From Syntrophales bacterium (GTDB lineage: Bacteria; Desulfobacterota; Syntrophia; Syntrophales; UBA6109), in assembly GCA_035366835.1 (NCBI GenBank), contig DAOSIS010000005.1, positions 52 to 64,051 of the forward strand: a stretch of 64,000 nucleotides of DNA. The letters are read 5' to 3'. Below are positions 1 to 64,000 of this stretch, in pieces. The notes beneath the pieces were generated by a model, which saw nothing but the letters and a program-made list of their open reading frames with translations, was not told the origin of the DNA and made no database searches. How positions within the stretch are numbered: position 1 is the stretch's first letter; each line of letters begins with the position of its first letter. The translations under genes were made by a program, and so were the position numbers.

Positions 1-26
1 CATAAAGAAGAAGTGGAAGGTCGGGT

Positions 27-176
27 ATGCGAAACATCATTACGTTGGCCTGTACGGACTGCAAGCAGAAGAATTACTCTACGACGAAGAACAAGCGGAC
101 CATGCAGAACCGGCTGGAGTTGAAGAAGTTCTGCAAGTTTTGCAGAACGCACACCCTTCACCGGGAAACGAAATAA
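27..176 (+). CDS. rpmG: 50S ribosomal protein L33
   Basis: Hand translation of an ORF too short for the track: [49 protein letters not shown] (49 aa, two CxxC pairs = zinc-type L33). Classic position upstream of tRNA-Trp/secE/nusG. Confidence 0.9.
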
Positions 177-211
177 TGTAAAGGCGGTGCAGGGCGGAAG
201 AAGTCCCGAAC

Positions 212-288
212 AGGCCAGTAGCTCTAATGGATAGAGCGCCGGACTCCAAATCCGGATGCTGGGGGTTCGAGTCCCTCCTGGCCTGCCA
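212..288 (+). tRNA. trnW: tRNA-Trp (anticodon CCA), 3' CCA encoded
   Basis: Cloverleaf folded by hand: acceptor AGGCCAG/CTGGCCT, D arm GCTC..GAGC, anticodon arm CCGGA-CTCCAAA-TCCGG (anticodon CCA), T arm GGGGG-TTCGAGT-CCCTC, discriminator G plus CCA. Conserved rpmG-tRNATrp-secE synteny. Confidence 0.9.
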
Positions 289-324
289 TATTTTTTTCGG
301 GCCTACAAGGGGCAAGAGAGAGGA

Positions 325-528
325 ATGGACAGGCTCAAACTGATCTACGGAAGAGTGAGACAGTTCCTTCTAGAGGCGTTCGCAGAACTGCGGAAGGTGA
401 CATGGCCTACGCCAAAGCAGACGCTCGCTTCGACGTCGGTCGTCATCGTGGTCTCTTTGATCGTTTCGCTTTTTCTTGGAATTGTGGACTTCGGCCTCAC
501 AAAGCTGATCAAGGTGATTCTGGGATAG
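325..528 (+). CDS. secE: preprotein translocase subunit SecE
   Basis: Internal ATG of ORF 256..528, whose 5' part overlaps the tRNA. Product MDRLKLIYGRVRQFLLEAFAELRKVTWPTPKQ... with a single C-terminal TM helix. Lies directly upstream of nusG. Confidence 0.85.
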   Translation: MDRLKLIYGRVRQFLLEAFAELRKVTWPTPKQTLASTSVVIVVSLIVSLFLGIVDFGLTKLIKVILG

Positions 529-532
529 ATTC

Positions 533-1063
533 ATGGCCTTCAAGTGGTACGTCGTACATACCTATTCGGGATTCGAGAACCGCGTGAAGCTTTCGCTGCA
601 GGAGCGGATTCAGGCAGCGGGAATGGAGTCCTTCTTTTCCGACATCCTGATTCCCGAGGAAGATATCGTCGAACTGGTGTCCGGAGAGAAGAAGACCTCC
701 AAGCGCAAGTTTTTCCCCGGGTACATCCTTGTGCGCATGGAAATGAACGAGCAGACATGGCACCTCGTGAAGGATACGCCGAAGGTGACGGGATTTATCG
801 GCAGCAAGGAAAAACCCTCCCCCATTTCCGACAAGGATGTCGACATCCTGAGGACGAGAATCGATGAGGGAACGCTGAAACCGAAGCCGAAATTCCGTTT
901 CGAGATGGGAGACCATGTCCGTATCGTAGACGGTCCCTTCACCAATTTTGAGGGGATCATCGACGAAGTCAAACCGGAAAAGGGGAAACTGCGTGTCATC
1001 GTAAGCATCTTCGGGCGTTCGACGCCCGTCGAGCTGGATTTCATCCAAGTGACGCAAGAATAG
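533..1063 (+). CDS. nusG: transcription termination/antitermination factor NusG
   Basis: 176 aa starting [18 protein letters not shown]..., NGN domain plus C-terminal KOW ([18 protein letters not shown]). Synteny supports. Confidence 0.95.
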
Positions 1064-1135
1064 TTCCGAAAAAGGCAGGATTGGATCTCTGCAGGGGATC
1101 CTGACTTCACGACAACCATCGGTAGGGTGTTCATC

Positions 1136-1561
1136 ATGGCAAAAAAGGTTATTGCGAGCATCAAACTCCAGCTCAAAGCAGGGAAGGCCACCCCTTCTCC
1201 GCCGGTCGGACCGGCCCTTGGTCAGCACGGCGTCAACATCATGGAATTCTGCAAGGCATACAACGCCATGACGCAGAACCAGGAAGGCAGCGTCATTCCC
1301 GTCGTCATCACCGTATATGCCGACCGATCCTTCACGTTCGTGACCAAGACTCCGCCCGCCTCCGTACTCCTGAAGCAGGCTGCGAAGATCGCAAAGGGTT
1401 CCGGCGATCCGAAGCGGGAGAAGGTGGGAACGGTGACGGAAACCCAGGTTCGGGAAATTGCGGAACTGAAGATGAAGGATCTCAACGCCGTGAATCTGGA
1501 AGGCGCCATCCGGACGATCGAGGGAACGGCGAGATCCATGGGGATCGATATTGTCCGTTAG
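1136..1561 (+). CDS. rplK: 50S ribosomal protein L11
   Basis: [43 protein letters not shown]... Start moved to the MAKK ATG inside ORF 1127..1561. Confidence 0.95.
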
Positions 1562-1657
1562 GCTCCCGGGCGCGTCGATGATCAGAAAGGGTCGCCTGCC
1601 CGGCGGCCGGGATGTCCCGGCAGGAAACGGGATATATCCATATTGAGGGGATCCATC

Positions 1658-2356
1658 ATGTCCAGTAGAGGAAAGTCATACATCGAAGCAAAAAAGAAGG
1701 TTGTTCCCAACAAGCGGTACGGAATGCGGGAAGCAGCCGAGATCGTCATCTCGACGGCACGGGCCAAGTTTGACGAGACGGTTGACGCAGCCATCCGTCT
1801 GGGCGTCAATCCCCAGCATGCGGATCAGATGGTTCGGGGTTCTGTTGTCCTGCCCAACGGCCTGGGAAAAACGGTGCGCGTCCTGGTGTTTGCCAAGGGC
1901 GACAAAGAGAAGGAAGCCCTCGATGCCGGTGCCGATTCCATAGGCTCCGACGAAGTCGTCGAGAAGATCAAGGGAGGATGGCTGGAATTCGACCGCGTCA
2001 TCGCCACGCCCGACATGATGGGCACCGTCGGAAAACTGGGGAAAATCCTCGGCCCCCGCGGCTTGATGCCCAATCCCAAGGTGGGAACGGTGACGTTCGA
2101 CGTCGGCAAGACGGTCAAGGAACTCAAGGCCGGCAAGGTGGAATTCCGGGTTGAGAAGGCCGGCATCGTGCACAGCCCCGTAGGCAAGGTGTCGTTCGGT
2201 GCGGAAAAGCTGGGAGAGAACGTTGCGGCCCTCCTGGACGCGATCATCCGCCTCAAACCGGCATCCAGCAAGGGAATTTACCTGAAGAGCATTTCGCTTT
2301 CCACGACCATGGGACCGGGGGTGAAGATCGACCCCTTGGACGTAAAGAACATCTAA
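1658..2356 (+). CDS. rplA: 50S ribosomal protein L1
   Basis: [15 protein letters not shown]...[15 protein letters not shown]...; internal ATG of ORF 1643..2356 chosen. The start is uncertain by 5 codons. Confidence 0.92.
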
Positions 2357-2620
2357 CTTCCAAACCCGGCCGGAAGTCTGGCGGCCGAAGGTTCGGACTA
2401 CGAAGTGTCGGAGACAGCAGGTACAGGGAGTTTAATCGACGGAAGTCGGCCTGCCGAGACCAAATCGCGGTGTGTTCCCGTAGCGGACAGTAAACCGGAT
2501 TGTTTTTCTGATTTCTCCCTGTATCGTGCCCTGTTTTCCGATGTTCGGTTCGGCTTTGCAGCCTTCTTTGCCGGGAGAGAAGATATTGGTCAGGAGAAGG
2601 ATCAGGAAAGGAGGTCGAAT
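2357..2620 (+). promoter_or_regulatory. long untranslated leader of rplJ-rplL (candidate L10 autoregulatory leader)
   Basis: 264 nt between rplA and the TTG start of rplJ. The in-frame ORF extension (2405..2620) has no L10-like sequence. Bacteria commonly carry an L10(L12)4-binding leader here. Structure not modelled. Confidence 0.4.
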
Positions 2621-3145
2621 TTGGATCGGAAAACGAAAGAACAGGTAGTCGCCGAGCTCAACGAGCAACTTCGGGACGTCAAGCTTGCCGTCCTGACGGG
2701 ATACTCGGGGATGGACGTGGCGAAACTCACGGCGCTTCGCAATGTCTTGCGGAAGTCGGGGACAGAGTTCCGGGTGGTGAAGAATACGCTGTTGCGGATT
2801 GCCTCCAAGGATACTTCGTTCAGTGCTCTGGAACAGCATTTCAAAGGGCCGCTGGCGGTTGTCATCAACCGCGGGGATGCCGTTGAAATGACCAAGGTGC
2901 TCACGGAATTCGCCCGGAAAAACGCCCAACTGGAAATCAAGGCAGGCATTCTCGAAGGCCGTGTGCTGTCCAAGAGCGACATCAGCTTGCTGGCCGAGCT
3001 TCCCAGCCGGGAAGTTCTTCTGGCGAAACTCCTGTCGCTGCTGGTCGGTGTACAGGGCAAGCTGGTGAACGTGCTGAGCGCGGTTCCGAGGTCATTCGTC
3101 GGGGTTCTCGACGCGTATCGGGTCAAGAAGGAATCTGCCAACTAA
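2621..3145 (+). CDS. rplJ: 50S ribosomal protein L10
   Basis: TTG start 6 nt after AAAGGAGG. Product LDRKTKEQVVAELNEQLRDVKLAVLTGYSGMDVAKLTALR..., 174 aa, a typical L10 length. Confidence 0.9.
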   Translation: MDRKTKEQVVAELNEQLRDVKLAVLTGYSGMDVAKLTALRNVLRKSGTEFRVVKNTLLRIASKDTSFSALEQHFKGPLAVVINRGDAVEMTKVLTEFARKNAQLEIKAGILEGRVLSKSDISLLAELPSREVLLAKLLSLLVGVQGKLVNVLSAVPRSFVGVLDAYRVKKESAN

Positions 3146-3175
3146 ACAATCATCATACAGGAAGGAAGAAGAGCG

Positions 3176-3565
3176 ATGGCAAATCAGACAACCAAAGAGG
3201 ACGTGATCAAATTCATCGAATCGATGACGGTATTGGAGCTTTCTCAGCTGGTCAAGGAGTTGGAAGAGAAATTCGGCGTGACCGCGGCGGCGCCTGTTGC
3301 CGTGGCCGCTGCAGCGGCAGCCGGACCTGTCCAGCAGGCGGCGGCGGAGGAGAAGACCGAATTCGATACCATCCTCACCGGTTTCGGGGAAAATAAAATT
3401 CAGGTGATCAAGGTCATTCGTCAGATCACCAGCCTGGGTCTCAAGGAGGCCAAGGACCTGGTGGACGGCGTGCCCAAGCCGATCAAGGAAGCCGTCTCCA
3501 AGGACGAAGCGGCCGACATCAAGAAGAAGATCGAGGAAGCCGGCGGAACCGTCGAAATCAAATGA
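3176..3565 (+). CDS. rplL: 50S ribosomal protein L7/L12
   Basis: 129 aa with Ala-rich hinge ([15 protein letters not shown]) and C-terminal KEAKDLVDG...[10 protein letters not shown]. Confidence 0.96.
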
Positions 3566-3626
3566 TGCAGGGTTGACGATGTGAAGCGGCGACAGGGGGC
3601 CTTCCAGGCCCTCGCATGGAGATGAT

Positions 3627-3657
3627 CTCGGCGTCCTGCAAGTGGCGGGACGCCGAG
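3627..3657 (+). promoter_or_regulatory. rplL-rpoB intergenic hairpin (candidate attenuator)
   Basis: Perfect 10-bp stem CTCGGCGTCC/GGACGCCGAG with an 11-nt loop and no U-tract. An attenuator is known at this position in E. coli. Confidence 0.35.
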
Positions 3658-3668
3658 CCTGCTAAAGG

Positions 3669-7769
<4,101 letters not shown>

Positions 7770-7854
7770 GCTCCTCCGAGTAAGGCCCCGGGGATCCGCT
7801 TCGCGAGTGCGGATGCTGCGGGGACGGGACAAAACCTTTTTATAGGGGAAATCT

Positions 7855-10800
7855 GTGGAAGACGTTTTCAGCTATTTCGAGAAGCCGAAGGATCCGATCC
7901 GTTTCAATGCGATCCGGATGTCGATCGCCTCTCCGGAGGAGATTCTTTCCTGGTCGCACGGCGAAGTCAAGAAACCGGAGACGATCAATTACCGGACCTT
8001 CAAGCCCGAGCGCGACGGATTGTTCTGCGCCAAGATTTTCGGACCTGTCAAAGACTACGAGTGTCTGTGCGGACGCTACAAGCGCATGAAGCACAGGGGC
8101 GTGGTGTGCGAAAAATGCGGTGTGGAAGTGATCCAGTCCAAGGTTCGCCGCGAGCGGATGGGCCACATTGTGCTGGCCACGCCGGTCGCGCATATCTGGT
8201 TCCTCAAGAGCCTTCCCAGCCGCATCGGCAACGTCCTGGATCTGACCCTGAAGGAACTGGAACGTGTCCTGTATTTCGAGTCCTGGATCGTGCTCGATCC
8301 GAAACAGACGCCGCTGGAGAAGAAGCAGCTTCTGACGGATGAGGAATATGCGGAACTGAAGGAACAGTACGGTGAAGAGGCCTTCGTAGCGGGAATCGGC
8401 GCCGAAGCCATCCGGACCATCCTCGAGGAGATCGATCTCGAGAAGATGGACCAGGAGATCCGTGACGATCTCAAGACCACCTCTTCCGACACGAAGCGCA
8501 AGCGGCTCATCAAGAGACTGAAGGTCATCGAGGCGCTGAGAAAGTCGGGAAACCGGCCGGAATGGATGATCCTGACGGTCCTTCCCGTCATTCCTCCGGA
8601 CCTCCGGCCGCTGGTGCCCTTGGACGGCGGCCGCTTCGCGACCTCCGACCTGAACGACCTGTACCGCCGGGTGATCAACCGGAACAATCGCTTGAAGAGG
8701 CTCCAGGAACTGAACGCACCCGAGATCATCATCCGGAACGAGAAGCGCATGCTGCAGGAAGCCGTCGACGTCCTGTTCGACAACGGTCGGCGGGGCCGGG
8801 CCATCACGGGAACGAACAAGCGGCCGTTGCGCTCCCTGTCGGACATGCTCAAGGGGAAGCAGGGCCGTTTCCGTCAGAACCTGCTGGGAAAGCGCGTCGA
8901 TTACTCCGGCCGGTCCGTCATCGTGGTCGGGCCGGATTTGAGGCTGCACCAGTGCGGCCTTCCGAAAAAAGTGGCGCTGGAGCTGTTCAAACCTTTCATC
9001 TACAACCGGCTGCACGAAAAGGGGTATGTGACGACCGTCAAGAGCGCCAAGAAGATGGTCGAAAGGGAGACCGCGGAGGTTTGGGACGCCCTGGACGAAG
9101 TCGTGCGCGAGTACCCGGTCATGCTGAACCGGGCGCCCACCCTGCACCGGCTCGGCATGCAGGCGTTCGAACCGCTGCTGATCGAAGGGAAGGCCATCCA
9201 GCTGCATCCGCTCGTCTGCACCGCTTTCAATGCGGACTTCGACGGCGACCAGATGGCCGTCCACGTGCCGCTTTCGATCGAAGCACAGACGGAAGCCCGC
9301 GTGCTGATGATGTCCACCAACAACATCCTGTCCCCCGCGAACGGCAAACCGATCATCATTCCCAGCCAGGACATCGTCCTGGGGATTTACTACCTGACGC
9401 GGGGACGGAGCGGCGTCAAGGGCGAGGGGATGGTCTTCTCGGGCGTCGAAGAAGTGCGGCGAGCCCTGGACGCCGGCGTCGTCGACCTGCACGCGAGGAT
9501 CGAGGTCCGCATCGACGGCGAGCGGAAGAAGACCACGGTCGGGCGGATCGTGCTGTATGAAGTCGTGCCCAGGGAAATCGGCTTCGACTACATCAACAAA
9601 CTGATGAACAAGAAGGAAATGGCGAGCCTCATCGATTACTGCTACCGGACCTGCGGCGAGAAGACGACGGTCCTGCTGGCCGACCGCCTCAAGGATCTGG
9701 GCTTCCGGTACGCGACGATCGCCGGCGTTTCCTTTGCCCTGCACAATCTGGTGGTTCCGGCCAACAAGAAGGATATCGTCAGCAAGGCCGACAAGGACGT
9801 CCTGCGGATCCAGAAGCAGTACATGGACGGTTTGATCACCGACGGCGAGCGCTACAACAAGGTCATCGATATCTGGGCCCAGGCGACGGAAAAGATCGCC
9901 TCCGAAATGATGGTCGGCATCGGCAGCGATGCGACGGCCCTTCCCGAAGGGGACAAGACGAAGACCGAGAGCTTCAACCCCATCTACATGATGGCGGACT
10001 CCGGTGCCAGGGGCAGCGCCGTGCAGATCCGCCAGCTCGCAGGGATGAGAGGCCTCATGGCGAAACCGTCGGGGGAAATCATCGAGACCCCGATCACGGC
10101 CAACTTCCGCGAGGGGCTTACGGTCCTGCAGTATTTCATCTCGACGCACGGCGCCCGGAAGGGCCTCGCCGATACGGCGCTCAAGACGGCCAATTCGGGA
10201 TATCTGACCCGCAGGCTCGTCGATGTCGCGCAGGACTGCATCATCACGGAAGAGGACTGCGGTACGGTTGATGGAATCTACGTCTCCGCCTTGATGGAAG
10301 GCGGCGAGATCATCGAGCCGGCCGGAGAACGCGTTCTCGGCCGGGTCGTCCTGGAAAACATCGATGACCCGTACACGGGCGAAGTCCTGGTCAAGGCGAA
10401 TTCGCTGATCGATGAAGCGCTGGCGGAGCGCATCGACCGCGCCGGCATCGAACGCGTCAACATCCGGTCGGTGCTTACGTGCAAATCGAAGCACGGGGTC
10501 TGCGCCATGTGCTACGGCCGCGACCTTGCTCACGGGCACCTGGTCAATATCGGCGAGTCCGTCGGGATCATCGCCGCCCAGTCCATCGGTGAACCGGGTA
10601 CGCAGTTGACGATGCGGACCTTCCACATCGGCGGTACCGCAAAATTCGAAGAGCACTCCACGCTGGAGGCCCGCCACGACGGGACCGTCCGCTTCACGAA
10701 CCTGCATACAGTCAAGACCAAGGGCAGGGACAAGGACAGCGTCGTCATGAACCGCAACGGCGAAATCCATGTCCTCGACGAACACAAGCGAAGTCGCGGG

Positions 10801-12015
10801 AAATACCCCGTTCCCTACGGCGCGCATATCAAGGTCGGCGACGGCAGTGAAGTGAAGAAGGGGACCTTGATTGCAGAATGGGATCCCTTTGCCGTCCCGA
10901 TCCTCGCCGAGGTCGAAGGCACCGTGAAATTCGGCGATGTCGTCGAAGGGAAAACCATGCAGGAGCAGGTGGACGAGGTGACGGGTCTGTCGCGCAAGGT
11001 CATCATCGAATACAAGGACCCTGATCTCCGCCCCCGCATCTCGATCAAGGACAAGAAAGGCAAGACGGCGAAAGTTCCCGGCACGAATTCCGTGGCGAGG
11101 TATCTGCTGTCCGTCGGCGTGAACATCGTCGTTTCCGAAGGCGATACGGTCAGCGCCGGAGACATCATCGCCAAGATTCCGCGCGAAACGACGAAGACGA
11201 AGGACATCACGGGCGGTCTGCCGCGGGTCGCCGAGTTGTTTGAGGCGCGCAAGCCGAAGGAATTCGCCGTCATCAGCGAGATCGACGGCGTCGTCTCCTA
11301 CGGCAAGGATTCCAAGGGGAAGAGAAAGATCATCGTGACGCCGGATTCGGATGAGCAGAAGGAATATCTCATCCCGAAGGGGAAACATGTCAGCGTCCAG
11401 GAAGGCGACCGCGTGATGGCCGGTGAGCCCCTGATGGACGGGATCAACAACCCGCACGACCTGCTCATGATCAAAGGGGAAAAGGAGCTGGCCCGCTATC
11501 TCGTCGACGAGGTGCAGGAGGTGTACCGTCTGCAGGGCGTGAAGATCAACGACAAGCACATGGAGGTCATCGTCCGGCAGATGCTGCGCAGGCTCATCGT
11601 GAAAGATCCGGGCGACACCTCGTTCATCACCGACGAGCAGGTAGAGCGGCACCGCTTCCAGGAAGAAAACGAGCGTGTCGTCGAGAAGGGCGGGAAACCC
11701 GCCGTCGGAGAGCCGATTCTCATGGGGATCACCAAGGCGTCGCTCTCGACGCAGAGCTTCATCTCCGCGGCGTCCTTCCAGGAAACGACCCGCGTGCTGA
11801 CGGAAGCGGCCCTTGCCGGCAAGACCGATTACCTGCGCGGTCTCAAGGAAAACGTCATCATGGGAAGGCTGATTCCGGCGGGGACCGGACTGCCGATGTA
11901 CCGGAAGTTGGGCATTCAAACGGATGAGCCGGAGTTGCCCCCGCAGGAGCCTGAAATGCAGACCAACAGCGACGAATCGGATGAGAAAGTGCTTGACATC
12001 CAGGCGTCGAATTGA
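7855..12015 (+). CDS. rpoC: DNA-directed RNA polymerase subunit beta'
   Basis: 1386 aa, GTG start. Zinc finger [20 protein letters not shown] and catalytic [12 protein letters not shown] motif. Confidence 0.98.
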
Positions 12016-12077
12016 TACGAGATCAAGCTTTTCGTACACTGCCCGTTTGATGGCGGGCATAGGAACCGGGAGGAACG

Positions 12078-12449
12078 ATGCCGACGATCAACCAATTGGT
12101 CCGGAAGGGAAGAATGAAGATCCGGAAAAAGACCTCGACACCGGCGCTGGGAAGCTCACCTCAGAGGCGCGGGGTGTGTGTCAGGGTCTATACGACGACG
12201 CCGAAAAAGCCGAACTCGGCGCTCCGTAAAGTGGCCAGGGTCAGGCTGACGAGCGGGTATGAAGTGACATCCTATATCCCCGGCGTCGGGCACAACCTGC
12301 AGGAGCACTCCGTCGTCCTGGTGAGGGGCGGGAGGGTCAAGGACCTTCCGGGCGTTCGTTATCACATCATTCGTGGCACGCTGGATGCGGTGGGCGTCCA
12401 GGACCGCAAGCAAGGCCGGTCCAAGTACGGCGCCAAGAAACCGAGCTGA
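12078..12449 (+). CDS. rpsL: 30S ribosomal protein S12
   Basis: [12 protein letters not shown]...[18 protein letters not shown]... Confidence 0.97.
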
Positions 12450-12466
12450 GTGAAGGACGGTAAGAT

Positions 12467-12937
12467 ATGCCGAGGAGACGAGAAGTCGCGAAGAGGGAGA
12501 TCCTGCCGGACCCCAAGTACAACAACAAGCTGGTGGCGAAATTCATCAACAGCTTGATGAGACGCGGGAAGAAGAGCGTGGCCGAATCCATCCTCTATGG
12601 AGCGCTGGAATTCATCGAAAAACGCGCCAAGGAACAGCCGGTCGAAGTTTTCGAAAAGGCCGTGAACAATGCCAAACCGCTCATCGAAGTGAAGTCGAGA
12701 CGCGTCGGCGGTTCCACCTATCAGGTGCCGACGGAGGTGCCGCAGGGCCGGAGAATCGCCTTGGGGATCCGCTGGCTGATCTCCAACGCGCAGGAGCGCA
12801 CGGAAAAGACCATGAGAGAGAAACTGGCGGGTGAACTGATCGACGCCGCCAACAACCGGGGCGGGGCCATCAAGAAGAGAGAGGCCGTGCACAAGATGGC
12901 GGAAGCGAACAAGGCGTTTGCCCATTATCGGTTTTAG
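12467..12937 (+). CDS. rpsG: 30S ribosomal protein S7
   Basis: [28 protein letters not shown]..., 156 aa. Confidence 0.97.
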
Positions 12938-13076
12938 AAACGGGGCCGGTCTTTCGTTTCGGCGGGAAATCGCCGCCGGGAAAACGGCGTGGAACTCGAC
13001 GGATGCAGATCGCTCTTCCGGAGAGCGAAGAAGAGACGACAAGACGAACCATCAACGTTGAAGGAGGGAAGGAGAG

Positions 13077-14270
13077 ATGGCGAAGAAGAAATTTGAAAGG
13101 ACGAAGCCGCATCTCAATATCGGCACGATCGGCCACGTGGATCATGGCAAGACCACCCTTACGGCTGCCATAACCAAGCATCTCGCGAAGAAAGGGTTCG
13201 CCGAATTCAGGCCCTTTGATTCCATCGACAACGCCCCCGAAGAAAAGGAAAGAGGCGTGACCATCAACATCTCGCACGTGGAATATGAGACGGCGAAACG
13301 GCATTATGCCCACGTCGACTGCCCCGGCCATGCCGACTACATCAAGAACATGATTTCGGGCGCGGCGCACATGGACGGTGCCATTCTCGTCGTGGCCGCT
13401 TCGGAAGGACCCATGCCGCAGACCCGAGAGCACATCCTCCTTGCCCGTCAGGTCCAGGTTCCCTACATCGTCGTCTATCTCAACAAGGTGGACCTTGTTG
13501 ACGACCCGGAACTCCTTGACCTGGTCGAACTCGAGCTTCGCGAACTCCTTACCCAGTATGAATTCCCCGGCGACAAGATTCCCATCATCCGCGGCTCGGC
13601 GCTCAAGGCGCTGGAGGCGGACGATCCCGATTCGCCGGACGCCAAGTCCATCTGGGAATTGATGGACGCGGTCGACAGTTATGTCCCCGAGCCGGTCCGC
13701 GATCTCGAAAAGCCCTTCCTGATGCCTGTCGGCGACGTCTTCAGCATCTCCGGGCGCGGCACGGTCGTCACTGGCAGGGTGGACCGCGGCATCGTGCGGA
13801 CGGGCGAAGAAGTCGAGATCGTCGGCATCCGTCCTTCGTTCAAGACGGTTTGCACCGGCGTCGAGATGTTCCGCAAGACCCTCGATGAAGGACGCGCCGG
13901 CGATGACATCGGCGTCCTGCTCCGCGGGACCAAGCGGGAGGAAGTGGAAAGGGGCCAGGTCGTGGCAAAACCGGGGTCCATTACGCCCCATACGAAATTC
14001 AAGGCAGCCGTTTACGTGCTGACCAAGGAAGAAGGCGGCCGGCACACGCCCTTCTTCTCGGGGTATCGGCCCCAGTTCTATTTCCGGACGACGGACGTGA
14101 CGGGTGTCACGACGCTCCCGGAAGGCGTGGAAATGGTGATGCCCGGAGACAACGTCAACGTGGAAATCGCGCTCATTACGCCGATCGCCATGGAGGAGCA
14201 GCTGCGCTTCGCCATTCGCGAGGGCGGTCGCACGGTCGGCGCGGGTGTCGTGAGCAAGATCATCGAATAG
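13077..14270 (+). CDS. tuf: translation elongation factor Tu
   Basis: 397 aa with [17 protein letters not shown] and NKVD GTPase motifs. Confidence 0.98.
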
Positions 14271-14303
14271 GGATTGGATAATCCGGGGATCGATAAGGGA
14301 TCT

Positions 14304-14612
14304 ATGAAAGATCAAAAGATACGAATACGTCTGAAGGCATACGACTACAAACTCCTGGACCGGTCCGTGGAGGACATCGTGGAAACCGCACGGCGGACGG
14401 GTGCCCGGGTCGCCGGGCCCATTCCTCTGCCGACCGAGATCAACCGCTACTGCGTGAATCGATCTCCGCACGTGGACAAGAAGTCCCGGGAACAGTTCGA
14501 GATTCGAACCCACAAGCGTCTGATCGACATCATCGAGCCGACGCAGTCCACGGTGGATGCGCTGATGAAACTGGACCTGTCGGCAGGGGTGGACGTCGAG
14601 ATCAAGCTGTAG
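14304..14612 (+). CDS. rpsJ: 30S ribosomal protein S10
   Basis: [29 protein letters not shown]... Start is the ATG inside the TTG-initiated ORF 14274..14612. Confidence 0.94.
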
Positions 14613-14701
14613 CCCGATGAAAAAGCTTGGCGGCCGACGGGTTCCCTCGTGACGGAGTTCTCGGAGACCTTTTTCCGGCCGTACCGGATAGTGTGGTGAA
14701 C

Positions 14702-15346
14702 ATGAGCAAAGGATTGATCGGCAAGAAATTGGGGATGACCCAGGTATTCGCGGAAGATGGATCGGCCGTCTCGGTGACGGTGATCGAGGTGGAGTCTTCC
14801 GTCGTCATTCAGAAGAAGACGAAAGAGACGGACGGGTATGACGCCGTTCAACTCGGATACGGTCGCATCAAGCAGAGTCGGGTCACCAAGCCGCTGCAGG
14901 GGCATTTGAACAAAGCGGGAAAAGGCCTGTTCAAGATTCTGCGCGAGATCCGCGTGGACGAAGGCGATCAGTACGAGGTCGGTCAGGAGCTGAAGGCGGA
15001 TCTCTTTGCAGCCGGGGAGCGCGTCGACATCGTCGGCACGACCAAGGGCAAGGGATTTGCGGGCGTCATGAAACGGCACGGGTTCCGCGGCGGCGCGGCG
15101 ACCCACGGTTCCATGTTTCACCGGGCGCCGGGCTCGATCGGCGCCAGCGCTGACCCGTCGCGTGTCTTCAAGGGGACGCGCATGGCGGGCCAGATGGGTC
15201 ATGTGAGGAACACCGTTCAGAATCTTGTCGTATGGAGCGTGAGACCGGACCAGAACGTATTGCTGGTCAAGGGGCCCGTTCCCGGCTGCCGAAATGGTTA
15301 CGTCCTCGTGAAGAGAGCGGTCAAAGCGGGAAACGAAAGGATCTAG
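14702..15346 (+). CDS. rplC: 50S ribosomal protein L3
   Basis: [16 protein letters not shown]... Internal ATG of ORF 14627..15346. Confidence 0.94.
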
Positions 15347-15355
15347 AGGTCAGAA

Positions 15356-15979
15356 ATGCCGACAGCGGACATATACGATATCGAGAAGAACAAGGTGTCC
15401 GAAATCGAGCTCAACGAAGCCGTTTTCGGTGCCGAGGTGAACGAAACCGTCATCCACGAAGTCGTCAAGATGCAGATGGCCTCCAGGCGGCAAGGCACGA
15501 GCTCGACGAAGCGCAGGCATGATGTGAGCGGCGGAGGGAAGAAGCCTTGGCGGCAGAAGGGGACCGGGCGGGCGAGAGCCGGATCGAGCCGTTCTCCTGT
15601 ATGGCGTGGCGGCGGGATCGTTTTCGGTCCTCATCCCCGGGATTATGCCTACCGGGTGCCCAAGAAGGTGAAACGGCTGGGGCTTGTCTCCGCGCTGAGC
15701 ATGAAGCTCAAAGAGGAAAGGCTGTTGATCCTGAGGGATTTCCCGATGGAGGAAATCAAGACGAAGCGCTTCAAAGAGGTGGTGGACCGCTTTGGTCTGA
15801 AAAAGGCCCTTTTTGTGCTGGACAAGGCCTATCCCAACTTGGAGAAATCCTCCCGGAACCTCCAGGGGATGAAAATGATCCGTTCGGAGGGCATCAACGT
15901 ATACGATCTCGTGAATTTCGATCACCTGGTTCTCCTGGAACCCTCCGTGAAAAAAATCGAGGGGGCGCTGCTGGCATAA
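15356..15979 (+). CDS. rplD: 50S ribosomal protein L4
   Basis: 207 aa; GGGKKPWRQKGTGRARAGS motif. Confidence 0.95.
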   Translation: MPTADIYDIEKNKVSEIELNEAVFGAEVNETVIHEVVKMQMASRRQGTSSTKRRHDVSGGGKKPWRQKGTGRARAGSSRSPVWRGGGIVFGPHPRDYAYRVPKKVKRLGLVSALSMKLKEERLLILRDFPMEEIKTKRFKEVVDRFGLKKALFVLDKAYPNLEKSSRNLQGMKMIRSEGINVYDLVNFDHLVLLEPSVKKIEGALLA

Positions 15980-16266
15980 TGGATACGCATTACATCATCA
16001 AACGGTCGATCGTTACGGAAAAGAGCGCCGCAACCAAGGACGAGCGGAACCAGTATGTGTTCGAGGTGGACCCGCGGGCGAACAAGATCGAAATCGGCAG
16101 GGCCGTGGAAAAGCTCTTCAAGGTGAGGGTCCTTGATGTCCGCACCGCCAACGTCATCGGCAAGAAGAAGCGGATGGGGCGGATCGTCGGTCAGAAGCGT
16201 TCGTGGAAGAAGGCGATTGTGACGCTGGCTCCAGGCAGCACGATTCAGATTTACGAAGGTGTGTAG
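15979..16266 (+). CDS. rplW: 50S ribosomal protein L23
   Basis: [39 protein letters not shown]... TAATG overlap with the rplD stop. Confidence 0.93.
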
Positions 16267-16283
16267 GAAGAGGGTGGCCATCC

Positions 16284-17105
16284 ATGGGAATCAAACAGTA
16301 TAAACCCACATCTCCGGGCAGGAGATTCCAGAGCTGTTCGGATTTCGAGGAAATCACCAAGTCCCGTCCGGAAAAGAAGCTCCTTCGCCCCCTGCGGAGA
16401 ACCGGCGGCCGCAACAGCTACGGACGGATGACGAGCCGGCACATCGGCGGCGGGCACAAGAGGATGTACCGTGTGATCGATTTCCGCCGGGAGAAGACCG
16501 ACATCCCCGCGAAGGTGGCGGCCATTGAATACGACCCGAATCGCTCTGCCCGGATCGCCCTGCTGCATTACGCGGACGGGGAGAAGCGTTACATCATCGC
16601 CCCTGCCCAGCTTGCACCGGGCGAAACGATCATCAGCGGTGAGAAGGCGGACATTCGTCCGGGCAATACGATCGCGTTGAAGAATATTCCGCTGGGCTCC
16701 CTGATCCACAACATCGAGATCAAGATGGGCCGCGGCGGCCAGTTGATCCGCAGCGCCGGTTCCTACGGCCAGCTGATGGCCAAGGAAGAGGGGTATGCGC
16801 AGATCCGGCTTCCGTCCGGAGAGGTCCGGAAGGTGTTTCTGGAATGCCGGGCGACGATCGGACAAGTGGGAAACATCGAGCATGAAAATGCGAGCGTCGG
16901 AAAAGCCGGCCGCAAGCGCTGGATGGGGAAGCGTCCCCACGTCCGCGGCGTCGTCATGAATCCCGTCGATCATCCCATGGGCGGAGGCGAGGGGAAAACG
17001 TCCGGAGGAAGGCATCCCTGCACGCCCTGGGGTATGCCGACGAAAGGATACAAGACGAGAAAGAACAAGAATACCGACAAATTTATCGTGAAGAGAAGGG
17101 ACTAG
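16284..17105 (+). CDS. rplB: 50S ribosomal protein L2
   Basis: [14 protein letters not shown]... with [15 protein letters not shown] near the C-terminus. Confidence 0.96.
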
Positions 17106-17108
17106 AAA

Positions 17109-17390
17109 GTGGCTCGCTCATTGAAGAAAGGTCCGTACATCGAAGAGAAGCTGCTGGAAAAGGTGCGCAAGCTGGAGGCTTCCGGGAGCAAGAGCGTGAT
17201 CAAGACTTGGTCGCGCCGCTCCACGATCACTCCGGAGTTGATCGGGCACACCTTTGCCGTGCACAACGGTAAGAAGTTCATCCCGGTATTCATTACGGAG
17301 AATATGGTGGGTCATAAACTGGGCGAATTTTCTCCGACGAGAACGTTCTTCGGTCACGCCGGCGATCGGAAGACCAAGATCAAGAAATAG
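17109..17390 (+). CDS. rpsS: 30S ribosomal protein S19
   Basis: GTG start; [16 protein letters not shown]...HNGKKFIPV. Confidence 0.95.
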
Positions 17391-17427
17391 AAGGCCAGTC
17401 GCTCGTCGACGGGGAGTGGAATCGATT

Positions 17428-17760
17428 ATGGAAGTTCGGGCGGTTTCAAAATATGTGAGAATCTCGCCGCAGAAGGTGCGGCTGGTGGTGGATCTCGTCC
17501 GCGGGAAAAAGGTCGAAGAGGCGCGTCACCTCCTGGCCTTTACGAGGAAGCGTGCGGCGGTCATACTCGCGAAGGTGCTGGCGTCGGCCCTGGCCAATGC
17601 CAAACAGAATCCGAATATCGATGAGCACATCCTGTACGTGAAGAGCGCCTTCGTCGATCAGGGGCCGTCCCTGAAACGCTGGCGGGCGAGGGCGCAGGGC
17701 AGGGCGTTTTCCATTCGCAAGCGGGTGAGTCACATCACGGTCGTTCTTGATGAACAGTAA
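17428..17760 (+). CDS. rplV: 50S ribosomal protein L22
   Basis: MEVRAVSKYVRISPQKVRLVVDLVRGKKVEEA... Internal ATG of ORF 17254..17760. Confidence 0.94.
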   Translation: MEVRAVSKYVRISPQKVRLVVDLVRGKKVEEARHLLAFTRKRAAVILAKVLASALANAKQNPNIDEHILYVKSAFVDQGPSLKRWRARAQGRAFSIRKRVSHITVVLDEQ

Positions 17761-17775
17761 AGAGGGAGGTGGGTT

Positions 17776-18423
17776 TTGGGGCAGAAAACAAACCCGATCG
17801 GATTCAGATTGGGCGGCATCAAAACGTGGCGTTCGCAGTGGTTCTCCGAGAAGGACTATCGCCAAATGCTGCATGAAGACCTGCGGATCCGGAAGCACCT
17901 GAAACAGAAGCTGTACAACGCAGGCGTATCCAAGATCGAGATCGAACGGGCCGCGAACAAGGCGAAAGTCAATATTTATGCGGCCCGGCCGGGGATCATC
18001 ATCGGCAAGAAGGGCGCGGAGATCGAGAAACTCAAGAAGGATCTCGAAAAGGTGTCCACCGGCGAAGTGATCATCAATATTCTGGAAGTCCGCAAGCCGG
18101 AAACCGACGCGCAGTTGGTTTCGGAAAACGTGGCGATGCAGTTGGAACGGCGGGTCGCCTTCCGCCGCGCCATGAAGAAGTGCGTCACCGCTGCCATGAA
18201 GTTCGGCGCCAAGGGAGTCAAGATTCATTGCGCCGGCCGCCTCGGCGGGGCGGAAATGGCGAGGCGGGAGTGGTATCGGGAGGGAAGGGTCCCCCTGCAT
18301 ACCCTCAGAGCGGACATCGATTGGGGGTTTGCCGAGGCCCGTACCACCTATGGTCAGGTGGGCGTGAAAACGCTGATCTTCCACGGCGAGGTGTTGCCGG
18401 GCAGAAACGAGCCCGCGAAATAA
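17776..18423 (+). CDS. rpsC: 30S ribosomal protein S3
   Basis: TTG start after GGAGG; [23 protein letters not shown]... Confidence 0.96.
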
Positions 18424-18493
18424 TGCGTGTTCCTCAGGAAAAGCTGCGGGGACGGTTTGTCCCACGGGCTTTTTGATGAAGGGTCGATAGGGT

Positions 18494-18916
18494 ATGCTGG
18501 CGCCAAAAAGGATCAAGTACAGAAAACAGCAAAAGGGTCGGAGGTCCGGAACGGCCACGCGCGGTCAGACCGTGGCTTTCGGGGAATACGGTCTGCAGGC
18601 AGCCGAATGCGGCTGGATTTCGTCGCGCCAGATTGAAGCGGCGCGCGTCGCGATGACGCGTCACGTCAAACGCGGCGGAAAGATCTGGATCCGTATCTTC
18701 CCCCACAAGCCGATTACCAAGAAGCCCGCGGAAACCCGAATGGGAAAAGGGAAGGGGACGCCCGAAGGCTGGGTGGCCGTCGTGAAGCCCGGTTCCGTTC
18801 TCTACGAGATGGAAGGCGTTTCCAGGGACATCGCCAGGGAAGCCTTCCGCCTGGCGGCCCATAAGCTGCCGATCGCCACAAGATTTTTAGCGAGGGAGAC
18901 GGCGGATGAAGATTAA
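18494..18916 (+). CDS. rplP: 50S ribosomal protein L16
   Basis: [16 protein letters not shown]..., 140 aa. Confidence 0.96.
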
Positions 18917-19115
18917 GGAAATTCGGGATCTGAGCAGCGAAGAATTGAAACAGAAGAATACCGAGCTGATCGACGAGCTCTTCAAGCTCCGTATGCGTCA
19001 TTCTTCAGGCGGGCAGTTGGATTCTCCCGCAAGAATGGGCCAGATCAGGAAAGATGTAGCACGGATCAAAACCGTTCTCAGGGAAAGGGAGAATCGCGAT
19101 GGCGGAGCGCGGTAA
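18906..19115 (+). CDS. rpmC: 50S ribosomal protein L29
   Basis: [32 protein letters not shown]... Overlaps the rplP end and the rpsQ start. Confidence 0.92.
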
Positions 19116-19356
19116 GAAGAAGACCATCACGGGGATTGTCGTGAGCAGTGCGATGGACAAGACGATTGTCGTGAGGGCCGAAAGACTGGTCAAACACCTG
19201 AAGTTCCAGAAGTACATCCGCAAGTATGCCAAGTACAAGGCACACGATGAAAAGAATGACTGCCAGGTCGGCGATCGCGTCCTCATCGTTGAGTCCCGCC
19301 CGCTGAGTCGTGACAAGCGCTGGCGGATGAGACAGATCCTGGAAAAGGCAAAATAA
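19099..19356 (+). CDS. rpsQ: 30S ribosomal protein S17
   Basis: 85 aa; ...[26 protein letters not shown]... Confidence 0.93.
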
Positions 19357-19398
19357 ACGGAATGCGTCGGCTCGTAGGGTCGTCGATGGGGTGTCGTC

Positions 19399-19767
19399 AT
19401 GATTCAGATGCAGACCATTTTGAATGTGGCAGATAATTCGGGAGCCAAGAAGGTTGCGTGCATCAAGGTGCTCGGCGGTTCCAAACGGAGATTTGCCACG
19501 GTGGGCGATGTGATCGTGGTATCCGTCAAGGAGGCCATGCCGAATTCGAAGGTGAAGAAGGGTGATGTTTCGAAGGCCGTTATCGTCCGCACCGCGAAAG
19601 AGGTCAAGAGGCCGGACGGTTCCTACTTGAAATTCGATGAAAACTCCGCCGTTCTGATCAACAACCAGATGGAGCCGGTGGGGACGCGTATCTTCGGGCC
19701 GGTGGCGCGTGAACTGCGGGCCAAGCAGTTCATGAAGATCATCTCGCTCGCCCCTGAAGTGCTGTGA
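19399..19767 (+). CDS. rplN: 50S ribosomal protein L14
   Basis: [28 protein letters not shown]... Confidence 0.97.
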
Positions 19768-19777
19768 GGGAGACTGT

Positions 19778-20098
19778 ATGCACGCGAAGAAACTAAAGAA
19801 GGGCGATACGGTCAAGGTGATTGCCGGCAAGGAAAAAGGAAAGACCGGCAAGATCATGAAGACGCTCGACAGCAAGGACAAGGTGATCGTCGAGAAATTG
19901 AACATGGTCAAGCGTCACAAGAAACCGGATGCCAAGGCAAAGGGCGGTATCATGGAGAAGGAAGGCCCGATCCATATATCGAATGTGATGTACCTCTGCA
20001 GCAAGTGCAACAAGGGCGTCCGCGTCGGATTCCGTGTTCTCGAGGACGGCAAGAAGGTCCGGGTCTGCAAGGCATGCAACGAAATACTGGATGCGTAG
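19778..20098 (+). CDS. rplX: 50S ribosomal protein L24
   Basis: 106 aa with KOW motif ([20 protein letters not shown]). Confidence 0.94.
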
Positions 20099-20107
20099 GT
20101 CGATGAC

Positions 20108-20647
20108 ATGGCAAGGTTGAAAGAATACTACAAGAGGGAAGTCGTTCCCGCTCTCGTGAAGGAATTCGGCTACAAGAACATGATGCAGGTCCCGAAGATG
20201 GAGAAGATCGTCATCAACATGGGACTGGGCGAGGCGATCCAGAACGTCAAGGCCCTTGACAGTGCGGCGGACGAAATTGCGCGGATCACCGGCCAGAAGC
20301 CCGTGATCACGAAGGCGAAGAAATCGATCTCGACCTTCAAGCTCCGGCAGGGGATGTCGATCGGCTGCCGGGTGACCTTGCGGGGGGACAGGATGTACGA
20401 GTTCTTTGATCGCTTCGTGAATATCGCCCTTCCCAAGGTTCGCGACTTCAGGGGGATTTCTCCGAAGTCCTTCGACGGAAGGGGAAATTTCGCCACGGGG
20501 CTCCGGGAGCAGATCATCTTCCCGGAGATCGACTACGACAAGATTGAGAAGACCAGGGGCATGAACATCGTCATCACGACAACTGCGAAGACGGACGATG
20601 AGGCACGGTACCTTCTGAAAATCATGGGAATGCCGTTTCGCAGCTAG
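20108..20647 (+). CDS. rplE: 50S ribosomal protein L5
   Basis: [39 protein letters not shown]... Confidence 0.96.
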
Positions 20648-20689
20648 CCTTTCCGGGAACGGGTGGAACGGCGCTTCGGAGGAATGGGT

Positions 20690-20875
20690 GTGGCAAAGAA
20701 ATCTTTGATTGCGAAGTCGAAGAGGAAGATGAAGTTTTCGGTCAGGACCTACAACCGCTGCCCTCTGTGCGGGAGGTCGAGAGCCTATTATCGGAAATTC
20801 GATATGTGTCGCATTTGCCTGAGGAATCTTTCTCTGAAAGGGGAAATCCCCGGCGTAATCAAGGCCAGTTGGTAA
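20690..20875 (+). CDS. rpsN: 30S ribosomal protein S14 type Z (zinc-binding, 61 aa)
   Basis: A GTG start gives the canonical 61-aa form (M)[12 protein letters not shown]...CPLCGR...CRIC...KASW. ATG at 20684 is an alternative start. Confidence 0.88.
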
Positions 20876-20897
20876 ACTCGAACAAGGAGTTCATGAG

Positions 20898-21299
20898 ATG
20901 TCAGTTACAGATCCCATCGCGGATATGTTGACGAGGATCCGCAACGCCAACAAGATGCGCTTCAAGAATACCGACGTGATGCTGTCCCACGTCAATCTGA
21001 ATGTCGCCAAGGTCCTGAAGAAGGCCGGATACATCAGCGGCTATGACGTGAAGGAGAACAGCCGTAAGCAGGACGTTCTGCGCATTTATCTCAAGTATAC
21101 GGATGCGCGGCGTGCGGTCATTTCCAAGATCGAGCGCGTCAGCAAGCCGGGCAGAAGGGTATATGTGAGGGGCGACAAGATCAGAAAGGTCCTCGACGGC
21201 TACGGCGTGGCGATTGTTTCAACCTCCCGCGGTGTCATGACGGACAAGGAAGCGAGGGCACTCAACGTCGGCGGAGAGGTTCTCTGCCAAGTCTGGTAG
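20898..21299 (+). CDS. rpsH: 30S ribosomal protein S8
   Basis: MSVTDPIADMLTRIRNANKMRF... Confidence 0.96.
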   Translation: MSVTDPIADMLTRIRNANKMRFKNTDVMLSHVNLNVAKVLKKAGYISGYDVKENSRKQDVLRIYLKYTDARRAVISKIERVSKPGRRVYVRGDKIRKVLDGYGVAIVSTSRGVMTDKEARALNVGGEVLCQVW

Positions 21300-21360
21300 G
21301 ATTCGGCATGGCCCGTCTTCGCGGCGGGCTTGTTCCGCATCCGGCTTTGGAGATACGTTC

Positions 21361-21900
21361 ATGTCAAGAATTGGAAAGAAGCCGGTCGAGATCCCGAAGG
21401 GTGTGAAGGTTTCTCAGGGTCGCGACGCAGTCAAGGTGGAAGGACCTAAGGGCGCTCTGACGCAGAAGCTGCCGCCCGGCATCGAAATCCACACGGAGGC
21501 GAACGCGCTTTCGGTCCGCATGTCGGCGGGCGGGAGGCAGGAGGGGGCTTATCAGGGATTGGTCCGCACCCTTGTCGCCAACATGGTTAAGGGGGTCAGC
21601 AGCGGATTTGAGAAGAGCCTCGAAATCTCCGGTGTCGGATATCGTGCGGAAGTCAGCGGTCAAGTTCTGAAACTGAGTGTCGGGTACTCGTCACCCGTGG
21701 AATACAGCATTCCGAAAGGAATCACCGTCAAGGTGGACAAGCTGATCAATATCTCCATTTCCGGAATCGACAAGGAGTTGGTCGGCAGGGCGGCGGCCGA
21801 GATCCGCAGCCTGAGAAAACCGGAGCCCTACAAGGGCAAGGGGATCAAGTACGTCGGCGAGCATGTGCGGAGAAAAGTCGGCAAATCGGTGGGGGCATAA
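21361..21900 (+). CDS. rplF: 50S ribosomal protein L6
   Basis: MSRIGKKPVEIPKGVKV..., 179 aa. Confidence 0.96.
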   Translation: MSRIGKKPVEIPKGVKVSQGRDAVKVEGPKGALTQKLPPGIEIHTEANALSVRMSAGGRQEGAYQGLVRTLVANMVKGVSSGFEKSLEISGVGYRAEVSGQVLKLSVGYSSPVEYSIPKGITVKVDKLINISISGIDKELVGRAAAEIRSLRKPEPYKGKGIKYVGEHVRRKVGKSVGA

Positions 21901-21950
21901 GGATGTCGGGCCCGGCATGGTGAAGGGCTCCCGGAGGATGAGGTAGGACA

Positions 21951-22316
21951 TTGACGACGAAGAGAATGGAAATCAACAGGTTGAAGCGAAAGCTGCGCGT
22001 TCGGGGCAAGATCAGCGGCGTCCTGGCAAGACCTCGCCTGTCCGTATTTCGAAGCGCCCGGCACATCGCCGTGCAGGCCGTAGCGGATGATGTGGGCCGG
22101 ACACTGGCCGCCGCCTCCACGCTGAGCGGGGAAGTGAAGGGAAAATTGAAGGGAATGAAAAAGACCGATGCCGCCAAAGAAGTCGGGAAACTGATCGCCA
22201 AGCGATTGAAGGAGATCGGTGTGGAGCAGGCGGTTTTCGACCGGGGGAGATTTCTCTACCACGGTCGCGTGAAGGCCCTTGCCGACGGAGCGCGGGAAGC
22301 GGGTTTGAAGCTTTAG
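21951..22316 (+). CDS. rplR: 50S ribosomal protein L18
   Basis: TTG start; ...[16 protein letters not shown]...[26 protein letters not shown]. Confidence 0.94.
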
Positions 22317-22354
22317 AAGCAATGTCGTTCCCACAGGAAATCGAGAGGTGATCG

Positions 22355-22855
22355 TTGGATACCGCAGGATTTGAAGAACAGCAGGAACTGCTTGACAGGG
22401 TGATTACCATCAACCGCACCGCGAAGGTCGTCAAGGGCGGACGCCGTTTCCGGTTCAGTGCGATCGTCGTCGTCGGAGACGGCAAGGGGTCCGTGGGGGC
22501 AGGCCTGGGCAAGGCTCACGAAGTTCCGGAGGCGATCCGGAAGGGGATGGAGCAGGCAAAGAAGAGTATGATCAAGGTGGCCGTTCACAATCGCACGATA
22601 CCCTATGAGGTCATCGGTCACTACGGTGCGGGAAAAGTGATGCTGAAGCCTGCCGCGGAAGGGACCGGCCTCATCGCCGGCGGTGCCGTTCGCGCCGTAC
22701 TGGAGGTTGCCGGAGTCCAGAATATCCGCACCAAGTGCCTCGGATCCCACAATCCCCATAACCTCATCAAGGCAACGCTCGACGGGCTCAGCCGGTTGAA
22801 GGATCCGGAAGACATCGCTGGCCTTCGGGGCAGGTCCGTTGCGGATATTGTTTAA
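22355..22855 (+). CDS. rpsE: 30S ribosomal protein S5
   Basis: TTG start; ...[33 protein letters not shown]... Confidence 0.95.
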
Positions 22856-22870
22856 CGGAAGGGGTTGACC

Positions 22871-23068
22871 GTGGCGAAGATGATGAAGATCACACAGGTC
22901 CACAGTTACATCGGAAGACCGGAAAAGCAGCGCAAGGTGTTGCGGGGCATGGGATTGGGACGGATGCATCGTTCGGTTCTGCTGAAGGATTGTCCGGAAA
23001 CCCGCGGCATGGTCGCCCAGGTCCGGCACCTGGTATCCATAGAGGAAGTTGAGGAAGCGAAGGCATGA
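22871..23068 (+). CDS. rpmD: 50S ribosomal protein L30
   Basis: The GTG start gives (M)AKMMKITQVHSYIGRPEKQRKVLRGMGLGR..., matching the usual L30 N-terminus. TTG 22865 and ATG 22880 are alternatives. Confidence 0.88.
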   Translation: MAKMMKITQVHSYIGRPEKQRKVLRGMGLGRMHRSVLLKDCPETRGMVAQVRHLVSIEEVEEAKA

Positions 23069-23508
23069 ACCTGGGAACCTTGAAAGCACCAGCAGGTGCA
23101 AGTCACAGCAGGAAGCGGCTCGGGCGCGGCGATGGATCCGGGCACGGCGGAACAGCCGGACGCGGCGACAAGGGACAAAGGGCGCGGTCCGGCGGAAAAG
23201 TCCGGCGCGGCTTCGAAGGGGGACAGATGCCCCTGGCCCGCAGGTTGCCGAAACGGGGGTTCAAGAATCCGTTCCGCCGCGAATTCGCGACGGTCAACCT
23301 GGATCAGCTGAAAGGATTTCCTCAGGGGGCTGTGGTGGATGCCGACGCGCTGATCCGCGAAGGGATCGTTTTCGGCGGCGCGGAAAGAATCAAGATCCTG
23401 GGGCGGGGGGAACTCCCCCATCCGTTGTCCATCAAGATGGAATATATCAGCCGCAGTGCGAGGAAGAAGATCGAGGCGGCCGGCGGCACAGTGATCGAGG
23501 TAGCCTGA
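23065..23508 (+). CDS. rplO: 50S ribosomal protein L15
   Basis: [34 protein letters not shown]... Confidence 0.95.
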
Positions 23509-23509
23509 G

Positions 23510-24817
23510 TTGTTAGACGGACTGAAGAACATTTCCAAGATCCCGGAACTGCAGAAGCGGATCCTGATGTCGTTTGTGCTCCTGGCCGTGTATCGGATCG
23601 GGGCGCACGTGCCGACGCCGGGCATCGATACGACCGCCCTGGCGGCGTTCTTCGATCAGGCGAGAGGATCCCTGCTCGGACTGTTCGACATGTTCGCGGG
23701 GGGCGCGCTCAGCAACCTGTCCGTATTCGCCTTGGGCATCATGCCGTACATCAGCGCGTCGATCATCCTGCAGCTCCTCACCGTCGCCATTCCCCATCTG
23801 GAGAGGCTCTCCAAAGAGGGCGAGGCAGGCAGGCGAAAGATCACGCAGTACACGCGGTACGGGACGGTGATTCTGAGCGTCATCCAGGGATTCGGCATCG
23901 CTGTCGGCCTCGAGAACATGGCGGGACCGACGGGCGTATCGATCGTCATCGACCCGGGCTGGGGATTCAGGATGATGACCGTGATCACCCTGACGGCCGG
24001 CACGGCCTTCATCATGTGGCTCGGTGAGCAGATCACGGAGCGCGGGATCGGCAACGGCATATCGCTCATCATCTTCGCCGGTATCGTCTGTCGCGGTCCC
24101 GAGGCGATCCTCAGTACGTTCCGCCTGCTGTCCGCGGGCGAGATGGGGTTCTTCTTCATCATCATCCTGACGGTCGTCATGATCGCGGTCGTCGGTGTGA
24201 TTGTCTTCATGGAGACCGGCCAGCGGCGGATTCCGGTTCAGTATGCGAAAAGGGTCGTCGGACGGAAGGTGTACGGCGGGCAGTCGACCCATCTGCCGCT
24301 GAAGATCAATACCTCGGGAGTCATTCCGCCGATCTTCGCTTCATCCATCATCATGTTTCCGGCGACGATCGCCAATTTCGTCGACCACCCCTGGATGAAG
24401 ATGGTTGCGAACATCCTCGTACCCGGGAGGGTGGGATACGAGCTCCTGTACGTCGCGTTCATCGTCTTTTTCTGTTATTTCTACACGGCTGTCATCTTCA
24501 ATCCCGTCGATGTCGCCGACAACATGAAGAAATACGGGGGATATGTCCCCGGCATCCGGCCCGGCAAGAAAACCGCGGATTACATCGACGATATCCTGTC
24601 GAAACTGACCTTCAGCGGCGCCATCTATGTCTCTGCGGTATGTGTGCTGCCCAGTATTCTCATCGGGTATTTCAACGTCCCGTTCTATTTTGGCGGCACG
24701 GCCCTGCTGATCGTCGTGGGTGTCGCTTTGGATACGGCGGGACAGATTGAAACGCACCTCCTGACGAGGCAATACGAGGGGTTCATGAAAAAGGGTCGGC
24801 TCGCGAAGAGGCGCTGA
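23510..24817 (+). CDS. secY: preprotein translocase subunit SecY
   Basis: 435 aa polytopic membrane protein, TTG start; ...[12 protein letters not shown]...[13 protein letters not shown]... Confidence 0.96.
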
Positions 24818-24845
24818 GCGCCGCGGGAACCGGGGGATCTGAGAA

Positions 24846-25595
24846 ATGATCATCCTGAAGCAGGCCGACGAAATCGAAAAAATCCGCGCGAGCAACGCGA
24901 TTGTAGCCGAGATTCTCCTGGAACTGAAAGAGCGGGTGAAACCCGGTGTCACGACGCTCGAGCTCAACAGGCTTTCGGAAACGCTGGCGCGCAAGCGGAT
25001 GGCGAAGCCGGCGTTTCGCGGTTACCGGGGTTACCCGTTTGCTCTTTGTACATCGGTGAATTCGGAAGTCGTCCATGGGATGCCCTCGGAGCGCGTACTG
25101 GTCGAAGGGGACATCGTGAGTCTCGATTTCGGAATTTATCACAAGGGGTACTACGGAGACGCGGCCATTACGGTCCCCGTCGGAGAAGTGTCGGACGTGG
25201 CACGCCGCCTGATCGAGGTGACGGGGCAGTGCCTCTATGACGGCATCGAGAAGGCGTCGGCAGGCAATCGTCTCGGAGACATCTCTGCGGCGGTGCAGGC
25301 GCGGGTGGAGGAAAACGGGTTCTCCGTCGTGCGGGATTTTGTCGGTCACGGAATCGGCCGGAGTCTGCACGAGGAGCCGCAGATTCCCAATTACGGCATC
25401 CGCGGCCGGGGCATCGAACTGAAAACCGGCATGGTGCTGGCCATCGAACCGATGGTGAATGAAGGTTCTTACCGGGTGAGGATCCTGGACGACGGCTGGA
25501 CGGTCGTCACCGCAGACGGGAAGCTGTCCGCCCATTTTGAACACTCGGTCGTGATTACCGAAAACGGTCCCGAGATACTGAGCAGGCTGTCCTGA
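24846..25595 (+). CDS. map: type I methionine aminopeptidase
   Basis: 249 aa; ...EVVHGMPS...DIVSLDFG...[18 protein letters not shown]...EPM... metal-ligand pattern. Confidence 0.95.
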
Positions 25596-25628
25596 AAGGG
25601 CCGCCGGCGGGAGATGACGGAAATAGGT

Positions 25629-25847
25629 ATGGCGAAAGAAGAACCCATCGAAGTGGAAGGCCGGGTGATCGAACCTTTGCCGAATGCCATGTTCCGCGTC
25701 GAACTGGAAAACGGACATCGTGTGCTTGCCCACATTTCGGGAAAGATGAGAATGCACTTCATCAAGATTCTTCCCGGAGACAAGGTGACGGTGGAACTTT
25801 CTCCGTACGATTTGACCCGGGGGAGGATCACATACCGCACGAAGTAG
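25629..25847 (+). CDS. infA: translation initiation factor IF-1
   Basis: [41 protein letters not shown]...; 72 aa from the internal ATG. Confidence 0.95.
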
Positions 25848-25906
25848 GCGTCGGACAGGGAGCGGGCATCAGGCCCGGCCGCGGCCGGGAGTTGCGAGGT
25901 GGAAAA

Positions 25907-26020
25907 GTGAAAGTCAGGTCTTCCGTAAAAAAGATGTGCGAGAAATGCAAGATCGTCAAGAGAAAGGGCGTTCTGAGGGTCATCTGCGAGAATCCGAAAC
26001 ATAAGCAACGCCAGGGATAG
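25907..26020 (+). CDS. rpmJ: 50S ribosomal protein L36
   Basis: Hand-translated, GTG start: (M)[36 protein letters not shown] (37 aa, zinc-type). Not in the ORF track because it is too short. Confidence 0.92.
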
Positions 26021-26038
26021 GAAATCAGGAGGTCATCA

Positions 26039-26407
26039 GTGGCACGCATTGCAGGGGTGGATTTGCCGAAGAACAAGAGGATGGAAATCGCGCTGACCTA
26101 CATCTACGGGATCGGCAGATCGAAGGCGAAGGAAATCTTGGCGATGGCCGGCGTGAATCCGGATACCAAGACCGACATTCTGGCCGACGCGGAGATTTCC
26201 GCCATTCGAAATATCATCGACCGGGAGATGAAGGTCGAGGGGGATCTGCGGCGTGACACGTCCATGGCCATCAAGCGTCTGATGGACGTGGGGGCATACC
26301 GCGGTTTGAGACATCGGAAGGGGCTTCCCGTGCGGGGGCAGAGATCGCATACGAATGCACGGACGAGGAAAGGTCCGCGTAGGTCGATCGCAGGCAAGAA
26401 GAAGTAA
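26039..26407 (+). CDS. rpsM: 30S ribosomal protein S13
   Basis: GTG start; [26 protein letters not shown]... Confidence 0.96.
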
Positions 26408-26440
26408 CGGCGAATTCCATCAGGGCCTCCGGAGGGTAAC

Positions 26441-26833
26441 GTGGTCAAGGCAGCGAAAAAGACGGGAAAAAAACGGGAGAAGAAGAACATTACGGAAGGT
26501 GTCGCCCACATCCAGTCGACATTCAACAACACGATCATTACGATCACGGACATGAGCGGCAACGTCATCGCCTGGTCTTCAGCGGGGATGCAGGGGTTCA
26601 AGGGGTCCCGGAAAAGTACGCCTTTTGCGGCCCAGATGGCTGCCGAAGATGCAGTGAAAAAGGCCAAGGAGCATGGCCTGAGGACCGTTCAGGTCTACGT
26701 GAAGGGCCCGGGATCGGGAAGAGAATCCGCCCTTCGGTCTCTACAGGTGGCGGGGCTGAAGATCACGTTGATACGGGACGTCACTCCCATTCCACACAAC
26801 GGGTGCCGGCCGCCCAAGCGGCGGCGCGTGTGA
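26441..26833 (+). CDS. rpsK: 30S ribosomal protein S11
   Basis: GTG start; ...[25 protein letters not shown]... Confidence 0.95.
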
Positions 26834-26892
26834 GCACGGCCGGGGGTAACGCGATTCCATAACGCTTTCAGAGGATCAATAGGGAGGGTTGC

Positions 26893-27519
26893 TTGGCAAG
26901 ATATCGAGAATCCGTCTGCAGGCTCTGCAGAAGAGAAGGGTTGAAACTGTTCCTCAAGGGGGACCGCTGCTACACGGAGAAATGCGCCTTTGAACGTCGC
27001 GGCTACGCACCCGGCGAGCACGGGCAGATGCGGAAGAAACCCACGGATTACGGCATTCAGCTCCGTGAAAAGCAGAAGCTCAAGAGAATGTACGGAGTCC
27101 TGGAAAGCCAGTTCAAGGGGTATTTCGAGAAGGCGGACAGGCAGAAGGGCATTACCGGTACGAATCTTCTGCTGTTCCTCGAGCGGAGGCTCGACAATAT
27201 GGTTTTCCGCATGGGGTTTGCCAATTCCCGTACGGAAGCCAGACTGCTTGTACGGCACGGACACTTCCGGGTGGGCGGCAAGGCTGTCAACATTCCGTCC
27301 TACCTGGTCAATACCGGCGACGAGATCGAGGTCCGGCAGAAGAGCCGGACGGTGCCGCGCATCGTCGAGGCGATGGAAACCGTTGCGCGGCGGGGCGTTC
27401 CCCAGTGGCTGTCGCTGGATAAAGGGAATTTCAAGGGATTCGTGAAGTCGCTTCCCGCGAGGGATGAACTTACGATGCCAGTTCGAGAACAATTGGTGGT
27501 TGAGCTGTATTCGAAGTAG
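26893..27519 (+). CDS. rpsD: 30S ribosomal protein S4
   Basis: TTG start; [26 protein letters not shown]... Confidence 0.95.
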
Positions 27520-27565
27520 CCGATCGGATCCATTGCAGACTACCTTACAGTAAGGGAATGTAACT

Positions 27566-28582
27566 ATGCAGAGAAACTGGCGAAGTTTGATACAGCCCAA
27601 GAGGATTGAAATCGACGAGTCGACGAGCACCCGCTTTTACGCGGAGTTCACCTGCCAGCCGCTGGAACGCGGTTTCGGGATCACGCTCGGCAATGCCCTG
27701 CGGAGGATTCTGCTGTCGTCCATTCACGGAGCGGCGATCGTCTCCGTGAACTTCGACGGTGTATTGCATGAATTTTCCACCATTCCCGGCGTCAAGGAGG
27801 ATGTGACGGACATCATCCTGAACCTCAAGGGCGTGCGGCTCAATCTTCACCAGGACGGACCGAGAATGGTCCGCCTGGACGTGAAGAAAGAAGGCGTTGT
27901 GACGGCCGGCGACATCATCTGCGACGAGACGATCGAGATCCTCAATCCCGATCATGTCATCGCCACGCTCACGGGGGATGCCGTCCTGAAGGCGGAGATG
28001 GTGGTGAAGATGGGCAAGGGATATGTCCCCGCCCAGAGGGAGAAGGATCCGGAACAGCCGGAAGGAACGATCAATATCGACGCCCTCTATTCGCCCATCA
28101 AGAAGGTGAACTATACCGTGACCCACGCGCGTGTCGGGCAGGTCGCGGATTATGACCGGCTCGTCCTCGAGATCTGGACGGACGGCAGCGTTCTGCCGGT
28201 CGATGCCCTGGCCTATGCGGCGAAGATCCTGAAACATCAGCTCGATATCTTCATCAACTTCAGTGAGGAAGACGAGGAAGAAGGGCCCCAGGACGGTGAG
28301 AAAGAAGAGAACATCAACGAACTCCTCCTCCGCCATGTCGACGACCTCGAGCTTTCCGTGCGGTCCGCGAACTGCCTGAAGAACGCGGGCATCAACCTGA
28401 TCGGGGAACTGGTGCAGAAGACCGAAGCGGAAATGCTCAAGACGAAGAATTTCGGAAGGAAGTCACTCAACGAGATCAAAGAAATTCTTGCCGAGCAGGG
28501 ACTCGGTTTCGGGATGAAGTTTGACTTTCCGCCCTGGAATGCCAGCGCAGCGGAAAAACAGCGGGACGAAGAAGAAGCGTAA
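27566..28582 (+). CDS. rpoA: DNA-directed RNA polymerase subunit alpha
   Basis: 338 aa; [12 protein letters not shown]... and C-terminal domain [21 protein letters not shown]. Confidence 0.97.
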
Positions 28583-28618
28583 GACAAGCGGAGCGCGAAT
28601 TCGGGAAAGGAACGTTTC

Positions 28619-29050
28619 ATGCGTCACGGACGATACGGGAAGAAAATTGGCAGGACATCGAGCCATCGGATCGCCATGCTGCGAAACATGGTGACCTCTT
28701 TTATCCGCCATGAAAAGGTGAGGACAACGGATGTCAAGGCCAAGGAACTGAGAATCGTGGCCGAAAAAATGATCGGCTTGGGGAAGAAAGGCGATCTCCA
28801 TGCACGGAGACAGGCCTCGGCCGTCGTGCGCGACAGGGCGATGGTGAAGAAGCTGTTCGAACAGCTTTCTCTCCGCTTCAAGGATCGCGCCGGCGGTTAC
28901 ACACGCATCGTCAAGACGGGATATCGCAACGGCGACAATGCGCCGCTTTCCGTCATCGAATTCCTGCCCGGGGAAGAGAAGAAGGGAAAGGCCAAGAAGC
29001 AGGCCGCCGAGAAGGAAACCAAGGAAGTCAAGGAAGCCGCGGAAAAGTAG
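28619..29050 (+). CDS. rplQ: 50S ribosomal protein L17
   Basis: [24 protein letters not shown]... with a Lys/Glu-rich C-terminal tail. Confidence 0.95.
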
Positions 29051-29070
29051 CGGAACGACAATCTGCCGAA

Positions 29071-29110
29071 AAGGCGGTGGGCTTCCCCGGCCCCCGCCTT
29101 TTTTGTTTTT
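29071..29110 (+). terminator. rho-independent terminator of the alpha operon
   Basis: AAGGCGG(T)GGG...CCCCCGCCTT hairpin followed by TTTTGTTTTT. Confidence 0.75.
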
Positions 29111-29228
29111 CCTTGTTTTTTTTCGGGAAAAGGATATATATCCCGCATGCAGGGAAACGCCGCACGGTGCGGTGCGCAGCAAAGCCGGGGAGGAAATCAC
29201 CGGCAACCGGCAAAGCGAGGTGAACGCC

Positions 29229-29489
29229 ATGGCGGATAAAAAGATCGGCGAGGTGGTCAAATTTTTCGCCAAACCTTCGGTTGCGGCAGTGAAGATCGTG
29301 GAAGGCGAGGTGAAGGTGGGCGATGTCCTGAAATTCACCGGCCACACAACGAATTTCGACATGCCGCTCGATTCCATGGAGGTCGACAACCAGAAGGTGG
29401 AGAAAGCGGTTGCGGGGGACTTCATCGGGATCAAGGTGCCCGACAGGGTTCGTCCCGGTGACGAGGTCTTCAAAGTCGTCGAAGAGTAG
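29229..29489 (+). CDS. small stand-alone beta-barrel protein resembling EF-Tu/IF-2 domain II (translation-factor-like)
   Basis: 86 aa: MADKKIGEVVKFFAKPSVAAVKIVEGEVKVGDVLKFTGHTTNFDMPLDSMEVDNQKVEKAVAGDFIGIKVPDRVRPGDEVFKVVEE. The G-D-x-L/I..G...S...F repeat pattern is typical of translation-protein barrels. Internal ATG of ORF 28938..29489. Confidence 0.6.
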   Translation: MADKKIGEVVKFFAKPSVAAVKIVEGEVKVGDVLKFTGHTTNFDMPLDSMEVDNQKVEKAVAGDFIGIKVPDRVRPGDEVFKVVEE

Positions 29490-29576
29490 TCTCCCCGGAC
29501 GGTGACGGTGGCATGACGGTTCTCCCCTCTCGGGAGGGAACACCCGCCACCAGCCCCGGCTTGTTGCCGGATCCGT

Positions 29577-29625
29577 AACCATGGTGAAGTGCGCGATGAA
29601 GGCGCTGCGCCATGGTTTTCTTTTG
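29577..29625 (+). terminator. hairpin plus T-tract terminator
   Basis: AACCATGG ... CCATGGTT (8-bp stem, structured loop) followed by TTCTTTTG. Confidence 0.5.
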
Positions 29626-29711
29626 TCCGGCGGCCACGGTTCTGCGGGCGCCTGCGGGACCTTCCACATGCCGAAGGACGTGCGACACGCACCGGCGGTC
29701 TTATCAGCGAT

Positions 29712-30980
29712 ATGAAGAATTCCTGGCTTGCCGAGCTGCAAAAAAAGAATCCATCCGAAATCCGCCTGGGGTTGGACCGCATGGTCCGCCTGCTCGAGCG
29801 CCTGGACAATCCGCAACGGGCGTATCCCGCCGTCGTCGTCGCGGGCACCAACGGCAAGGGGTCTGTGACCGCCATGACCGCATCGATGCTCTCGGCAGCC
29901 AGATATCGCGTGGGATGGTACATCTCCCCCCATCTGGTCGACGTGAGGGAGAGGATCCGCATTGGAGATCAGATGATCTCGAAGAAAGCGATGCAGGCGT
30001 GCATCGAGATCGTCCGGTCCTGCCAGGCGGAAGAGTTGACCTATTTCGAGTTTCTGACGGCCGTTGCCTTTGTGCATTTTTTCAGGGCATCCGTCGACCT
30101 GGCCGTTCTGGAGGTCGGGATGGGGGGCCGCCTGGATGCGACCAACGTCGTCGATCCCCATGCATCCGTGATCACCAATATTTCCCTCGAACATCGGGAA
30201 TTCCTGGGAGACAGCCTCGACCGCATTGCGGCCGAGAAGGGCGGCATCGTGAAGCGGGGCGGCACCTGCATCACGGGGGCAAGCCAGCCCGTCGTCCTGG
30301 ACGTCCTGGAAGCGATCTGTCGGGAACGGAATGCCCGCCTGCTGAGACTGGGCCGCGACTTGAAGATCCGGGTCCGCCCGGACGGACTTTTTTCGTACCG
30401 GGGTTTTACCGGCGCACGGCACGCCGGCCTCCGCTGCCCGCTCCGGGGACGTCATCAATACGCCAACGCCGCGCTTGCCCTCGGGATCGTCGAACGTCTT
30501 GGCGAATGCGGATATCCGGTTCACGATTCCCTGCTCCGCTCCGGATTGGAGAAGACCCGCTGGGAGGGACGAGTCGAGGTGCTGCAGCAGCATCCGACGG
30601 TCCTGCTGGACGGGGCGCACAATCCCGACGGCATTTCCGCGCTCTGCGGCGTCCTGCGGCGGGACTTTTCCTGCAGGAGGCTCTTCGTGGTGTTCGGGGT
30701 CCTGTCGGACAAGGACCGGCGTGCCATGATCACCAGGATCGCCTCGATTGCAGACGCCATGATCCTGACACGCCCCGGGAGCGAGCGGGCGGTGGAGCCG
30801 GCGGAGCTTCTTCCGCTGGCGAAGAGGAACTGCAGAAATGCGGTCGTGGAGCGAAATCCGGTCCGGGCCGTGAAGCTGGCCCTGGCCAAGGCGCGAAAAA
30901 ATGATTTGATTTGCATCGTCGGCTCGCTGTATCTGGTCGGCGATATCAAGAAGGCATTGCGCGCGGAGCGTCTTCCTTAG
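29712..30980 (+). CDS. folC: bifunctional folylpolyglutamate synthase / dihydrofolate synthase
   Basis: MKNSWLAELQKKN...VVVAGTNGKGSV (Mur-ligase P-loop)...DGAHNPDG... Internal ATG of ORF 29589..30980. Confidence 0.85.
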   Translation: MKNSWLAELQKKNPSEIRLGLDRMVRLLERLDNPQRAYPAVVVAGTNGKGSVTAMTASMLSAARYRVGWYISPHLVDVRERIRIGDQMISKKAMQACIEIVRSCQAEELTYFEFLTAVAFVHFFRASVDLAVLEVGMGGRLDATNVVDPHASVITNISLEHREFLGDSLDRIAAEKGGIVKRGGTCITGASQPVVLDVLEAICRERNARLLRLGRDLKIRVRPDGLFSYRGFTGARHAGLRCPLRGRHQYANAALALGIVERLGECGYPVHDSLLRSGLEKTRWEGRVEVLQQHPTVLLDGAHNPDGISALCGVLRRDFSCRRLFVVFGVLSDKDRRAMITRIASIADAMILTRPGSERAVEPAELLPLAKRNCRNAVVERNPVRAVKLALAKARKNDLICIVGSLYLVGDIKKALRAERLP

Positions 30981-31013
30981 GACTTCGCACGCCAGGGCGC
31001 GCGAGATCGGCGG

Positions 31014-33320
31014 ATGGAGAGGAGTCGGATGCGGAAGGCACGGGAACCGGTGACGATCGCTGCTTTGTCCCTGCCGGGCATGATGATCCTCCGGGCGATC
31101 CTGCCTTGGCTGTGCTTCCTGTCCGTCCTGTCACCGGCCTTTGCTCCGGCCATGGAGCCCCTTCGGGGAGACAAGCCGGTGATGATCGAGGCCGACAGCA
31201 TTGCCTACGATGAAGAGCGGGATGTCGTCACCGCAAGCGGCGGCGTGGTGATCCGATACGAAGGAAATACCCTCGCGGCCGACACGGTCGCCCTCGACAG
31301 GAAAACGAACATCGCCACCGCCGAAGGGAATGTCGTGCTGCGGAGCGAAAAGGACGTGATCGAGGGAGAAAGGGCCGTCTTCAACACGCAGGATCGCCGG
31401 GGCGTGGTCTATCAGGGCAAGATGTTCCTGGCCGAGAACCATTTCTATCTCGAGGGGAGCACCATCGAAAAGGTGGGAGCGGAGAGCTATCGGGCGACGG
31501 ATGCGGCCGTTACAACCTGCGACGGGGACGCGCCCGACTGGCGCATCCGATCCAGCGAGATGGATGTCACGGTCGACGGATACGGCACGCTCAAGCATGG
31601 CAGATTCTATGCCGGCGGCGTTCCCGTCCTGTACGTGCCCTACTTCCTCTTCCCCGCAAAGACGACCCGTCAGTCCGGATTTCTCCTTCCGAGGTTCGCC
31701 TATTCGATGAAAAACAGCGGGCTGGATCTGGAAGTTCCCTTTTACTGGGCCATATCGGAAGACACGGACGCGACGTTTTTCCAGCGCTACATGGAAAAGC
31801 GGGGCTTCAAGGAAGGCATGGAATTCCGCTACGCCGCCAGCGAAAAGTCGTTCGGCACCTTCTATGCAGACTACCTGAAAGACCGCAAACAGTTCGACGA
31901 TCCGGACGACGATATCCGGCCGGACTGGCAGGGCGGTGAGAACCGATGGTCCCTGTATTGGAACCATCAGACGACCTTCCCCGACAACAGCTACCTTCGG
32001 GCCGATATCCGAAAAGTTTCCGACCGCTGGTATTTCCGGGACTTTACCGGATGGAACTACTACCTCGACCATTATGCGACGGACGATCGCAGGAAATTCG
32101 ACCGGGTGTCCTTTCTGGGAGACGAAACCCTCGCGTCGCTGGATTCCACGGTGCGCTTCGTCCGGAACTGGGACTTCTACAACCTGACGGTCCTGGGCCA
32201 GTTCACGGATAATTTCGCGACCCTCAACAACGATGCAACGCTGCAGCGCTATCCCGAGATTACCCTGACAGGGACCAAACGACCGATCTTCGGGGGGCCT
32301 GCTTACCTCGAATTCACGACCGCGTACGACTACTTTTACCGGACCGAGGGTCAGAAAGGCCATTTCTATGACCTGCAGCCCATCGTGTCCCTGCCGCTCA
32401 CATTCGGTGATTACGCACAGTTCACGCCGCAGTTCCTGCTCAAGGGCTCCGGATGGAGCCGGGACGACCAGGCATCGGTCGCGGGTTTGAGCCGGCAGGG
32501 GGACCGGGCGCTGTACAGCCTGGGGGCCACGCTATCGTCGGAGGTCCACCGCATCTTTTCCGTCGGCGGGAAGACGGTGGACAAGATCCGGCACGGGATC
32601 CGTCCGGAGATATCCTACATCTACACGCCCTATGAGTTTCAGGGCGATGCCCCCGACTTCGTCACCCAGGTTTTCGAACAGCACACCGTGACCTACGGGG
32701 TCATCAATACCCTGATGGCCAAGCTCAAGGAGCCGAACGGAAAGACATCCTACCGCGAATTCCTGCGTTTCAAGCTCTCCCAGAGTTTCGATATCCGGGA
32801 ATCGCGCCGCAACGTTCAGAATCAGGAGCAGGAGAAGCGGCCCTTCAGCGATGTGGACCTCGAGCTGGACCTGCTTCCGCATCCGCAGGTGAGCTTTTCC
32901 GCGAGAAACAAGTACTCCGTGAATTCGGGGGACTGGAAGCAGACGAACTATGACCTGGGGCTCAGCGACAAGCGCGGGGACAGTGTTACGCTCGGCTACC
33001 GTTACGCCAAGAGCGGCGATACCACGATTCCCGGATACCTGTACGCCGTGAGCGGAAACACCATGGTCCTCAACTACCGGGCCCCGCTGACGCCGCTGCA
33101 GGAAGTCAATCTCGCGCTCAAGGCCGTCATCACGGAACGGCTGGAGGCGAACTACATCATTCGGGAGAACCGTCTCGACAACCAGGTCGTCGAAGAGAGT
33201 TATGGGGTGAGGTACAAGAAGCAGTGCTGGAGCGCGGACATCGCCTATGTGAACACGCCCAACGACCGACGCTTTACGATCATGTTTGTCCTTTACGGTC
33301 TGGGAAAGGCGGGCTTCTGA
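31014..33320 (+). CDS. lptD: LPS-assembly outer-membrane protein LptD (OstA family)
   Basis: 768 aa: signal peptide, OstA-N repeat (ADSIAYDEERDVVTASGGVVIRYEGNTLAADTVALDRKTNIATAEGNVVL), aromatic-rich beta-barrel ending ...YGLGKAGF. Start may be 31029. Confidence 0.85.
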   Translation: MERSRMRKAREPVTIAALSLPGMMILRAILPWLCFLSVLSPAFAPAMEPLRGDKPVMIEADSIAYDEERDVVTASGGVVIRYEGNTLAADTVALDRKTNIATAEGNVVLRSEKDVIEGERAVFNTQDRRGVVYQGKMFLAENHFYLEGSTIEKVGAESYRATDAAVTTCDGDAPDWRIRSSEMDVTVDGYGTLKHGRFYAGGVPVLYVPYFLFPAKTTRQSGFLLPRFAYSMKNSGLDLEVPFYWAISEDTDATFFQRYMEKRGFKEGMEFRYAASEKSFGTFYADYLKDRKQFDDPDDDIRPDWQGGENRWSLYWNHQTTFPDNSYLRADIRKVSDRWYFRDFTGWNYYLDHYATDDRRKFDRVSFLGDETLASLDSTVRFVRNWDFYNLTVLGQFTDNFATLNNDATLQRYPEITLTGTKRPIFGGPAYLEFTTAYDYFYRTEGQKGHFYDLQPIVSLPLTFGDYAQFTPQFLLKGSGWSRDDQASVAGLSRQGDRALYSLGATLSSEVHRIFSVGGKTVDKIRHGIRPEISYIYTPYEFQGDAPDFVTQVFEQHTVTYGVINTLMAKLKEPNGKTSYREFLRFKLSQSFDIRESRRNVQNQEQEKRPFSDVDLELDLLPHPQVSFSARNKYSVNSGDWKQTNYDLGLSDKRGDSVTLGYRYAKSGDTTIPGYLYAVSGNTMVLNYRAPLTPLQEVNLALKAVITERLEANYIIRENRLDNQVVEESYGVRYKKQCWSADIAYVNTPNDRRFTIMFVLYGLGKAGF

Positions 33321-33348
33321 GGAAGACATCCGTCCGCCAGGATTTTCC

Positions 33349-33377
33349 TTGACAAAGGAAAGAATATTGCGTAACTA
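33349..33377 (+). promoter_or_regulatory. candidate sigma-70 promoter of rplM-rpsI
   Basis: TTGACA, 17 nt, then TAACTA (weak -10), 34 nt upstream of rplM. Confidence 0.3.
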
Positions 33378-33410
33378 TCGCTTCTTAAATTTTTCCCAAT
33401 TGGTGAACCT

Positions 33411-33839
33411 ATGAAAACCTTTCAGGCAACGGCAGAGGGGACCCGCAGAGACTGGTTCGTCGTCGACGCACAGGGACGGGTCCTGGGAAGGCTGGCGAGC
33501 GAAATCGCCAGCAGGCTGCGCGGAAAGCACAAACCGATCTATACGCCGCACCAGGATACGGGCGATTTTATCATTGTTGTGAATGCGGAGAAGATTCTGC
33601 TGACGGGGAACAAACTGGCCGACAAGGCCTATTACCGCCATTCCGGTTACCCAGGGGGACTTCGACAGACGGTCGCCGGAAAGATCCTCCAGGAAAATCC
33701 GACATTCCTCATCACCGAGGCCGTCAAGGGGATGCTTCCGAAGAACTCTCTCGGGCGGAGAATGCTGAAGAAACTCAAGGTATATGCGGGCGGTGTTCAC
33801 CCCCACGATGCCCAGTGCCCCCAGCCGCTGTCCATTTGA
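33411..33839 (+). CDS. rplM: 50S ribosomal protein L13
   Basis: [47 protein letters not shown]... Confidence 0.96.
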
Positions 33840-33889
33840 CGGGCGCGGAACGGGGTGAACCCGGATTCACGGGTGTTTTGGAGAAACCT

Positions 33890-34282
33890 ATGACCGAGAA
33901 ACGGATTTACGCAACAGGGAAGAGGAAGAATGCCGTCGCCAGGGTCTACATGAAAGAAGGCACCGGCCTCCTGGTCGTCAACAAGAGGAATTTCGACGAT
34001 TACTTCACCCGGGACAGCCTCAAGATGATGATCCGGCAGCCGCTGGGCCTGACAGGCCAGGAAGGGAAACTCGATTTCTACGTCAACGTCCAGGGCGGCG
34101 GGATGTCCGGGCAGGCAGGAGCCGTCAAGCACGGGATCTCGAAGGCGCTGGTGGATTATGACGCGCAGCTCCGCTCGATCCTGAAGAAGGCCGGTTTCCT
34201 GACGCGGGATTCCCGCATCAAGGAGCGGAAGAAGTACGGCCAGCCGGGAGCCAGAAAGCGTTTCCAGTTCTCAAAGAGGTAA
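33890..34282 (+). CDS. rpsI: 30S ribosomal protein S9
   Basis: [26 protein letters not shown]...ends ...[10 protein letters not shown]. Internal ATG of ORF 33815..34282. Confidence 0.95.
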
Positions 34283-34295
34283 TCTGCTTACAGGG

Positions 34296-34320
34296 AAGGG
34301 GGCTCCGGCCCCCTTTTTTA
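34296..34320 (+). terminator. rho-independent terminator
   Basis: AAGGGGGC-TCCG-GCCCCCTT followed by TTTT. Confidence 0.8.
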
Positions 34321-34354
34321 TTTCGCCGGGATCTCGCGGAGAAGAGGTGGAACC

Positions 34355-35392
34355 ATGGTGAGGGTAGGTATTTTCGGTGCCAGCGGCTATACCGGTCAGG
34401 AACTCCTGAGAATTCTTCTGCGACACGGAAAGGTCCGCGTTGAAGCCGTCACGTCGCGCCGCTTCGCCGGCCAGCCCGTCCGGGACGTCTATCCGTCCTT
34501 TACGGGGTTGACCGAACTGTCTTTCACGGACCTCGAGCCCCGGCAGCTCGCCGAAAGCGTCGACATCGTGTTCCTCGCCGTTCCGCACGGAGTCGCCATG
34601 GATTTTGCCGCGTCCTTTCTGGAGACCGGACGGAGGCTGATCGACCTCAGCGCCGACTTCCGCCTTCGGGACGCCGCGTGCTACGGGCAGTGGTACGGGA
34701 AGCACCGCGCGGAGCACGTGCTCAGGGAGGCGGTGTACGGGCTGCCCGAACTGTATCGCGAGAAGATCCGGGGGGCCAGGTTCGTGGCGAATCCCGGCTG
34801 CTATCCGACGAGCGTCATTCTGGGGATGGCGCCGCTCTTGAAGGGGAACTTCGTCGATCCGGGTTCGATCATCGCCGATTCGAAGTCCGGCGTCAGCGGG
34901 GCAGGCCGGGAGCCGCAGGTCGGGTCTCTGTTCTGCGAAGTCGACGGCGGCTTCAAGGCCTACAAGATCGCGGGCCATCGGCATACGCCGGAAATCGAGC
35001 AGGAACTCAGCGTGCTGGCGGGTCGGGACATCCGCATTACCTTCACGCCGCATCTCCTGCCCCTGAATCGGGGCATCCTGAGCACGATCTACGCGTCGCT
35101 CGCGAAGGACGCCGACGCGGGAGCGGTTCTGTCGGCCTATCGGACTTTCTACCGGGAGGAACCGTTCGTGAGGGTCTATCCCGCCGGGAGCTTCCCCAAC
35201 GTCTCTTCCGTCCGGGGTTCCAACTATTGCGATATCGGCGTCGCCGTGGACAAGCGCACGGGGAGGAGCATTGTCGTTGCGGCGATCGACAACCTGTTCA
35301 AGGGTGCATCCGGACAGGCGGTCCAGAATATGAACTTGATGTGCGGATTTCCGGAAGCGACCGGCCTTGACATCTGCCCGCTGTTCCCGTAA
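34355..35392 (+). CDS. argC: N-acetyl-gamma-glutamyl-phosphate reductase
   Basis: 345 aa; MVRVGIFGASGYTGQELLRIL...VANPGCYPTS (active-site Cys)... Confidence 0.92.
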   Translation: MVRVGIFGASGYTGQELLRILLRHGKVRVEAVTSRRFAGQPVRDVYPSFTGLTELSFTDLEPRQLAESVDIVFLAVPHGVAMDFAASFLETGRRLIDLSADFRLRDAACYGQWYGKHRAEHVLREAVYGLPELYREKIRGARFVANPGCYPTSVILGMAPLLKGNFVDPGSIIADSKSGVSGAGREPQVGSLFCEVDGGFKAYKIAGHRHTPEIEQELSVLAGRDIRITFTPHLLPLNRGILSTIYASLAKDADAGAVLSAYRTFYREEPFVRVYPAGSFPNVSSVRGSNYCDIGVAVDKRTGRSIVVAAIDNLFKGASGQAVQNMNLMCGFPEATGLDICPLFP

Positions 35393-35541
35393 ACACAATC
35401 GACCTTGAACGGATCGACGCGTGGAACGGAGCGGGCGTGTTCCCGCCGATGCATGACAAGCCGCTGTCCCCGGACTTCCGGGGGGAGTCCGGCTGGCGGC
35501 AGTCAGGTTCCCGAAAAGCGATGGGACGGGAAACCAGGAAA

Positions 35542-37005
35542 ATGGCTCTGAAGATCTACAATACCCCAACCAAGCGCAAAGAGGAATTTGTTCCCCTCGC
35601 GGAGGGGAAGGTGGGGCTGTACGTCTGCGGGATTACGGCCTACGACGTCTGCCACGTCGGTCACGCCCGGTCGGCCGTCGTCTTCGACGTGGTCGTGCGA
35701 TATCTTCGCGAGTGCGGCTACGCAGTCACGTACGTGAAGAATTTCACGGACGTCGACGACAAGATCATCGAAAAGGCGAATCGCCTCGGCCTCGGCATCG
35801 CCGCCGTTGCGGAACGCTACATTGCCGAGCATGACGAAGACATGCGGGCCCTGGGCGTCGCCCCCCCGACGATCGCACCGAGGGCGACCGAAAACATCGA
35901 CGGCATGATCCGCCTGATCCGGAGACTCGTCGATGCCGGTCTTGCGTACGCTGTGGACGGGAACGTCTATTATGCCGTCGACCGGTTTCCCCCGTACGGA
36001 AAGCTCTCCGGAAGAAGCACGGAGGAGCTGCTCGCCGGCGCGAGGGTCGAAGTGAACGAGCGGAAAGGGAACCCCCTGGATTTCGTCCTCTGGAAGGCGA
36101 GCAAACCCGGCGAACCGTTCTGGGAGAGCCCGTGGGGGACGGGAAGGCCGGGCTGGCACATCGAGTGTTCGGTCATGAGCCAGAGGTATCTGGGCGAGCA
36201 GTTCGATATCCACGGCGGCGGCGCGGACCTCATCTTCCCCCATCACGAAAACGAGATCGCGCAGTCCGAAGGTGCGACAGGGAAGCCGTTGGCCTCTTAC
36301 TGGATGCACAATGGATTCGTGCGCGTCAACAGCGAAAAGATGTCGAAGTCGCTCGGCAACGTCTTTACGATCAGGGAGATCCTGAAACACTGTCACCCGG
36401 AAGTGCTGAGGCTCTTCATCCTGCAGGGCCATTACCGCAGTCCTCTCGACTTCTCCGGCGAGGCGATCGAGGAAGCGAGGATGGGGCTCAACAGGCTCTA
36501 CGGAACGCTCAAGGCGGCAAAAGATCTGGCTGCGGCCGCGCAGCCCGGACCCCCCTCCACCCCGAGCGGGGAGATGTCCGGACGCATCGCGGAATTGGAG
36601 CGGAACTTTCACGCCGCCATGGACGACGATTTCAATACGGCCCGGGCGATCGGGCATCTCTTCGAGACCTCCCGCTATCTCAACGGGTGCTTCGCCGGCA
36701 AGGGAGCTCCGGCGGGGGGCACGGCGGCGCCGCTGATGGCGGAGGTCCGGCGCGTCTTTGCAAAGGTCGGCGCCGTGCTGGGGATGCTTCAGGAAGATCC
36801 GGACGCCTATTTTCTGAAGGACAGGGAACGGAGAATCGCGCAGCTGGGTCTGGACGCCGGCGAAATCGACCGTCTCGTGGAGGAAAGAAGAAAGGCCCGT
36901 GCGGAAAAGGACTGGCGGCGCGCAGACGAAATCCGGGGACTCCTGGCGGCCCGGAAAGTGGTCATCCAGGACTCCCCGTCGGGCACGACCTGGAGGGTTG
37001 AGTGA
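35542..37005 (+). CDS. cysS: cysteine--tRNA ligase
   Basis: MALKIYNTPTKRKEEF..., HVGHARS (HIGH), class I KMSKS motif, zinc-binding WHIECS. Internal ATG of ORF 35437..37005. Confidence 0.95.
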   Translation: MALKIYNTPTKRKEEFVPLAEGKVGLYVCGITAYDVCHVGHARSAVVFDVVVRYLRECGYAVTYVKNFTDVDDKIIEKANRLGLGIAAVAERYIAEHDEDMRALGVAPPTIAPRATENIDGMIRLIRRLVDAGLAYAVDGNVYYAVDRFPPYGKLSGRSTEELLAGARVEVNERKGNPLDFVLWKASKPGEPFWESPWGTGRPGWHIECSVMSQRYLGEQFDIHGGGADLIFPHHENEIAQSEGATGKPLASYWMHNGFVRVNSEKMSKSLGNVFTIREILKHCHPEVLRLFILQGHYRSPLDFSGEAIEEARMGLNRLYGTLKAAKDLAAAAQPGPPSTPSGEMSGRIAELERNFHAAMDDDFNTARAIGHLFETSRYLNGCFAGKGAPAGGTAAPLMAEVRRVFAKVGAVLGMLQEDPDAYFLKDRERRIAQLGLDAGEIDRLVEERRKARAEKDWRRADEIRGLLAARKVVIQDSPSGTTWRVE

Positions 37006-37007
37006 CC

Positions 37008-37793
37008 ATGGACGCCTGTACGCAACTGGTCCCCTCCGGAAAGGCCTTCGTCCGCTTCTCTTCCCGCCGCGGGTCCGCCCGCACTCCACAGAAGAGTCCA
37101 CGCCGGCAGAGGAAGTGCCTGTCCTGCGGCACGACGGAGGGAATGGCCCGGCGCCGGTATTGCTCGATCGAATGCCGTCAGAAGCTCCGCCACCAACTGG
37201 AGATGCGAACGGGCCTGATCCAGGCCCTGAATGCACGTTTCGCCGCCTTTCACTTTTCCGATGAACTCGTGATGCTGGACGTCATGATCTCCGGATCGAA
37301 GGAGATCTTCAGTTTCTTCTACCCGCGTACGGCGAAGGGCAAGCCGCGGGAGGATTTCGGCAGGATGGCGGATTCCCTCGGCAGGATCTGGTGGGCGGAA
37401 AAGGGGAGGACCAACAAGTATTACCTGGCCTCGCGGCGCGTTCTCGATCACGCGTTCAGGAGTCATGAGGATGGCTGCTCCGTAAAACCCGTCGAACTCA
37501 GGATCCCGAACGTGAAGGGCGCGGCGCTGTCTTATCTGAAACTCGGTGCGGCGCAGATGTCTTCCCCGGAGCTTCCCGGCCTGATCAAGAACGCGTACCG
37601 GACGCAGGCCAAGATCCATCATCCCGACCTGGGCGGAAATCCCTCGGTCTTCCGGAAAATACATGCGGCCTATCAGGAGCTGATCTCCTGGGCGGAACAC
37701 CCGACGTACATCCGGAAACGCGGTTTCCCGGACAAGTGGTTTTACGACTCCGACCGGAACCGCTGGTATCAGCCGACGCCCTTGCCCCGCTGA
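37008..37793 (+). CDS. J-domain protein with N-terminal CxxC...CxxxC zinc-ribbon-like motif; middle domain unknown
   Basis: 261 aa. C-terminal J domain: ...LIKNAYRTQAKIHHPDLGGNPSVFRKIHAAYQELI (HPD motif). N-terminus: KCLSCGTTEGMARRRYCSIECRQK. The start overlaps or abuts the cysS stop (GTG 37002 / ATG 37008). Confidence 0.7.
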   Translation: MDACTQLVPSGKAFVRFSSRRGSARTPQKSPRRQRKCLSCGTTEGMARRRYCSIECRQKLRHQLEMRTGLIQALNARFAAFHFSDELVMLDVMISGSKEIFSFFYPRTAKGKPREDFGRMADSLGRIWWAEKGRTNKYYLASRRVLDHAFRSHEDGCSVKPVELRIPNVKGAALSYLKLGAAQMSSPELPGLIKNAYRTQAKIHHPDLGGNPSVFRKIHAAYQELISWAEHPTYIRKRGFPDKWFYDSDRNRWYQPTPLPR

Positions 37794-38218
37794 CGACAAA
37801 GAGCGACTCCGTCGAGTCGCCGGACCGTCCGGCAAGGTTCCGTCCCCTTTTCCCCGCCCGCTTTGTCTGCAACGTCCTTCCGCCTCGCATCATGAGGCGG
37901 CATCCGACGCCCCTTGCGGCTTGAGGGGACGGGTTCGGTCCGGGTTTCCTCCCGCAGGAAGCGCCGCGCCGATCCCATGTTGTATCGATATGCGATCCTG
38001 CTCCATCTCTTTCCGATATCGACGTTGACATTTCTCCTTTTTGAAGATAGAAGATCGCCGGAGCATTCCTCACAACCCTTTGTCAACAGGGGCTTTCGCC
38101 CTGGAGAGAAACAGCGGCAAGACAATCGGCGGCACCCCGTCACCCGAAGCCGGTGAGGCGGCGACCCCGGTTTCCGGCTGCAGCCGGATGTTCAAGACTA
38201 CTCGGAAGGGGGGCAGGT

Positions 38219-39436
38219 ATGGCAAGAGAGTTGGAAGGAATCCGTATCGTAGAAGTGGGCGGAGCGGTGGCAATGCCGCTTCCGGGGGTCCTCCTGGGCA
38301 GCTGGGGGGCGGAGGTGATTCACGTCGAACCGCCCGGGAAGGGTGACAACTGGCGGCATGTGCTCGGGCAGGGCATGGCCGGCTGGGCGAAACCGCATCC
38401 GATCAACTATTACTGGGAGCATGCGGACCGCAACAAGAAAAGCATCTGCATCAACCTGGCCTCGGCGGAAGGTCAGGCCGTGCTGCACAAGCTCATCGCC
38501 TCCGCCGACATCTTCGTCAACAACCTCAGGCCCTACGAGATGAAGAAATTCAATCTTACGTACGAGGCCATGTCCAAACTCAACCCCAGGCTGATTTACG
38601 CAAATCTGACCGGTTACGGGACCAAGGGCCCGGAAGCGAACGCCGGCGGTTACGATACCGTGGGTTTCTGGGCGCGCAGCGGCGTCATGGATCTGATGCA
38701 CGATGCCGATTCGGCGCCGAACATCTCGCGGCCCTGCTACGGCGACAGCATCACTTCCCTGAGCCTTCTGGCCGGCATGCTGGCCGCGCTGTACATCCGC
38801 GAGAAGACCGGAGTCGCGCAGGCGGTCGAGATCTCGCTGTACAACACGGCCACCTGGGTGCTCGGGTTCGACATCGCCGGATGTCTGATTTCCGGGGAGG
38901 ATGTCGTGCGGCCGCAGCGCAAGACCATGGGAAACCCCATCCGCAACGTCTATCCCACAAAAGACGGCCGCTGGATCATGCTCGGCATGACGAACTCGCA
39001 GACCTACTGGGCGGGCTTCTGCAAGGCCATCGACCGGCCCGATCTCGAGAACGACCCGAAATTCGTCACGCAGGCAGCCAGGGCGCAGAACGCGGCGGAA
39101 CTGGTGCAGATCATCGAGGCGTACTTCAAGGTCCGGACGCTGGCGGAACTGCGGGACAAGCTGAACGCCAACAAGTGCATCTGGTCGCCTGCCGCGACGC
39201 CGCTGGAGGTGACGAAGGACGAGCAGGCCCTTGCGAACGACTTCTTCGTCGAGTGGGACCATCCCAAGTACGGGAAGATCAAGGTCATGAACAACCCGAT
39301 CAAGCTTTCCAAGACCAAGGCGGAAATCGCCTGCCCGGCGCCTGAATTGGGTCAGCACACGGGGGGTCTGATGAAAGGCCTCGGATACTCCGAGGACGAG
39401 ATCGCCAAGCTGAAGGCATCAGGCGCCGTCGCCTGA
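38219..39436 (+). CDS. family III (CaiB/BaiF/Frc-type) acyl-CoA transferase
   Basis: 405 aa; MARELEGIRIVEVGGAVAMPLPGVLLGSWGAEVIHVEPPGKGD...LNPRLIYANLTGYG..GP.....GYDTVGFWARSG...DHPKYGKIKVMNNPIKLS, the family fingerprint. Substrate not inferable. Confidence 0.85.
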   Translation: MARELEGIRIVEVGGAVAMPLPGVLLGSWGAEVIHVEPPGKGDNWRHVLGQGMAGWAKPHPINYYWEHADRNKKSICINLASAEGQAVLHKLIASADIFVNNLRPYEMKKFNLTYEAMSKLNPRLIYANLTGYGTKGPEANAGGYDTVGFWARSGVMDLMHDADSAPNISRPCYGDSITSLSLLAGMLAALYIREKTGVAQAVEISLYNTATWVLGFDIAGCLISGEDVVRPQRKTMGNPIRNVYPTKDGRWIMLGMTNSQTYWAGFCKAIDRPDLENDPKFVTQAARAQNAAELVQIIEAYFKVRTLAELRDKLNANKCIWSPAATPLEVTKDEQALANDFFVEWDHPKYGKIKVMNNPIKLSKTKAEIACPAPELGQHTGGLMKGLGYSEDEIAKLKASGAVA

Positions 39437-39455
39437 AACTTCCCGACCCTGCATC

Positions 39456-39481
39456 CCCCCGGCCGCCGTTCCGGCCGGGGG
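39456..39481 (+). terminator. GC-rich hairpin after the CoA-transferase gene (candidate terminator)
   Basis: CCCCCGGCC-GCCGTTCC-GGCCGGGGG, a perfect 9-bp stem. The trailing T-tract is weak (TGCTTTCC). Confidence 0.45.
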
Positions 39482-39688
39482 TGCTTTCCTGCGGGCCGGG
39501 CAATCCCGGGCTTCCTCCGCCGCGTCATTTGTCCGAAATTGTTCGGCCCGTCTCTCGGGGACAAGGGGGGCCTCCGGTTTGTTGCCGGACTGCGTATTCT
39601 GTCTCATCTTGATGCTCCTGTTGCAGAAAGACACGACCCGCCGTCTCTCCGAGATGGCGACGGCGGAGAGTCCGTGGATGGTCGAGGC

Positions 39689-41782
39689 ATGATGCGGACA
39701 CCTTACAGACAGGACAGCGACTTCAATCCATCCGTTCACCAGCGCCCGCTGCTCGCCGCGTGGAAACGGTTCCTCGAAACCGGTCAGATCACGGCCGACG
39801 TCATTCCGCCGCACATCGCCGAATCGTGGAAACAGAGCCGCGCGAAGGGCGTGGATCCTTTTGTCTGCTCACGCTCGGCGCGACTGGACCCGGGCAGCTT
39901 TGAACGGCGCATCGCCGACCTGCAGTATCTCATCTACATCGCAAAACCTTTCATGGAAAAGATCTATCCGTCGCTCGATCCCCGTCGCTACCTGGTGGTC
40001 CTGTACGACGCGGAGGGATATCATCTGCTGCGGATGGGACGGGTGGCCGCGTTCGAGCGTATCAGCGGTTTTCACATCGAGGGGGGGATCTGTTTCGGGG
40101 AGAACAAGATCGGGACCTGCGGCTTCTCGCTCGTCAAGAAGTTGCGAAGACCCGTTCAGATCGCCGGCTGCGAACACTATGCCGCTTTCATGCATCGCAT
40201 CGTCGGCTCCTACGCGCCCATCAACGACCCCGTCGAGGGCGCCCTGATGGGTGTCATCGGCATTGCCGGGGCGATGACCATGCCCAACCAGCAGACGTTG
40301 GATACGATCGCGTCCGCCAGTGCGGCCATTGAAGATTCCATCAAGCAGGACCACGCACGGCGGATCTTCTCGGTGCAGGGCCGGACGCTGCAGACCATGA
40401 TCGATCACCTGGACGAGGGGATCGCCCTGATCGACCGGGAAGGAAGAATCGCCGAAATCAATCTCGCGGCGAGGACCATTTTCGGCCTCACCGGCGAGGA
40501 CGCGAAAGGTCGGCGGTTGGAGGACATTCTCTCTGCGCCCGAGGCGAGGGGGCTTCTCTCGCTCGCGGAAGGCGATTCGGCCGGATGCGATCGCCCGCTG
40601 GAGATCAGCATCCGCAGCAAGCCCTATGCCGTCCGGGGCCGGCCGGTCCGGGATCCGAAAGAGGGAGACATCGGCCGGATGATCGACCTCAAGGCGCTGC
40701 CGCCGTCTGCAAGAAGTGCGAAGAGGCCGGCGGCGGATCAGGATCCGGTCAAACCGCCGAAGGAAAGCCATCCTCCGCGGAATCCCGTCAGGGAGACCGG
40801 CGCGACGAAGGTCTTCTTTGACACGATGATCGCGTCGAGCTCCAAGATGACGGAGTTGATCGGACTCGGCAGGATGGCGGCGCGCTCCGGCGCCAATATC
40901 ATCATCGAAGGGGAAAGCGGCACCGGCAAGGAGATCTTTGCGCACGCCATACACAACGAGAGCACCCGCAGGGACGCTCCCTTCGTGGCGATCAACTGCT
41001 CGGCCATTCCCGGTGAATTGATGGAGTCCATCCTCTTCGGCCACGAGCAGGGGGCGTTCACGGGGGCACACCAGACGCACATCGGAAAATTCGAGCTTGC
41101 GGACGGCGGCACCGTCTTTCTGGACGAGATCGGCGAGATGCCGGCCGCCATGCAGGCGAAGCTGCTCCGCGTGCTGGAGGAAAAAACGATCGAACGCGTC
41201 GGCGGCAAGAAGGTCCGCCGCGTCGACGTGCGGATCGTCGCCGCTACGAACCGCAACCTCCTCAAGGAAATCCACGCCAACCGGTTCCGCGAGGACCTCT
41301 ATTACCGTTTGAATGTCTTTCGCATCGCCCTGCCCCCCCTGCGCGAACGCAAGCAGGAGATCCGTCATCTCGTCCCCTTCTTCGTGCGGCAGTTCGGTCC
41401 CCTCTTCAACAAGACCGTGGAAAGGATCCAGGAAGACTACTACCGTTGCCTCATGGACTACCCCTGGCCCGGGAACATCCGCGAACTCCGCAACGCCGTC
41501 GAATACTCGATCGCCGTTCTGAACGGCCCGGTCCTGGCGGCGGAGCACGTCCTCGGCTTCTTCCGCCAGCCTTCCGCCGACGGCAACGATCCGGCGGACA
41601 GGACCTTCCCGGGAGGACCGTTGCCCGGCCTCCTCCTGTCGGAACTGGGAGACGCGGCGATCCGCAACGCGCTCAGTGCCGCCGACGGCCACAAGACGAA
41701 GGCGGCGCGGATGCTGGGGATCAGCCGGACCACGCTGCACCGTAGACTCAAGCGAATGGCGGTGCAAGGACCGCCGCAATAG
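39689..41782 (+). CDS. sigma-54-dependent enhancer-binding transcriptional activator (AcoR-like sensory N-terminus, PAS, AAA+, Fis-type HTH)
   Basis: Walker A GESGTGKE, GAFTGA loop (EQGAFTGA), Walker B VFLDEIGEM, C-terminal HTH KTKAARMLGISRTTLHRRLKR. Start taken at MMRTPY inside ORF 39539..41782. Confidence 0.9.
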   Translation: MMRTPYRQDSDFNPSVHQRPLLAAWKRFLETGQITADVIPPHIAESWKQSRAKGVDPFVCSRSARLDPGSFERRIADLQYLIYIAKPFMEKIYPSLDPRRYLVVLYDAEGYHLLRMGRVAAFERISGFHIEGGICFGENKIGTCGFSLVKKLRRPVQIAGCEHYAAFMHRIVGSYAPINDPVEGALMGVIGIAGAMTMPNQQTLDTIASASAAIEDSIKQDHARRIFSVQGRTLQTMIDHLDEGIALIDREGRIAEINLAARTIFGLTGEDAKGRRLEDILSAPEARGLLSLAEGDSAGCDRPLEISIRSKPYAVRGRPVRDPKEGDIGRMIDLKALPPSARSAKRPAADQDPVKPPKESHPPRNPVRETGATKVFFDTMIASSSKMTELIGLGRMAARSGANIIIEGESGTGKEIFAHAIHNESTRRDAPFVAINCSAIPGELMESILFGHEQGAFTGAHQTHIGKFELADGGTVFLDEIGEMPAAMQAKLLRVLEEKTIERVGGKKVRRVDVRIVAATNRNLLKEIHANRFREDLYYRLNVFRIALPPLRERKQEIRHLVPFFVRQFGPLFNKTVERIQEDYYRCLMDYPWPGNIRELRNAVEYSIAVLNGPVLAAEHVLGFFRQPSADGNDPADRTFPGGPLPGLLLSELGDAAIRNALSAADGHKTKAARMLGISRTTLHRRLKRMAVQGPPQ

Positions 41783-41930
41783 TCTTATTCTGACACACCG
41801 GGTCTTGTCACTTGTTTCATAGAGAAACAACCTTGCCCCCTCCACGAATCCGTTCCCTGCCGGCCTTGTCGAGGCCAATATCCTGAATTGACGAGTCAAT
41901 CGGTTTTCGGCCGGCGGCTGCATTTCCGGC

Positions 41931-41946
41931 TGGCATAGGTCCTGCA
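41931..41946 (+). promoter_or_regulatory. sigma-54 (-24/-12) promoter
   Basis: TGGCATAGGTCCTGCA against consensus TGGCACG-N4-TTGCW. GG and GC are at the exact 12-nt register, 66 nt upstream of the ATG at 42012 and directly downstream of the sigma-54 activator gene. Confidence 0.75.
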
Positions 41947-42011
41947 CAATCCCCCTGCGAACGGCGAACGGGGCGCCGTTCAAATTCCCGAAAAAGGAGG
42001 AACGGGTCTTC

Positions 42012-43277
42012 ATGGCAAGAATTTACGAACATCAGGGGAAGCAGTTGCTCGCCGGAGCCGGACTTCGAGTTCCGCGGGGCGAAGTCGCGACGACGCCGGA
42101 GCAGGCGAAGGAAATCGCCCGCAGGATCGGCAAACGCGTGGTGATCAAGGCGCAGGTGTGGACGACGGGGCGGTTCAAGGCCGGCGGGATCAAGTTCGCC
42201 GATACGCCGGAGGAAGCCTGCGTGCGGGCCCGGCAGGTCCTGGAGACGAACATCAAGGGACTTCCCGTGACCAAGGTCCTTGTCGAGGAACTCCTGAAAG
42301 TCGCCCACGAGTACTATGTCGGCATCGTCGTGAACTCGTCCGTGAACATCAAGGCGCCGGTTCTTGTCTTCAGCACGGAGGGCGGAACGGGAATCGAGGA
42401 GGTCGCGGCGAGAAACCCCGAACGTGTCGGGAAACTCCTGATCGATGCGATCGACGGACTGGACATCGGGAGGGTCCGCGACCTTCTGACCCGGATGAAG
42501 GTCGAAGAGGAGCGGCGGGAAGAACTCGCCAACGCGATCTGGGGCCTCTACCGGGTCTTCCGCGATTACGATGCCCGGTCCATTGAGATGAATCCCCTGG
42601 TCTGGACGGACGACGGCCAGGCGTACGCGGCCGATTGCCACGTGACGCTCGATGACGGCTCCATCTTCCGCCACCCCGAATTCGGCATCGAGGTTCCGCG
42701 CGATATGGAGCGGGAACCGACGAAGCTGGAAAAGCTCGCCTGGACGCATATCGAGGAGAGCGATTATCGCGGCACGGGTTATTTTGCGCAGATGGTGACG
42801 GACTACAGGGGGGACAAGGTCTACGTCGGTTTTCACGGGATCGGCGGCGGCGGTTCGATGCTGGGGGCGGCGGCCCTGATCAACAAGGGTTTGAAGATCG
42901 CCAACTACGCCGACACCAGCGGGGATCCGCCCGCCAGCAAGGTGTACAAGGTGGTCAAGGCGATCTTTTCCCAGCCGATCTCCGCGTACGTCATGACCGG
43001 CGCCTGCCTTGCGAACCAGGAGCAGTGGTATCACGCATTCGCGCTGGTCAAGGTCCTCCGGGAGGAGCTCCGGGACCGTCCGGGATTCCCCGTTCTCATC
43101 CTGATTGCCGGCAACCGGGAAAAGGAGGCCATTCAAATTCTGAAAGACGGGCTGAAGGACATGGATATCCGCCTGGAGATCTACGGCCGGGAGTACATCT
43201 ATCGTTCCGACTACATCGGTGAACGCGCGGAAAAGCTCATCGCCGAGTACTTGAATGAAGAAAGGGGGGCGGAGTGA
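42012..43277 (+). CDS. ATP-grasp beta-like subunit of an acyl-CoA synthetase (NDP-forming), ATP-citrate-lyase / citryl-CoA-synthetase branch
   Basis: 421 aa; MARIYEHQGKQLLAGAGLRVPRG...VVIKAQVWTTGRFKAGGIKF (ATP-grasp). C-terminal half HGIGGGGSMLGAAALINKGLKIANYADTSGDPPASKVY resembles the ACL '..ANYGEYSGAPSE..' segment rather than the SucC '..ANFLDVGGGA..' segment (recalled from memory, no alignment run). Confidence 0.75.
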   Translation: MARIYEHQGKQLLAGAGLRVPRGEVATTPEQAKEIARRIGKRVVIKAQVWTTGRFKAGGIKFADTPEEACVRARQVLETNIKGLPVTKVLVEELLKVAHEYYVGIVVNSSVNIKAPVLVFSTEGGTGIEEVAARNPERVGKLLIDAIDGLDIGRVRDLLTRMKVEEERREELANAIWGLYRVFRDYDARSIEMNPLVWTDDGQAYAADCHVTLDDGSIFRHPEFGIEVPRDMEREPTKLEKLAWTHIEESDYRGTGYFAQMVTDYRGDKVYVGFHGIGGGGSMLGAAALINKGLKIANYADTSGDPPASKVYKVVKAIFSQPISAYVMTGACLANQEQWYHAFALVKVLREELRDRPGFPVLILIAGNREKEAIQILKDGLKDMDIRLEIYGREYIYRSDYIGERAEKLIAEYLNEERGAE

Positions 43278-43278
43278 A

Positions 43279-43620
43279 ATGAACGCGAAACGGGACATTC
43301 TTTCCTTTGAGACGAAATGCATGAAAGTCACGATCGACTATTCCCGGTGCGAGGCGGCCCGTTCCGGGGCCGCGAATCCCGGCTGCGGCTTTGCCTGCGT
43401 CAAGGCGGACCGCATGTATGACCGCGGTCTGCTGCGGATCGAGGGCCGCCGGCCGGTACTGGCGGTTCCTCCGGGAGACGCGAAAAAGATCTCCAACGAA
43501 TCCCTGTCCTGGGAGTATGCCTGCAATCAGGCGGGTTGCGGTGCCATCAGGATCGCGGTCCCTTTCCCAGGGCTTGAAGAGTACCGGAAGACGGTCGACC
43601 TTACGGGAAGAAGGAGGTAG
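43279..43620 (+). CDS. small Cys-rich protein of unknown function (possible degenerate ferredoxin-like / Fe-S or Zn module)
   Basis: 113 aa, ATG 1 nt after the upstream stop, ends 4 nt before the next start. Six Cys: C-x9-C-x11-C-x3-C ... C-x4-C (IDYSRCEAARSGAANPGCGFACVKAD ... EYACNQAGCGAIRI). I recognise no family. Confidence 0.5.
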   Translation: MNAKRDILSFETKCMKVTIDYSRCEAARSGAANPGCGFACVKADRMYDRGLLRIEGRRPVLAVPPGDAKKISNESLSWEYACNQAGCGAIRIAVPFPGLEEYRKTVDLTGRRR

Positions 43621-43624
43621 CGCC

Positions 43625-44527
43625 ATGTCCATCATTCTGCAGGAAGGGACCAGCGTCATGATCCAGGGCATCACGGGACGCTTCGGCCAATTCGTGGCCC
43701 GCAACATGCTGGACAACGGCACCAACGTCGTCGCGGGAGTGACGCCGGGCAAGGCGGGGCAGAGGGTATGGGACATCCCCGTCTACGACACGGTGCGCGA
43801 GGCATGGGACGCCCACGGACCCATCGAGACCGCGCTGATCGTCGTGCCTGGTCCCGAGGCCAGGACGGCGCTGATGGAGACCGTCGGCGTCCCCTTCAAG
43901 AACGTTCTCATGGAGATCGAACGCGTCCCCCTCCACGATTCGCTGGCCTGTATCGCCGCCTGCAAGAGGGCGGGAATCCGGCTCATCGGTCCGGGCTCCG
44001 GCGGCATCGTATGCCCGGGCAAGGGTACGCTGGGACTGTTCGGATCTCCGGAAATGGCGGAAATCGCTTTCCATCCCGGCAGAATCGGTGTAATCTCCCG
44101 CAGCGGCGGCCAGACGAGCACCCTGTCCTACGAAGTATGCAAGGCCGGTTTCGGGATCAGCACGGCCGTCAACCTGGGCTCCGAGTCCGTCCTGGGGACG
44201 ACCTTCTCCGAGCTTCTTCCGCTGTTCCAGGAAGACGCCGAAACGGATGCCGTCGTCTACTACGGCGAGATCGGCGGCGTGATGGAAGAGGAGGCGGCGG
44301 ATCTGATGCGTGCGGGCGGGTATCGCAAGCCGCTGGTCGCCTACATCGCCGGGCGCGGCCTGCCTGCGGGCATTCGCTTTTCCCACGCGAGCGCCATCAT
44401 CGAGGGAGGCCGGGGCACCGCCGAAGGGAAGGTGGGGGCCCTCAAGGGGGCCGGGGCGCATGTCGTAGACAACCCCGCCGATATCGGCTCCACGCTGAAA
44501 AAGATATTCTTGAACGTGACTTTCTGA
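43625..44527 (+). CDS. CoA-binding alpha-like subunit of the acyl-CoA synthetase (SucD/CcsB-like)
   Basis: 300 aa, co-linear with E. coli SucD as I remember it: MSIILQEGTSVMIQGITGRFG...GVTPGKAG...VISRSGGQTSTLSYE...; phospho-His loop is FSHASAII instead of MGHAGAII. Confidence 0.85.
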   Translation: MSIILQEGTSVMIQGITGRFGQFVARNMLDNGTNVVAGVTPGKAGQRVWDIPVYDTVREAWDAHGPIETALIVVPGPEARTALMETVGVPFKNVLMEIERVPLHDSLACIAACKRAGIRLIGPGSGGIVCPGKGTLGLFGSPEMAEIAFHPGRIGVISRSGGQTSTLSYEVCKAGFGISTAVNLGSESVLGTTFSELLPLFQEDAETDAVVYYGEIGGVMEEEAADLMRAGGYRKPLVAYIAGRGLPAGIRFSHASAIIEGGRGTAEGKVGALKGAGAHVVDNPADIGSTLKKIFLNVTF

Positions 44528-44546
44528 ACACAAGGGGAGGGTGGGA

Positions 44547-45479
44547 ATGGCTGATGTGAGAATCTGGAGATCGCTGCTTTTCGTGCCGGCCAACAACTGG
44601 AAGATGCTCAACAAGGCGACCGGGGAGCAGGAAGACGCGGTCATCATCGATTTGGAGGACGCCTGTCCCATGGCGGACAAGGAGACGGGACGGACATTTG
44701 CGAGGGACATTTCCCCCCTGTACAAGAAGCAGGGGATCGACGTCCTGGTGCGGATCAACTCCCTCCAGACGCGGGGGCTTACCGCCGAAGACATCAAGAT
44801 CATTGTCCGGGAAGAGCTGGACGGTGTCGTGCTGGCGAAGACGGAGACGGAACAGGACATCCGCGAAGTCGAAAAGCTTCTCGCCGATGCGGAGCAGGCC
44901 AGCGGGCAGACGGGGAAGACCTTGATTCTGCCCCTTCTCGAATCGCCGAAGGGCGTCCAGAACGCCGGCGAAATCGCCGCCGCGAGCGAACGGGTGGCAG
45001 GGCTCGCGTTCGGCGCGGCGGACTTCATGCGCGAGATGGGGGCCGGGTTCGCCGTCACCAAGATGAACCCCGATGAGTATGCGCCCTTCCTGGCTTATCC
45101 CCGTTCGGCGATCTCGGTTGCGGCGGCTGCTGCCGGCATTCTGGCCATCGACACGCCGTTCTTCGGGACGCTGACCGATCAGGAGAGGCTGGAGCGCGAG
45201 GCCCATGCGGTCAGGCTCATGGGTTTCAAAGGAAAACTGGCAATCCATCCCCGACAGCTGGAGACGCTGAATCGCGTGTTCTCGCCGTCCGAGGAGGATG
45301 TCGCACTGAGCCGGCGGATGATCGAGGCCTACCTGAAGGCGGAGGCCGAAGGGAAGGGCGCGGCGACCCTGGACGGCAAGATGATCGATGTCGCGATGTA
45401 CAAGATGGGGATGGAAACCGTCGCCAAGGCGGAGGGGATCGCCGCCAGGGCCGTCCGCAGGAAGGCGGAATCCAACTGA
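44547..45479 (+). CDS. HpcH/HpaI-CitE family acyl-CoA lyase (citryl-/malyl-/citramalyl-CoA lyase-like)
   Basis: 310 aa; RSLLFVPANN...AVIIDLEDA...PLLESPKGV...LAFGAADF... matches the CitE/Mcl metal and substrate motifs. ATG 44547 is preferred over GTG 44541. Confidence 0.85.
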   Translation: MADVRIWRSLLFVPANNWKMLNKATGEQEDAVIIDLEDACPMADKETGRTFARDISPLYKKQGIDVLVRINSLQTRGLTAEDIKIIVREELDGVVLAKTETEQDIREVEKLLADAEQASGQTGKTLILPLLESPKGVQNAGEIAAASERVAGLAFGAADFMREMGAGFAVTKMNPDEYAPFLAYPRSAISVAAAAAGILAIDTPFFGTLTDQERLEREAHAVRLMGFKGKLAIHPRQLETLNRVFSPSEEDVALSRRMIEAYLKAEAEGKGAATLDGKMIDVAMYKMGMETVAKAEGIAARAVRRKAESN

Positions 45480-45587
45480 AGGCTGCCGAAGAGGGCCTTT
45501 CGGGCCCGCCGCAGGGCTCTGCGGCGTCATGCGCGACATCCTCAGGAAAGCCCCGGAAGTTCCTGCCGGGCGTCTTGCGGCGCCCGG

Positions 45588-45620
45588 CATATCGGCGGAG
45601 CGGAGCGCTCCGCCGATATG
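45588..45620. terminator. perfect 14-bp inverted repeat (operon boundary hairpin / candidate terminator or protein-binding site)
   Basis: CATATCGGCGGAGC-GGAGC-GCTCCGCCGATATG. No flanking T-tract on either strand. Confidence 0.4.
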
Positions 45621-45666
45621 AAATCCTGCCGGATTCCGAGAGCGCATCCCGGGAAAGTGATAATTC

Positions 45667-45695
45667 TTGACACATAGCGGGTTCATCGCTATAAG
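45667..45695 (+). promoter_or_regulatory. sigma-70 promoter of the SDH-like operon
   Basis: TTGACA, exactly 17 nt, then TATAAG, 125 nt upstream of the ATG at 45820. Confidence 0.7.
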
Positions 45696-45819
45696 ACGGC
45701 AGTTTTCCGTTCATGACTGGGGCTCATGCGTCGCGGACAGATTGTCCACGACATGAGCCAGGTTCCCTTCGTTCGAAACATTCAACATTCTTTTCACATC
45801 TTCTTGGGGGGATAGAATT

Positions 45820-46647
45820 ATGAAGGTTCTGGAGGAGCGTCGCGGGCTCAGCGTCGCGCTGCTGCAGGTTCTGGAGAGGTTGCCGGTTCTTTCCTGCTAC
45901 GCGAAGACCCACGGGTGGAACTACGTCGTCAGCTGGTTGCATCGCCTGACGGGGATCGGCCTCGTCGTTTACCTGGGCATTCACCTTTACACCCTTTCGT
46001 CGCTTTCCACGCCGTCCGTCTACGACGCGAAGATGAGGATAATGTATCTGCCGATCGTCGTATTCCTTGCCTGGGCCTCGTCGCTGATGGTCGCGTTTCA
46101 CGCCCTGAACGGAGGCCGGCTGATCCTTTACGAGTCCTTCGGAAACCGGAACGACGAGACGATGATCCGCTGGACCTTCGGCCTGACCGTCTCGTATGCG
46201 CTCCTGCTGGGCATTCTCATGCTGATGAACAATCAGAACGTTTCGGCGGTCTTCTTCTGGCTGCTGACATTTTTCGCCGGCCTGGCCACAGCGTACGCCG
46301 TTGCGTCCCGCATCTGGAACACCAAGCACTCGGCCTGGTGGAAGCTCCAGCGGATCAGCGGCGCCTTCCTGGTCATCGCGATTCCGGCGCATCTGGTCTT
46401 CTCGCACCTCAACCCGGGGATGGCGCAGGAGGCGCAGGCGGTGATCGCCCGCATGCAGAATCTCTTCATCCGCTTCGTCGATCTGGTCCTTGCGGCCGCG
46501 GCGCTGTACCACACCGGCTACGGGCTCTACTCGATCGCTACGGATTACGTCTCCGCCGGTGCGGTCCGGACGGCTCTGGCGGTCCTGATCGCCGTCGTCG
46601 TCGCCGTGTTCGGCTTTCTGGCGCTCAAGTTGACACTGTTCATCTAA
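45820..46647 (+). CDS. fused SdhC-SdhD-like membrane anchor (cytochrome b) of a complex II paralogue
   Basis: 275 aa, about 6 TM helices. The N-half (WLHRLTGIGLVVYLGIHLY...AFHALNGGRLI) parallels the separate SdhC at 58544. The C-half (WWKLQRISGAFLVIAIPAHLVFSHL...LYHTGYGLYSI) parallels SdhD at 58995 (LHMAVVHL...LYHGFYGLRTI). Confidence 0.75.
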   Translation: MKVLEERRGLSVALLQVLERLPVLSCYAKTHGWNYVVSWLHRLTGIGLVVYLGIHLYTLSSLSTPSVYDAKMRIMYLPIVVFLAWASSLMVAFHALNGGRLILYESFGNRNDETMIRWTFGLTVSYALLLGILMLMNNQNVSAVFFWLLTFFAGLATAYAVASRIWNTKHSAWWKLQRISGAFLVIAIPAHLVFSHLNPGMAQEAQAVIARMQNLFIRFVDLVLAAAALYHTGYGLYSIATDYVSAGAVRTALAVLIAVVVAVFGFLALKLTLFI

Positions 46648-46664
46648 GAAAAGGGGGACGCGCG

Positions 46665-48461
46665 ATGGGAAACAAGCTGCAAATCTCTGCAACGCTGAAC
46701 TGTGATGTCCTGATCGTCGGAGCCGGGGGCGCGGGTCTTCGCTGCGCCGCGCACCTTCTCGAACACAAGCCGAACTTGAAGATTTTCGCGGTGACGAAGG
46801 TGTCGCACCCGCAGAAGTCCCACACGAGCACGGCCCAGGGCGGGCTGGCCGCCGTGGATCCGAAGGACAAGACGGACAAGCCGATCTACCACATGTTCGA
46901 TACCTGGAAGGGCGGGGACTGCTCTTCCGACCAGGACGTGGTCAAGAAGATCGTCGAGGGCGGCTGGGACGAGATCCGCTGGCTGGAGGGCCGCGGGATG
47001 CACCTGAGCCGGGACGAGGAGGGAAACATCAGCAAGCGCCAGTTCGGGGGGCACACCAACGAATTCGGCAAGGGAGACGTGTTCCGCGCCGTCTTCGAGG
47101 CCGACCGGACGGGCAAGGGCATGATGGACACGGCCTGGGGCGAGGCGCTCAAGCACGGGTCGGTCTTCATCAATTCCGCGGTCGTCACGGAGCTCCTCTT
47201 CAACGAGGGGTGCTGCGTCGGCGCGGTGCTCTACAAGATCCGGGACGGCGAATTCGTCACGGTGCTGGCGAAGGCGACCGTTCTGGCGACGGGCGGCTCG
47301 GGTCAGGTTTTCCGGATCACGACGAACTGCCGCGGCAACACGGGCGACGGCATCGCCGTGGTTCTCCGTGCCGGACTGCCGGTCATGGACCCCGAGGCCG
47401 TCCAGTTTCACCCGACGGGGATCGTGGGGCCGGGGATCCTGGCCAGCGAGGCCCTGCGGAGCGAAGGCGGGATCCTGCGCAACAAGGACATGGAGCCGTT
47501 CATGGACCGCTACGCCCCGAAGATGAAGAACCTCGCGCCCCGGGACATCGTGGCCCGCTCCATCGAGACGGAGATCCGGGAAGGCCGTGGCATCATGAAC
47601 CCCGACCACCAGATCGAGCACGTCTGGATCGACCTGCGGCATCTGCCGGACTACGTCCACGAAGTGAAGCTCAAGGAAGTGGCGAGCTTCTTCAAGACTT
47701 ACGCCAATCTGGATTCGCGCACGCAACTCTGCCCGGTGCGTCCTTCCAACCACTACCACATGGGAGGCATTCCGACCAACGCCTTCGGGGAGGTCCAGGG
47801 CGACAGCGGCCGGATCGTGCCGGGCCTCTTCGCCGTGGGGGAATGCGCCTGTGCGAGCTTCCACGGATTCAACCGCCTGGGCACCAACTCCCTGCTGGAA
47901 CTCCTGACGATGGGCCGGTACGTGGGAGAGCGCGTCGAGACCTATCTTTCGGAAAAGCCGATTTCCGCCCCCAAGGGCGCGGGCGAGGCGAGCCTGTCCC
48001 TGTTCTCGTCGTATCTGTCGGGAACGGGGAAGGAGAACGTCGGGCGGGTCCGTCTGGAGATGCGCGACATGATGACGCGCAAGGTCGGCGTTTTCCGGCA
48101 CGAAAAGGGCGTCTCCGAAGCGATCCAGGAGTTGATGGCGTTCAAGGAGCGGGCGGGGAAGACGTCGGTATCGGTCCGGGATGCGAGATGGAACCAGGAA
48201 TTGCTCGAGCGGTGGGAACTGGACAACCTGCTGGACAATGCCATGACCATGGCCCAGGGGGCGCTGCTCAGGAAGGAATCGCGCGGCGCGCATTTCCGTG
48301 AGGACTACCCGGTGCGCAGCGACGAGTTCCAGTACCATACCCTCGTGTCCATGACCGAATTCGGCAAGGTGACCTTCGGGAGGCGTGCCATCGACATGAG
48401 CCTCTTCAACGCCAAGGACGAATACTCCGAGCACTTCAAGATCATCCCGAGGAAGTATTGA
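46665..48461 (+). CDS. succinate dehydrogenase/fumarate reductase-type flavoprotein subunit (paralogue 1, Gln-type)
   Basis: 598 aa; DVLIVGAGGAGLR, FAD-linking SHTSTAQGG, FHPTG, LRSEGG, HYHMGG, NRLGTNSL, ESRGAHFREDYP. Internal ATG of ORF 45915..48461 after AAGGGGGA. Confidence 0.9.
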   Translation: MGNKLQISATLNCDVLIVGAGGAGLRCAAHLLEHKPNLKIFAVTKVSHPQKSHTSTAQGGLAAVDPKDKTDKPIYHMFDTWKGGDCSSDQDVVKKIVEGGWDEIRWLEGRGMHLSRDEEGNISKRQFGGHTNEFGKGDVFRAVFEADRTGKGMMDTAWGEALKHGSVFINSAVVTELLFNEGCCVGAVLYKIRDGEFVTVLAKATVLATGGSGQVFRITTNCRGNTGDGIAVVLRAGLPVMDPEAVQFHPTGIVGPGILASEALRSEGGILRNKDMEPFMDRYAPKMKNLAPRDIVARSIETEIREGRGIMNPDHQIEHVWIDLRHLPDYVHEVKLKEVASFFKTYANLDSRTQLCPVRPSNHYHMGGIPTNAFGEVQGDSGRIVPGLFAVGECACASFHGFNRLGTNSLLELLTMGRYVGERVETYLSEKPISAPKGAGEASLSLFSSYLSGTGKENVGRVRLEMRDMMTRKVGVFRHEKGVSEAIQELMAFKERAGKTSVSVRDARWNQELLERWELDNLLDNAMTMAQGALLRKESRGAHFREDYPVRSDEFQYHTLVSMTEFGKVTFGRRAIDMSLFNAKDEYSEHFKIIPRKY

Positions 48462-48497
48462 ATGAAGGCTTCTTCGCCGCAAATACAGGAGGAAGGT

Positions 48498-49208
48498 ATG
48501 TCCAAGATCTTCTCGCTGACCCTGACGATCAAGCGCTACGATCCCGATGCGGAGAAAACCTGGTTCCAAACCTACAAACTGGAGGCGGGGGGCATCCTGC
48601 GCTTCGTCGATCTGTTCCGGAGAATCAACGTGGAGCAGGACGCCACGCTGAGCTGGGCGTCCTCGTGCGAACACGGGCAGTGCGGGAGCTGTTCCGTGAA
48701 GATCAACGGCCGGCCGATGCTGGCCTGCGAGCTTCTGGTGGAAAACGCCGTCGAGCTGTTCGGCACCACGGAATTCAAGATCGAGCCCGTGACGGTCGCT
48801 CCGGTGATCCGGGACCTGGTCGTGGATTGGGAAAAGGCCTACGAACGGGTCCACCGCGCGAAACCCTACGTGATTTCGCCCAAGCAGCTTCCGCCCGGCG
48901 TCACGGAGCACGTCATTTCCCCGCAGGAAATCGCCAGGTACGAAGACGCCACGCGCTGCATCAACTGCTTCTGCTGCGCCACCGCCTGCATCAGCTCCCA
49001 CAGGAGCTTCATCGGCCCCAATGCCGCCATGGCCAGCATCGTGCGCATGATGGATACGAGGGAAACGGCGAAGGAGGAAAGACTGGATCTCCTGTACAGC
49101 GAAGAGGGGGTCTACCGCTGCCACACCTCGAAGGCCTGCACGCACGTCTGCCCCAAGAAGATCGACGTGGCCCACTTCATCGCCCTGGCGAAGGAAGGGG
49201 AGTTTTGA
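48498..49208 (+). CDS. complex II iron-sulfur subunit (paralogue 1)
   Basis: 236 aa; [2Fe-2S] SCEHGQCGSCSVKINGRPMLAC, then CINCFCCATAC and CHTSKACTHVCP clusters. ATG after AGGAGGAAGG. Confidence 0.9.
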   Translation: MSKIFSLTLTIKRYDPDAEKTWFQTYKLEAGGILRFVDLFRRINVEQDATLSWASSCEHGQCGSCSVKINGRPMLACELLVENAVELFGTTEFKIEPVTVAPVIRDLVVDWEKAYERVHRAKPYVISPKQLPPGVTEHVISPQEIARYEDATRCINCFCCATACISSHRSFIGPNAAMASIVRMMDTRETAKEERLDLLYSEEGVYRCHTSKACTHVCPKKIDVAHFIALAKEGEF

Positions 49209-49279
49209 TCGCTCGGGTGACCTGACTGCGGAGAGGCGATCGACGCCGCCCGCCGAACTTCGGAACAGGAGGGAAGACC

Positions 49280-50629
49280 ATGCCGAAGGAAATTCTCGCC
49301 GACCAACTGGCAAAATATTTCTGCGGGCTTCGCTTCGAAGACCTGGGAAAAGAGCATGTCGCCAACATGAAGGGGTACATCCTGGACTGGCTGGGTTCGG
49401 CCTACGCGGGCAGGGATCTGCCGCCGGTCCGGATGATGCGGAGCGTCGCCGGTAGTCTCGGCGGCAAGCCGGAGTCGACCTCCATTCCCGACGGCACCAA
49501 GACCAGCTGCATCCTGGCGGCGCTGGTGAACGGCGCGACATCCCACGTCGTCGAGATGGACGACCTGCACCGGGAGTCGATCCTTCATCCGGCCTGCGCC
49601 ATCCTTCCCGCGGTCCTCGCCCTTGGGGAGCGGCAGCACGCCCCGGGCAGGGATCTGATCCTTGCGGCCTCCGCCGGCTACGAAGTGGGCATCCGCGTGG
49701 CCCTGGCCGTGGGGACGAGCCATTACTACTCCTGGCATACGACGGCGACCTGCGGGACCTACGGCGCGGCGGCGGGTGCGGCCAAGCTGCTGGGCCTCGA
49801 CGAGGATCAATTCGCATGGGCCCTGGGGTCGGCGGGAACGCAGGCGGCCGGACTCTGGGAATTCCTGGTGGAATGCGCCATGAGCAAGCAGCTCCACCCG
49901 GGCAAGGCGGCGATGAACGGTCTCCTGGCGGCCCTGCTGGCGAAGGAGGGGTTCACGGGCGCACGCAGGATCCTGGAAGGCGAGAAGGGGTTCTTCCGCG
50001 CCACGTCGAAGAACTTCGATGAGGGCAAGTGCACGGCGGACCTCGGAAAGGTCTTCCACGGCGACCGCAATTCCATCAAGTACCACGCCTCCTGCGGTCA
50101 CACCCACTCCGCCATCGACGCCGTGCAGCTGGCCACCGGCGGCAGGACCCTGAAAGCGGCGGAGGTCGCGGACGTCCGCATCCAGGTTTATCAGGCGGCG
50201 ATCGACCTCCTGGGGAACGTCGAGGCGAAGTCGCCGTACCTCGCGAAATTCAATCTGCCGTTCTGCATCGCCACGGCGCTGCTCTTCGGGCACGTCCGGC
50301 TGGACGATTTCAGCGAAGCGCGCCTGGCCGACGCCGAGATCCGGAACCTGATGTCCAAGGTTTCTTTCACGGTCGATCCCGAATTGACGAAGGCCTATCC
50401 GCGCAAGTGGCCCGCCCGCGTGACGATCACCCTTGCCGACGGTCGGAAGCTGGAGGCCTGCAACGAATACCCGAAAGGCGATCCGGAAAATCCCCTGACG
50501 GCGTCCGAACTGGTCGCGAAATTCAAGAGCCTTACCGCCGGGATTCTCTCCGGGGCGCAGGCAGACCGGATCGTCGAGAAGGTGATGAATCTGGAAAAGA
50601 TCGCCGATGCAAACGAACTGCTCTCGTGA
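49280..50629 (+). CDS. MmgE/PrpD family protein (2-methylcitrate dehydratase-like)
   Basis: 449 aa; ...LDWLGSAYAG...ALVNGATSHVVEMDDLH...HPACAILPAVLALGE... family pattern. Substrate unknown. Confidence 0.85.
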   Translation: MPKEILADQLAKYFCGLRFEDLGKEHVANMKGYILDWLGSAYAGRDLPPVRMMRSVAGSLGGKPESTSIPDGTKTSCILAALVNGATSHVVEMDDLHRESILHPACAILPAVLALGERQHAPGRDLILAASAGYEVGIRVALAVGTSHYYSWHTTATCGTYGAAAGAAKLLGLDEDQFAWALGSAGTQAAGLWEFLVECAMSKQLHPGKAAMNGLLAALLAKEGFTGARRILEGEKGFFRATSKNFDEGKCTADLGKVFHGDRNSIKYHASCGHTHSAIDAVQLATGGRTLKAAEVADVRIQVYQAAIDLLGNVEAKSPYLAKFNLPFCIATALLFGHVRLDDFSEARLADAEIRNLMSKVSFTVDPELTKAYPRKWPARVTITLADGRKLEACNEYPKGDPENPLTASELVAKFKSLTAGILSGAQADRIVEKVMNLEKIADANELLS

Positions 50630-50693
50630 GCGGCTTTTCCCGTTCCGGATTGCGAGTCCGGCGGATGAAAAATGAAGACTGAGGAGGTATGTC

Positions 50694-51581
50694 ATGGCCG
50701 GGAAAGAATTGCACGGCATCTTCCCCTATCTCGTCACACCCCTGGATGAACAGGGACACCTCAAGGAGCAGGTGCTGGCCGATGTCGTCGATCACCTCAT
50801 CCGTCAGGGCGTCCACGGCGTCACGCCGCTGGGCAGCACCGGCGAGGCCCCCTATCTGGACTGGGCGACGAGAAAGAAAACCGTGGAGGTTGTCGTGAAC
50901 GCCGCGGCCGGGCGCGTCCCGGTCGTCGCGGGGATCTGCAACATGTCGACACCGGGGGCCGTGCGTGAGGCCGTGGAAATCGAGAAACTGGGCGTCGACG
51001 GCATCCTGACCATCATGCCCAGCTACTTCCCCTTGGGAGAGCCGCAGGTCGTCGGCCACTTCCGCGCCATCGCCAAGGCCGTGAACTGCCCCATCACGCT
51101 CTACACCAATCCGAAATTCCAGACCTGGGACTTCACGGTGGATGCGTTGAAGCAGCTCGCCGAGGAACCGAACATCCAGTACCTGAAAGATGCTTCCGGA
51201 AACGTCGGGAAGATCATGTCCATTGTCTCCACGCTCGGCAGCCGGATCAAGATCTTCAGCGATACCTCTTCCGTCCCGCTGTTCATGTTCCTGATCGGGG
51301 GCGCCGGCTGGATGTCGGGGCCCGCCTGCATCATACCGAAGCAGAGCATCGAGCTCTACGAAACGGCGAGGCAGAAGAGATGGGAGGAGGCGGCGCAGCT
51401 GCAGATCAAGCAGTGGCCCATGAACGTCGCCTTCCAGCGGTTCTCCCTGTCGGCCTGCGTGAAGGCGGGTCTGGAAATGCAGGGATTTCCCGTAGGGCCC
51501 CCCATGCCGCCGCAAAAGCGGCTGAACCCCGAGGAGAGAAAGGCCCTGGAAAAGATCCTCCGGGACATCGGCGCGCTGTAA
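50694..51581 (+). CDS. DapA/NAL-family class I (Schiff-base, pyruvate-type) aldolase or dehydratase
   Basis: 295 aa; GIFPYLVTPLDEQG, LGSTGEAPYL, IMPSYFP, candidate Schiff-base Lys in IQYLKDASGN. Not obviously a true dihydrodipicolinate synthase. Confidence 0.8.
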   Translation: MAGKELHGIFPYLVTPLDEQGHLKEQVLADVVDHLIRQGVHGVTPLGSTGEAPYLDWATRKKTVEVVVNAAAGRVPVVAGICNMSTPGAVREAVEIEKLGVDGILTIMPSYFPLGEPQVVGHFRAIAKAVNCPITLYTNPKFQTWDFTVDALKQLAEEPNIQYLKDASGNVGKIMSIVSTLGSRIKIFSDTSSVPLFMFLIGGAGWMSGPACIIPKQSIELYETARQKRWEEAAQLQIKQWPMNVAFQRFSLSACVKAGLEMQGFPVGPPMPPQKRLNPEERKALEKILRDIGAL

Positions 51582-51624
51582 TCTCCACTGTGCGACGCAA
51601 ACCGGACCGTTCTGTCGGACTGAA

Positions 51625-51664
51625 GGAAGAGCCGGGTGGACCGTCTGACCCACCGGGCTCTTCC
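51625..51664. terminator. bidirectional hairpin between convergent genes
   Basis: GGAAGAGCCGGGTGG ... CCACCGGGCTCTTCC (15-bp stem, 1 mismatch) between the + strand aldolase gene and the - strand lipoprotein gene. Confidence 0.55.
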
Positions 51665-51692
51665 TGTCCGCGGTGGATTCTTTCGGTGACGG

Positions 51693-53000
51693 CTACGGAA
51701 GGCCGGCCAGCTTTCTCGCCAGGGACGGCACGCCGTTGAGCAGTTCCTCTTCCTTGCCCATCGAGCTTCTCAGCGATCCGATGCCGAGCGTTCCCAGCGA
51801 CTGGATGTCCGTCCGCTTCGCCTGAAGGACGTACAGGCTGCCGAGCACCGCCAGCTTTCCCGTCACCGTTTCGTTGGCCGCCAGCCACTTTCCCATTTGG
51901 ACGGCCTGGCCTTCGTCGATCATTCCCGATTGCTGAAGTTTCAACTCCTCCATCACCTGGACGATATTCTCCCGGTTCACGAGCAGGAACTTGCCCAGTT
52001 CGTGGAGTTCCTCACGCAACGCCTCGGTCAGAATCATGGCGACGACATTGAGCTGTTCGCCGGCGTCGAAGTCGTACACGACGAGACGGCTTTTTCCCGT
52101 CGTACCGGCCTGGTGCTCTTCGAGCATGGCCTGGAGACCGGGGGGGATTTCATCCTTTGCCGGCTTGTCCGTCCGAAGGTCCGCCCTCCTTTCTGGCGGC
52201 GGTGCCGCAGGGGCAGGGGGCGACGGTGTCTTGGACGGCGCCTTCTCCGGAGCGGGGACGGGCTGCAGCAAATCGCGTTCGGTCGGCTTTGCCTCCTCCA
52301 CGGGCCGGGCGGATGAGGCCGGGGGCGTCCTCTCCACGGCGGGCAGGGGCGGCCGTTCCGGCGCTTTCGGGTCCGTCCCCCCGGGAACCGCTTTTCCCTT
52401 CCGGACCGCTGTCGCGAACATGTCTCCCTTGGCCGCCATGAACAGCTTCCGATAGGCATTCCGCATCATTTCCTGCGAGCGGGCCACGCCCTCCGCAAAG
52501 GATTCGCCTACGGTCGTGGTTGAAGCGATGCTTTCCCGGAAGATCCTGCCGGAAGAGAGGCTGATGATGATCTGCTCGGCGGATAAGACGCTCCTTACGG
52601 GGAACTTGCGTTCGAAGATGTTGATGTAGTCCGCATGCAGGGCGCGGCCGACGTCCTTGGCCAGCTTCCAGTTGCCAGCGGACCATCGCCACCCCTCGAT
52701 GTCCTGATTCCCCAACACGGCGGCGACCTCGTCCCGGGGGATGACCTGGTAGAATCCTTTCATCTGCAGCGTTCTGGAAACGTGCCGATATTGGTTATCG
52801 GAGAAGTCCTTGTCCGACACGGGCCATGCGCCGGCCGGATGAGGCGTGGAGGTGACCGGAAGCACGAAGACGCGGAGCTTCGCCGTCGGCGGCGGTGCCG
52901 GAAGCGTATTCAACCGGATTTCCGAGCATCCCGCGAGGATGGCGGTAAGGCACATCGTCAAAAGGGAGGCAACCGCCAGGCGCGGAAACGGCTCCTTCAT
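51693..53000 (-). CDS. two-domain lipoprotein with Pro-rich linker; the C-terminal domain is, by sequence impression only, LpoB/CsgG/FlgO-like
   Basis: Lipobox LTAILAGC|SE after MKEPFPRLAVASLLTM. About 90-aa Pro/Ala/Glu linker (PERPPLPAVERTPPASSARP...PSPPAPAAPPPERR). C-terminal SRLVVYDFDAG...NVVAMILTEALREEL...LVNRENI...ELKLQQSG. Start is the internal ATG of ORF 51693..53081. Confidence 0.7.
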   Translation of the reverse strand: MKEPFPRLAVASLLTMCLTAILAGCSEIRLNTLPAPPPTAKLRVFVLPVTSTPHPAGAWPVSDKDFSDNQYRHVSRTLQMKGFYQVIPRDEVAAVLGNQDIEGWRWSAGNWKLAKDVGRALHADYINIFERKFPVRSVLSAEQIIISLSSGRIFRESIASTTTVGESFAEGVARSQEMMRNAYRKLFMAAKGDMFATAVRKGKAVPGGTDPKAPERPPLPAVERTPPASSARPVEEAKPTERDLLQPVPAPEKAPSKTPSPPAPAAPPPERRADLRTDKPAKDEIPPGLQAMLEEHQAGTTGKSRLVVYDFDAGEQLNVVAMILTEALREELHELGKFLLVNRENIVQVMEELKLQQSGMIDEGQAVQMGKWLAANETVTGKLAVLGSLYVLQAKRTDIQSLGTLGIGSLRSSMGKEEELLNGVPSLARKLAGLP

Positions 53001-53017
53001 GGAACGCTCCTTGGACG

Positions 53018-53437
53018 CTATTTCACGAGCATCACCGGTGACGGGCACAGCAGCACCACCTTGTAGCTGATGGTGCCCCATCCCTGCGTCAGGTCTTTCG
53101 GATCGATGCGGTGGGAATTCATGACGACGACGTCCACCTTCCGGGCGGTCACATATTTCAGGATTTCCTTGACGCGGTCGCCGAAAATGATCTCTTTGCG
53201 GACGCTGACGGAGGTTTTCTTGGAAGAAGCCGCCAGTTTGTCGAGCGCACGTTCGGCGCGTTTTTCCATTTTGCGGTAAAAGCTTTCAAGCTCGGAGAAC
53301 TCCACATCGGCGACAGTCTGTATCACGTGGAGCAGCGTCAGGGAAGCGCCGGAGCATGCGGCCATCCGCATTGCGACGTCGATGGCCTTCTTGTTCTTGT
53401 TCGAAAAATCTACGGGGACCAGAATGTGCTGAAACAT
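53018..53437 (-). CDS. universal stress protein (UspA family)
   Basis: 139 aa; MFQHILVPVDFSNKNKKAIDVA...LTLLHV...VVVMNSH...GWGTISYKVVLLCPSPVMLVK. Confidence 0.88.
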   Translation of the reverse strand: MFQHILVPVDFSNKNKKAIDVAMRMAACSGASLTLLHVIQTVADVEFSELESFYRKMEKRAERALDKLAASSKKTSVSVRKEIIFGDRVKEILKYVTARKVDVVVMNSHRIDPKDLTQGWGTISYKVVLLCPSPVMLVK

Positions 53438-53493
53438 GGCCGTCTGAACCTCCTCTTCAATCCACCGAACGTTTTGGGTGCGCGGTGATCGTC

Positions 53494-53522
53494 ATTATAA
53501 GAGCAAGAGCGATCCGATGCAA
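53494..53522 (-). promoter_or_regulatory. sigma-70 promoter of the usp gene
   Basis: On the minus strand: TTGCAT, 17 nt, then TATAAT, about 57 nt upstream of the usp ATG. Confidence 0.65.
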
Positions 53523-53581
53523 TAACGACTATCGGCCTGCGAACCAAACCGAAATTCCGGATCGGGCGCCGCGAAATATGA

Positions 53582-53623
53582 TGGTAAAAAAGATTTACCA
53601 CACCTGGTAAAAGATCATTACCA
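53582..53623. promoter_or_regulatory. two tandem 19-bp palindromic operator-like sites
   Basis: TGGTAAAAAAGATTTACCA (53582-53600) and TGGTAAAAGATCATTACCA (53605-53623). Both fit TGGTAA-N7-TTACCA; centres are 23 bp apart. They lie in the divergent usp / malic-enzyme control region. Confidence 0.55.
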
Positions 53624-53718
53624 TCAGATGGACACCCACAGGCCATGTTCATAAAAAAATAAATATAATTAAATATTTAAAAGTATTTTGTGGCCGGAGA
53701 CGAACGCCCCTTTTTTTC

Positions 53719-53745
53719 TTGACTATTGCATTTCATTATTATAAA
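53719..53745 (+). promoter_or_regulatory. candidate sigma-70 promoter for the malic enzyme operon
   Basis: TTGACT, 15 nt, then TATAAA. The spacing is sub-optimal, so this is tentative. Confidence 0.3.
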
Positions 53746-53879
53746 AGGTCAATGCTTTTATACAATGCGTATATGTTCATGACGACAGAATTCGCAAAAA
53801 CAATTCACCCAGCCCATTTCCCAACGTTCAGCACGAGTCTTTGAATCCTAATTCTTCTGAGAGAAAGGAGCACCCCAGC

Positions 53880-55334
53880 ATGGCCAAGATTGATCTCAAG
53901 ATGACGGACCTGAAGAAGGCCTTCCCGAAGAACTTTACGCCTGCGCAGATTGCAAAGGGGCAGACGATTTTTCTGAAGGAACTGGCCTATGAAGCGCACA
54001 AGTACTACGGCGGCAAGATGATGACGGTTCCGAAGGCCGGTCTGTACAGCTTCAATTGGTTCAACGTTTACTACAGCCCCGGCGTTTCGAAGATCTCGAC
54101 CTCGATCCGCGACGACAACAACCTCTCTTTCGAACTCTCCAACCGCGCGAACCTCGTCGCGGTGGTCAGCGATTCCACGCGCGTCCTGGGCGACGGCGAC
54201 TGCACGCCCCCCGGCGGCCTGGGAGTCATGGAAGGCAAGGCCTTCCTGATCAAGTATCTCGGCGGTCTCGATGCGATCGCACTTTGCGTGAACAGCTACA
54301 ACGCAAAAGGCGAGCATGACGCCGACAAAATCATTGAGTTCGTGAAGATGCTGCAGCCGAGCGTCGGCGCGGTCAACCTCGAAGACATCTCGCAGCCGAA
54401 CTGCTTCAAGGTCCTGGACACCCTGCGGGAAGAGTGCGAAATTCCCGTCTGGCATGACGACGCGCAGGGCACCGCCTGCGTGACCCTCGGCGGTTTGATC
54501 AATGCCCTGAAGGTCGCCGGCAAGCAGATGGGCAAGGTGAAGATGGCCTTCTTCGGTGCCGGGGCCTCCAACACGACGATCGTCCGTCTGATCCTCGCGG
54601 CAGGTGCCGATCCGGACAATATCGTGATGTGCGACTCCAAGGGAGGACTGCACAAGGGCCGCAAGGACATCGAGGCCGACAAGCGCTACTACCGCAAATG
54701 GGAAATCTGCGAGGCAACGAATCCCAACAGGATCAACAACATTCAGGATGCCATGAAGGGTGCCGACGTGCTGATTTCGCTTTCCACGCCGGGACCGGGC
54801 GTCATCAAGGCTGAGTGGGTGAAGACCATGGCGAAGAAGTCGATCGTCTTTGCCTGCGCCAACCCCGTTCCCGAAATCTATCCCTACGAGGCGAAGGAAG
54901 CGGGCGCCTACGTCGTGGCCACCGGCCGCGGCGACTTCCCCAACCAGGTGAACAACTCCATCGGCTTCCCCGGCATCCTCAAGGGCGCCTCCCTGGTGAA
55001 GGCGTCGAAGATCACGGATGGGATGGCGATCGCGGCCGCCAAGTGTCTGGCCAAGACGGCCGAGAAGCGCGGTATCAATCCCGACGACATCGTCCCGAAG
55101 ATGACGGAATGGGAAGTCTTCCCCTCCGAAGCCAGGGACGTGGCCATGCAGGCCATCAAGGACGGCGTCGCCAGGGTGAAGATGTCCGCCAAGGAAGTCT
55201 ACAAGAAAGCCTATGATGACATCGCCGAGTCGCGAAAACTGACGGAGACCCTGATGGCGAAGGGTTTCATCAGGAAACCGCCCGTCAGCATGCTGGAAAA
55301 GGCGCTCAAGAAGGCGATTGCTCAGGCCAAATAG
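53880..55334 (+). CDS. maeA: NAD(P)-dependent malic enzyme (short, non-PTA-fused form)
   Basis: 484 aa; ...VVSDSTRVLGDGDCTPPGGLGVMEGKAFLIKYLGG..., dinucleotide fold FFGAGASNTT, ...NNSIGFPGILKGA. ATG after GAAAGGAG. The gene symbol is generic. Confidence 0.88.
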   Translation: MAKIDLKMTDLKKAFPKNFTPAQIAKGQTIFLKELAYEAHKYYGGKMMTVPKAGLYSFNWFNVYYSPGVSKISTSIRDDNNLSFELSNRANLVAVVSDSTRVLGDGDCTPPGGLGVMEGKAFLIKYLGGLDAIALCVNSYNAKGEHDADKIIEFVKMLQPSVGAVNLEDISQPNCFKVLDTLREECEIPVWHDDAQGTACVTLGGLINALKVAGKQMGKVKMAFFGAGASNTTIVRLILAAGADPDNIVMCDSKGGLHKGRKDIEADKRYYRKWEICEATNPNRINNIQDAMKGADVLISLSTPGPGVIKAEWVKTMAKKSIVFACANPVPEIYPYEAKEAGAYVVATGRGDFPNQVNNSIGFPGILKGASLVKASKITDGMAIAAAKCLAKTAEKRGINPDDIVPKMTEWEVFPSEARDVAMQAIKDGVARVKMSAKEVYKKAYDDIAESRKLTETLMAKGFIRKPPVSMLEKALKKAIAQAK

Positions 55335-55347
55335 ATAGGGGGTTACC

Positions 55348-56187
55348 ATGAGAGAGGTCCACGTCAGTGAAATCGTTCCAATTGTAAAAAAACTGCTGAT
55401 CGATGCAAATTACAAGATTGGTCAAGACATCGTGGACGCCTTCGACAAGGGGATTCAGAAGGACGAATCGCCCGTCGCAAGGGAAGTTCTGAAGGAGCTC
55501 AAGCAGAACGTCGGAATTTCCGCGGAAGGCGAATATCCGATCTGTCAGGACACGGGATTGGCCGTCCTGTTCGTCGATATCGGTCAGGATGTCCACATCG
55601 TGGGCGGAAACATCAGGGAAGCGCTCAACGAGGGCGTCCGCCAGGCCTACAAGGACGGCTACCTGAGGAAATCGTCCTGTGATCCGTTTACCAGGAAGAA
55701 CACGGGGGACAATACCCCGGCGATCGTCCACTATGACATCGTTCCCGGCGACAAGATCAGAATCATGGCCGTTCCCAAGGGCGGCGGCGCGGAGAATATG
55801 AGCCGCGTGCACATGCTGGCACCCTCGGCGGGCGTTGAAGGCATCAAGGATTTCATCGTCAACCGGATGAAGGAAGCAGGCTCCAATCCCTGTCCTCCCA
55901 CGGTTGTCGGCGTCGGGATCGGCGGAACCTTCGAGAGAACGGCTATCCTGGCGAAAAAGGCACTGTTGAGAAAGGTGGGGGAGCGCCATCCCGATCCGGT
56001 CATTGCGAAACTCGAGCAGGAGGTCCTGGAGCGGATCAACAAACTCGGGATCGGGCCTATGGGGTATGGCGGCACGACCACGGCGCTCGATGTCTTCTTC
56101 GAGGTGGAGCCCTGCCACATCGCCAGCCTTCCGCTGGCGGTGAATGTACAGTGTCATGCAAACAGGCACAAAGAAGCGACGATCTGA
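55348..56187 (+). CDS. class I (Fe-S) fumarate/tartrate/mesaconate hydro-lyase, alpha subunit
   Basis: 279 aa; ...YPICQDTGLAVLFVDIG...PKGGGAENMS...NPCPPTVVGVGIGGT... Confidence 0.88.
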   Translation: MREVHVSEIVPIVKKLLIDANYKIGQDIVDAFDKGIQKDESPVAREVLKELKQNVGISAEGEYPICQDTGLAVLFVDIGQDVHIVGGNIREALNEGVRQAYKDGYLRKSSCDPFTRKNTGDNTPAIVHYDIVPGDKIRIMAVPKGGGAENMSRVHMLAPSAGVEGIKDFIVNRMKEAGSNPCPPTVVGVGIGGTFERTAILAKKALLRKVGERHPDPVIAKLEQEVLERINKLGIGPMGYGGTTTALDVFFEVEPCHIASLPLAVNVQCHANRHKEATI

Positions 56188-56200
56188 ATGGAGGATTAGC

Positions 56201-56758
56201 ATGGCAAACGAGATTCGATTGAAGACCCCCTTGACCGATGCAGACGTCGACAAATTGAAGATCGGCGACAAGGTCCTGATTACGGGCGTCATTTATACGG
56301 GAAGGGATGCGGCTCACAAACGGATGATCGACCTCATCAATCAGGGCAAGGAATTGCCCATCGATGTCAAGGGGCAGATCATCTACTACGTCGGCCCGAC
56401 CCCGGCCAGGCCGGGCAAGCCGATCGGCTCCGCGGGACCGACGACGAGCTACCGAATGGACGCCTACGCCCCGAAGATGATGGAACTGGGGATGAAGGGC
56501 ATGATCGGTAAGGGAAACCGCGCTCCCGAAGTCATCGCGGCGATGAAAAAATACAAGGCCATCTACTTCGGCGCCACGGGCGGCGCCGGCGCCGTCCTCG
56601 CCAGGAGCATCAAGAAGGCGAAGGTCGTCGCTTACGAGGACCTGGGACCCGAGGCCATCCATCGGTTGGAGGTCGAAGATTTTCCGGCGGTCGTCATCAA
56701 CGACACCAAGGGAAACGACCTCTACGTGGAGGGCGCAAAGAAATACCGGAAAGACTGA
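56201..56758 (+). CDS. class I (Fe-S) fumarate/tartrate/mesaconate hydro-lyase, beta subunit
   Basis: 185 aa; ...GDKVLITGVIYTGRDAAHKRM...YYVGPTPARPGKPIGSAGPTTSYRMD...IGKGNR... Internal ATG of ORF 56144..56758. Confidence 0.88.
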   Translation: MANEIRLKTPLTDADVDKLKIGDKVLITGVIYTGRDAAHKRMIDLINQGKELPIDVKGQIIYYVGPTPARPGKPIGSAGPTTSYRMDAYAPKMMELGMKGMIGKGNRAPEVIAAMKKYKAIYFGATGGAGAVLARSIKKAKVVAYEDLGPEAIHRLEVEDFPAVVINDTKGNDLYVEGAKKYRKD

Positions 56759-56787
56759 AGACAAATACTCGATAAAGGTGGGTGGAT

Positions 56788-58533
56788 ATGAAAACTGCCG
56801 GATACGGTGGAAGAGAAACGGAAATTGTCACTCACGACGTATTGATATTCGGGACGGGACTGGCGGGTCTGCGGGCCGCCGTTGAAATCGCCCGCAAGTC
56901 CGACGATGCCATCAACATCGGTCTCGTCTCCAAAGTCCAGATTCAGCGCCCGCACTCGGTATGCGCCGAGGGCGGCACCGCGGCCGTTCTCCGGGAGGAG
57001 GAGGGAGACAATCTCGAACTCCACGCCTGGGATACGGTGAAAGGCGCCGACTTTCTCGCCGATCAGGATGTCGTCGACCGGTTTGTGGAAACCAGCCCCA
57101 AGGAAATCCTGCTCATGGATCACTGGGGAATGCCCTGGTCGCGGCGCCCGAACGGCAGCATCCAGCAGCGTCCCTTCGGAGGGCACAGTTTTCCGCGGGC
57201 GACGATGGCGGCGGACAAGACCGGTTTCTTCGAGGTGCAGACGCTCTACGACACCTTCATGCAGTACAAGAATTTCTCGCGGTACGACGAGTTCTTCGCG
57301 ACGTCGATTCTCGTGGAGAACGGAGAATTCTGCGGCCTCGCGGGCATCTTCATGCCCACGGGGAAATTCATGGTGCTGCGGGCGAAGGCGCTGCTGATCG
57401 CGACCGGCGGCCTGGGAACGCTGTACGGGTTCACCACCTATTCCCAGACCGTCAGCGGCGACGGCCAGGCGCTGGCGTACAAGGCCGGATTTGCCATCGA
57501 GGATCCCGAGTTCCTGCAGTTCCATCCCACGGGGCTTGTCCCCTCGGGAATTCTCATGACGGAGGCGTGCCGCGGCGAAGGCGGTTACCTGAAGAACACC
57601 GAAGGCAAGCGCCTCATGGAAAAGTATGCCTCGAAATTCATGGAGCTGGCGCCGCGTGACATCGTTTCCCGGTCGGAAATGACCGAGATTCTGGAGGGCC
57701 GCGGTTTCAAAGGCCCGGACGGCCTCGACTACGTCCACCTCGACCTCACGCACCTGGGAGCCGAAAAAATCAATCACTGCCTTCCCCTGATCCGGGAAGT
57801 CTGCATGAAGTTCCTCGGCCTCGATCCGATCCTGAAGCCGATTCCGGTCCGGCCGGTTGCGCACTACAGCATGGGCGGAATCGAGGCGGACATCAACGGC
57901 GCGACGAAGATCAAGGGAGTATGGGCGGCCGGCGAGGTTGCCTGCCACTCCATGCACGGTGCCAACCGTCTCGGCTGCAATTCCACGGCGGAATGCCTCG
58001 TCTGGGGCGGGATCACGGGGGCGGAGATCGTCAAGTATCTCAACGCCGACCCGCCGATGCCGAAACTTCGCGGGGATGCCATTGATGCGGAATTCGCCCG
58101 CATCTTTGTCGAACTTCTGAACCGCAAGGGCACGGAGAACCAGTACGACATCAAGAAGGAACTCCGCATCGCCATGGACCAGCACGCCGGCGTCTACCGC
58201 ACGGCCAAGAGCATGAGCGAAGGGCTGGCCACGGTGCAGAACCTCAAGCAGCGATACCAGCGCATCTCGATCCAGGACAAGGGCCAGGTCTACAACACCA
58301 ACCTGATCAATGCCCTGGAAGTGGACAATCTCCTGAATCTGGCCGAAGCGCTCCTGACGGCCGCCCTGGCGCGCGAGGAATCCCGCGGGGCGCATGCCCG
58401 CACGGATTTCCCCACGCGGGATGACGAGAAGTGGCTGAAGCACACGCTTGTCACCTACAGTCAGGACGGGCCGAAACTCTCTTACAAGCCGGTAGCCATC
58501 ACCAAGTGGAAGCCGGTTGAGCGGAAATACTAA
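56788..58533 (+). CDS. fumarate reductase/succinate dehydrogenase flavoprotein subunit (paralogue 2, Glu-type)
   Basis: 581 aa; DVLIFGTGLAGLRAA, FAD-linking PHSVCAEGG, FHPTG, CRGEGG, HYSMGG, NRLGCNS, ESRGAHARTDFP. GTG 56782 is an alternative start. Confidence 0.92.
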   Translation: MKTAGYGGRETEIVTHDVLIFGTGLAGLRAAVEIARKSDDAINIGLVSKVQIQRPHSVCAEGGTAAVLREEEGDNLELHAWDTVKGADFLADQDVVDRFVETSPKEILLMDHWGMPWSRRPNGSIQQRPFGGHSFPRATMAADKTGFFEVQTLYDTFMQYKNFSRYDEFFATSILVENGEFCGLAGIFMPTGKFMVLRAKALLIATGGLGTLYGFTTYSQTVSGDGQALAYKAGFAIEDPEFLQFHPTGLVPSGILMTEACRGEGGYLKNTEGKRLMEKYASKFMELAPRDIVSRSEMTEILEGRGFKGPDGLDYVHLDLTHLGAEKINHCLPLIREVCMKFLGLDPILKPIPVRPVAHYSMGGIEADINGATKIKGVWAAGEVACHSMHGANRLGCNSTAECLVWGGITGAEIVKYLNADPPMPKLRGDAIDAEFARIFVELLNRKGTENQYDIKKELRIAMDQHAGVYRTAKSMSEGLATVQNLKQRYQRISIQDKGQVYNTNLINALEVDNLLNLAEALLTAALAREESRGAHARTDFPTRDDEKWLKHTLVTYSQDGPKLSYKPVAITKWKPVERKY

Positions 58534-58543
58534 GGGGGACACG

Positions 58544-58981
58544 ATGGCAGACTTCAAGAAATTCGACAACCATTTTGGGATTCTGGGCTGGCTCGGTGGA
58601 GGCCGATGGGGTGTGGAGCGTTATCTGTACATCATCCATCGCGTGGCCGGGTTGGGATTGCTGCTGTTCTTCCTGCTGCATATTTTTGAGAGTTCGTTGA
58701 GGATCTTCGGGCCGGAGACGTGGAACGGGGCGATGGAAACCCTCAAGCATCCCTTCTTCAAGGTCGGTGAGTTTTTCATTGTCATCGGCTTCGCCTTCCA
58801 CGCCCTCAACGGCATCCGTCTGATCCTCATCGAATGGGGACTTGCGGTGGGCAAGGCCGAAGAGCCGGTCTATCCTTACAGATCGTCCTTGAATACCCAG
58901 CGTCCGCTGATGGTGATCGCGATGATCCTTTCCGCGGTCTTCATCATCGCCGGGGGATTCAATATCTTTTTCGTGGGATGA
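58544..58981 (+). CDS. complex II membrane anchor subunit C (cytochrome b)
   Basis: 145 aa, 3 TM; YIIHRVAGLGLLLFFLLHIF...FAFHALNGIRLIL. Internal ATG of ORF 58517..58981. Confidence 0.8.
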   Translation: MADFKKFDNHFGILGWLGGGRWGVERYLYIIHRVAGLGLLLFFLLHIFESSLRIFGPETWNGAMETLKHPFFKVGEFFIVIGFAFHALNGIRLILIEWGLAVGKAEEPVYPYRSSLNTQRPLMVIAMILSAVFIIAGGFNIFFVG

Positions 58982-58994
58982 AGGGAGCTTCGCG

Positions 58995-59369
58995 ATGAGA
59001 GAGACAGCATACTGGATCTGGTTTGTTATTGCCGGGCTCGTCATCTTCGTTCTGGGCGGGCTCCACATGGCGGTAGTCCATCTGAGCGGGATTGTCGGGA
59101 TCTTCAACCCGGCCGGCGCGGAAGCCGTGGCGTGGGAAAATGTGGCCTTCCGGAGTCATTCGACGTTCTTCATGATTGCGTACATCCTGCTGTTGGCGGC
59201 AGTGCTCTATCACGGTTTCTACGGCCTGCGAACGATCGTCTTCGAGCTGGGGATCGGCAAGGCCTGCCAGCGGTCGCTGACGGTGGCGCTGTGGATCGTC
59301 GGGGTGGTCCTTTTCATTGTCGGTGCCTATGCCGCGATTGCGGCCAAGACGCTGGGCGCAGCCCTATAG
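58995..59369 (+). CDS. complex II membrane anchor subunit D
   Basis: 124 aa, 3 TM; ...GGLHMAVVHL...LYHGFYGLRTIVFELG... Confidence 0.75.
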   Translation: MRETAYWIWFVIAGLVIFVLGGLHMAVVHLSGIVGIFNPAGAEAVAWENVAFRSHSTFFMIAYILLLAAVLYHGFYGLRTIVFELGIGKACQRSLTVALWIVGVVLFIVGAYAAIAAKTLGAAL

Positions 59370-59382
59370 GAAGGATGAAACC

Positions 59383-60216
59383 ATGGAAAAAGAAGAAAAG
59401 AAGACCAACATCACTTTTTATATCCGTCGCTTCGATCCGGCAAAGGATGAGGAGCCCAGGGAACAGCAGTACAACCTCCAGGTGGAGAAGGGAATGACGG
59501 TGCTGGACGGCCTGCACCGGATCAAGGAGACCCAGGACCCGACCCTGGCATTCCGTTTTTCCTGCCGGATGGGCGTCTGCGGTTCCTGCGGCATGCTGAT
59601 CAACGGCCGGCCGACGCTCGCCTGCAACACGCAGATTCTCGACGTGACGCAGAACGTTCTTACGGTCGCGCCCCTTCCGAATTTTTCGATCATCAGGGAC
59701 CTGGTGCCGGATCTCGTGCCGATGTTCGAAGTCCATCAGCGCATCCAGCCCTACATCAAGCGCAGCGACAGGAAGGAGATGGAGGATCCGTCGGGGGAAT
59801 TCTTCCAGAGCCAGCATCAGCTGGAAAAGTTTCTCCAGTTCACCTACTGCATCAAGTGCGGCGCCTGCATGGCCGCCTGCCCCACGATGGCGACGGACAG
59901 GCAGTACCTGGGACCCATGCCGATCACCCAGATCTACCGGTACTGCGTCGATTCCCGGGACGATGGCCGGAAAGAAAGAATGGACATCGTCGCGGCGTCT
60001 CACGGGGCGTACAACTGTCACTACGCCGGAGAATGCTCCAATGTCTGTCCCAAGGGCGTCGATCCTGCACGCGCCATCCAGTTGATGAAGAAGGAACTCG
60101 TCCGCGAGTATTTCAACTTGGTCGGAAAGGAGCCCTGCGCAAAGGTATGGCACCTTCCTGAAAACGCGGAACGAAAACCGAAGATCCAGGCCCCTGCGCG
60201 CACTGTCGGCAAATAG
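59383..60216 (+). CDS. complex II iron-sulfur subunit (paralogue 2)
   Basis: 277 aa; SCRMGVCGSCGMLINGRPTLAC, CIKCGACMAACP, CHYAGECSNVCP. Internal ATG of ORF 59317..60216. Confidence 0.9.
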   Translation: MEKEEKKTNITFYIRRFDPAKDEEPREQQYNLQVEKGMTVLDGLHRIKETQDPTLAFRFSCRMGVCGSCGMLINGRPTLACNTQILDVTQNVLTVAPLPNFSIIRDLVPDLVPMFEVHQRIQPYIKRSDRKEMEDPSGEFFQSQHQLEKFLQFTYCIKCGACMAACPTMATDRQYLGPMPITQIYRYCVDSRDDGRKERMDIVAASHGAYNCHYAGECSNVCPKGVDPARAIQLMKKELVREYFNLVGKEPCAKVWHLPENAERKPKIQAPARTVGK

Positions 60217-60378
60217 GGGCTGATCGGGAAAGAAAAATTCTGTCGAGGAGGTGGTCGAAGCAACCTAGGACGCGAGAGCGAGGGGGGTGCCGCGGAGTCA
60301 GGGCGGTGCAAGGTTACATTCGTATCGTGCAGCAGAGGTTGAAAAACGTAGAATAACCATTGAAAAAGGAGGATGTCG

Positions 60379-61383
60379 ATGAAAAGTCTTACCGCGAAGA
60401 AATGGGTCGGTTTGGCGGCGGTGGTTTGTCTTGCGGTCGTGTTCGTGGCCGGATCCGCCATCGCGGCCGAAAAGAAGATCGAAGTCAAGTTCTCTCACGT
60501 CGTCGCCGATCAGACGCCGAAAGGCCAAGCGTCGGAGAAATTCAAGGAAATCCTTGACAAGAGCGGGATCTTCGACGTCAAGGTATATCCGTCCTCGCAG
60601 CTGTACGGAGACAAGGAGGAACTCGAGGCCCTGCGGGCGAACAACGTGCAGGTGATCGCCCCCTCGATGACGAAACTGGTGGGCTTCAACCCCCAGTTCC
60701 AGATCGTCGACATGCCCTTCCTCTTTGCTTCCGACGATGCGGTCGCAACCTTCTGGAATTCAGAGAAGGGCAAGGTGCTCTTCAACTCCGTGCGCCGCGC
60801 GGGATTCATCGGTATCGCCCATTGGCCGAACGGCTTCACGCAGTTCATCAACGCGAAACGCCCCCTCAAGAAACCGGCCGACTTCAAAGGCCTGAAACTT
60901 CGCGTGCAGAGCGGCGGTCTTCTTGACGCCCGCAACAAAGCCTTGGGCGCCGGGTCCCAGACCATGGCGTTCGCCGAGGTCTACCAGGCCCTCAACAGCC
61001 ATGCCATCGACGGCCTCGACAACACCTTCAACAACCACGAAACCCAGAAATTCTACGAAGTCGCCAAGTACCTTACGATCGGCAACTTCACCCGCCTCGA
61101 CTATGTCGTTCTCACGAACGTGAAGTTCTGGGACAGCCTGAAGCCGGACCAGCAGAAGACCTTCATGGACGCCATGAACCAGGCCTCCGCCTACGAAAGA
61201 AAACTGGCGGAAGAGATGGACACGAAGAGCCTGGAGATCATGAAGAAGAGCGGCAAAGTCGAAGTCTACACCCTCACCCCCGCCGAGAGGCAGGAATTCA
61301 TGAAGGCCCTCCAGCCGCTGTACAAGCAATACGAAAGCAAGATCGGGAAAGACAATATCGACTACGCCTTGAGTCTGAAGTAA
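60379..61383 (+). CDS. dctP: TRAP transporter substrate-binding protein (DctP family)
   Basis: Signal peptide MKSLTAKKWVGLAAVVCLAVVFVAGSAIAAEKK, then ...KFSHVVADQTPKGQASEKFKE...YPSSQLYGDKEELEAL... ATG 60373 is an alternative start. Ligand not inferable. Confidence 0.88.
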   Translation: MKSLTAKKWVGLAAVVCLAVVFVAGSAIAAEKKIEVKFSHVVADQTPKGQASEKFKEILDKSGIFDVKVYPSSQLYGDKEELEALRANNVQVIAPSMTKLVGFNPQFQIVDMPFLFASDDAVATFWNSEKGKVLFNSVRRAGFIGIAHWPNGFTQFINAKRPLKKPADFKGLKLRVQSGGLLDARNKALGAGSQTMAFAEVYQALNSHAIDGLDNTFNNHETQKFYEVAKYLTIGNFTRLDYVVLTNVKFWDSLKPDQQKTFMDAMNQASAYERKLAEEMDTKSLEIMKKSGKVEVYTLTPAERQEFMKALQPLYKQYESKIGKDNIDYALSLK

Positions 61384-61461
61384 GGGACAATGGGGGCGGG
61401 TTGCCGAGGCGGCCCGCCCCGTTCTTTTGATTCCTTTCTTGCTTGCGGAGGATTTTGAACC

Positions 61462-61986
61462 ATGGGTGCGGAAAAGAGCAAATGGTCGAAATTTTACGAA
61501 GCCTTCGAAGAATGGACATCCGGGATTTTACTCTTTACCGGCTTGACCCTCATCATGATCAACGTCACGCTGAGGTACGTCTGGGGAATGCCGCATTCCC
61601 TTCTCGATGAGTTCTCCGTGTACTTCGTCGTCTGGGGGACGTTCGTGGGCATGTCCGTCGCCCTCCGGACCAACCACCACATCAAGGTGGACATGTTTTA
61701 CGATATGTTCCCCGTCTGGCTGAAGCGCTACATCAGCATGTTCGCACACGGCCTGGGGTTCGCGTTCTGTGTTTTCTTCACGTACTTCGGCATCCTGCTC
61801 GTCCTGGACTATCTCCAGACGGGTCAGGGTTCCACGGACAGCATGTTTCCCCTGTGGATCGTTAATCTTGTCATGCCGGTGAGCGGCGTCATGTTCGGCG
61901 CTCGTTTCCTGCAGAAGTTCCTCTTCCTCTTCAAGGACGGCGGAAAAGCATGGACCGACGGCATGGAGAAAGGAGCGATTGTCTGA
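61462..61986 (+). CDS. dctQ: TRAP transporter small permease (DctQ)
   Basis: 174 aa, 4 TM, sits between dctP and dctM. Confidence 0.85.
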   Translation: MGAEKSKWSKFYEAFEEWTSGILLFTGLTLIMINVTLRYVWGMPHSLLDEFSVYFVVWGTFVGMSVALRTNHHIKVDMFYDMFPVWLKRYISMFAHGLGFAFCVFFTYFGILLVLDYLQTGQGSTDSMFPLWIVNLVMPVSGVMFGARFLQKFLFLFKDGGKAWTDGMEKGAIV

Positions 61987-63266
61987 TGGAGACTGCGGTT
62001 CTCTTCGGGATATTCATCTTTCTCTTCTGCCTGAACGTGCCGATCGCCGTCGCCCTGGCGACGGCGGCGATCGTCGTCCTGGCCTCCACCACGGACTTCA
62101 GCCTCTACATGATCGCCCAGCGGATGTTCGCTGCGCTCCTGTCGCCGCCGCTCCTGGCGATCCCTTCGTTCGTCTTCGCCGGCGTCGTCATGTCCCACGG
62201 CGGCATCTCCAAGTATCTCATCGCCGCCCTGCGCACCTGGGTCGGGCACCTTCCGGGCGGTCTGGCCGTCGTGACCATCGCCGCCTGCGCGATCTTCGCC
62301 GCCATTTCGGGATCGAGCCCGGCGACGGCGGCCGCGATCGGCGCCATCATGCTGCCGGCCATGATCGAGAACGGCTATTCCAAGCGCTACGCCATGGGGC
62401 TCGTCGCAGCTTCCGGAACGCTGGGCATTCTCATCCCGCCCAGCGTGACGATGGTCATCTTCGGCATCGTGGCCGAGTACTCCATCGGCGAGCTCTTCGC
62501 CGCCGGCATGATCCCGGGCATCCTCCTTGCCGGCATCCTGGTCGTCAGCGCGGTCATCTATGCCCAGCGGCAGAAGATGACCAAGACCGCCAAAGCCACC
62601 TGGCCAGAGCGCTGGAAGGCGACTTTCAAAGCCATCCCCGGTATGTTCCTGCCTTTCTTTATCCTGGGGAGCATCTACTCGGGGATCGTCACCCCGACGG
62701 AAGCGGCGGTCCTTTCGGTCTTCTACACGCTCGTCGTGTCGGCGTTCATATACCGGGAACTCAGGTGGAGCGGCATCCGCCCGATCCTTCGGGAGGCGAT
62801 CAATATTTCCTCGATGATTTATCTGATCATCGCCGCGGCCATGGTCTTCTCGCTGTTCCTGACGGCGAAGCAGATCCCGCAGCAGGTGCTGATGGCGATC
62901 ACTGCGGCGAAGGTCAGCAAGTGGATGTTCTTCCTCGTGACGCAGCTCATGTTCTTCGTCATGGGGACCTTCCTGGAGGCTGTGTCGATCACGCTGATCA
63001 CGCTGCCCATCCTGCTGCCCGTCATCCGGGCGCTGGATATTCCCATCGTCCAGTTCTGCGTCGTCATGACCGTCAACATGGAATTGGCGATGATCACGCC
63101 GCCCGTCGGCCTGAACCTCTTCGTCGTGTCGGCGATGGCCAAGGAAAAACTGGAGGAAGTCGTCAAGGGCGTCTGGCCCTTCCTGTTGATCATGGTCGGC
63201 GCCTTGATCCTCTTCGTCGTCTGGCCGGACCTTTCCACGTTCCTGCCGGCGAGAATGAGGATGTAG
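61986..63266 (+). CDS. dctM: TRAP transporter large permease (DctM)
   Basis: 426 aa polytopic; METAVLFGIFIFLFCLNVPIAVALA... ATG overlaps the dctQ stop (TGATG). Confidence 0.9.
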   Translation: METAVLFGIFIFLFCLNVPIAVALATAAIVVLASTTDFSLYMIAQRMFAALLSPPLLAIPSFVFAGVVMSHGGISKYLIAALRTWVGHLPGGLAVVTIAACAIFAAISGSSPATAAAIGAIMLPAMIENGYSKRYAMGLVAASGTLGILIPPSVTMVIFGIVAEYSIGELFAAGMIPGILLAGILVVSAVIYAQRQKMTKTAKATWPERWKATFKAIPGMFLPFFILGSIYSGIVTPTEAAVLSVFYTLVVSAFIYRELRWSGIRPILREAINISSMIYLIIAAAMVFSLFLTAKQIPQQVLMAITAAKVSKWMFFLVTQLMFFVMGTFLEAVSITLITLPILLPVIRALDIPIVQFCVVMTVNMELAMITPPVGLNLFVVSAMAKEKLEEVVKGVWPFLLIMVGALILFVVWPDLSTFLPARMRM

Positions 63267-63299
63267 ATCGCGGTTCGCACGTTCAACGCCGTTGCGTTG

Positions 63300-63337
63300 C
63301 CGGGGGGACCCCTCGCGGGGATTCCCCCGGTTTTTTG
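63300..63337 (+). terminator. rho-independent terminator
   Basis: CCGGGGG-(GACCCCTCGCGGGGATT)-CCCCCGG followed by TTTTTTGTTT. Confidence 0.85.
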
Positions 63338-63344
63338 TTTGTCG

Positions 63345-63373
63345 TTGACTTTAGACCCGACGACCCCTATATT
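63345..63373 (+). promoter_or_regulatory. sigma-70 promoter
   Basis: TTGACT, exactly 17 nt, then TATATT, 40 nt upstream of the ATG at 63413. Confidence 0.65.
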
Positions 63374-63412
63374 AACTCGCTTTTAAGAGCGCAGAAGGTC
63401 TGGGGCCGGAAC

Positions 63413-64000
63413 ATGGCGTTGAGACGGGTCGTTGTGAGAGGCGCTGGAGGGAACAGCACGAGCGGAGGGCGGTGGGCCCTGCTGCTCCTCTTGGTCGTGC
63501 TCCTGACGGCGGCCGATGCCTGGGGAAGTGCGAGAAGCCTCGTCAGGATCGGATCCGATGTCACGGTGGAAGAGGGACGCACGGTCGGCCATGCAGTGGC
63601 CATCGGCGGACAACTCACCGTCGACGGCACGGTGGAAGGCCATGCGGTGGCGATCGGAGGCTCCGTCGTCCTGGGTACAGGGGCGTCCGTAGAGGGCAAT
63701 GTCGTCGCGATCGGCGGCATCATCGTCGCCGCCCGCGGCGCGGAAGTGGGCGGGAGCCTGACGGAGCTCAACACCTCCAACATATCCGCCGCGATCTCCG
63801 AGGCCCTGAGCGGGGACTGGGAGGGCTGGTCCTGGGTATTCGCCGTTGTCTCGGTTCTCATCTTCGCGGCGATCCTGCTGTTTTCATTGATCCTCGTCGC
63901 CTTCATCCCCCGTCACATCGGGCTGATCGGCGAGGCAATCTCGAGGAACCCCGTCCGCGTCACCTTCTGGGGCATCCTGGGGGGAATCCTGATCGTCAAT
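63413..64000 (+). CDS. partial CDS (3' end beyond the window): secreted/membrane protein with bactofilin-like beta-helix repeats
   Basis: Hand-translated open frame to the window end (196 codons, no stop, hence absent from the ORF track): MALRRVVVRGAGG...WALLLLLVVLLTAADA (signal peptide). Repeats GHAVAIGGQLTVDGTVEGHAVAIGGSVVLGTGASVEGNVVAIGGIIV, then TM segments WVFAVVSVLIFAAILLFSLILVAF. Confidence 0.6.
   Translation, partial: MALRRVVVRGAGGNSTSGGRWALLLLLVVLLTAADAWGSARSLVRIGSDVTVEEGRTVGHAVAIGGQLTVDGTVEGHAVAIGGSVVLGTGASVEGNVVAIGGIIVAARGAEVGGSLTELNTSNISAAISEALSGDWEGWSWVFAVVSVLIFAAILLFSLILVAFIPRHIGLIGEAISRNPVRVTFWGILGGILIVN

Follow-up and report, generated by a model that had tools for sequence, protein, structure and literature searches.

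Why does a single stretch of the genome of an uncultured Syntrophaceae anaerobe (Syntrophales) carry two complete sets of complex II genes, and do both enzymes act on succinate? We analysed a window of 64,000 nucleotides from contig DAOSIS010000005.1, in which a first-pass annotation had recognised two complex II paralogues and predicted that they work in opposite directions. All genes described here lie on the forward strand, and coordinates are those of the window.

Two divergent complex II operons

Open reading frames and domains confirmed that both operons are complete and differ in gene order as first described, with (fused CD)-A-B for paralogue 1 (45820-49208) and A-C-D-B for paralogue 2 (56788-60216), the intervening gap from 49208 to 56788 being 7.6 kb. 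The flavoproteins A1 and A2 share 38% identity and the iron-sulfur subunits B1 and B2 32%; the two are old paralogues. The halves of the fused anchor do mirror the separate anchor subunits of paralogue 2: its N-terminal half is 33% identical to C (E 9e-10) and its C-terminal half 27% identical to D (E 1e-8), whereas similarity of the crossed pairs (N-half with D, C-half with C) was not significant. We give roughly an even chance to the reading that the window encodes two functionally specialised enzymes, a quinol:fumarate-reductase-type paralogue 2 and a paralogue 1 cluster oxidising a substituted succinate.

The residue beside the flavin

Gln58 of A1, in the motif SHTSTAQGG, is encoded in frame by CAG at 46836-46838, and Glu61 of A2, in PHSVCAEGG, by GAG at 56968-56970; both codons are those that the first-pass annotation gave. 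The position was not misassigned. HMMER paired 'rphsvcaegg' (A2) with 'rshtvaaegg' (E. coli FrdA, His44 and Glu49), and when A1 was aligned by MAFFT with E. coli SdhA, whose sequence had been verified, its Gln fell on SdhA Q50. Gln is present in 115/115 A1 relatives, and Glu, together with a canonical active-site loop, in 116/117 A2 relatives. Swapping Q50/E49 in E. coli does shift catalytic bias, as the first-pass annotation had it (PMC4145680). M. smegmatis Sdh1 has Glu, yet it is a succinate dehydrogenase without detectable fumarate reductase activity; the Gln/Glu residue is therefore an indicator of bias and no strict predictor of direction. The predicted directions, oxidative for paralogue 1 and reductive for paralogue 2, are supported by this family-wide difference, by the best matches of the two flavoproteins and by the paralogue 2 operon.

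Paralogue 2 lies in an operon with malic enzyme and fumarase

The paralogue 2 operon begins with a malic enzyme (53880-55334; Pfam malic and Malic_M) and a class I fumarase (55348-56758; alpha 55348-56187, beta 56201-56758; Fumerase 2e-114, Fumerase_C 1e-63). These precede A2 (56788-58533), anchors C (58544-58981) and D (58995-59369), which span 58544-59369 and both match Pfam Sdh_cyt, and B2 (59383-60216). A TRAP transporter follows at 60373-63266, consisting of DctP (60373-61383), DctQ (61462-61986) and DctM (61950-63266), each matching its Pfam family, with dctP also scoring over its NCBIfam cut-off. Paralogue 2 is probably co-transcribed with the malic enzyme, the class I fumarase and this C4-dicarboxylate transporter.

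A2, with Glu61 where FrdA has E49 and with a canonical active-site loop, passed NF004724 (866 bits, cut-off 826). Its best PDB match was E. coli FrdA (480 bits, 43% identity), while SdhA reached only 407 bits. B2 passed NF004616 (286 bits, cut-off 228) with its Cys motifs intact. By hydropathy scan and His positions, C and D have three hydrophobic helices apiece and enough His for two haems; D differs from the fused anchor of paralogue 1 in lacking the Asp-Tyr quinone-site motif. A genome of 78% identity, which has a dicarboxylate transporter too, keeps the order malic enzyme-FumAB-A-C-D-B, an order conserved at loci L092 and L019; A-C-D-B is found in a BRC1 MAG as well. Since the operon of malic enzyme, fumarase, ACDB and dicarboxylate transporter is conserved, paralogue 2 is most likely a fumarate reductase of the quinol:fumarate-reductase type. 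Its role would be in malate/fumarate dismutation, in fumarate respiration or in a reductive branch to succinate.

Paralogue 1 is a distinct enzyme with a fused anchor

The anchor of paralogue 1 (45820-46647) is a 275-aa SdhC-linker helix-SdhD fusion with two Sdh_cyt stretches, its N-terminal half matching TIGR02970 (SdhC) and its C-terminal half TIGR02968 (SdhD). A hydropathy scan and an AlphaFold model of low confidence (pLDDT 62) gave seven long helices. Residues were placed by alignment to M. smegmatis Sdh2 SdhC, E. coli SdhC and pig SdhD. Among 66 sequences, neither His94 nor His231 varies, and conservation is 95% for His55, 83-88% for His191 and His196 and no less than 95% for Tyr243; Asp242 and Tyr243 are invariant in a 32-sequence alignment. 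The anchor keeps the ligands of the proximal haem, a candidate ligand pair for the distal one and the Asp-Tyr motif of the proximal quinone site. It probably binds two haems, with quinone bound at the proximal site; haem content and any coupling to the membrane potential are predictions. B1 (48498-49208, in a frame open from 48462; Pfam Fer2_3 and Fer4_8) has intact the three Cys motifs for 2Fe-2S, 4Fe-4S and 3Fe-4S clusters.

A1 (46665-48461; 598 aa, FAD_binding_2 and Succ_DH_flav_C) belongs to a clade of its own that is confined to uncultured Thermodesulfobacteriota. In the PDB the M. smegmatis Sdh2 flavoprotein matches A1 best, and its highest scores are with succinate dehydrogenases. His45, His242, Glu255, Arg286, His354 and Arg399 are invariant in its 115 sequences. 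A1 retains the His that binds FAD covalently, the residues for hydride and proton transfer and the SDH-type Gln, with several second-shell changes. T254S, V/M253A, C257L and A397F each occur in 115/115 members, and beside T254S we counted four other clade-specific loop changes, all in 115/115. The first-pass annotation had proposed inspecting the dicarboxylate pocket for changes that would admit a substituted succinate. The first shell differs at one residue, Thr254, which binds and twists the substrate and is always Ser here; the remaining first-shell residues are canonical, and Phe119 is kept in 113/115 sequences. Shortening Phe119 improved methylsuccinate use in E. coli, and its retention, with the otherwise canonical first shell, counts against methylsuccinate as the substrate of paralogue 1.

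The same residues would suit an ordinary succinate:menaquinone oxidoreductase, serving the oxidative TCA cycle or fumarate/oxaloacetate regeneration, with neighbouring genes that feed or drain succinate. A1 carries the invariant Gln, and it passes the generic SdhA/FrdA model TIGR01812. It does so barely, however, and falls under every SdhA/FrdA equivalog cut-off, and the Ser at the substrate-twisting position with the four other clade-wide loop changes also argues against this reading. We regard it as possible but doubtful, and the neighbouring genes bear on it further.

A methylsuccinate-isomerase homologue adjoins paralogue 1

PrpD- and DapA-family genes do lie beside paralogue 1, at 49280-50629 and 50694-51581. 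Experiments have established P. aeruginosa PA0881 as an (S)-(R)-methylsuccinate isomerase, specific for methylsuccinate and inactive on aconitates (PMC12290011), and the MmgE/PrpD-family protein of the window shares 43% identity with PA0881 (330 bits). Its H89, E92, H103, Y149, H153, K203 and K267 correspond to H88, E91, H102, Y148, H152, K202 and K266 of PA0881, and all seven catalytic or substrate-binding residues, with the same spacing and the isomerase-type Tyr, are present in 54/54 cluster-linked homologues. This Tyr aligns with catalytic Tyr145 of IDS epimerase, which argues for a predicted epimerase over a dehydratase or decarboxylase. The protein is distant from true PrpD (34 bits against 1szq), a further point against the succinate-oxidising alternative. 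Among the 25 top matches listed from 72,556 plasmid records, the three examined (H1, H5 and H10) all lie in itaconate/methylsuccinate clusters. Although 43% identity does not fix the substrate, the protein is probably a 2-substituted-succinate (methylsuccinate) isomerase, in keeping with the early suspicion that the substrate of paralogue 1 may not be succinate. Methylsuccinate is one of the substrates proposed at that stage.

The conserved cluster suggests a route from methylsuccinate

Synteny was counted as the loci carrying each gene among 80 related genome loci: fused anchor 69, B subunit 73, PrpD-like gene 55, CoA-ester lyase 37, GntR regulator 36, small ferredoxin 34, thiokinase 26 and class I fumarase 9. 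TAXI/TRAP or MFS transporters are frequent in these neighbourhoods. The non-TCA context noted for paralogue 1 is thus conserved in dozens of genomes; its DapA-family part is less common, the DHDPS-like gene being linked in only 22/80 loci, about a quarter. In a 95% relative (L012), genes for a CoA-transferase, a lyase and a class I hydro-lyase lie directly upstream of CD-A-B-PrpD-like.

Upstream of paralogue 1 in the window are a family III (CaiB/BaiF) CoA-transferase (38219-39436; CoA_transf_3 6e-107), a possible CoA-activation step that is kept beside the lyase in L012, and an ADP-forming thiokinase. The SucC-like beta subunit (42012-43277; ATP-grasp_2, Citrate_bind) has a C-terminal domain resembling the citrate-binding domain of ATP-citrate lyase, and in the PDB it matches Thermus SCS beta and the citryl-CoA synthetase large subunit best. 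The SucD-like alpha subunit (43625-44527; CoA_binding, Ligase_CoA) reached 265 bits against the NCBIfam succinate-CoA ligase alpha model, under the cut-off of 336. A CitE/malyl-CoA-lyase-type CoA-ester lyase (44547-45479; HpcH_HpaI, C-C_Bond_Lyase) follows, a candidate citramalyl-CoA lyase with scores of 203 bits for citE and 168 bits for RipC_Ccl, both under cut-off, and PDB matches to malyl-CoA/beta-methylmalyl-CoA lyase and CitE.

Conserved linkage to an MmgE/PrpD protein, to a CitE-like lyase and to either a thiokinase or a CoA-transferase suggests that the substrate is not succinate itself but methylsuccinate or another substituted succinate of that kind. On this comparative evidence, paralogue 1 would most likely oxidise (S)-methylsuccinate, or a 2-substituted succinate much like it, to mesaconate, passing the electrons to menaquinone. 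In the route that we propose, the PrpD-like isomerase would interconvert (R) and (S) forms, paralogue 1 would dehydrogenate methylsuccinate to mesaconate, a class I fumarase/mesaconase would hydrate this to (S)-citramalate, the thiokinase or CoA-transferase would form citramalyl-CoA, and the lyase would yield acetyl-CoA and pyruvate. Most clusters encode no hydratase, and a housekeeping class I fumarase therefore has to be assumed. E. coli Sdh converts (S)-methylsuccinate oxidatively to mesaconate, and a synthetic module of Sdh, FumA and citramalate lyase allowed growth on methylsuccinate (bioRxiv 10.1101/2025.11.12.688011, 10.64898/2026.01.16.699985). Against this route, the lyase is only 30% identical to P. 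aeruginosa Ccl and the CoA-transferase only 27% identical to itaconate CoA-transferase (Ict), and the DHDPS-like, HD-domain, small ferredoxin and 113-aa Cys-rich proteins have no part in it.

Were paralogue 1 instead to oxidise succinate, the CoA-transferase could release succinate and the SucCD-like enzyme recycle succinyl-CoA, or the genes could form an ATP-conserving (methyl)citrate route. In favour of this reading, both thiokinase subunits score best against succinate-CoA ligase models and Thermus SCS, and a class I fumarase is adjacent in 9 loci. The tight linkage, however, is to the isomerase homologue, CoA-ester lyase, GntR regulators and carboxylate transporters and not to TCA genes, and the most frequent neighbourhood families include no aconitase, PrpB or PrpC.

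Another substituted succinate is an unlikely substrate, either tricarballylate, oxidised via cis-aconitate, citrate and citryl-CoA to acetyl-CoA and oxaloacetate, or a longer 2-alkylsuccinate from fumarate-addition hydrocarbon activation. The citrate-binding-like domain of the thiokinase, its match to citryl-CoA synthetase and the top NCBIfam score of the lyase (citE) would fit a tricarboxylate too. Every characterised MmgE/PrpD enzyme has a C2/C3-substituted succinate as substrate, and larger substituents may fit into the isomerase pocket (PMC12290011). Anaerobic hydrocarbon degradation is typical of the host taxa (Syntrophaceae, Desulfobacteraceae, Desulfatiglandales), and oil reservoirs contain low-molecular-weight alkylsuccinates (PMC3653055). 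Against these points stand the methylsuccinate specificity of the closest characterised isomerase, inactive on aconitates, and the epimerase-type Tyr. The window showed neither alkylsuccinate synthase nor tricarballylate genes, nor were these families among the 25 most frequent in 20 scanned neighbourhoods.

Least probable, and in our view very unlikely, is that paralogue 1 runs in the reductive direction in the cell, reducing mesaconate or fumarate as an electron sink. Acetyl-CoA and pyruvate would then pass through citramalyl-CoA, citramalate (with ATP) and mesaconate to methylsuccinate, the reversed thiokinase conserving ATP. Complex II enzymes are reversible, low-potential menaquinone makes the reductive direction exergonic, and the related Campylobacter Mfr reportedly reduces mesaconate. 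However, the invariant Gln favours oxidation in E. coli, the uptake transporters and GntR regulators give the cluster a catabolic look, and an FrdA-like enzyme is already next door in the same genome. Methylsuccinate oxidation is the reading that we prefer. All computational checks able to refute the first-pass annotation came out in that annotation's favour.

Regulatory and accessory genes

A sigma-54-dependent activator with PAS and MimR_N domains (39689-41782; Pfam Sigma54_activat, PAS, HTH_8) was also called at locus L001 and is missing from L012. A pattern search gave a candidate sigma-54 promoter, TGGCAT-N5-CTGCA (41931-41946), 66 nt upstream of the thiokinase gene; the pattern occurs in the window no more often than by chance (23 found, 20.8 expected), and position alone singles this candidate out. 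The DHDPS/DapA-family protein (Pfam DHDPS) scored 168 bits for dapA (cut-off 206); with PDB entry 3eb2, itself uncharacterised, it reached 343 bits. Between the thiokinase subunit genes lies a 113-aa Cys-rich ORF (43279-43620), with no match in Pfam or NCBIfam, which is called as a gene in L001-L004. Its counterpart in L010/L030 is 66% identical and is located at the 3' end of what was called there as one beta-subunit gene of 534 aa.

Two complete complex II gene sets with opposite flavin-site residues

The first-pass annotation had described two complete complex II gene sets of different architecture, and assignment of every subunit by Pfam and NCBIfam bore this out. Both lie on the + strand. 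Paralogue 1 ([fused CD]-A-B, 45820-49208) comprises a 275-aa anchor (45820-46647), a 598-aa flavoprotein, A1 (46665-48461), and an iron-sulfur subunit, B1 (48498-49208). Paralogue 2 (A-C-D-B, 56788-60216) comprises a flavoprotein, A2 (56788-58533), two separate anchors, C2 (58544-58981) and D2 (58995-59369), and an iron-sulfur subunit, B2 (59383-60216). Pfam, NCBIfam and alignments gave A1 and A2 alike FAD_binding_2 and Succ_DH_flav_C domains and the covalent-FAD His (H45; E. coli SdhA numbering), together with the catalytic set H242, R286, H354 and R399. B1 and B2 each contain Fer2_3 and Fer4 domains and all Cys motifs for the 2Fe-2S, 4Fe-4S and 3Fe-4S centers. By these domains and residues both paralogues belong to the complex II superfamily, whose defining activity is quinone-coupled succinate/fumarate interconversion.

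Close to the FAD-linking His, opposite residues had been read in the two flavoproteins, and the codons are as claimed: in A1 the motif SHTSTAQGG has its Gln codon, CAG, at 46836-46838, and in A2 PHSVCAEGG has its Glu codon, GAG, at 56968-56970. The position was rightly placed: HMMER set the A2 motif against E. coli FrdA His44 and Glu49, and an alignment that included the verified E. coli SdhA sequence set the A1 Gln on SdhA Q50. This opposite signature is a real difference, family-wide in both clades. The finding was therefore genuine and correctly read. Pairs of complex II enzymes with Gln and Glu signatures in one genome are familiar from E. coli and mycobacteria.

From this signature and E. 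coli work, paralogue 1 had been predicted to be oxidative and paralogue 2 reductive; the published Q50/E49 swap data agree with the E. coli effect invoked (PMC4145680). Because M. smegmatis Sdh1 carries Glu yet acts as a dehydrogenase (PMC4145680), the signature supports a direction without proving one. That paralogue 1, with its Gln, operates reductively is in our estimate very improbable.

Identity between A1 and A2 is 38%, and between B1 and B2 32%; E. coli SdhA and FrdA, at 42%, lie at about the same distance as A1 and A2. The two paralogues are thus ancient and not the product of a recent duplication. Their adjacency is preserved in two related loci, one of which (L012) is the closest, with 95% A1 identity; the other is L019. 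Exact protein copies were found in metagenome-assembled genomes (MAGs) from methanogenic reactors (Syntrophaceae bacterium PtaU1.Bin231 and Syntrophales bacterium), and housekeeping genes fill the first half of the window (rpoBC, tuf, secY, rpoA, lptD, asd and cysS).

Paralogue 2 is an ordinary complex II with a FrdA-like flavoprotein

A2 passes the curated SdhA/FrdA subfamily model NF004724, and its closest solved structure is E. coli FrdA (480 bits, 43% identity; SdhA, 407 bits). The flavin-site Glu is present in 116/117 A2 homologues (72-97% identity), the active-site loop is canonical, and the substrate-binding Thr (FrdA T244/SdhA T254) is found in A2 and 115/117 relatives. A2 therefore resembles the flavoprotein of the E. 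coli quinol:fumarate reductase FrdABCD (type D) in its best structural match, in the Glu at the E49 position and in the canonical H232/T244/R287/H355/R390 set; B2 is likewise canonical. The likeness is limited to the flavoprotein, however. FrdC and FrdD are haem-less, whereas C2 and D2 are cytochrome-b-type Sdh_cyt proteins (PF01127) with conserved His residues equivalent to the candidate haem ligands of the fused anchor, and a type D assignment was rejected on this ground. Paralogue 2 also differs from the E. coli enzyme in its A-C-D-B order and in having malic enzyme and fumarase in the operon.

Distantly related lineages have the A-C-D-B order too. One genome, 78% identical, has a malic enzyme-fumarase alpha/beta-A-C-D-B block with a dicarboxylate transporter in front of it, and in the window TRAP DctPQM follows the paralogue 2 block. 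With C4-dicarboxylate uptake, malic enzyme, fumarase and a FrdA-like enzyme, the genes classically associated with malate/fumarate dismutation or with respiration of fumarate are all present. As a complex II, paralogue 2 is an ordinary representative of a known kind. A 78% relative encodes, about 1 kb downstream of its paralogue 2-type operon, a soluble 540-aa protein with FAD_binding_2 and Succ_DH_flav_C domains (L092:11600-13222) that resembles either L-aspartate oxidase or soluble fumarate reductase in type.

The anchor of paralogue 1 looks like an independent fusion

The N-terminal half of the fused anchor matched the SdhC model TIGR02970 and the C-terminal half the SdhD model TIGR02968; no type B model matched. 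As had been noted at first pass, the halves mirror C2 and D2 (33% and 27% identity, E ~1e-9), while crossed pairs were not significant. Hydropathy and a low-confidence AlphaFold model (pLDDT 62, which served for helix count alone) gave seven long helices, three on either side of a linker at ~143-165. Since SdhC ends and SdhD starts on opposite sides of the membrane, an SdhC-SdhD fusion would need such a linker helix.

In type A dihaem enzymes two three-helix anchors jointly provide four His ligands for two haems b. Candidate His ligands stand at the expected positions of the fused anchor (83-100% conserved): His94 and His231 are invariant, His55 is conserved at 95%, and His191 and His196 at 83-88%. 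His94 aligned with the haem ligand of E. coli SdhC. His55 has another His as its counterpart in dihaem Sdh2 SdhC, and a Leu in E. coli, whose enzyme has one haem only. His231 and the following Asp-Tyr fall on a conserved His and the T-D-Y motif in pig SdhD, which there form the haem ligand and the proximal quinone site, respectively. Tyr243 is conserved at at least 95% across 66 anchor sequences; an alignment of 32 sequences shows no variation at Asp242 or Tyr243. By comparison, D2 (58995-59369) has no such motif after its haem His; as TDY forms the proximal quinone site in SdhD from both E. coli and pig, the two enzymes may use different quinone sites.

Among characterized enzymes, the type A dihaem Sdh2 of M. 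smegmatis (PDB 6LUM) is similar in that its SdhC aligns with the N-terminal half of the anchor, with the two TM1 His residues and the FHALNG haem motif in register, and in sharing the Gln at the Q50 position. Paralogue 1 differs from it in having C and D fused through an extra transmembrane helix into 275 aa, in carrying Ser for the substrate-binding Thr, and in lying in a catabolic cluster of C5-dicarboxylate type and not among genes of central metabolism. Type B enzymes (Wolinella FrdCAB, Bacillus SdhCAB) share with it a single anchor polypeptide and the anchor-A-B order, and probably also two haems and the use of menaquinone. Their anchors, however, have five helices and belong to sequence families of their own. 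We therefore rejected a type B assignment: because of its seven helices and its SdhC and SdhD matches, the paralogue 1 anchor looks like an independent fusion. In the usual scheme this architecture would, we presume, fall between types A and B. A literature search for a fused SdhCD anchor found no description. The family is small: at the 50% identity level 1.84 billion representatives yielded 44 clusters, and at 90% identity there are ~720; every one comes from uncultured Thermodesulfobacteriota.

The substrate loop of A1 is altered throughout its clade

A1 narrowly passes the generic SdhA/FrdA model and falls below every equivalog cut-off; among solved structures, the dihaem M. smegmatis Sdh2 (6LUM) has the closest flavoprotein. 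In 115 homologues (62-94% identity) the FAD His, Gln50, His242, Glu255, Arg286, His354 and Arg399 are invariant (E. coli SdhA numbering). The capping-domain Thr (FrdA T244/SdhA T254) hydrogen-bonds and twists the dicarboxylate (PMC5773532). A1 lacks this Thr, which marks the canonical substrate loop: Thr254 is replaced by Ser in A1 and 115/115 relatives, and 115/115 also show Val/Met253 to Ala, Cys257 to Leu and Ala397 to Phe. Paralogue 1 defines a widespread clade in which a normally conserved substrate-binding Thr is Ser throughout. The smaller residues at 253 and 254 are compatible with room for a methyl group. Since the first shell of A1 is otherwise canonical and Phe119 is kept, an ordinary succinate dehydrogenase has to be taken as a serious rival; in view of these loop changes and of the gene linkage described below, we consider it rather unlikely.

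The clade falls into two sub-types at positions 256, 260 and 356. The window and Syntrophaceae have Ala256/Glu260/His356, and 73/115 sequences have Thr256/Val260/Gln356 and are thus without the Glu of the otherwise conserved R-G-E-G-G motif.

Paralogue 1 lies in a recurrent gene cluster

A scan of species-representative genomes for A1 orthologues recovered 80 loci, all from MAGs. Complete MAG chromosomes with members of the clade are CP070657.1, CP070694.1 and CP070652.1. Orthologues of 75-95% identity belong to Syntrophaceae/Syntrophus, and those of 61-68% to Desulfobacteraceae, Desulfatiglandales, Desulfarculaceae, Desulfofustis and Desulfohalobiaceae. Mapping the proteins of the window and of one related locus onto these 80 loci revealed a recurrent order: a PrpD-like gene, SucC-like and SucD-like thiokinase genes, an optional HD-domain protein, a CitE-like lyase, a small ferredoxin, a GntR regulator, then fused CD, A and B, optionally followed by a DHDPS-like gene, a second PrpD-like gene or a class I fumarase. 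PrpD-like genes were present in 55/80 loci, many of the 80 being short contigs. TAXI/TRAP and MFS transporters are enriched in the neighborhoods. Literature searches for this gene module found no description.

The cluster varies even between close relatives. L012, the 95% relative, is without the sigma-54 regulator and the thiokinase; directly before its CD-A-B-PrpD-like-DHDPS come a family III CoA-transferase, the lyase and a divergent hydro-lyase of class I FumA/FumB type. Comparison of L012:4909-9982 with window positions 38153-45819 showed that the sigma-54 activator, both thiokinase subunits and a 113-aa ORF are all missing there, and that the hydro-lyase pair between lyase and fused anchor is 36% and 30% identical to the fumarase of the window. 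As L012 has this pair in place of the regulator, thiokinase and ORF, accessory genes have been swapped recently within one near-species lineage. All variants nevertheless share one logic: a succinate-type acid would be dehydrogenated, hydrated, activated with CoA and cleaved.

A methylsuccinate-isomerase homologue points to a possible substrate other than succinate

The MmgE/PrpD-family protein encoded directly after B1 (49280-50629) is remote from true PrpD. It scored 35-52 bits against PrpD equivalog models (cut-offs 458-950) and 34 bits against E. coli PrpD (1szq), so that it falls outside these models, and a true 2-methylcitrate dehydratase or an ATP-conserving methylcitrate cycle was judged unlikely. 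In a 2025 study, PA0881, an MmgE/PrpD protein of the Pseudomonas/Cupriavidus itaconate cluster, proved to be an (S)-(R)-methylsuccinate isomerase; all characterized members of the family act on C2/C3-substituted succinates, and those of epimerase type have an extra catalytic Tyr (PMC12290011). The PrpD-like protein is 43% identical over 436 aa (330 bits) to P. aeruginosa PA0881, its best PDB match reaching 139 bits. Its H89, E92, H103, Y149, H153, K203 and K267 correspond with the same spacing to H88, E91, H102, Y148, H152, K202 and K266 of PA0881, and all seven catalytic or substrate-binding residues are kept in 54/54 cluster-linked homologues. Its Tyr aligned with catalytic Tyr145 of iminodisuccinate epimerase. 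This second, epimerase-type Tyr and the far closer match to the isomerase than to cis-aconitate decarboxylase led us to reject the latter. On these residues 49280-50629 encodes a predicted isomerase.

Membership of the isomerase subgroup has been defined by an HMM score >550 or by co-location with methylsuccinyl-CoA dehydrogenase and itaconate genes (PMC12290011). On co-location the protein falls outside, as neither an acyl-CoA dehydrogenase nor a MaoC hydratase occurs in the paralogue 1 cluster of the window and related loci; a CoA-ester lyase and a family III CoA-transferase do. Among the 25 top plasmid matches listed for the PrpD-like protein, the three whose surroundings were examined (H1, H5 and H10) lie inside MaoC-acyl-CoA dehydrogenase-PrpD-CoA transferase-CoA ester lyase clusters.

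The Pseudomonas/Cupriavidus cluster PA0878-PA0883 (PMC12290011) is thus similar in its isomerase homologue, family III CoA-transferase, CoA-ester lyase and TRAP transporter, and the end products, acetyl-CoA and pyruvate, would be common to both. There, however, acyl-CoA dehydrogenase and MaoC hydratase act on CoA esters; both are absent from the Desulfobacterota clusters, which have a complex II instead and whose hosts, unlike those of PA0878-PA0883, are strict anaerobes. In our proposal complex II and a class I fumarase would carry out the two steps on free acids, with CoA activation afterwards.

Such chemistry has precedents. E. coli Sdh converts (S)-methylsuccinate to mesaconate (bioRxiv 10.1101/2025.11.12.688011 and 10.64898/2026.01.16.699985), class I fumarases convert mesaconate to (S)-citramalate, and engineered Sdh(F119L) with FumA and citramalate lyase allowed E. 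coli to grow on methylsuccinate (bioRxiv 10.64898/2026.01.16.699985). Drawn from the isomerase homologue, this Sdh/FumA chemistry and the replacement of acyl-CoA dehydrogenase and MaoC by complex II, a free-acid route seems the most economical reading of the paralogue 1 cluster. The isomerase would supply the one enantiomer that complex II, as a stereospecific paralogue, takes; the mesaconate would be hydrated by a class I fumarase; a thiokinase or CoA-transferase would turn citramalate into its CoA ester; and the CitE-like lyase would cleave citramalyl-CoA to acetyl-CoA and pyruvate. The fumarase could be 55348-56758 in the window, and a class I fumarase-type gene lies inside the cluster in L012 and nine other loci. 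The synthetic E. coli module runs through the same free acids, methylsuccinate, mesaconate and citramalate, before cleavage, but it is engineered and relies on a promiscuous housekeeping Sdh, whereas paralogue 1 is proposed to be a dedicated natural paralogue. The module has F119L; paralogue 1 keeps Phe119, alters Thr254 and its neighbors, and would cleave via a CoA ester.

Paralogue 1 is a new complex II variant: its seven-helix anchor is a fusion, its substrate loop is altered, and its genes show a conserved linkage to those for a methylsuccinate-isomerase homologue and for CoA-ester cleavage. The isomerase linkage gives a concrete, testable hypothesis of a non-succinate substrate. We tentatively propose, with somewhat less than even confidence, that the complexes of the fused-anchor clade are naturally evolved methylsuccinate (2-alkylsuccinate):menaquinone oxidoreductases, dedicated to this reaction, in a free-acid C5-dicarboxylate route of sulfate reducers and syntrophs. 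Because the thiokinase has a domain like a citrate-binding one and the lyase scores like citE, a tricarboxylate such as tricarballylate, or longer alkylsuccinates, might be the substrate instead, an alternative that we regard as improbable. A literature search linking tricarballylate with anaerobes found no description. A glyoxylate/malyl-CoA pathway for thiokinase and lyase was also considered; it accounts for neither the isomerase homologue nor complex II.

If methylsuccinate is indeed the substrate, this would be the first respiratory complex II with a physiological substrate other than succinate or fumarate, extending the substrate range of the enzyme. It would explain anaerobic use of branched C5-dicarboxylates (methylsuccinate, itaconate reduction products, small alkylsuccinates) by a free-acid route that evolved independently of the CoA-ester route of aerobes and mirrors the module recently built in E. 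coli. It would also provide natural parts for synthetic methylsuccinate and CO2-fixation modules, which now rely on a promiscuous E. coli Sdh mutant.

Accessory genes and regulatory signals

The DHDPS-like protein, the HD protein, the ferredoxin and a 113-aa Cys-rich protein have no role in the proposed pathway. The DHDPS-like gene (50694-51581) scored 167.7 bits against TIGR00674 (dapA), below the cut-off of 206, and was rejected as a true DapA; its best match, at 343 bits, is PDB 3eb2, an uncharacterized protein deposited as a putative dihydrodipicolinate synthetase. Orthologues ~65% identical follow SdhB in 22 related loci, and in five loci a 49% homologue is paired instead with an extra FAD_binding_2 flavoprotein. 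The 113-aa ORF (43279-43620), which separates the thiokinase beta gene from the alpha gene, matches no family and showed no homology to the small ferredoxin of other clusters. Its counterpart in L010/L030 (66% identical) is located at the 3' end of a stretch called as a single 534-aa beta-subunit gene.

Amidohydrolase-family genes, which lie outside what the proposed pathway explains, occur in 6/20 neighborhoods (20 related loci, L013-L081), two of the six with adenine-deaminase C-terminal domains. In one Desulfobacterota relative (L008:12584-16369 and L008:42-2744) ETF beta/alpha and a CCG-domain Fe-S oxidoreductase come after the cluster and a GlcD/GlcF-like pair comes before it, a hint of a further path for electrons or of a connection with glycolate or D-lactate.

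Scans of 41700-61500 for promoters and terminators gave nothing above shuffled expectation, and only two hints of operon boundaries emerged: a strong hairpin behind dctP and a single weak site of sigma-54 type. The GC-rich hairpin (61393-61420; 12 pairs, then a T-run) lies directly after dctP and before dctQ and may attenuate transcription inside the TRAP transporter operon. The weak site, TGGCAT-N5-CTGCA (41931-41946), lies in the gap that separates the thiokinase gene from the sigma-54 activator; as a -24/-12 promoter it is plausible. Upstream of the fused anchor no comparable sigma-54-type site was found; TTGACA-N17-TATAAG (~45666-45700) there looks sigma-70-like.
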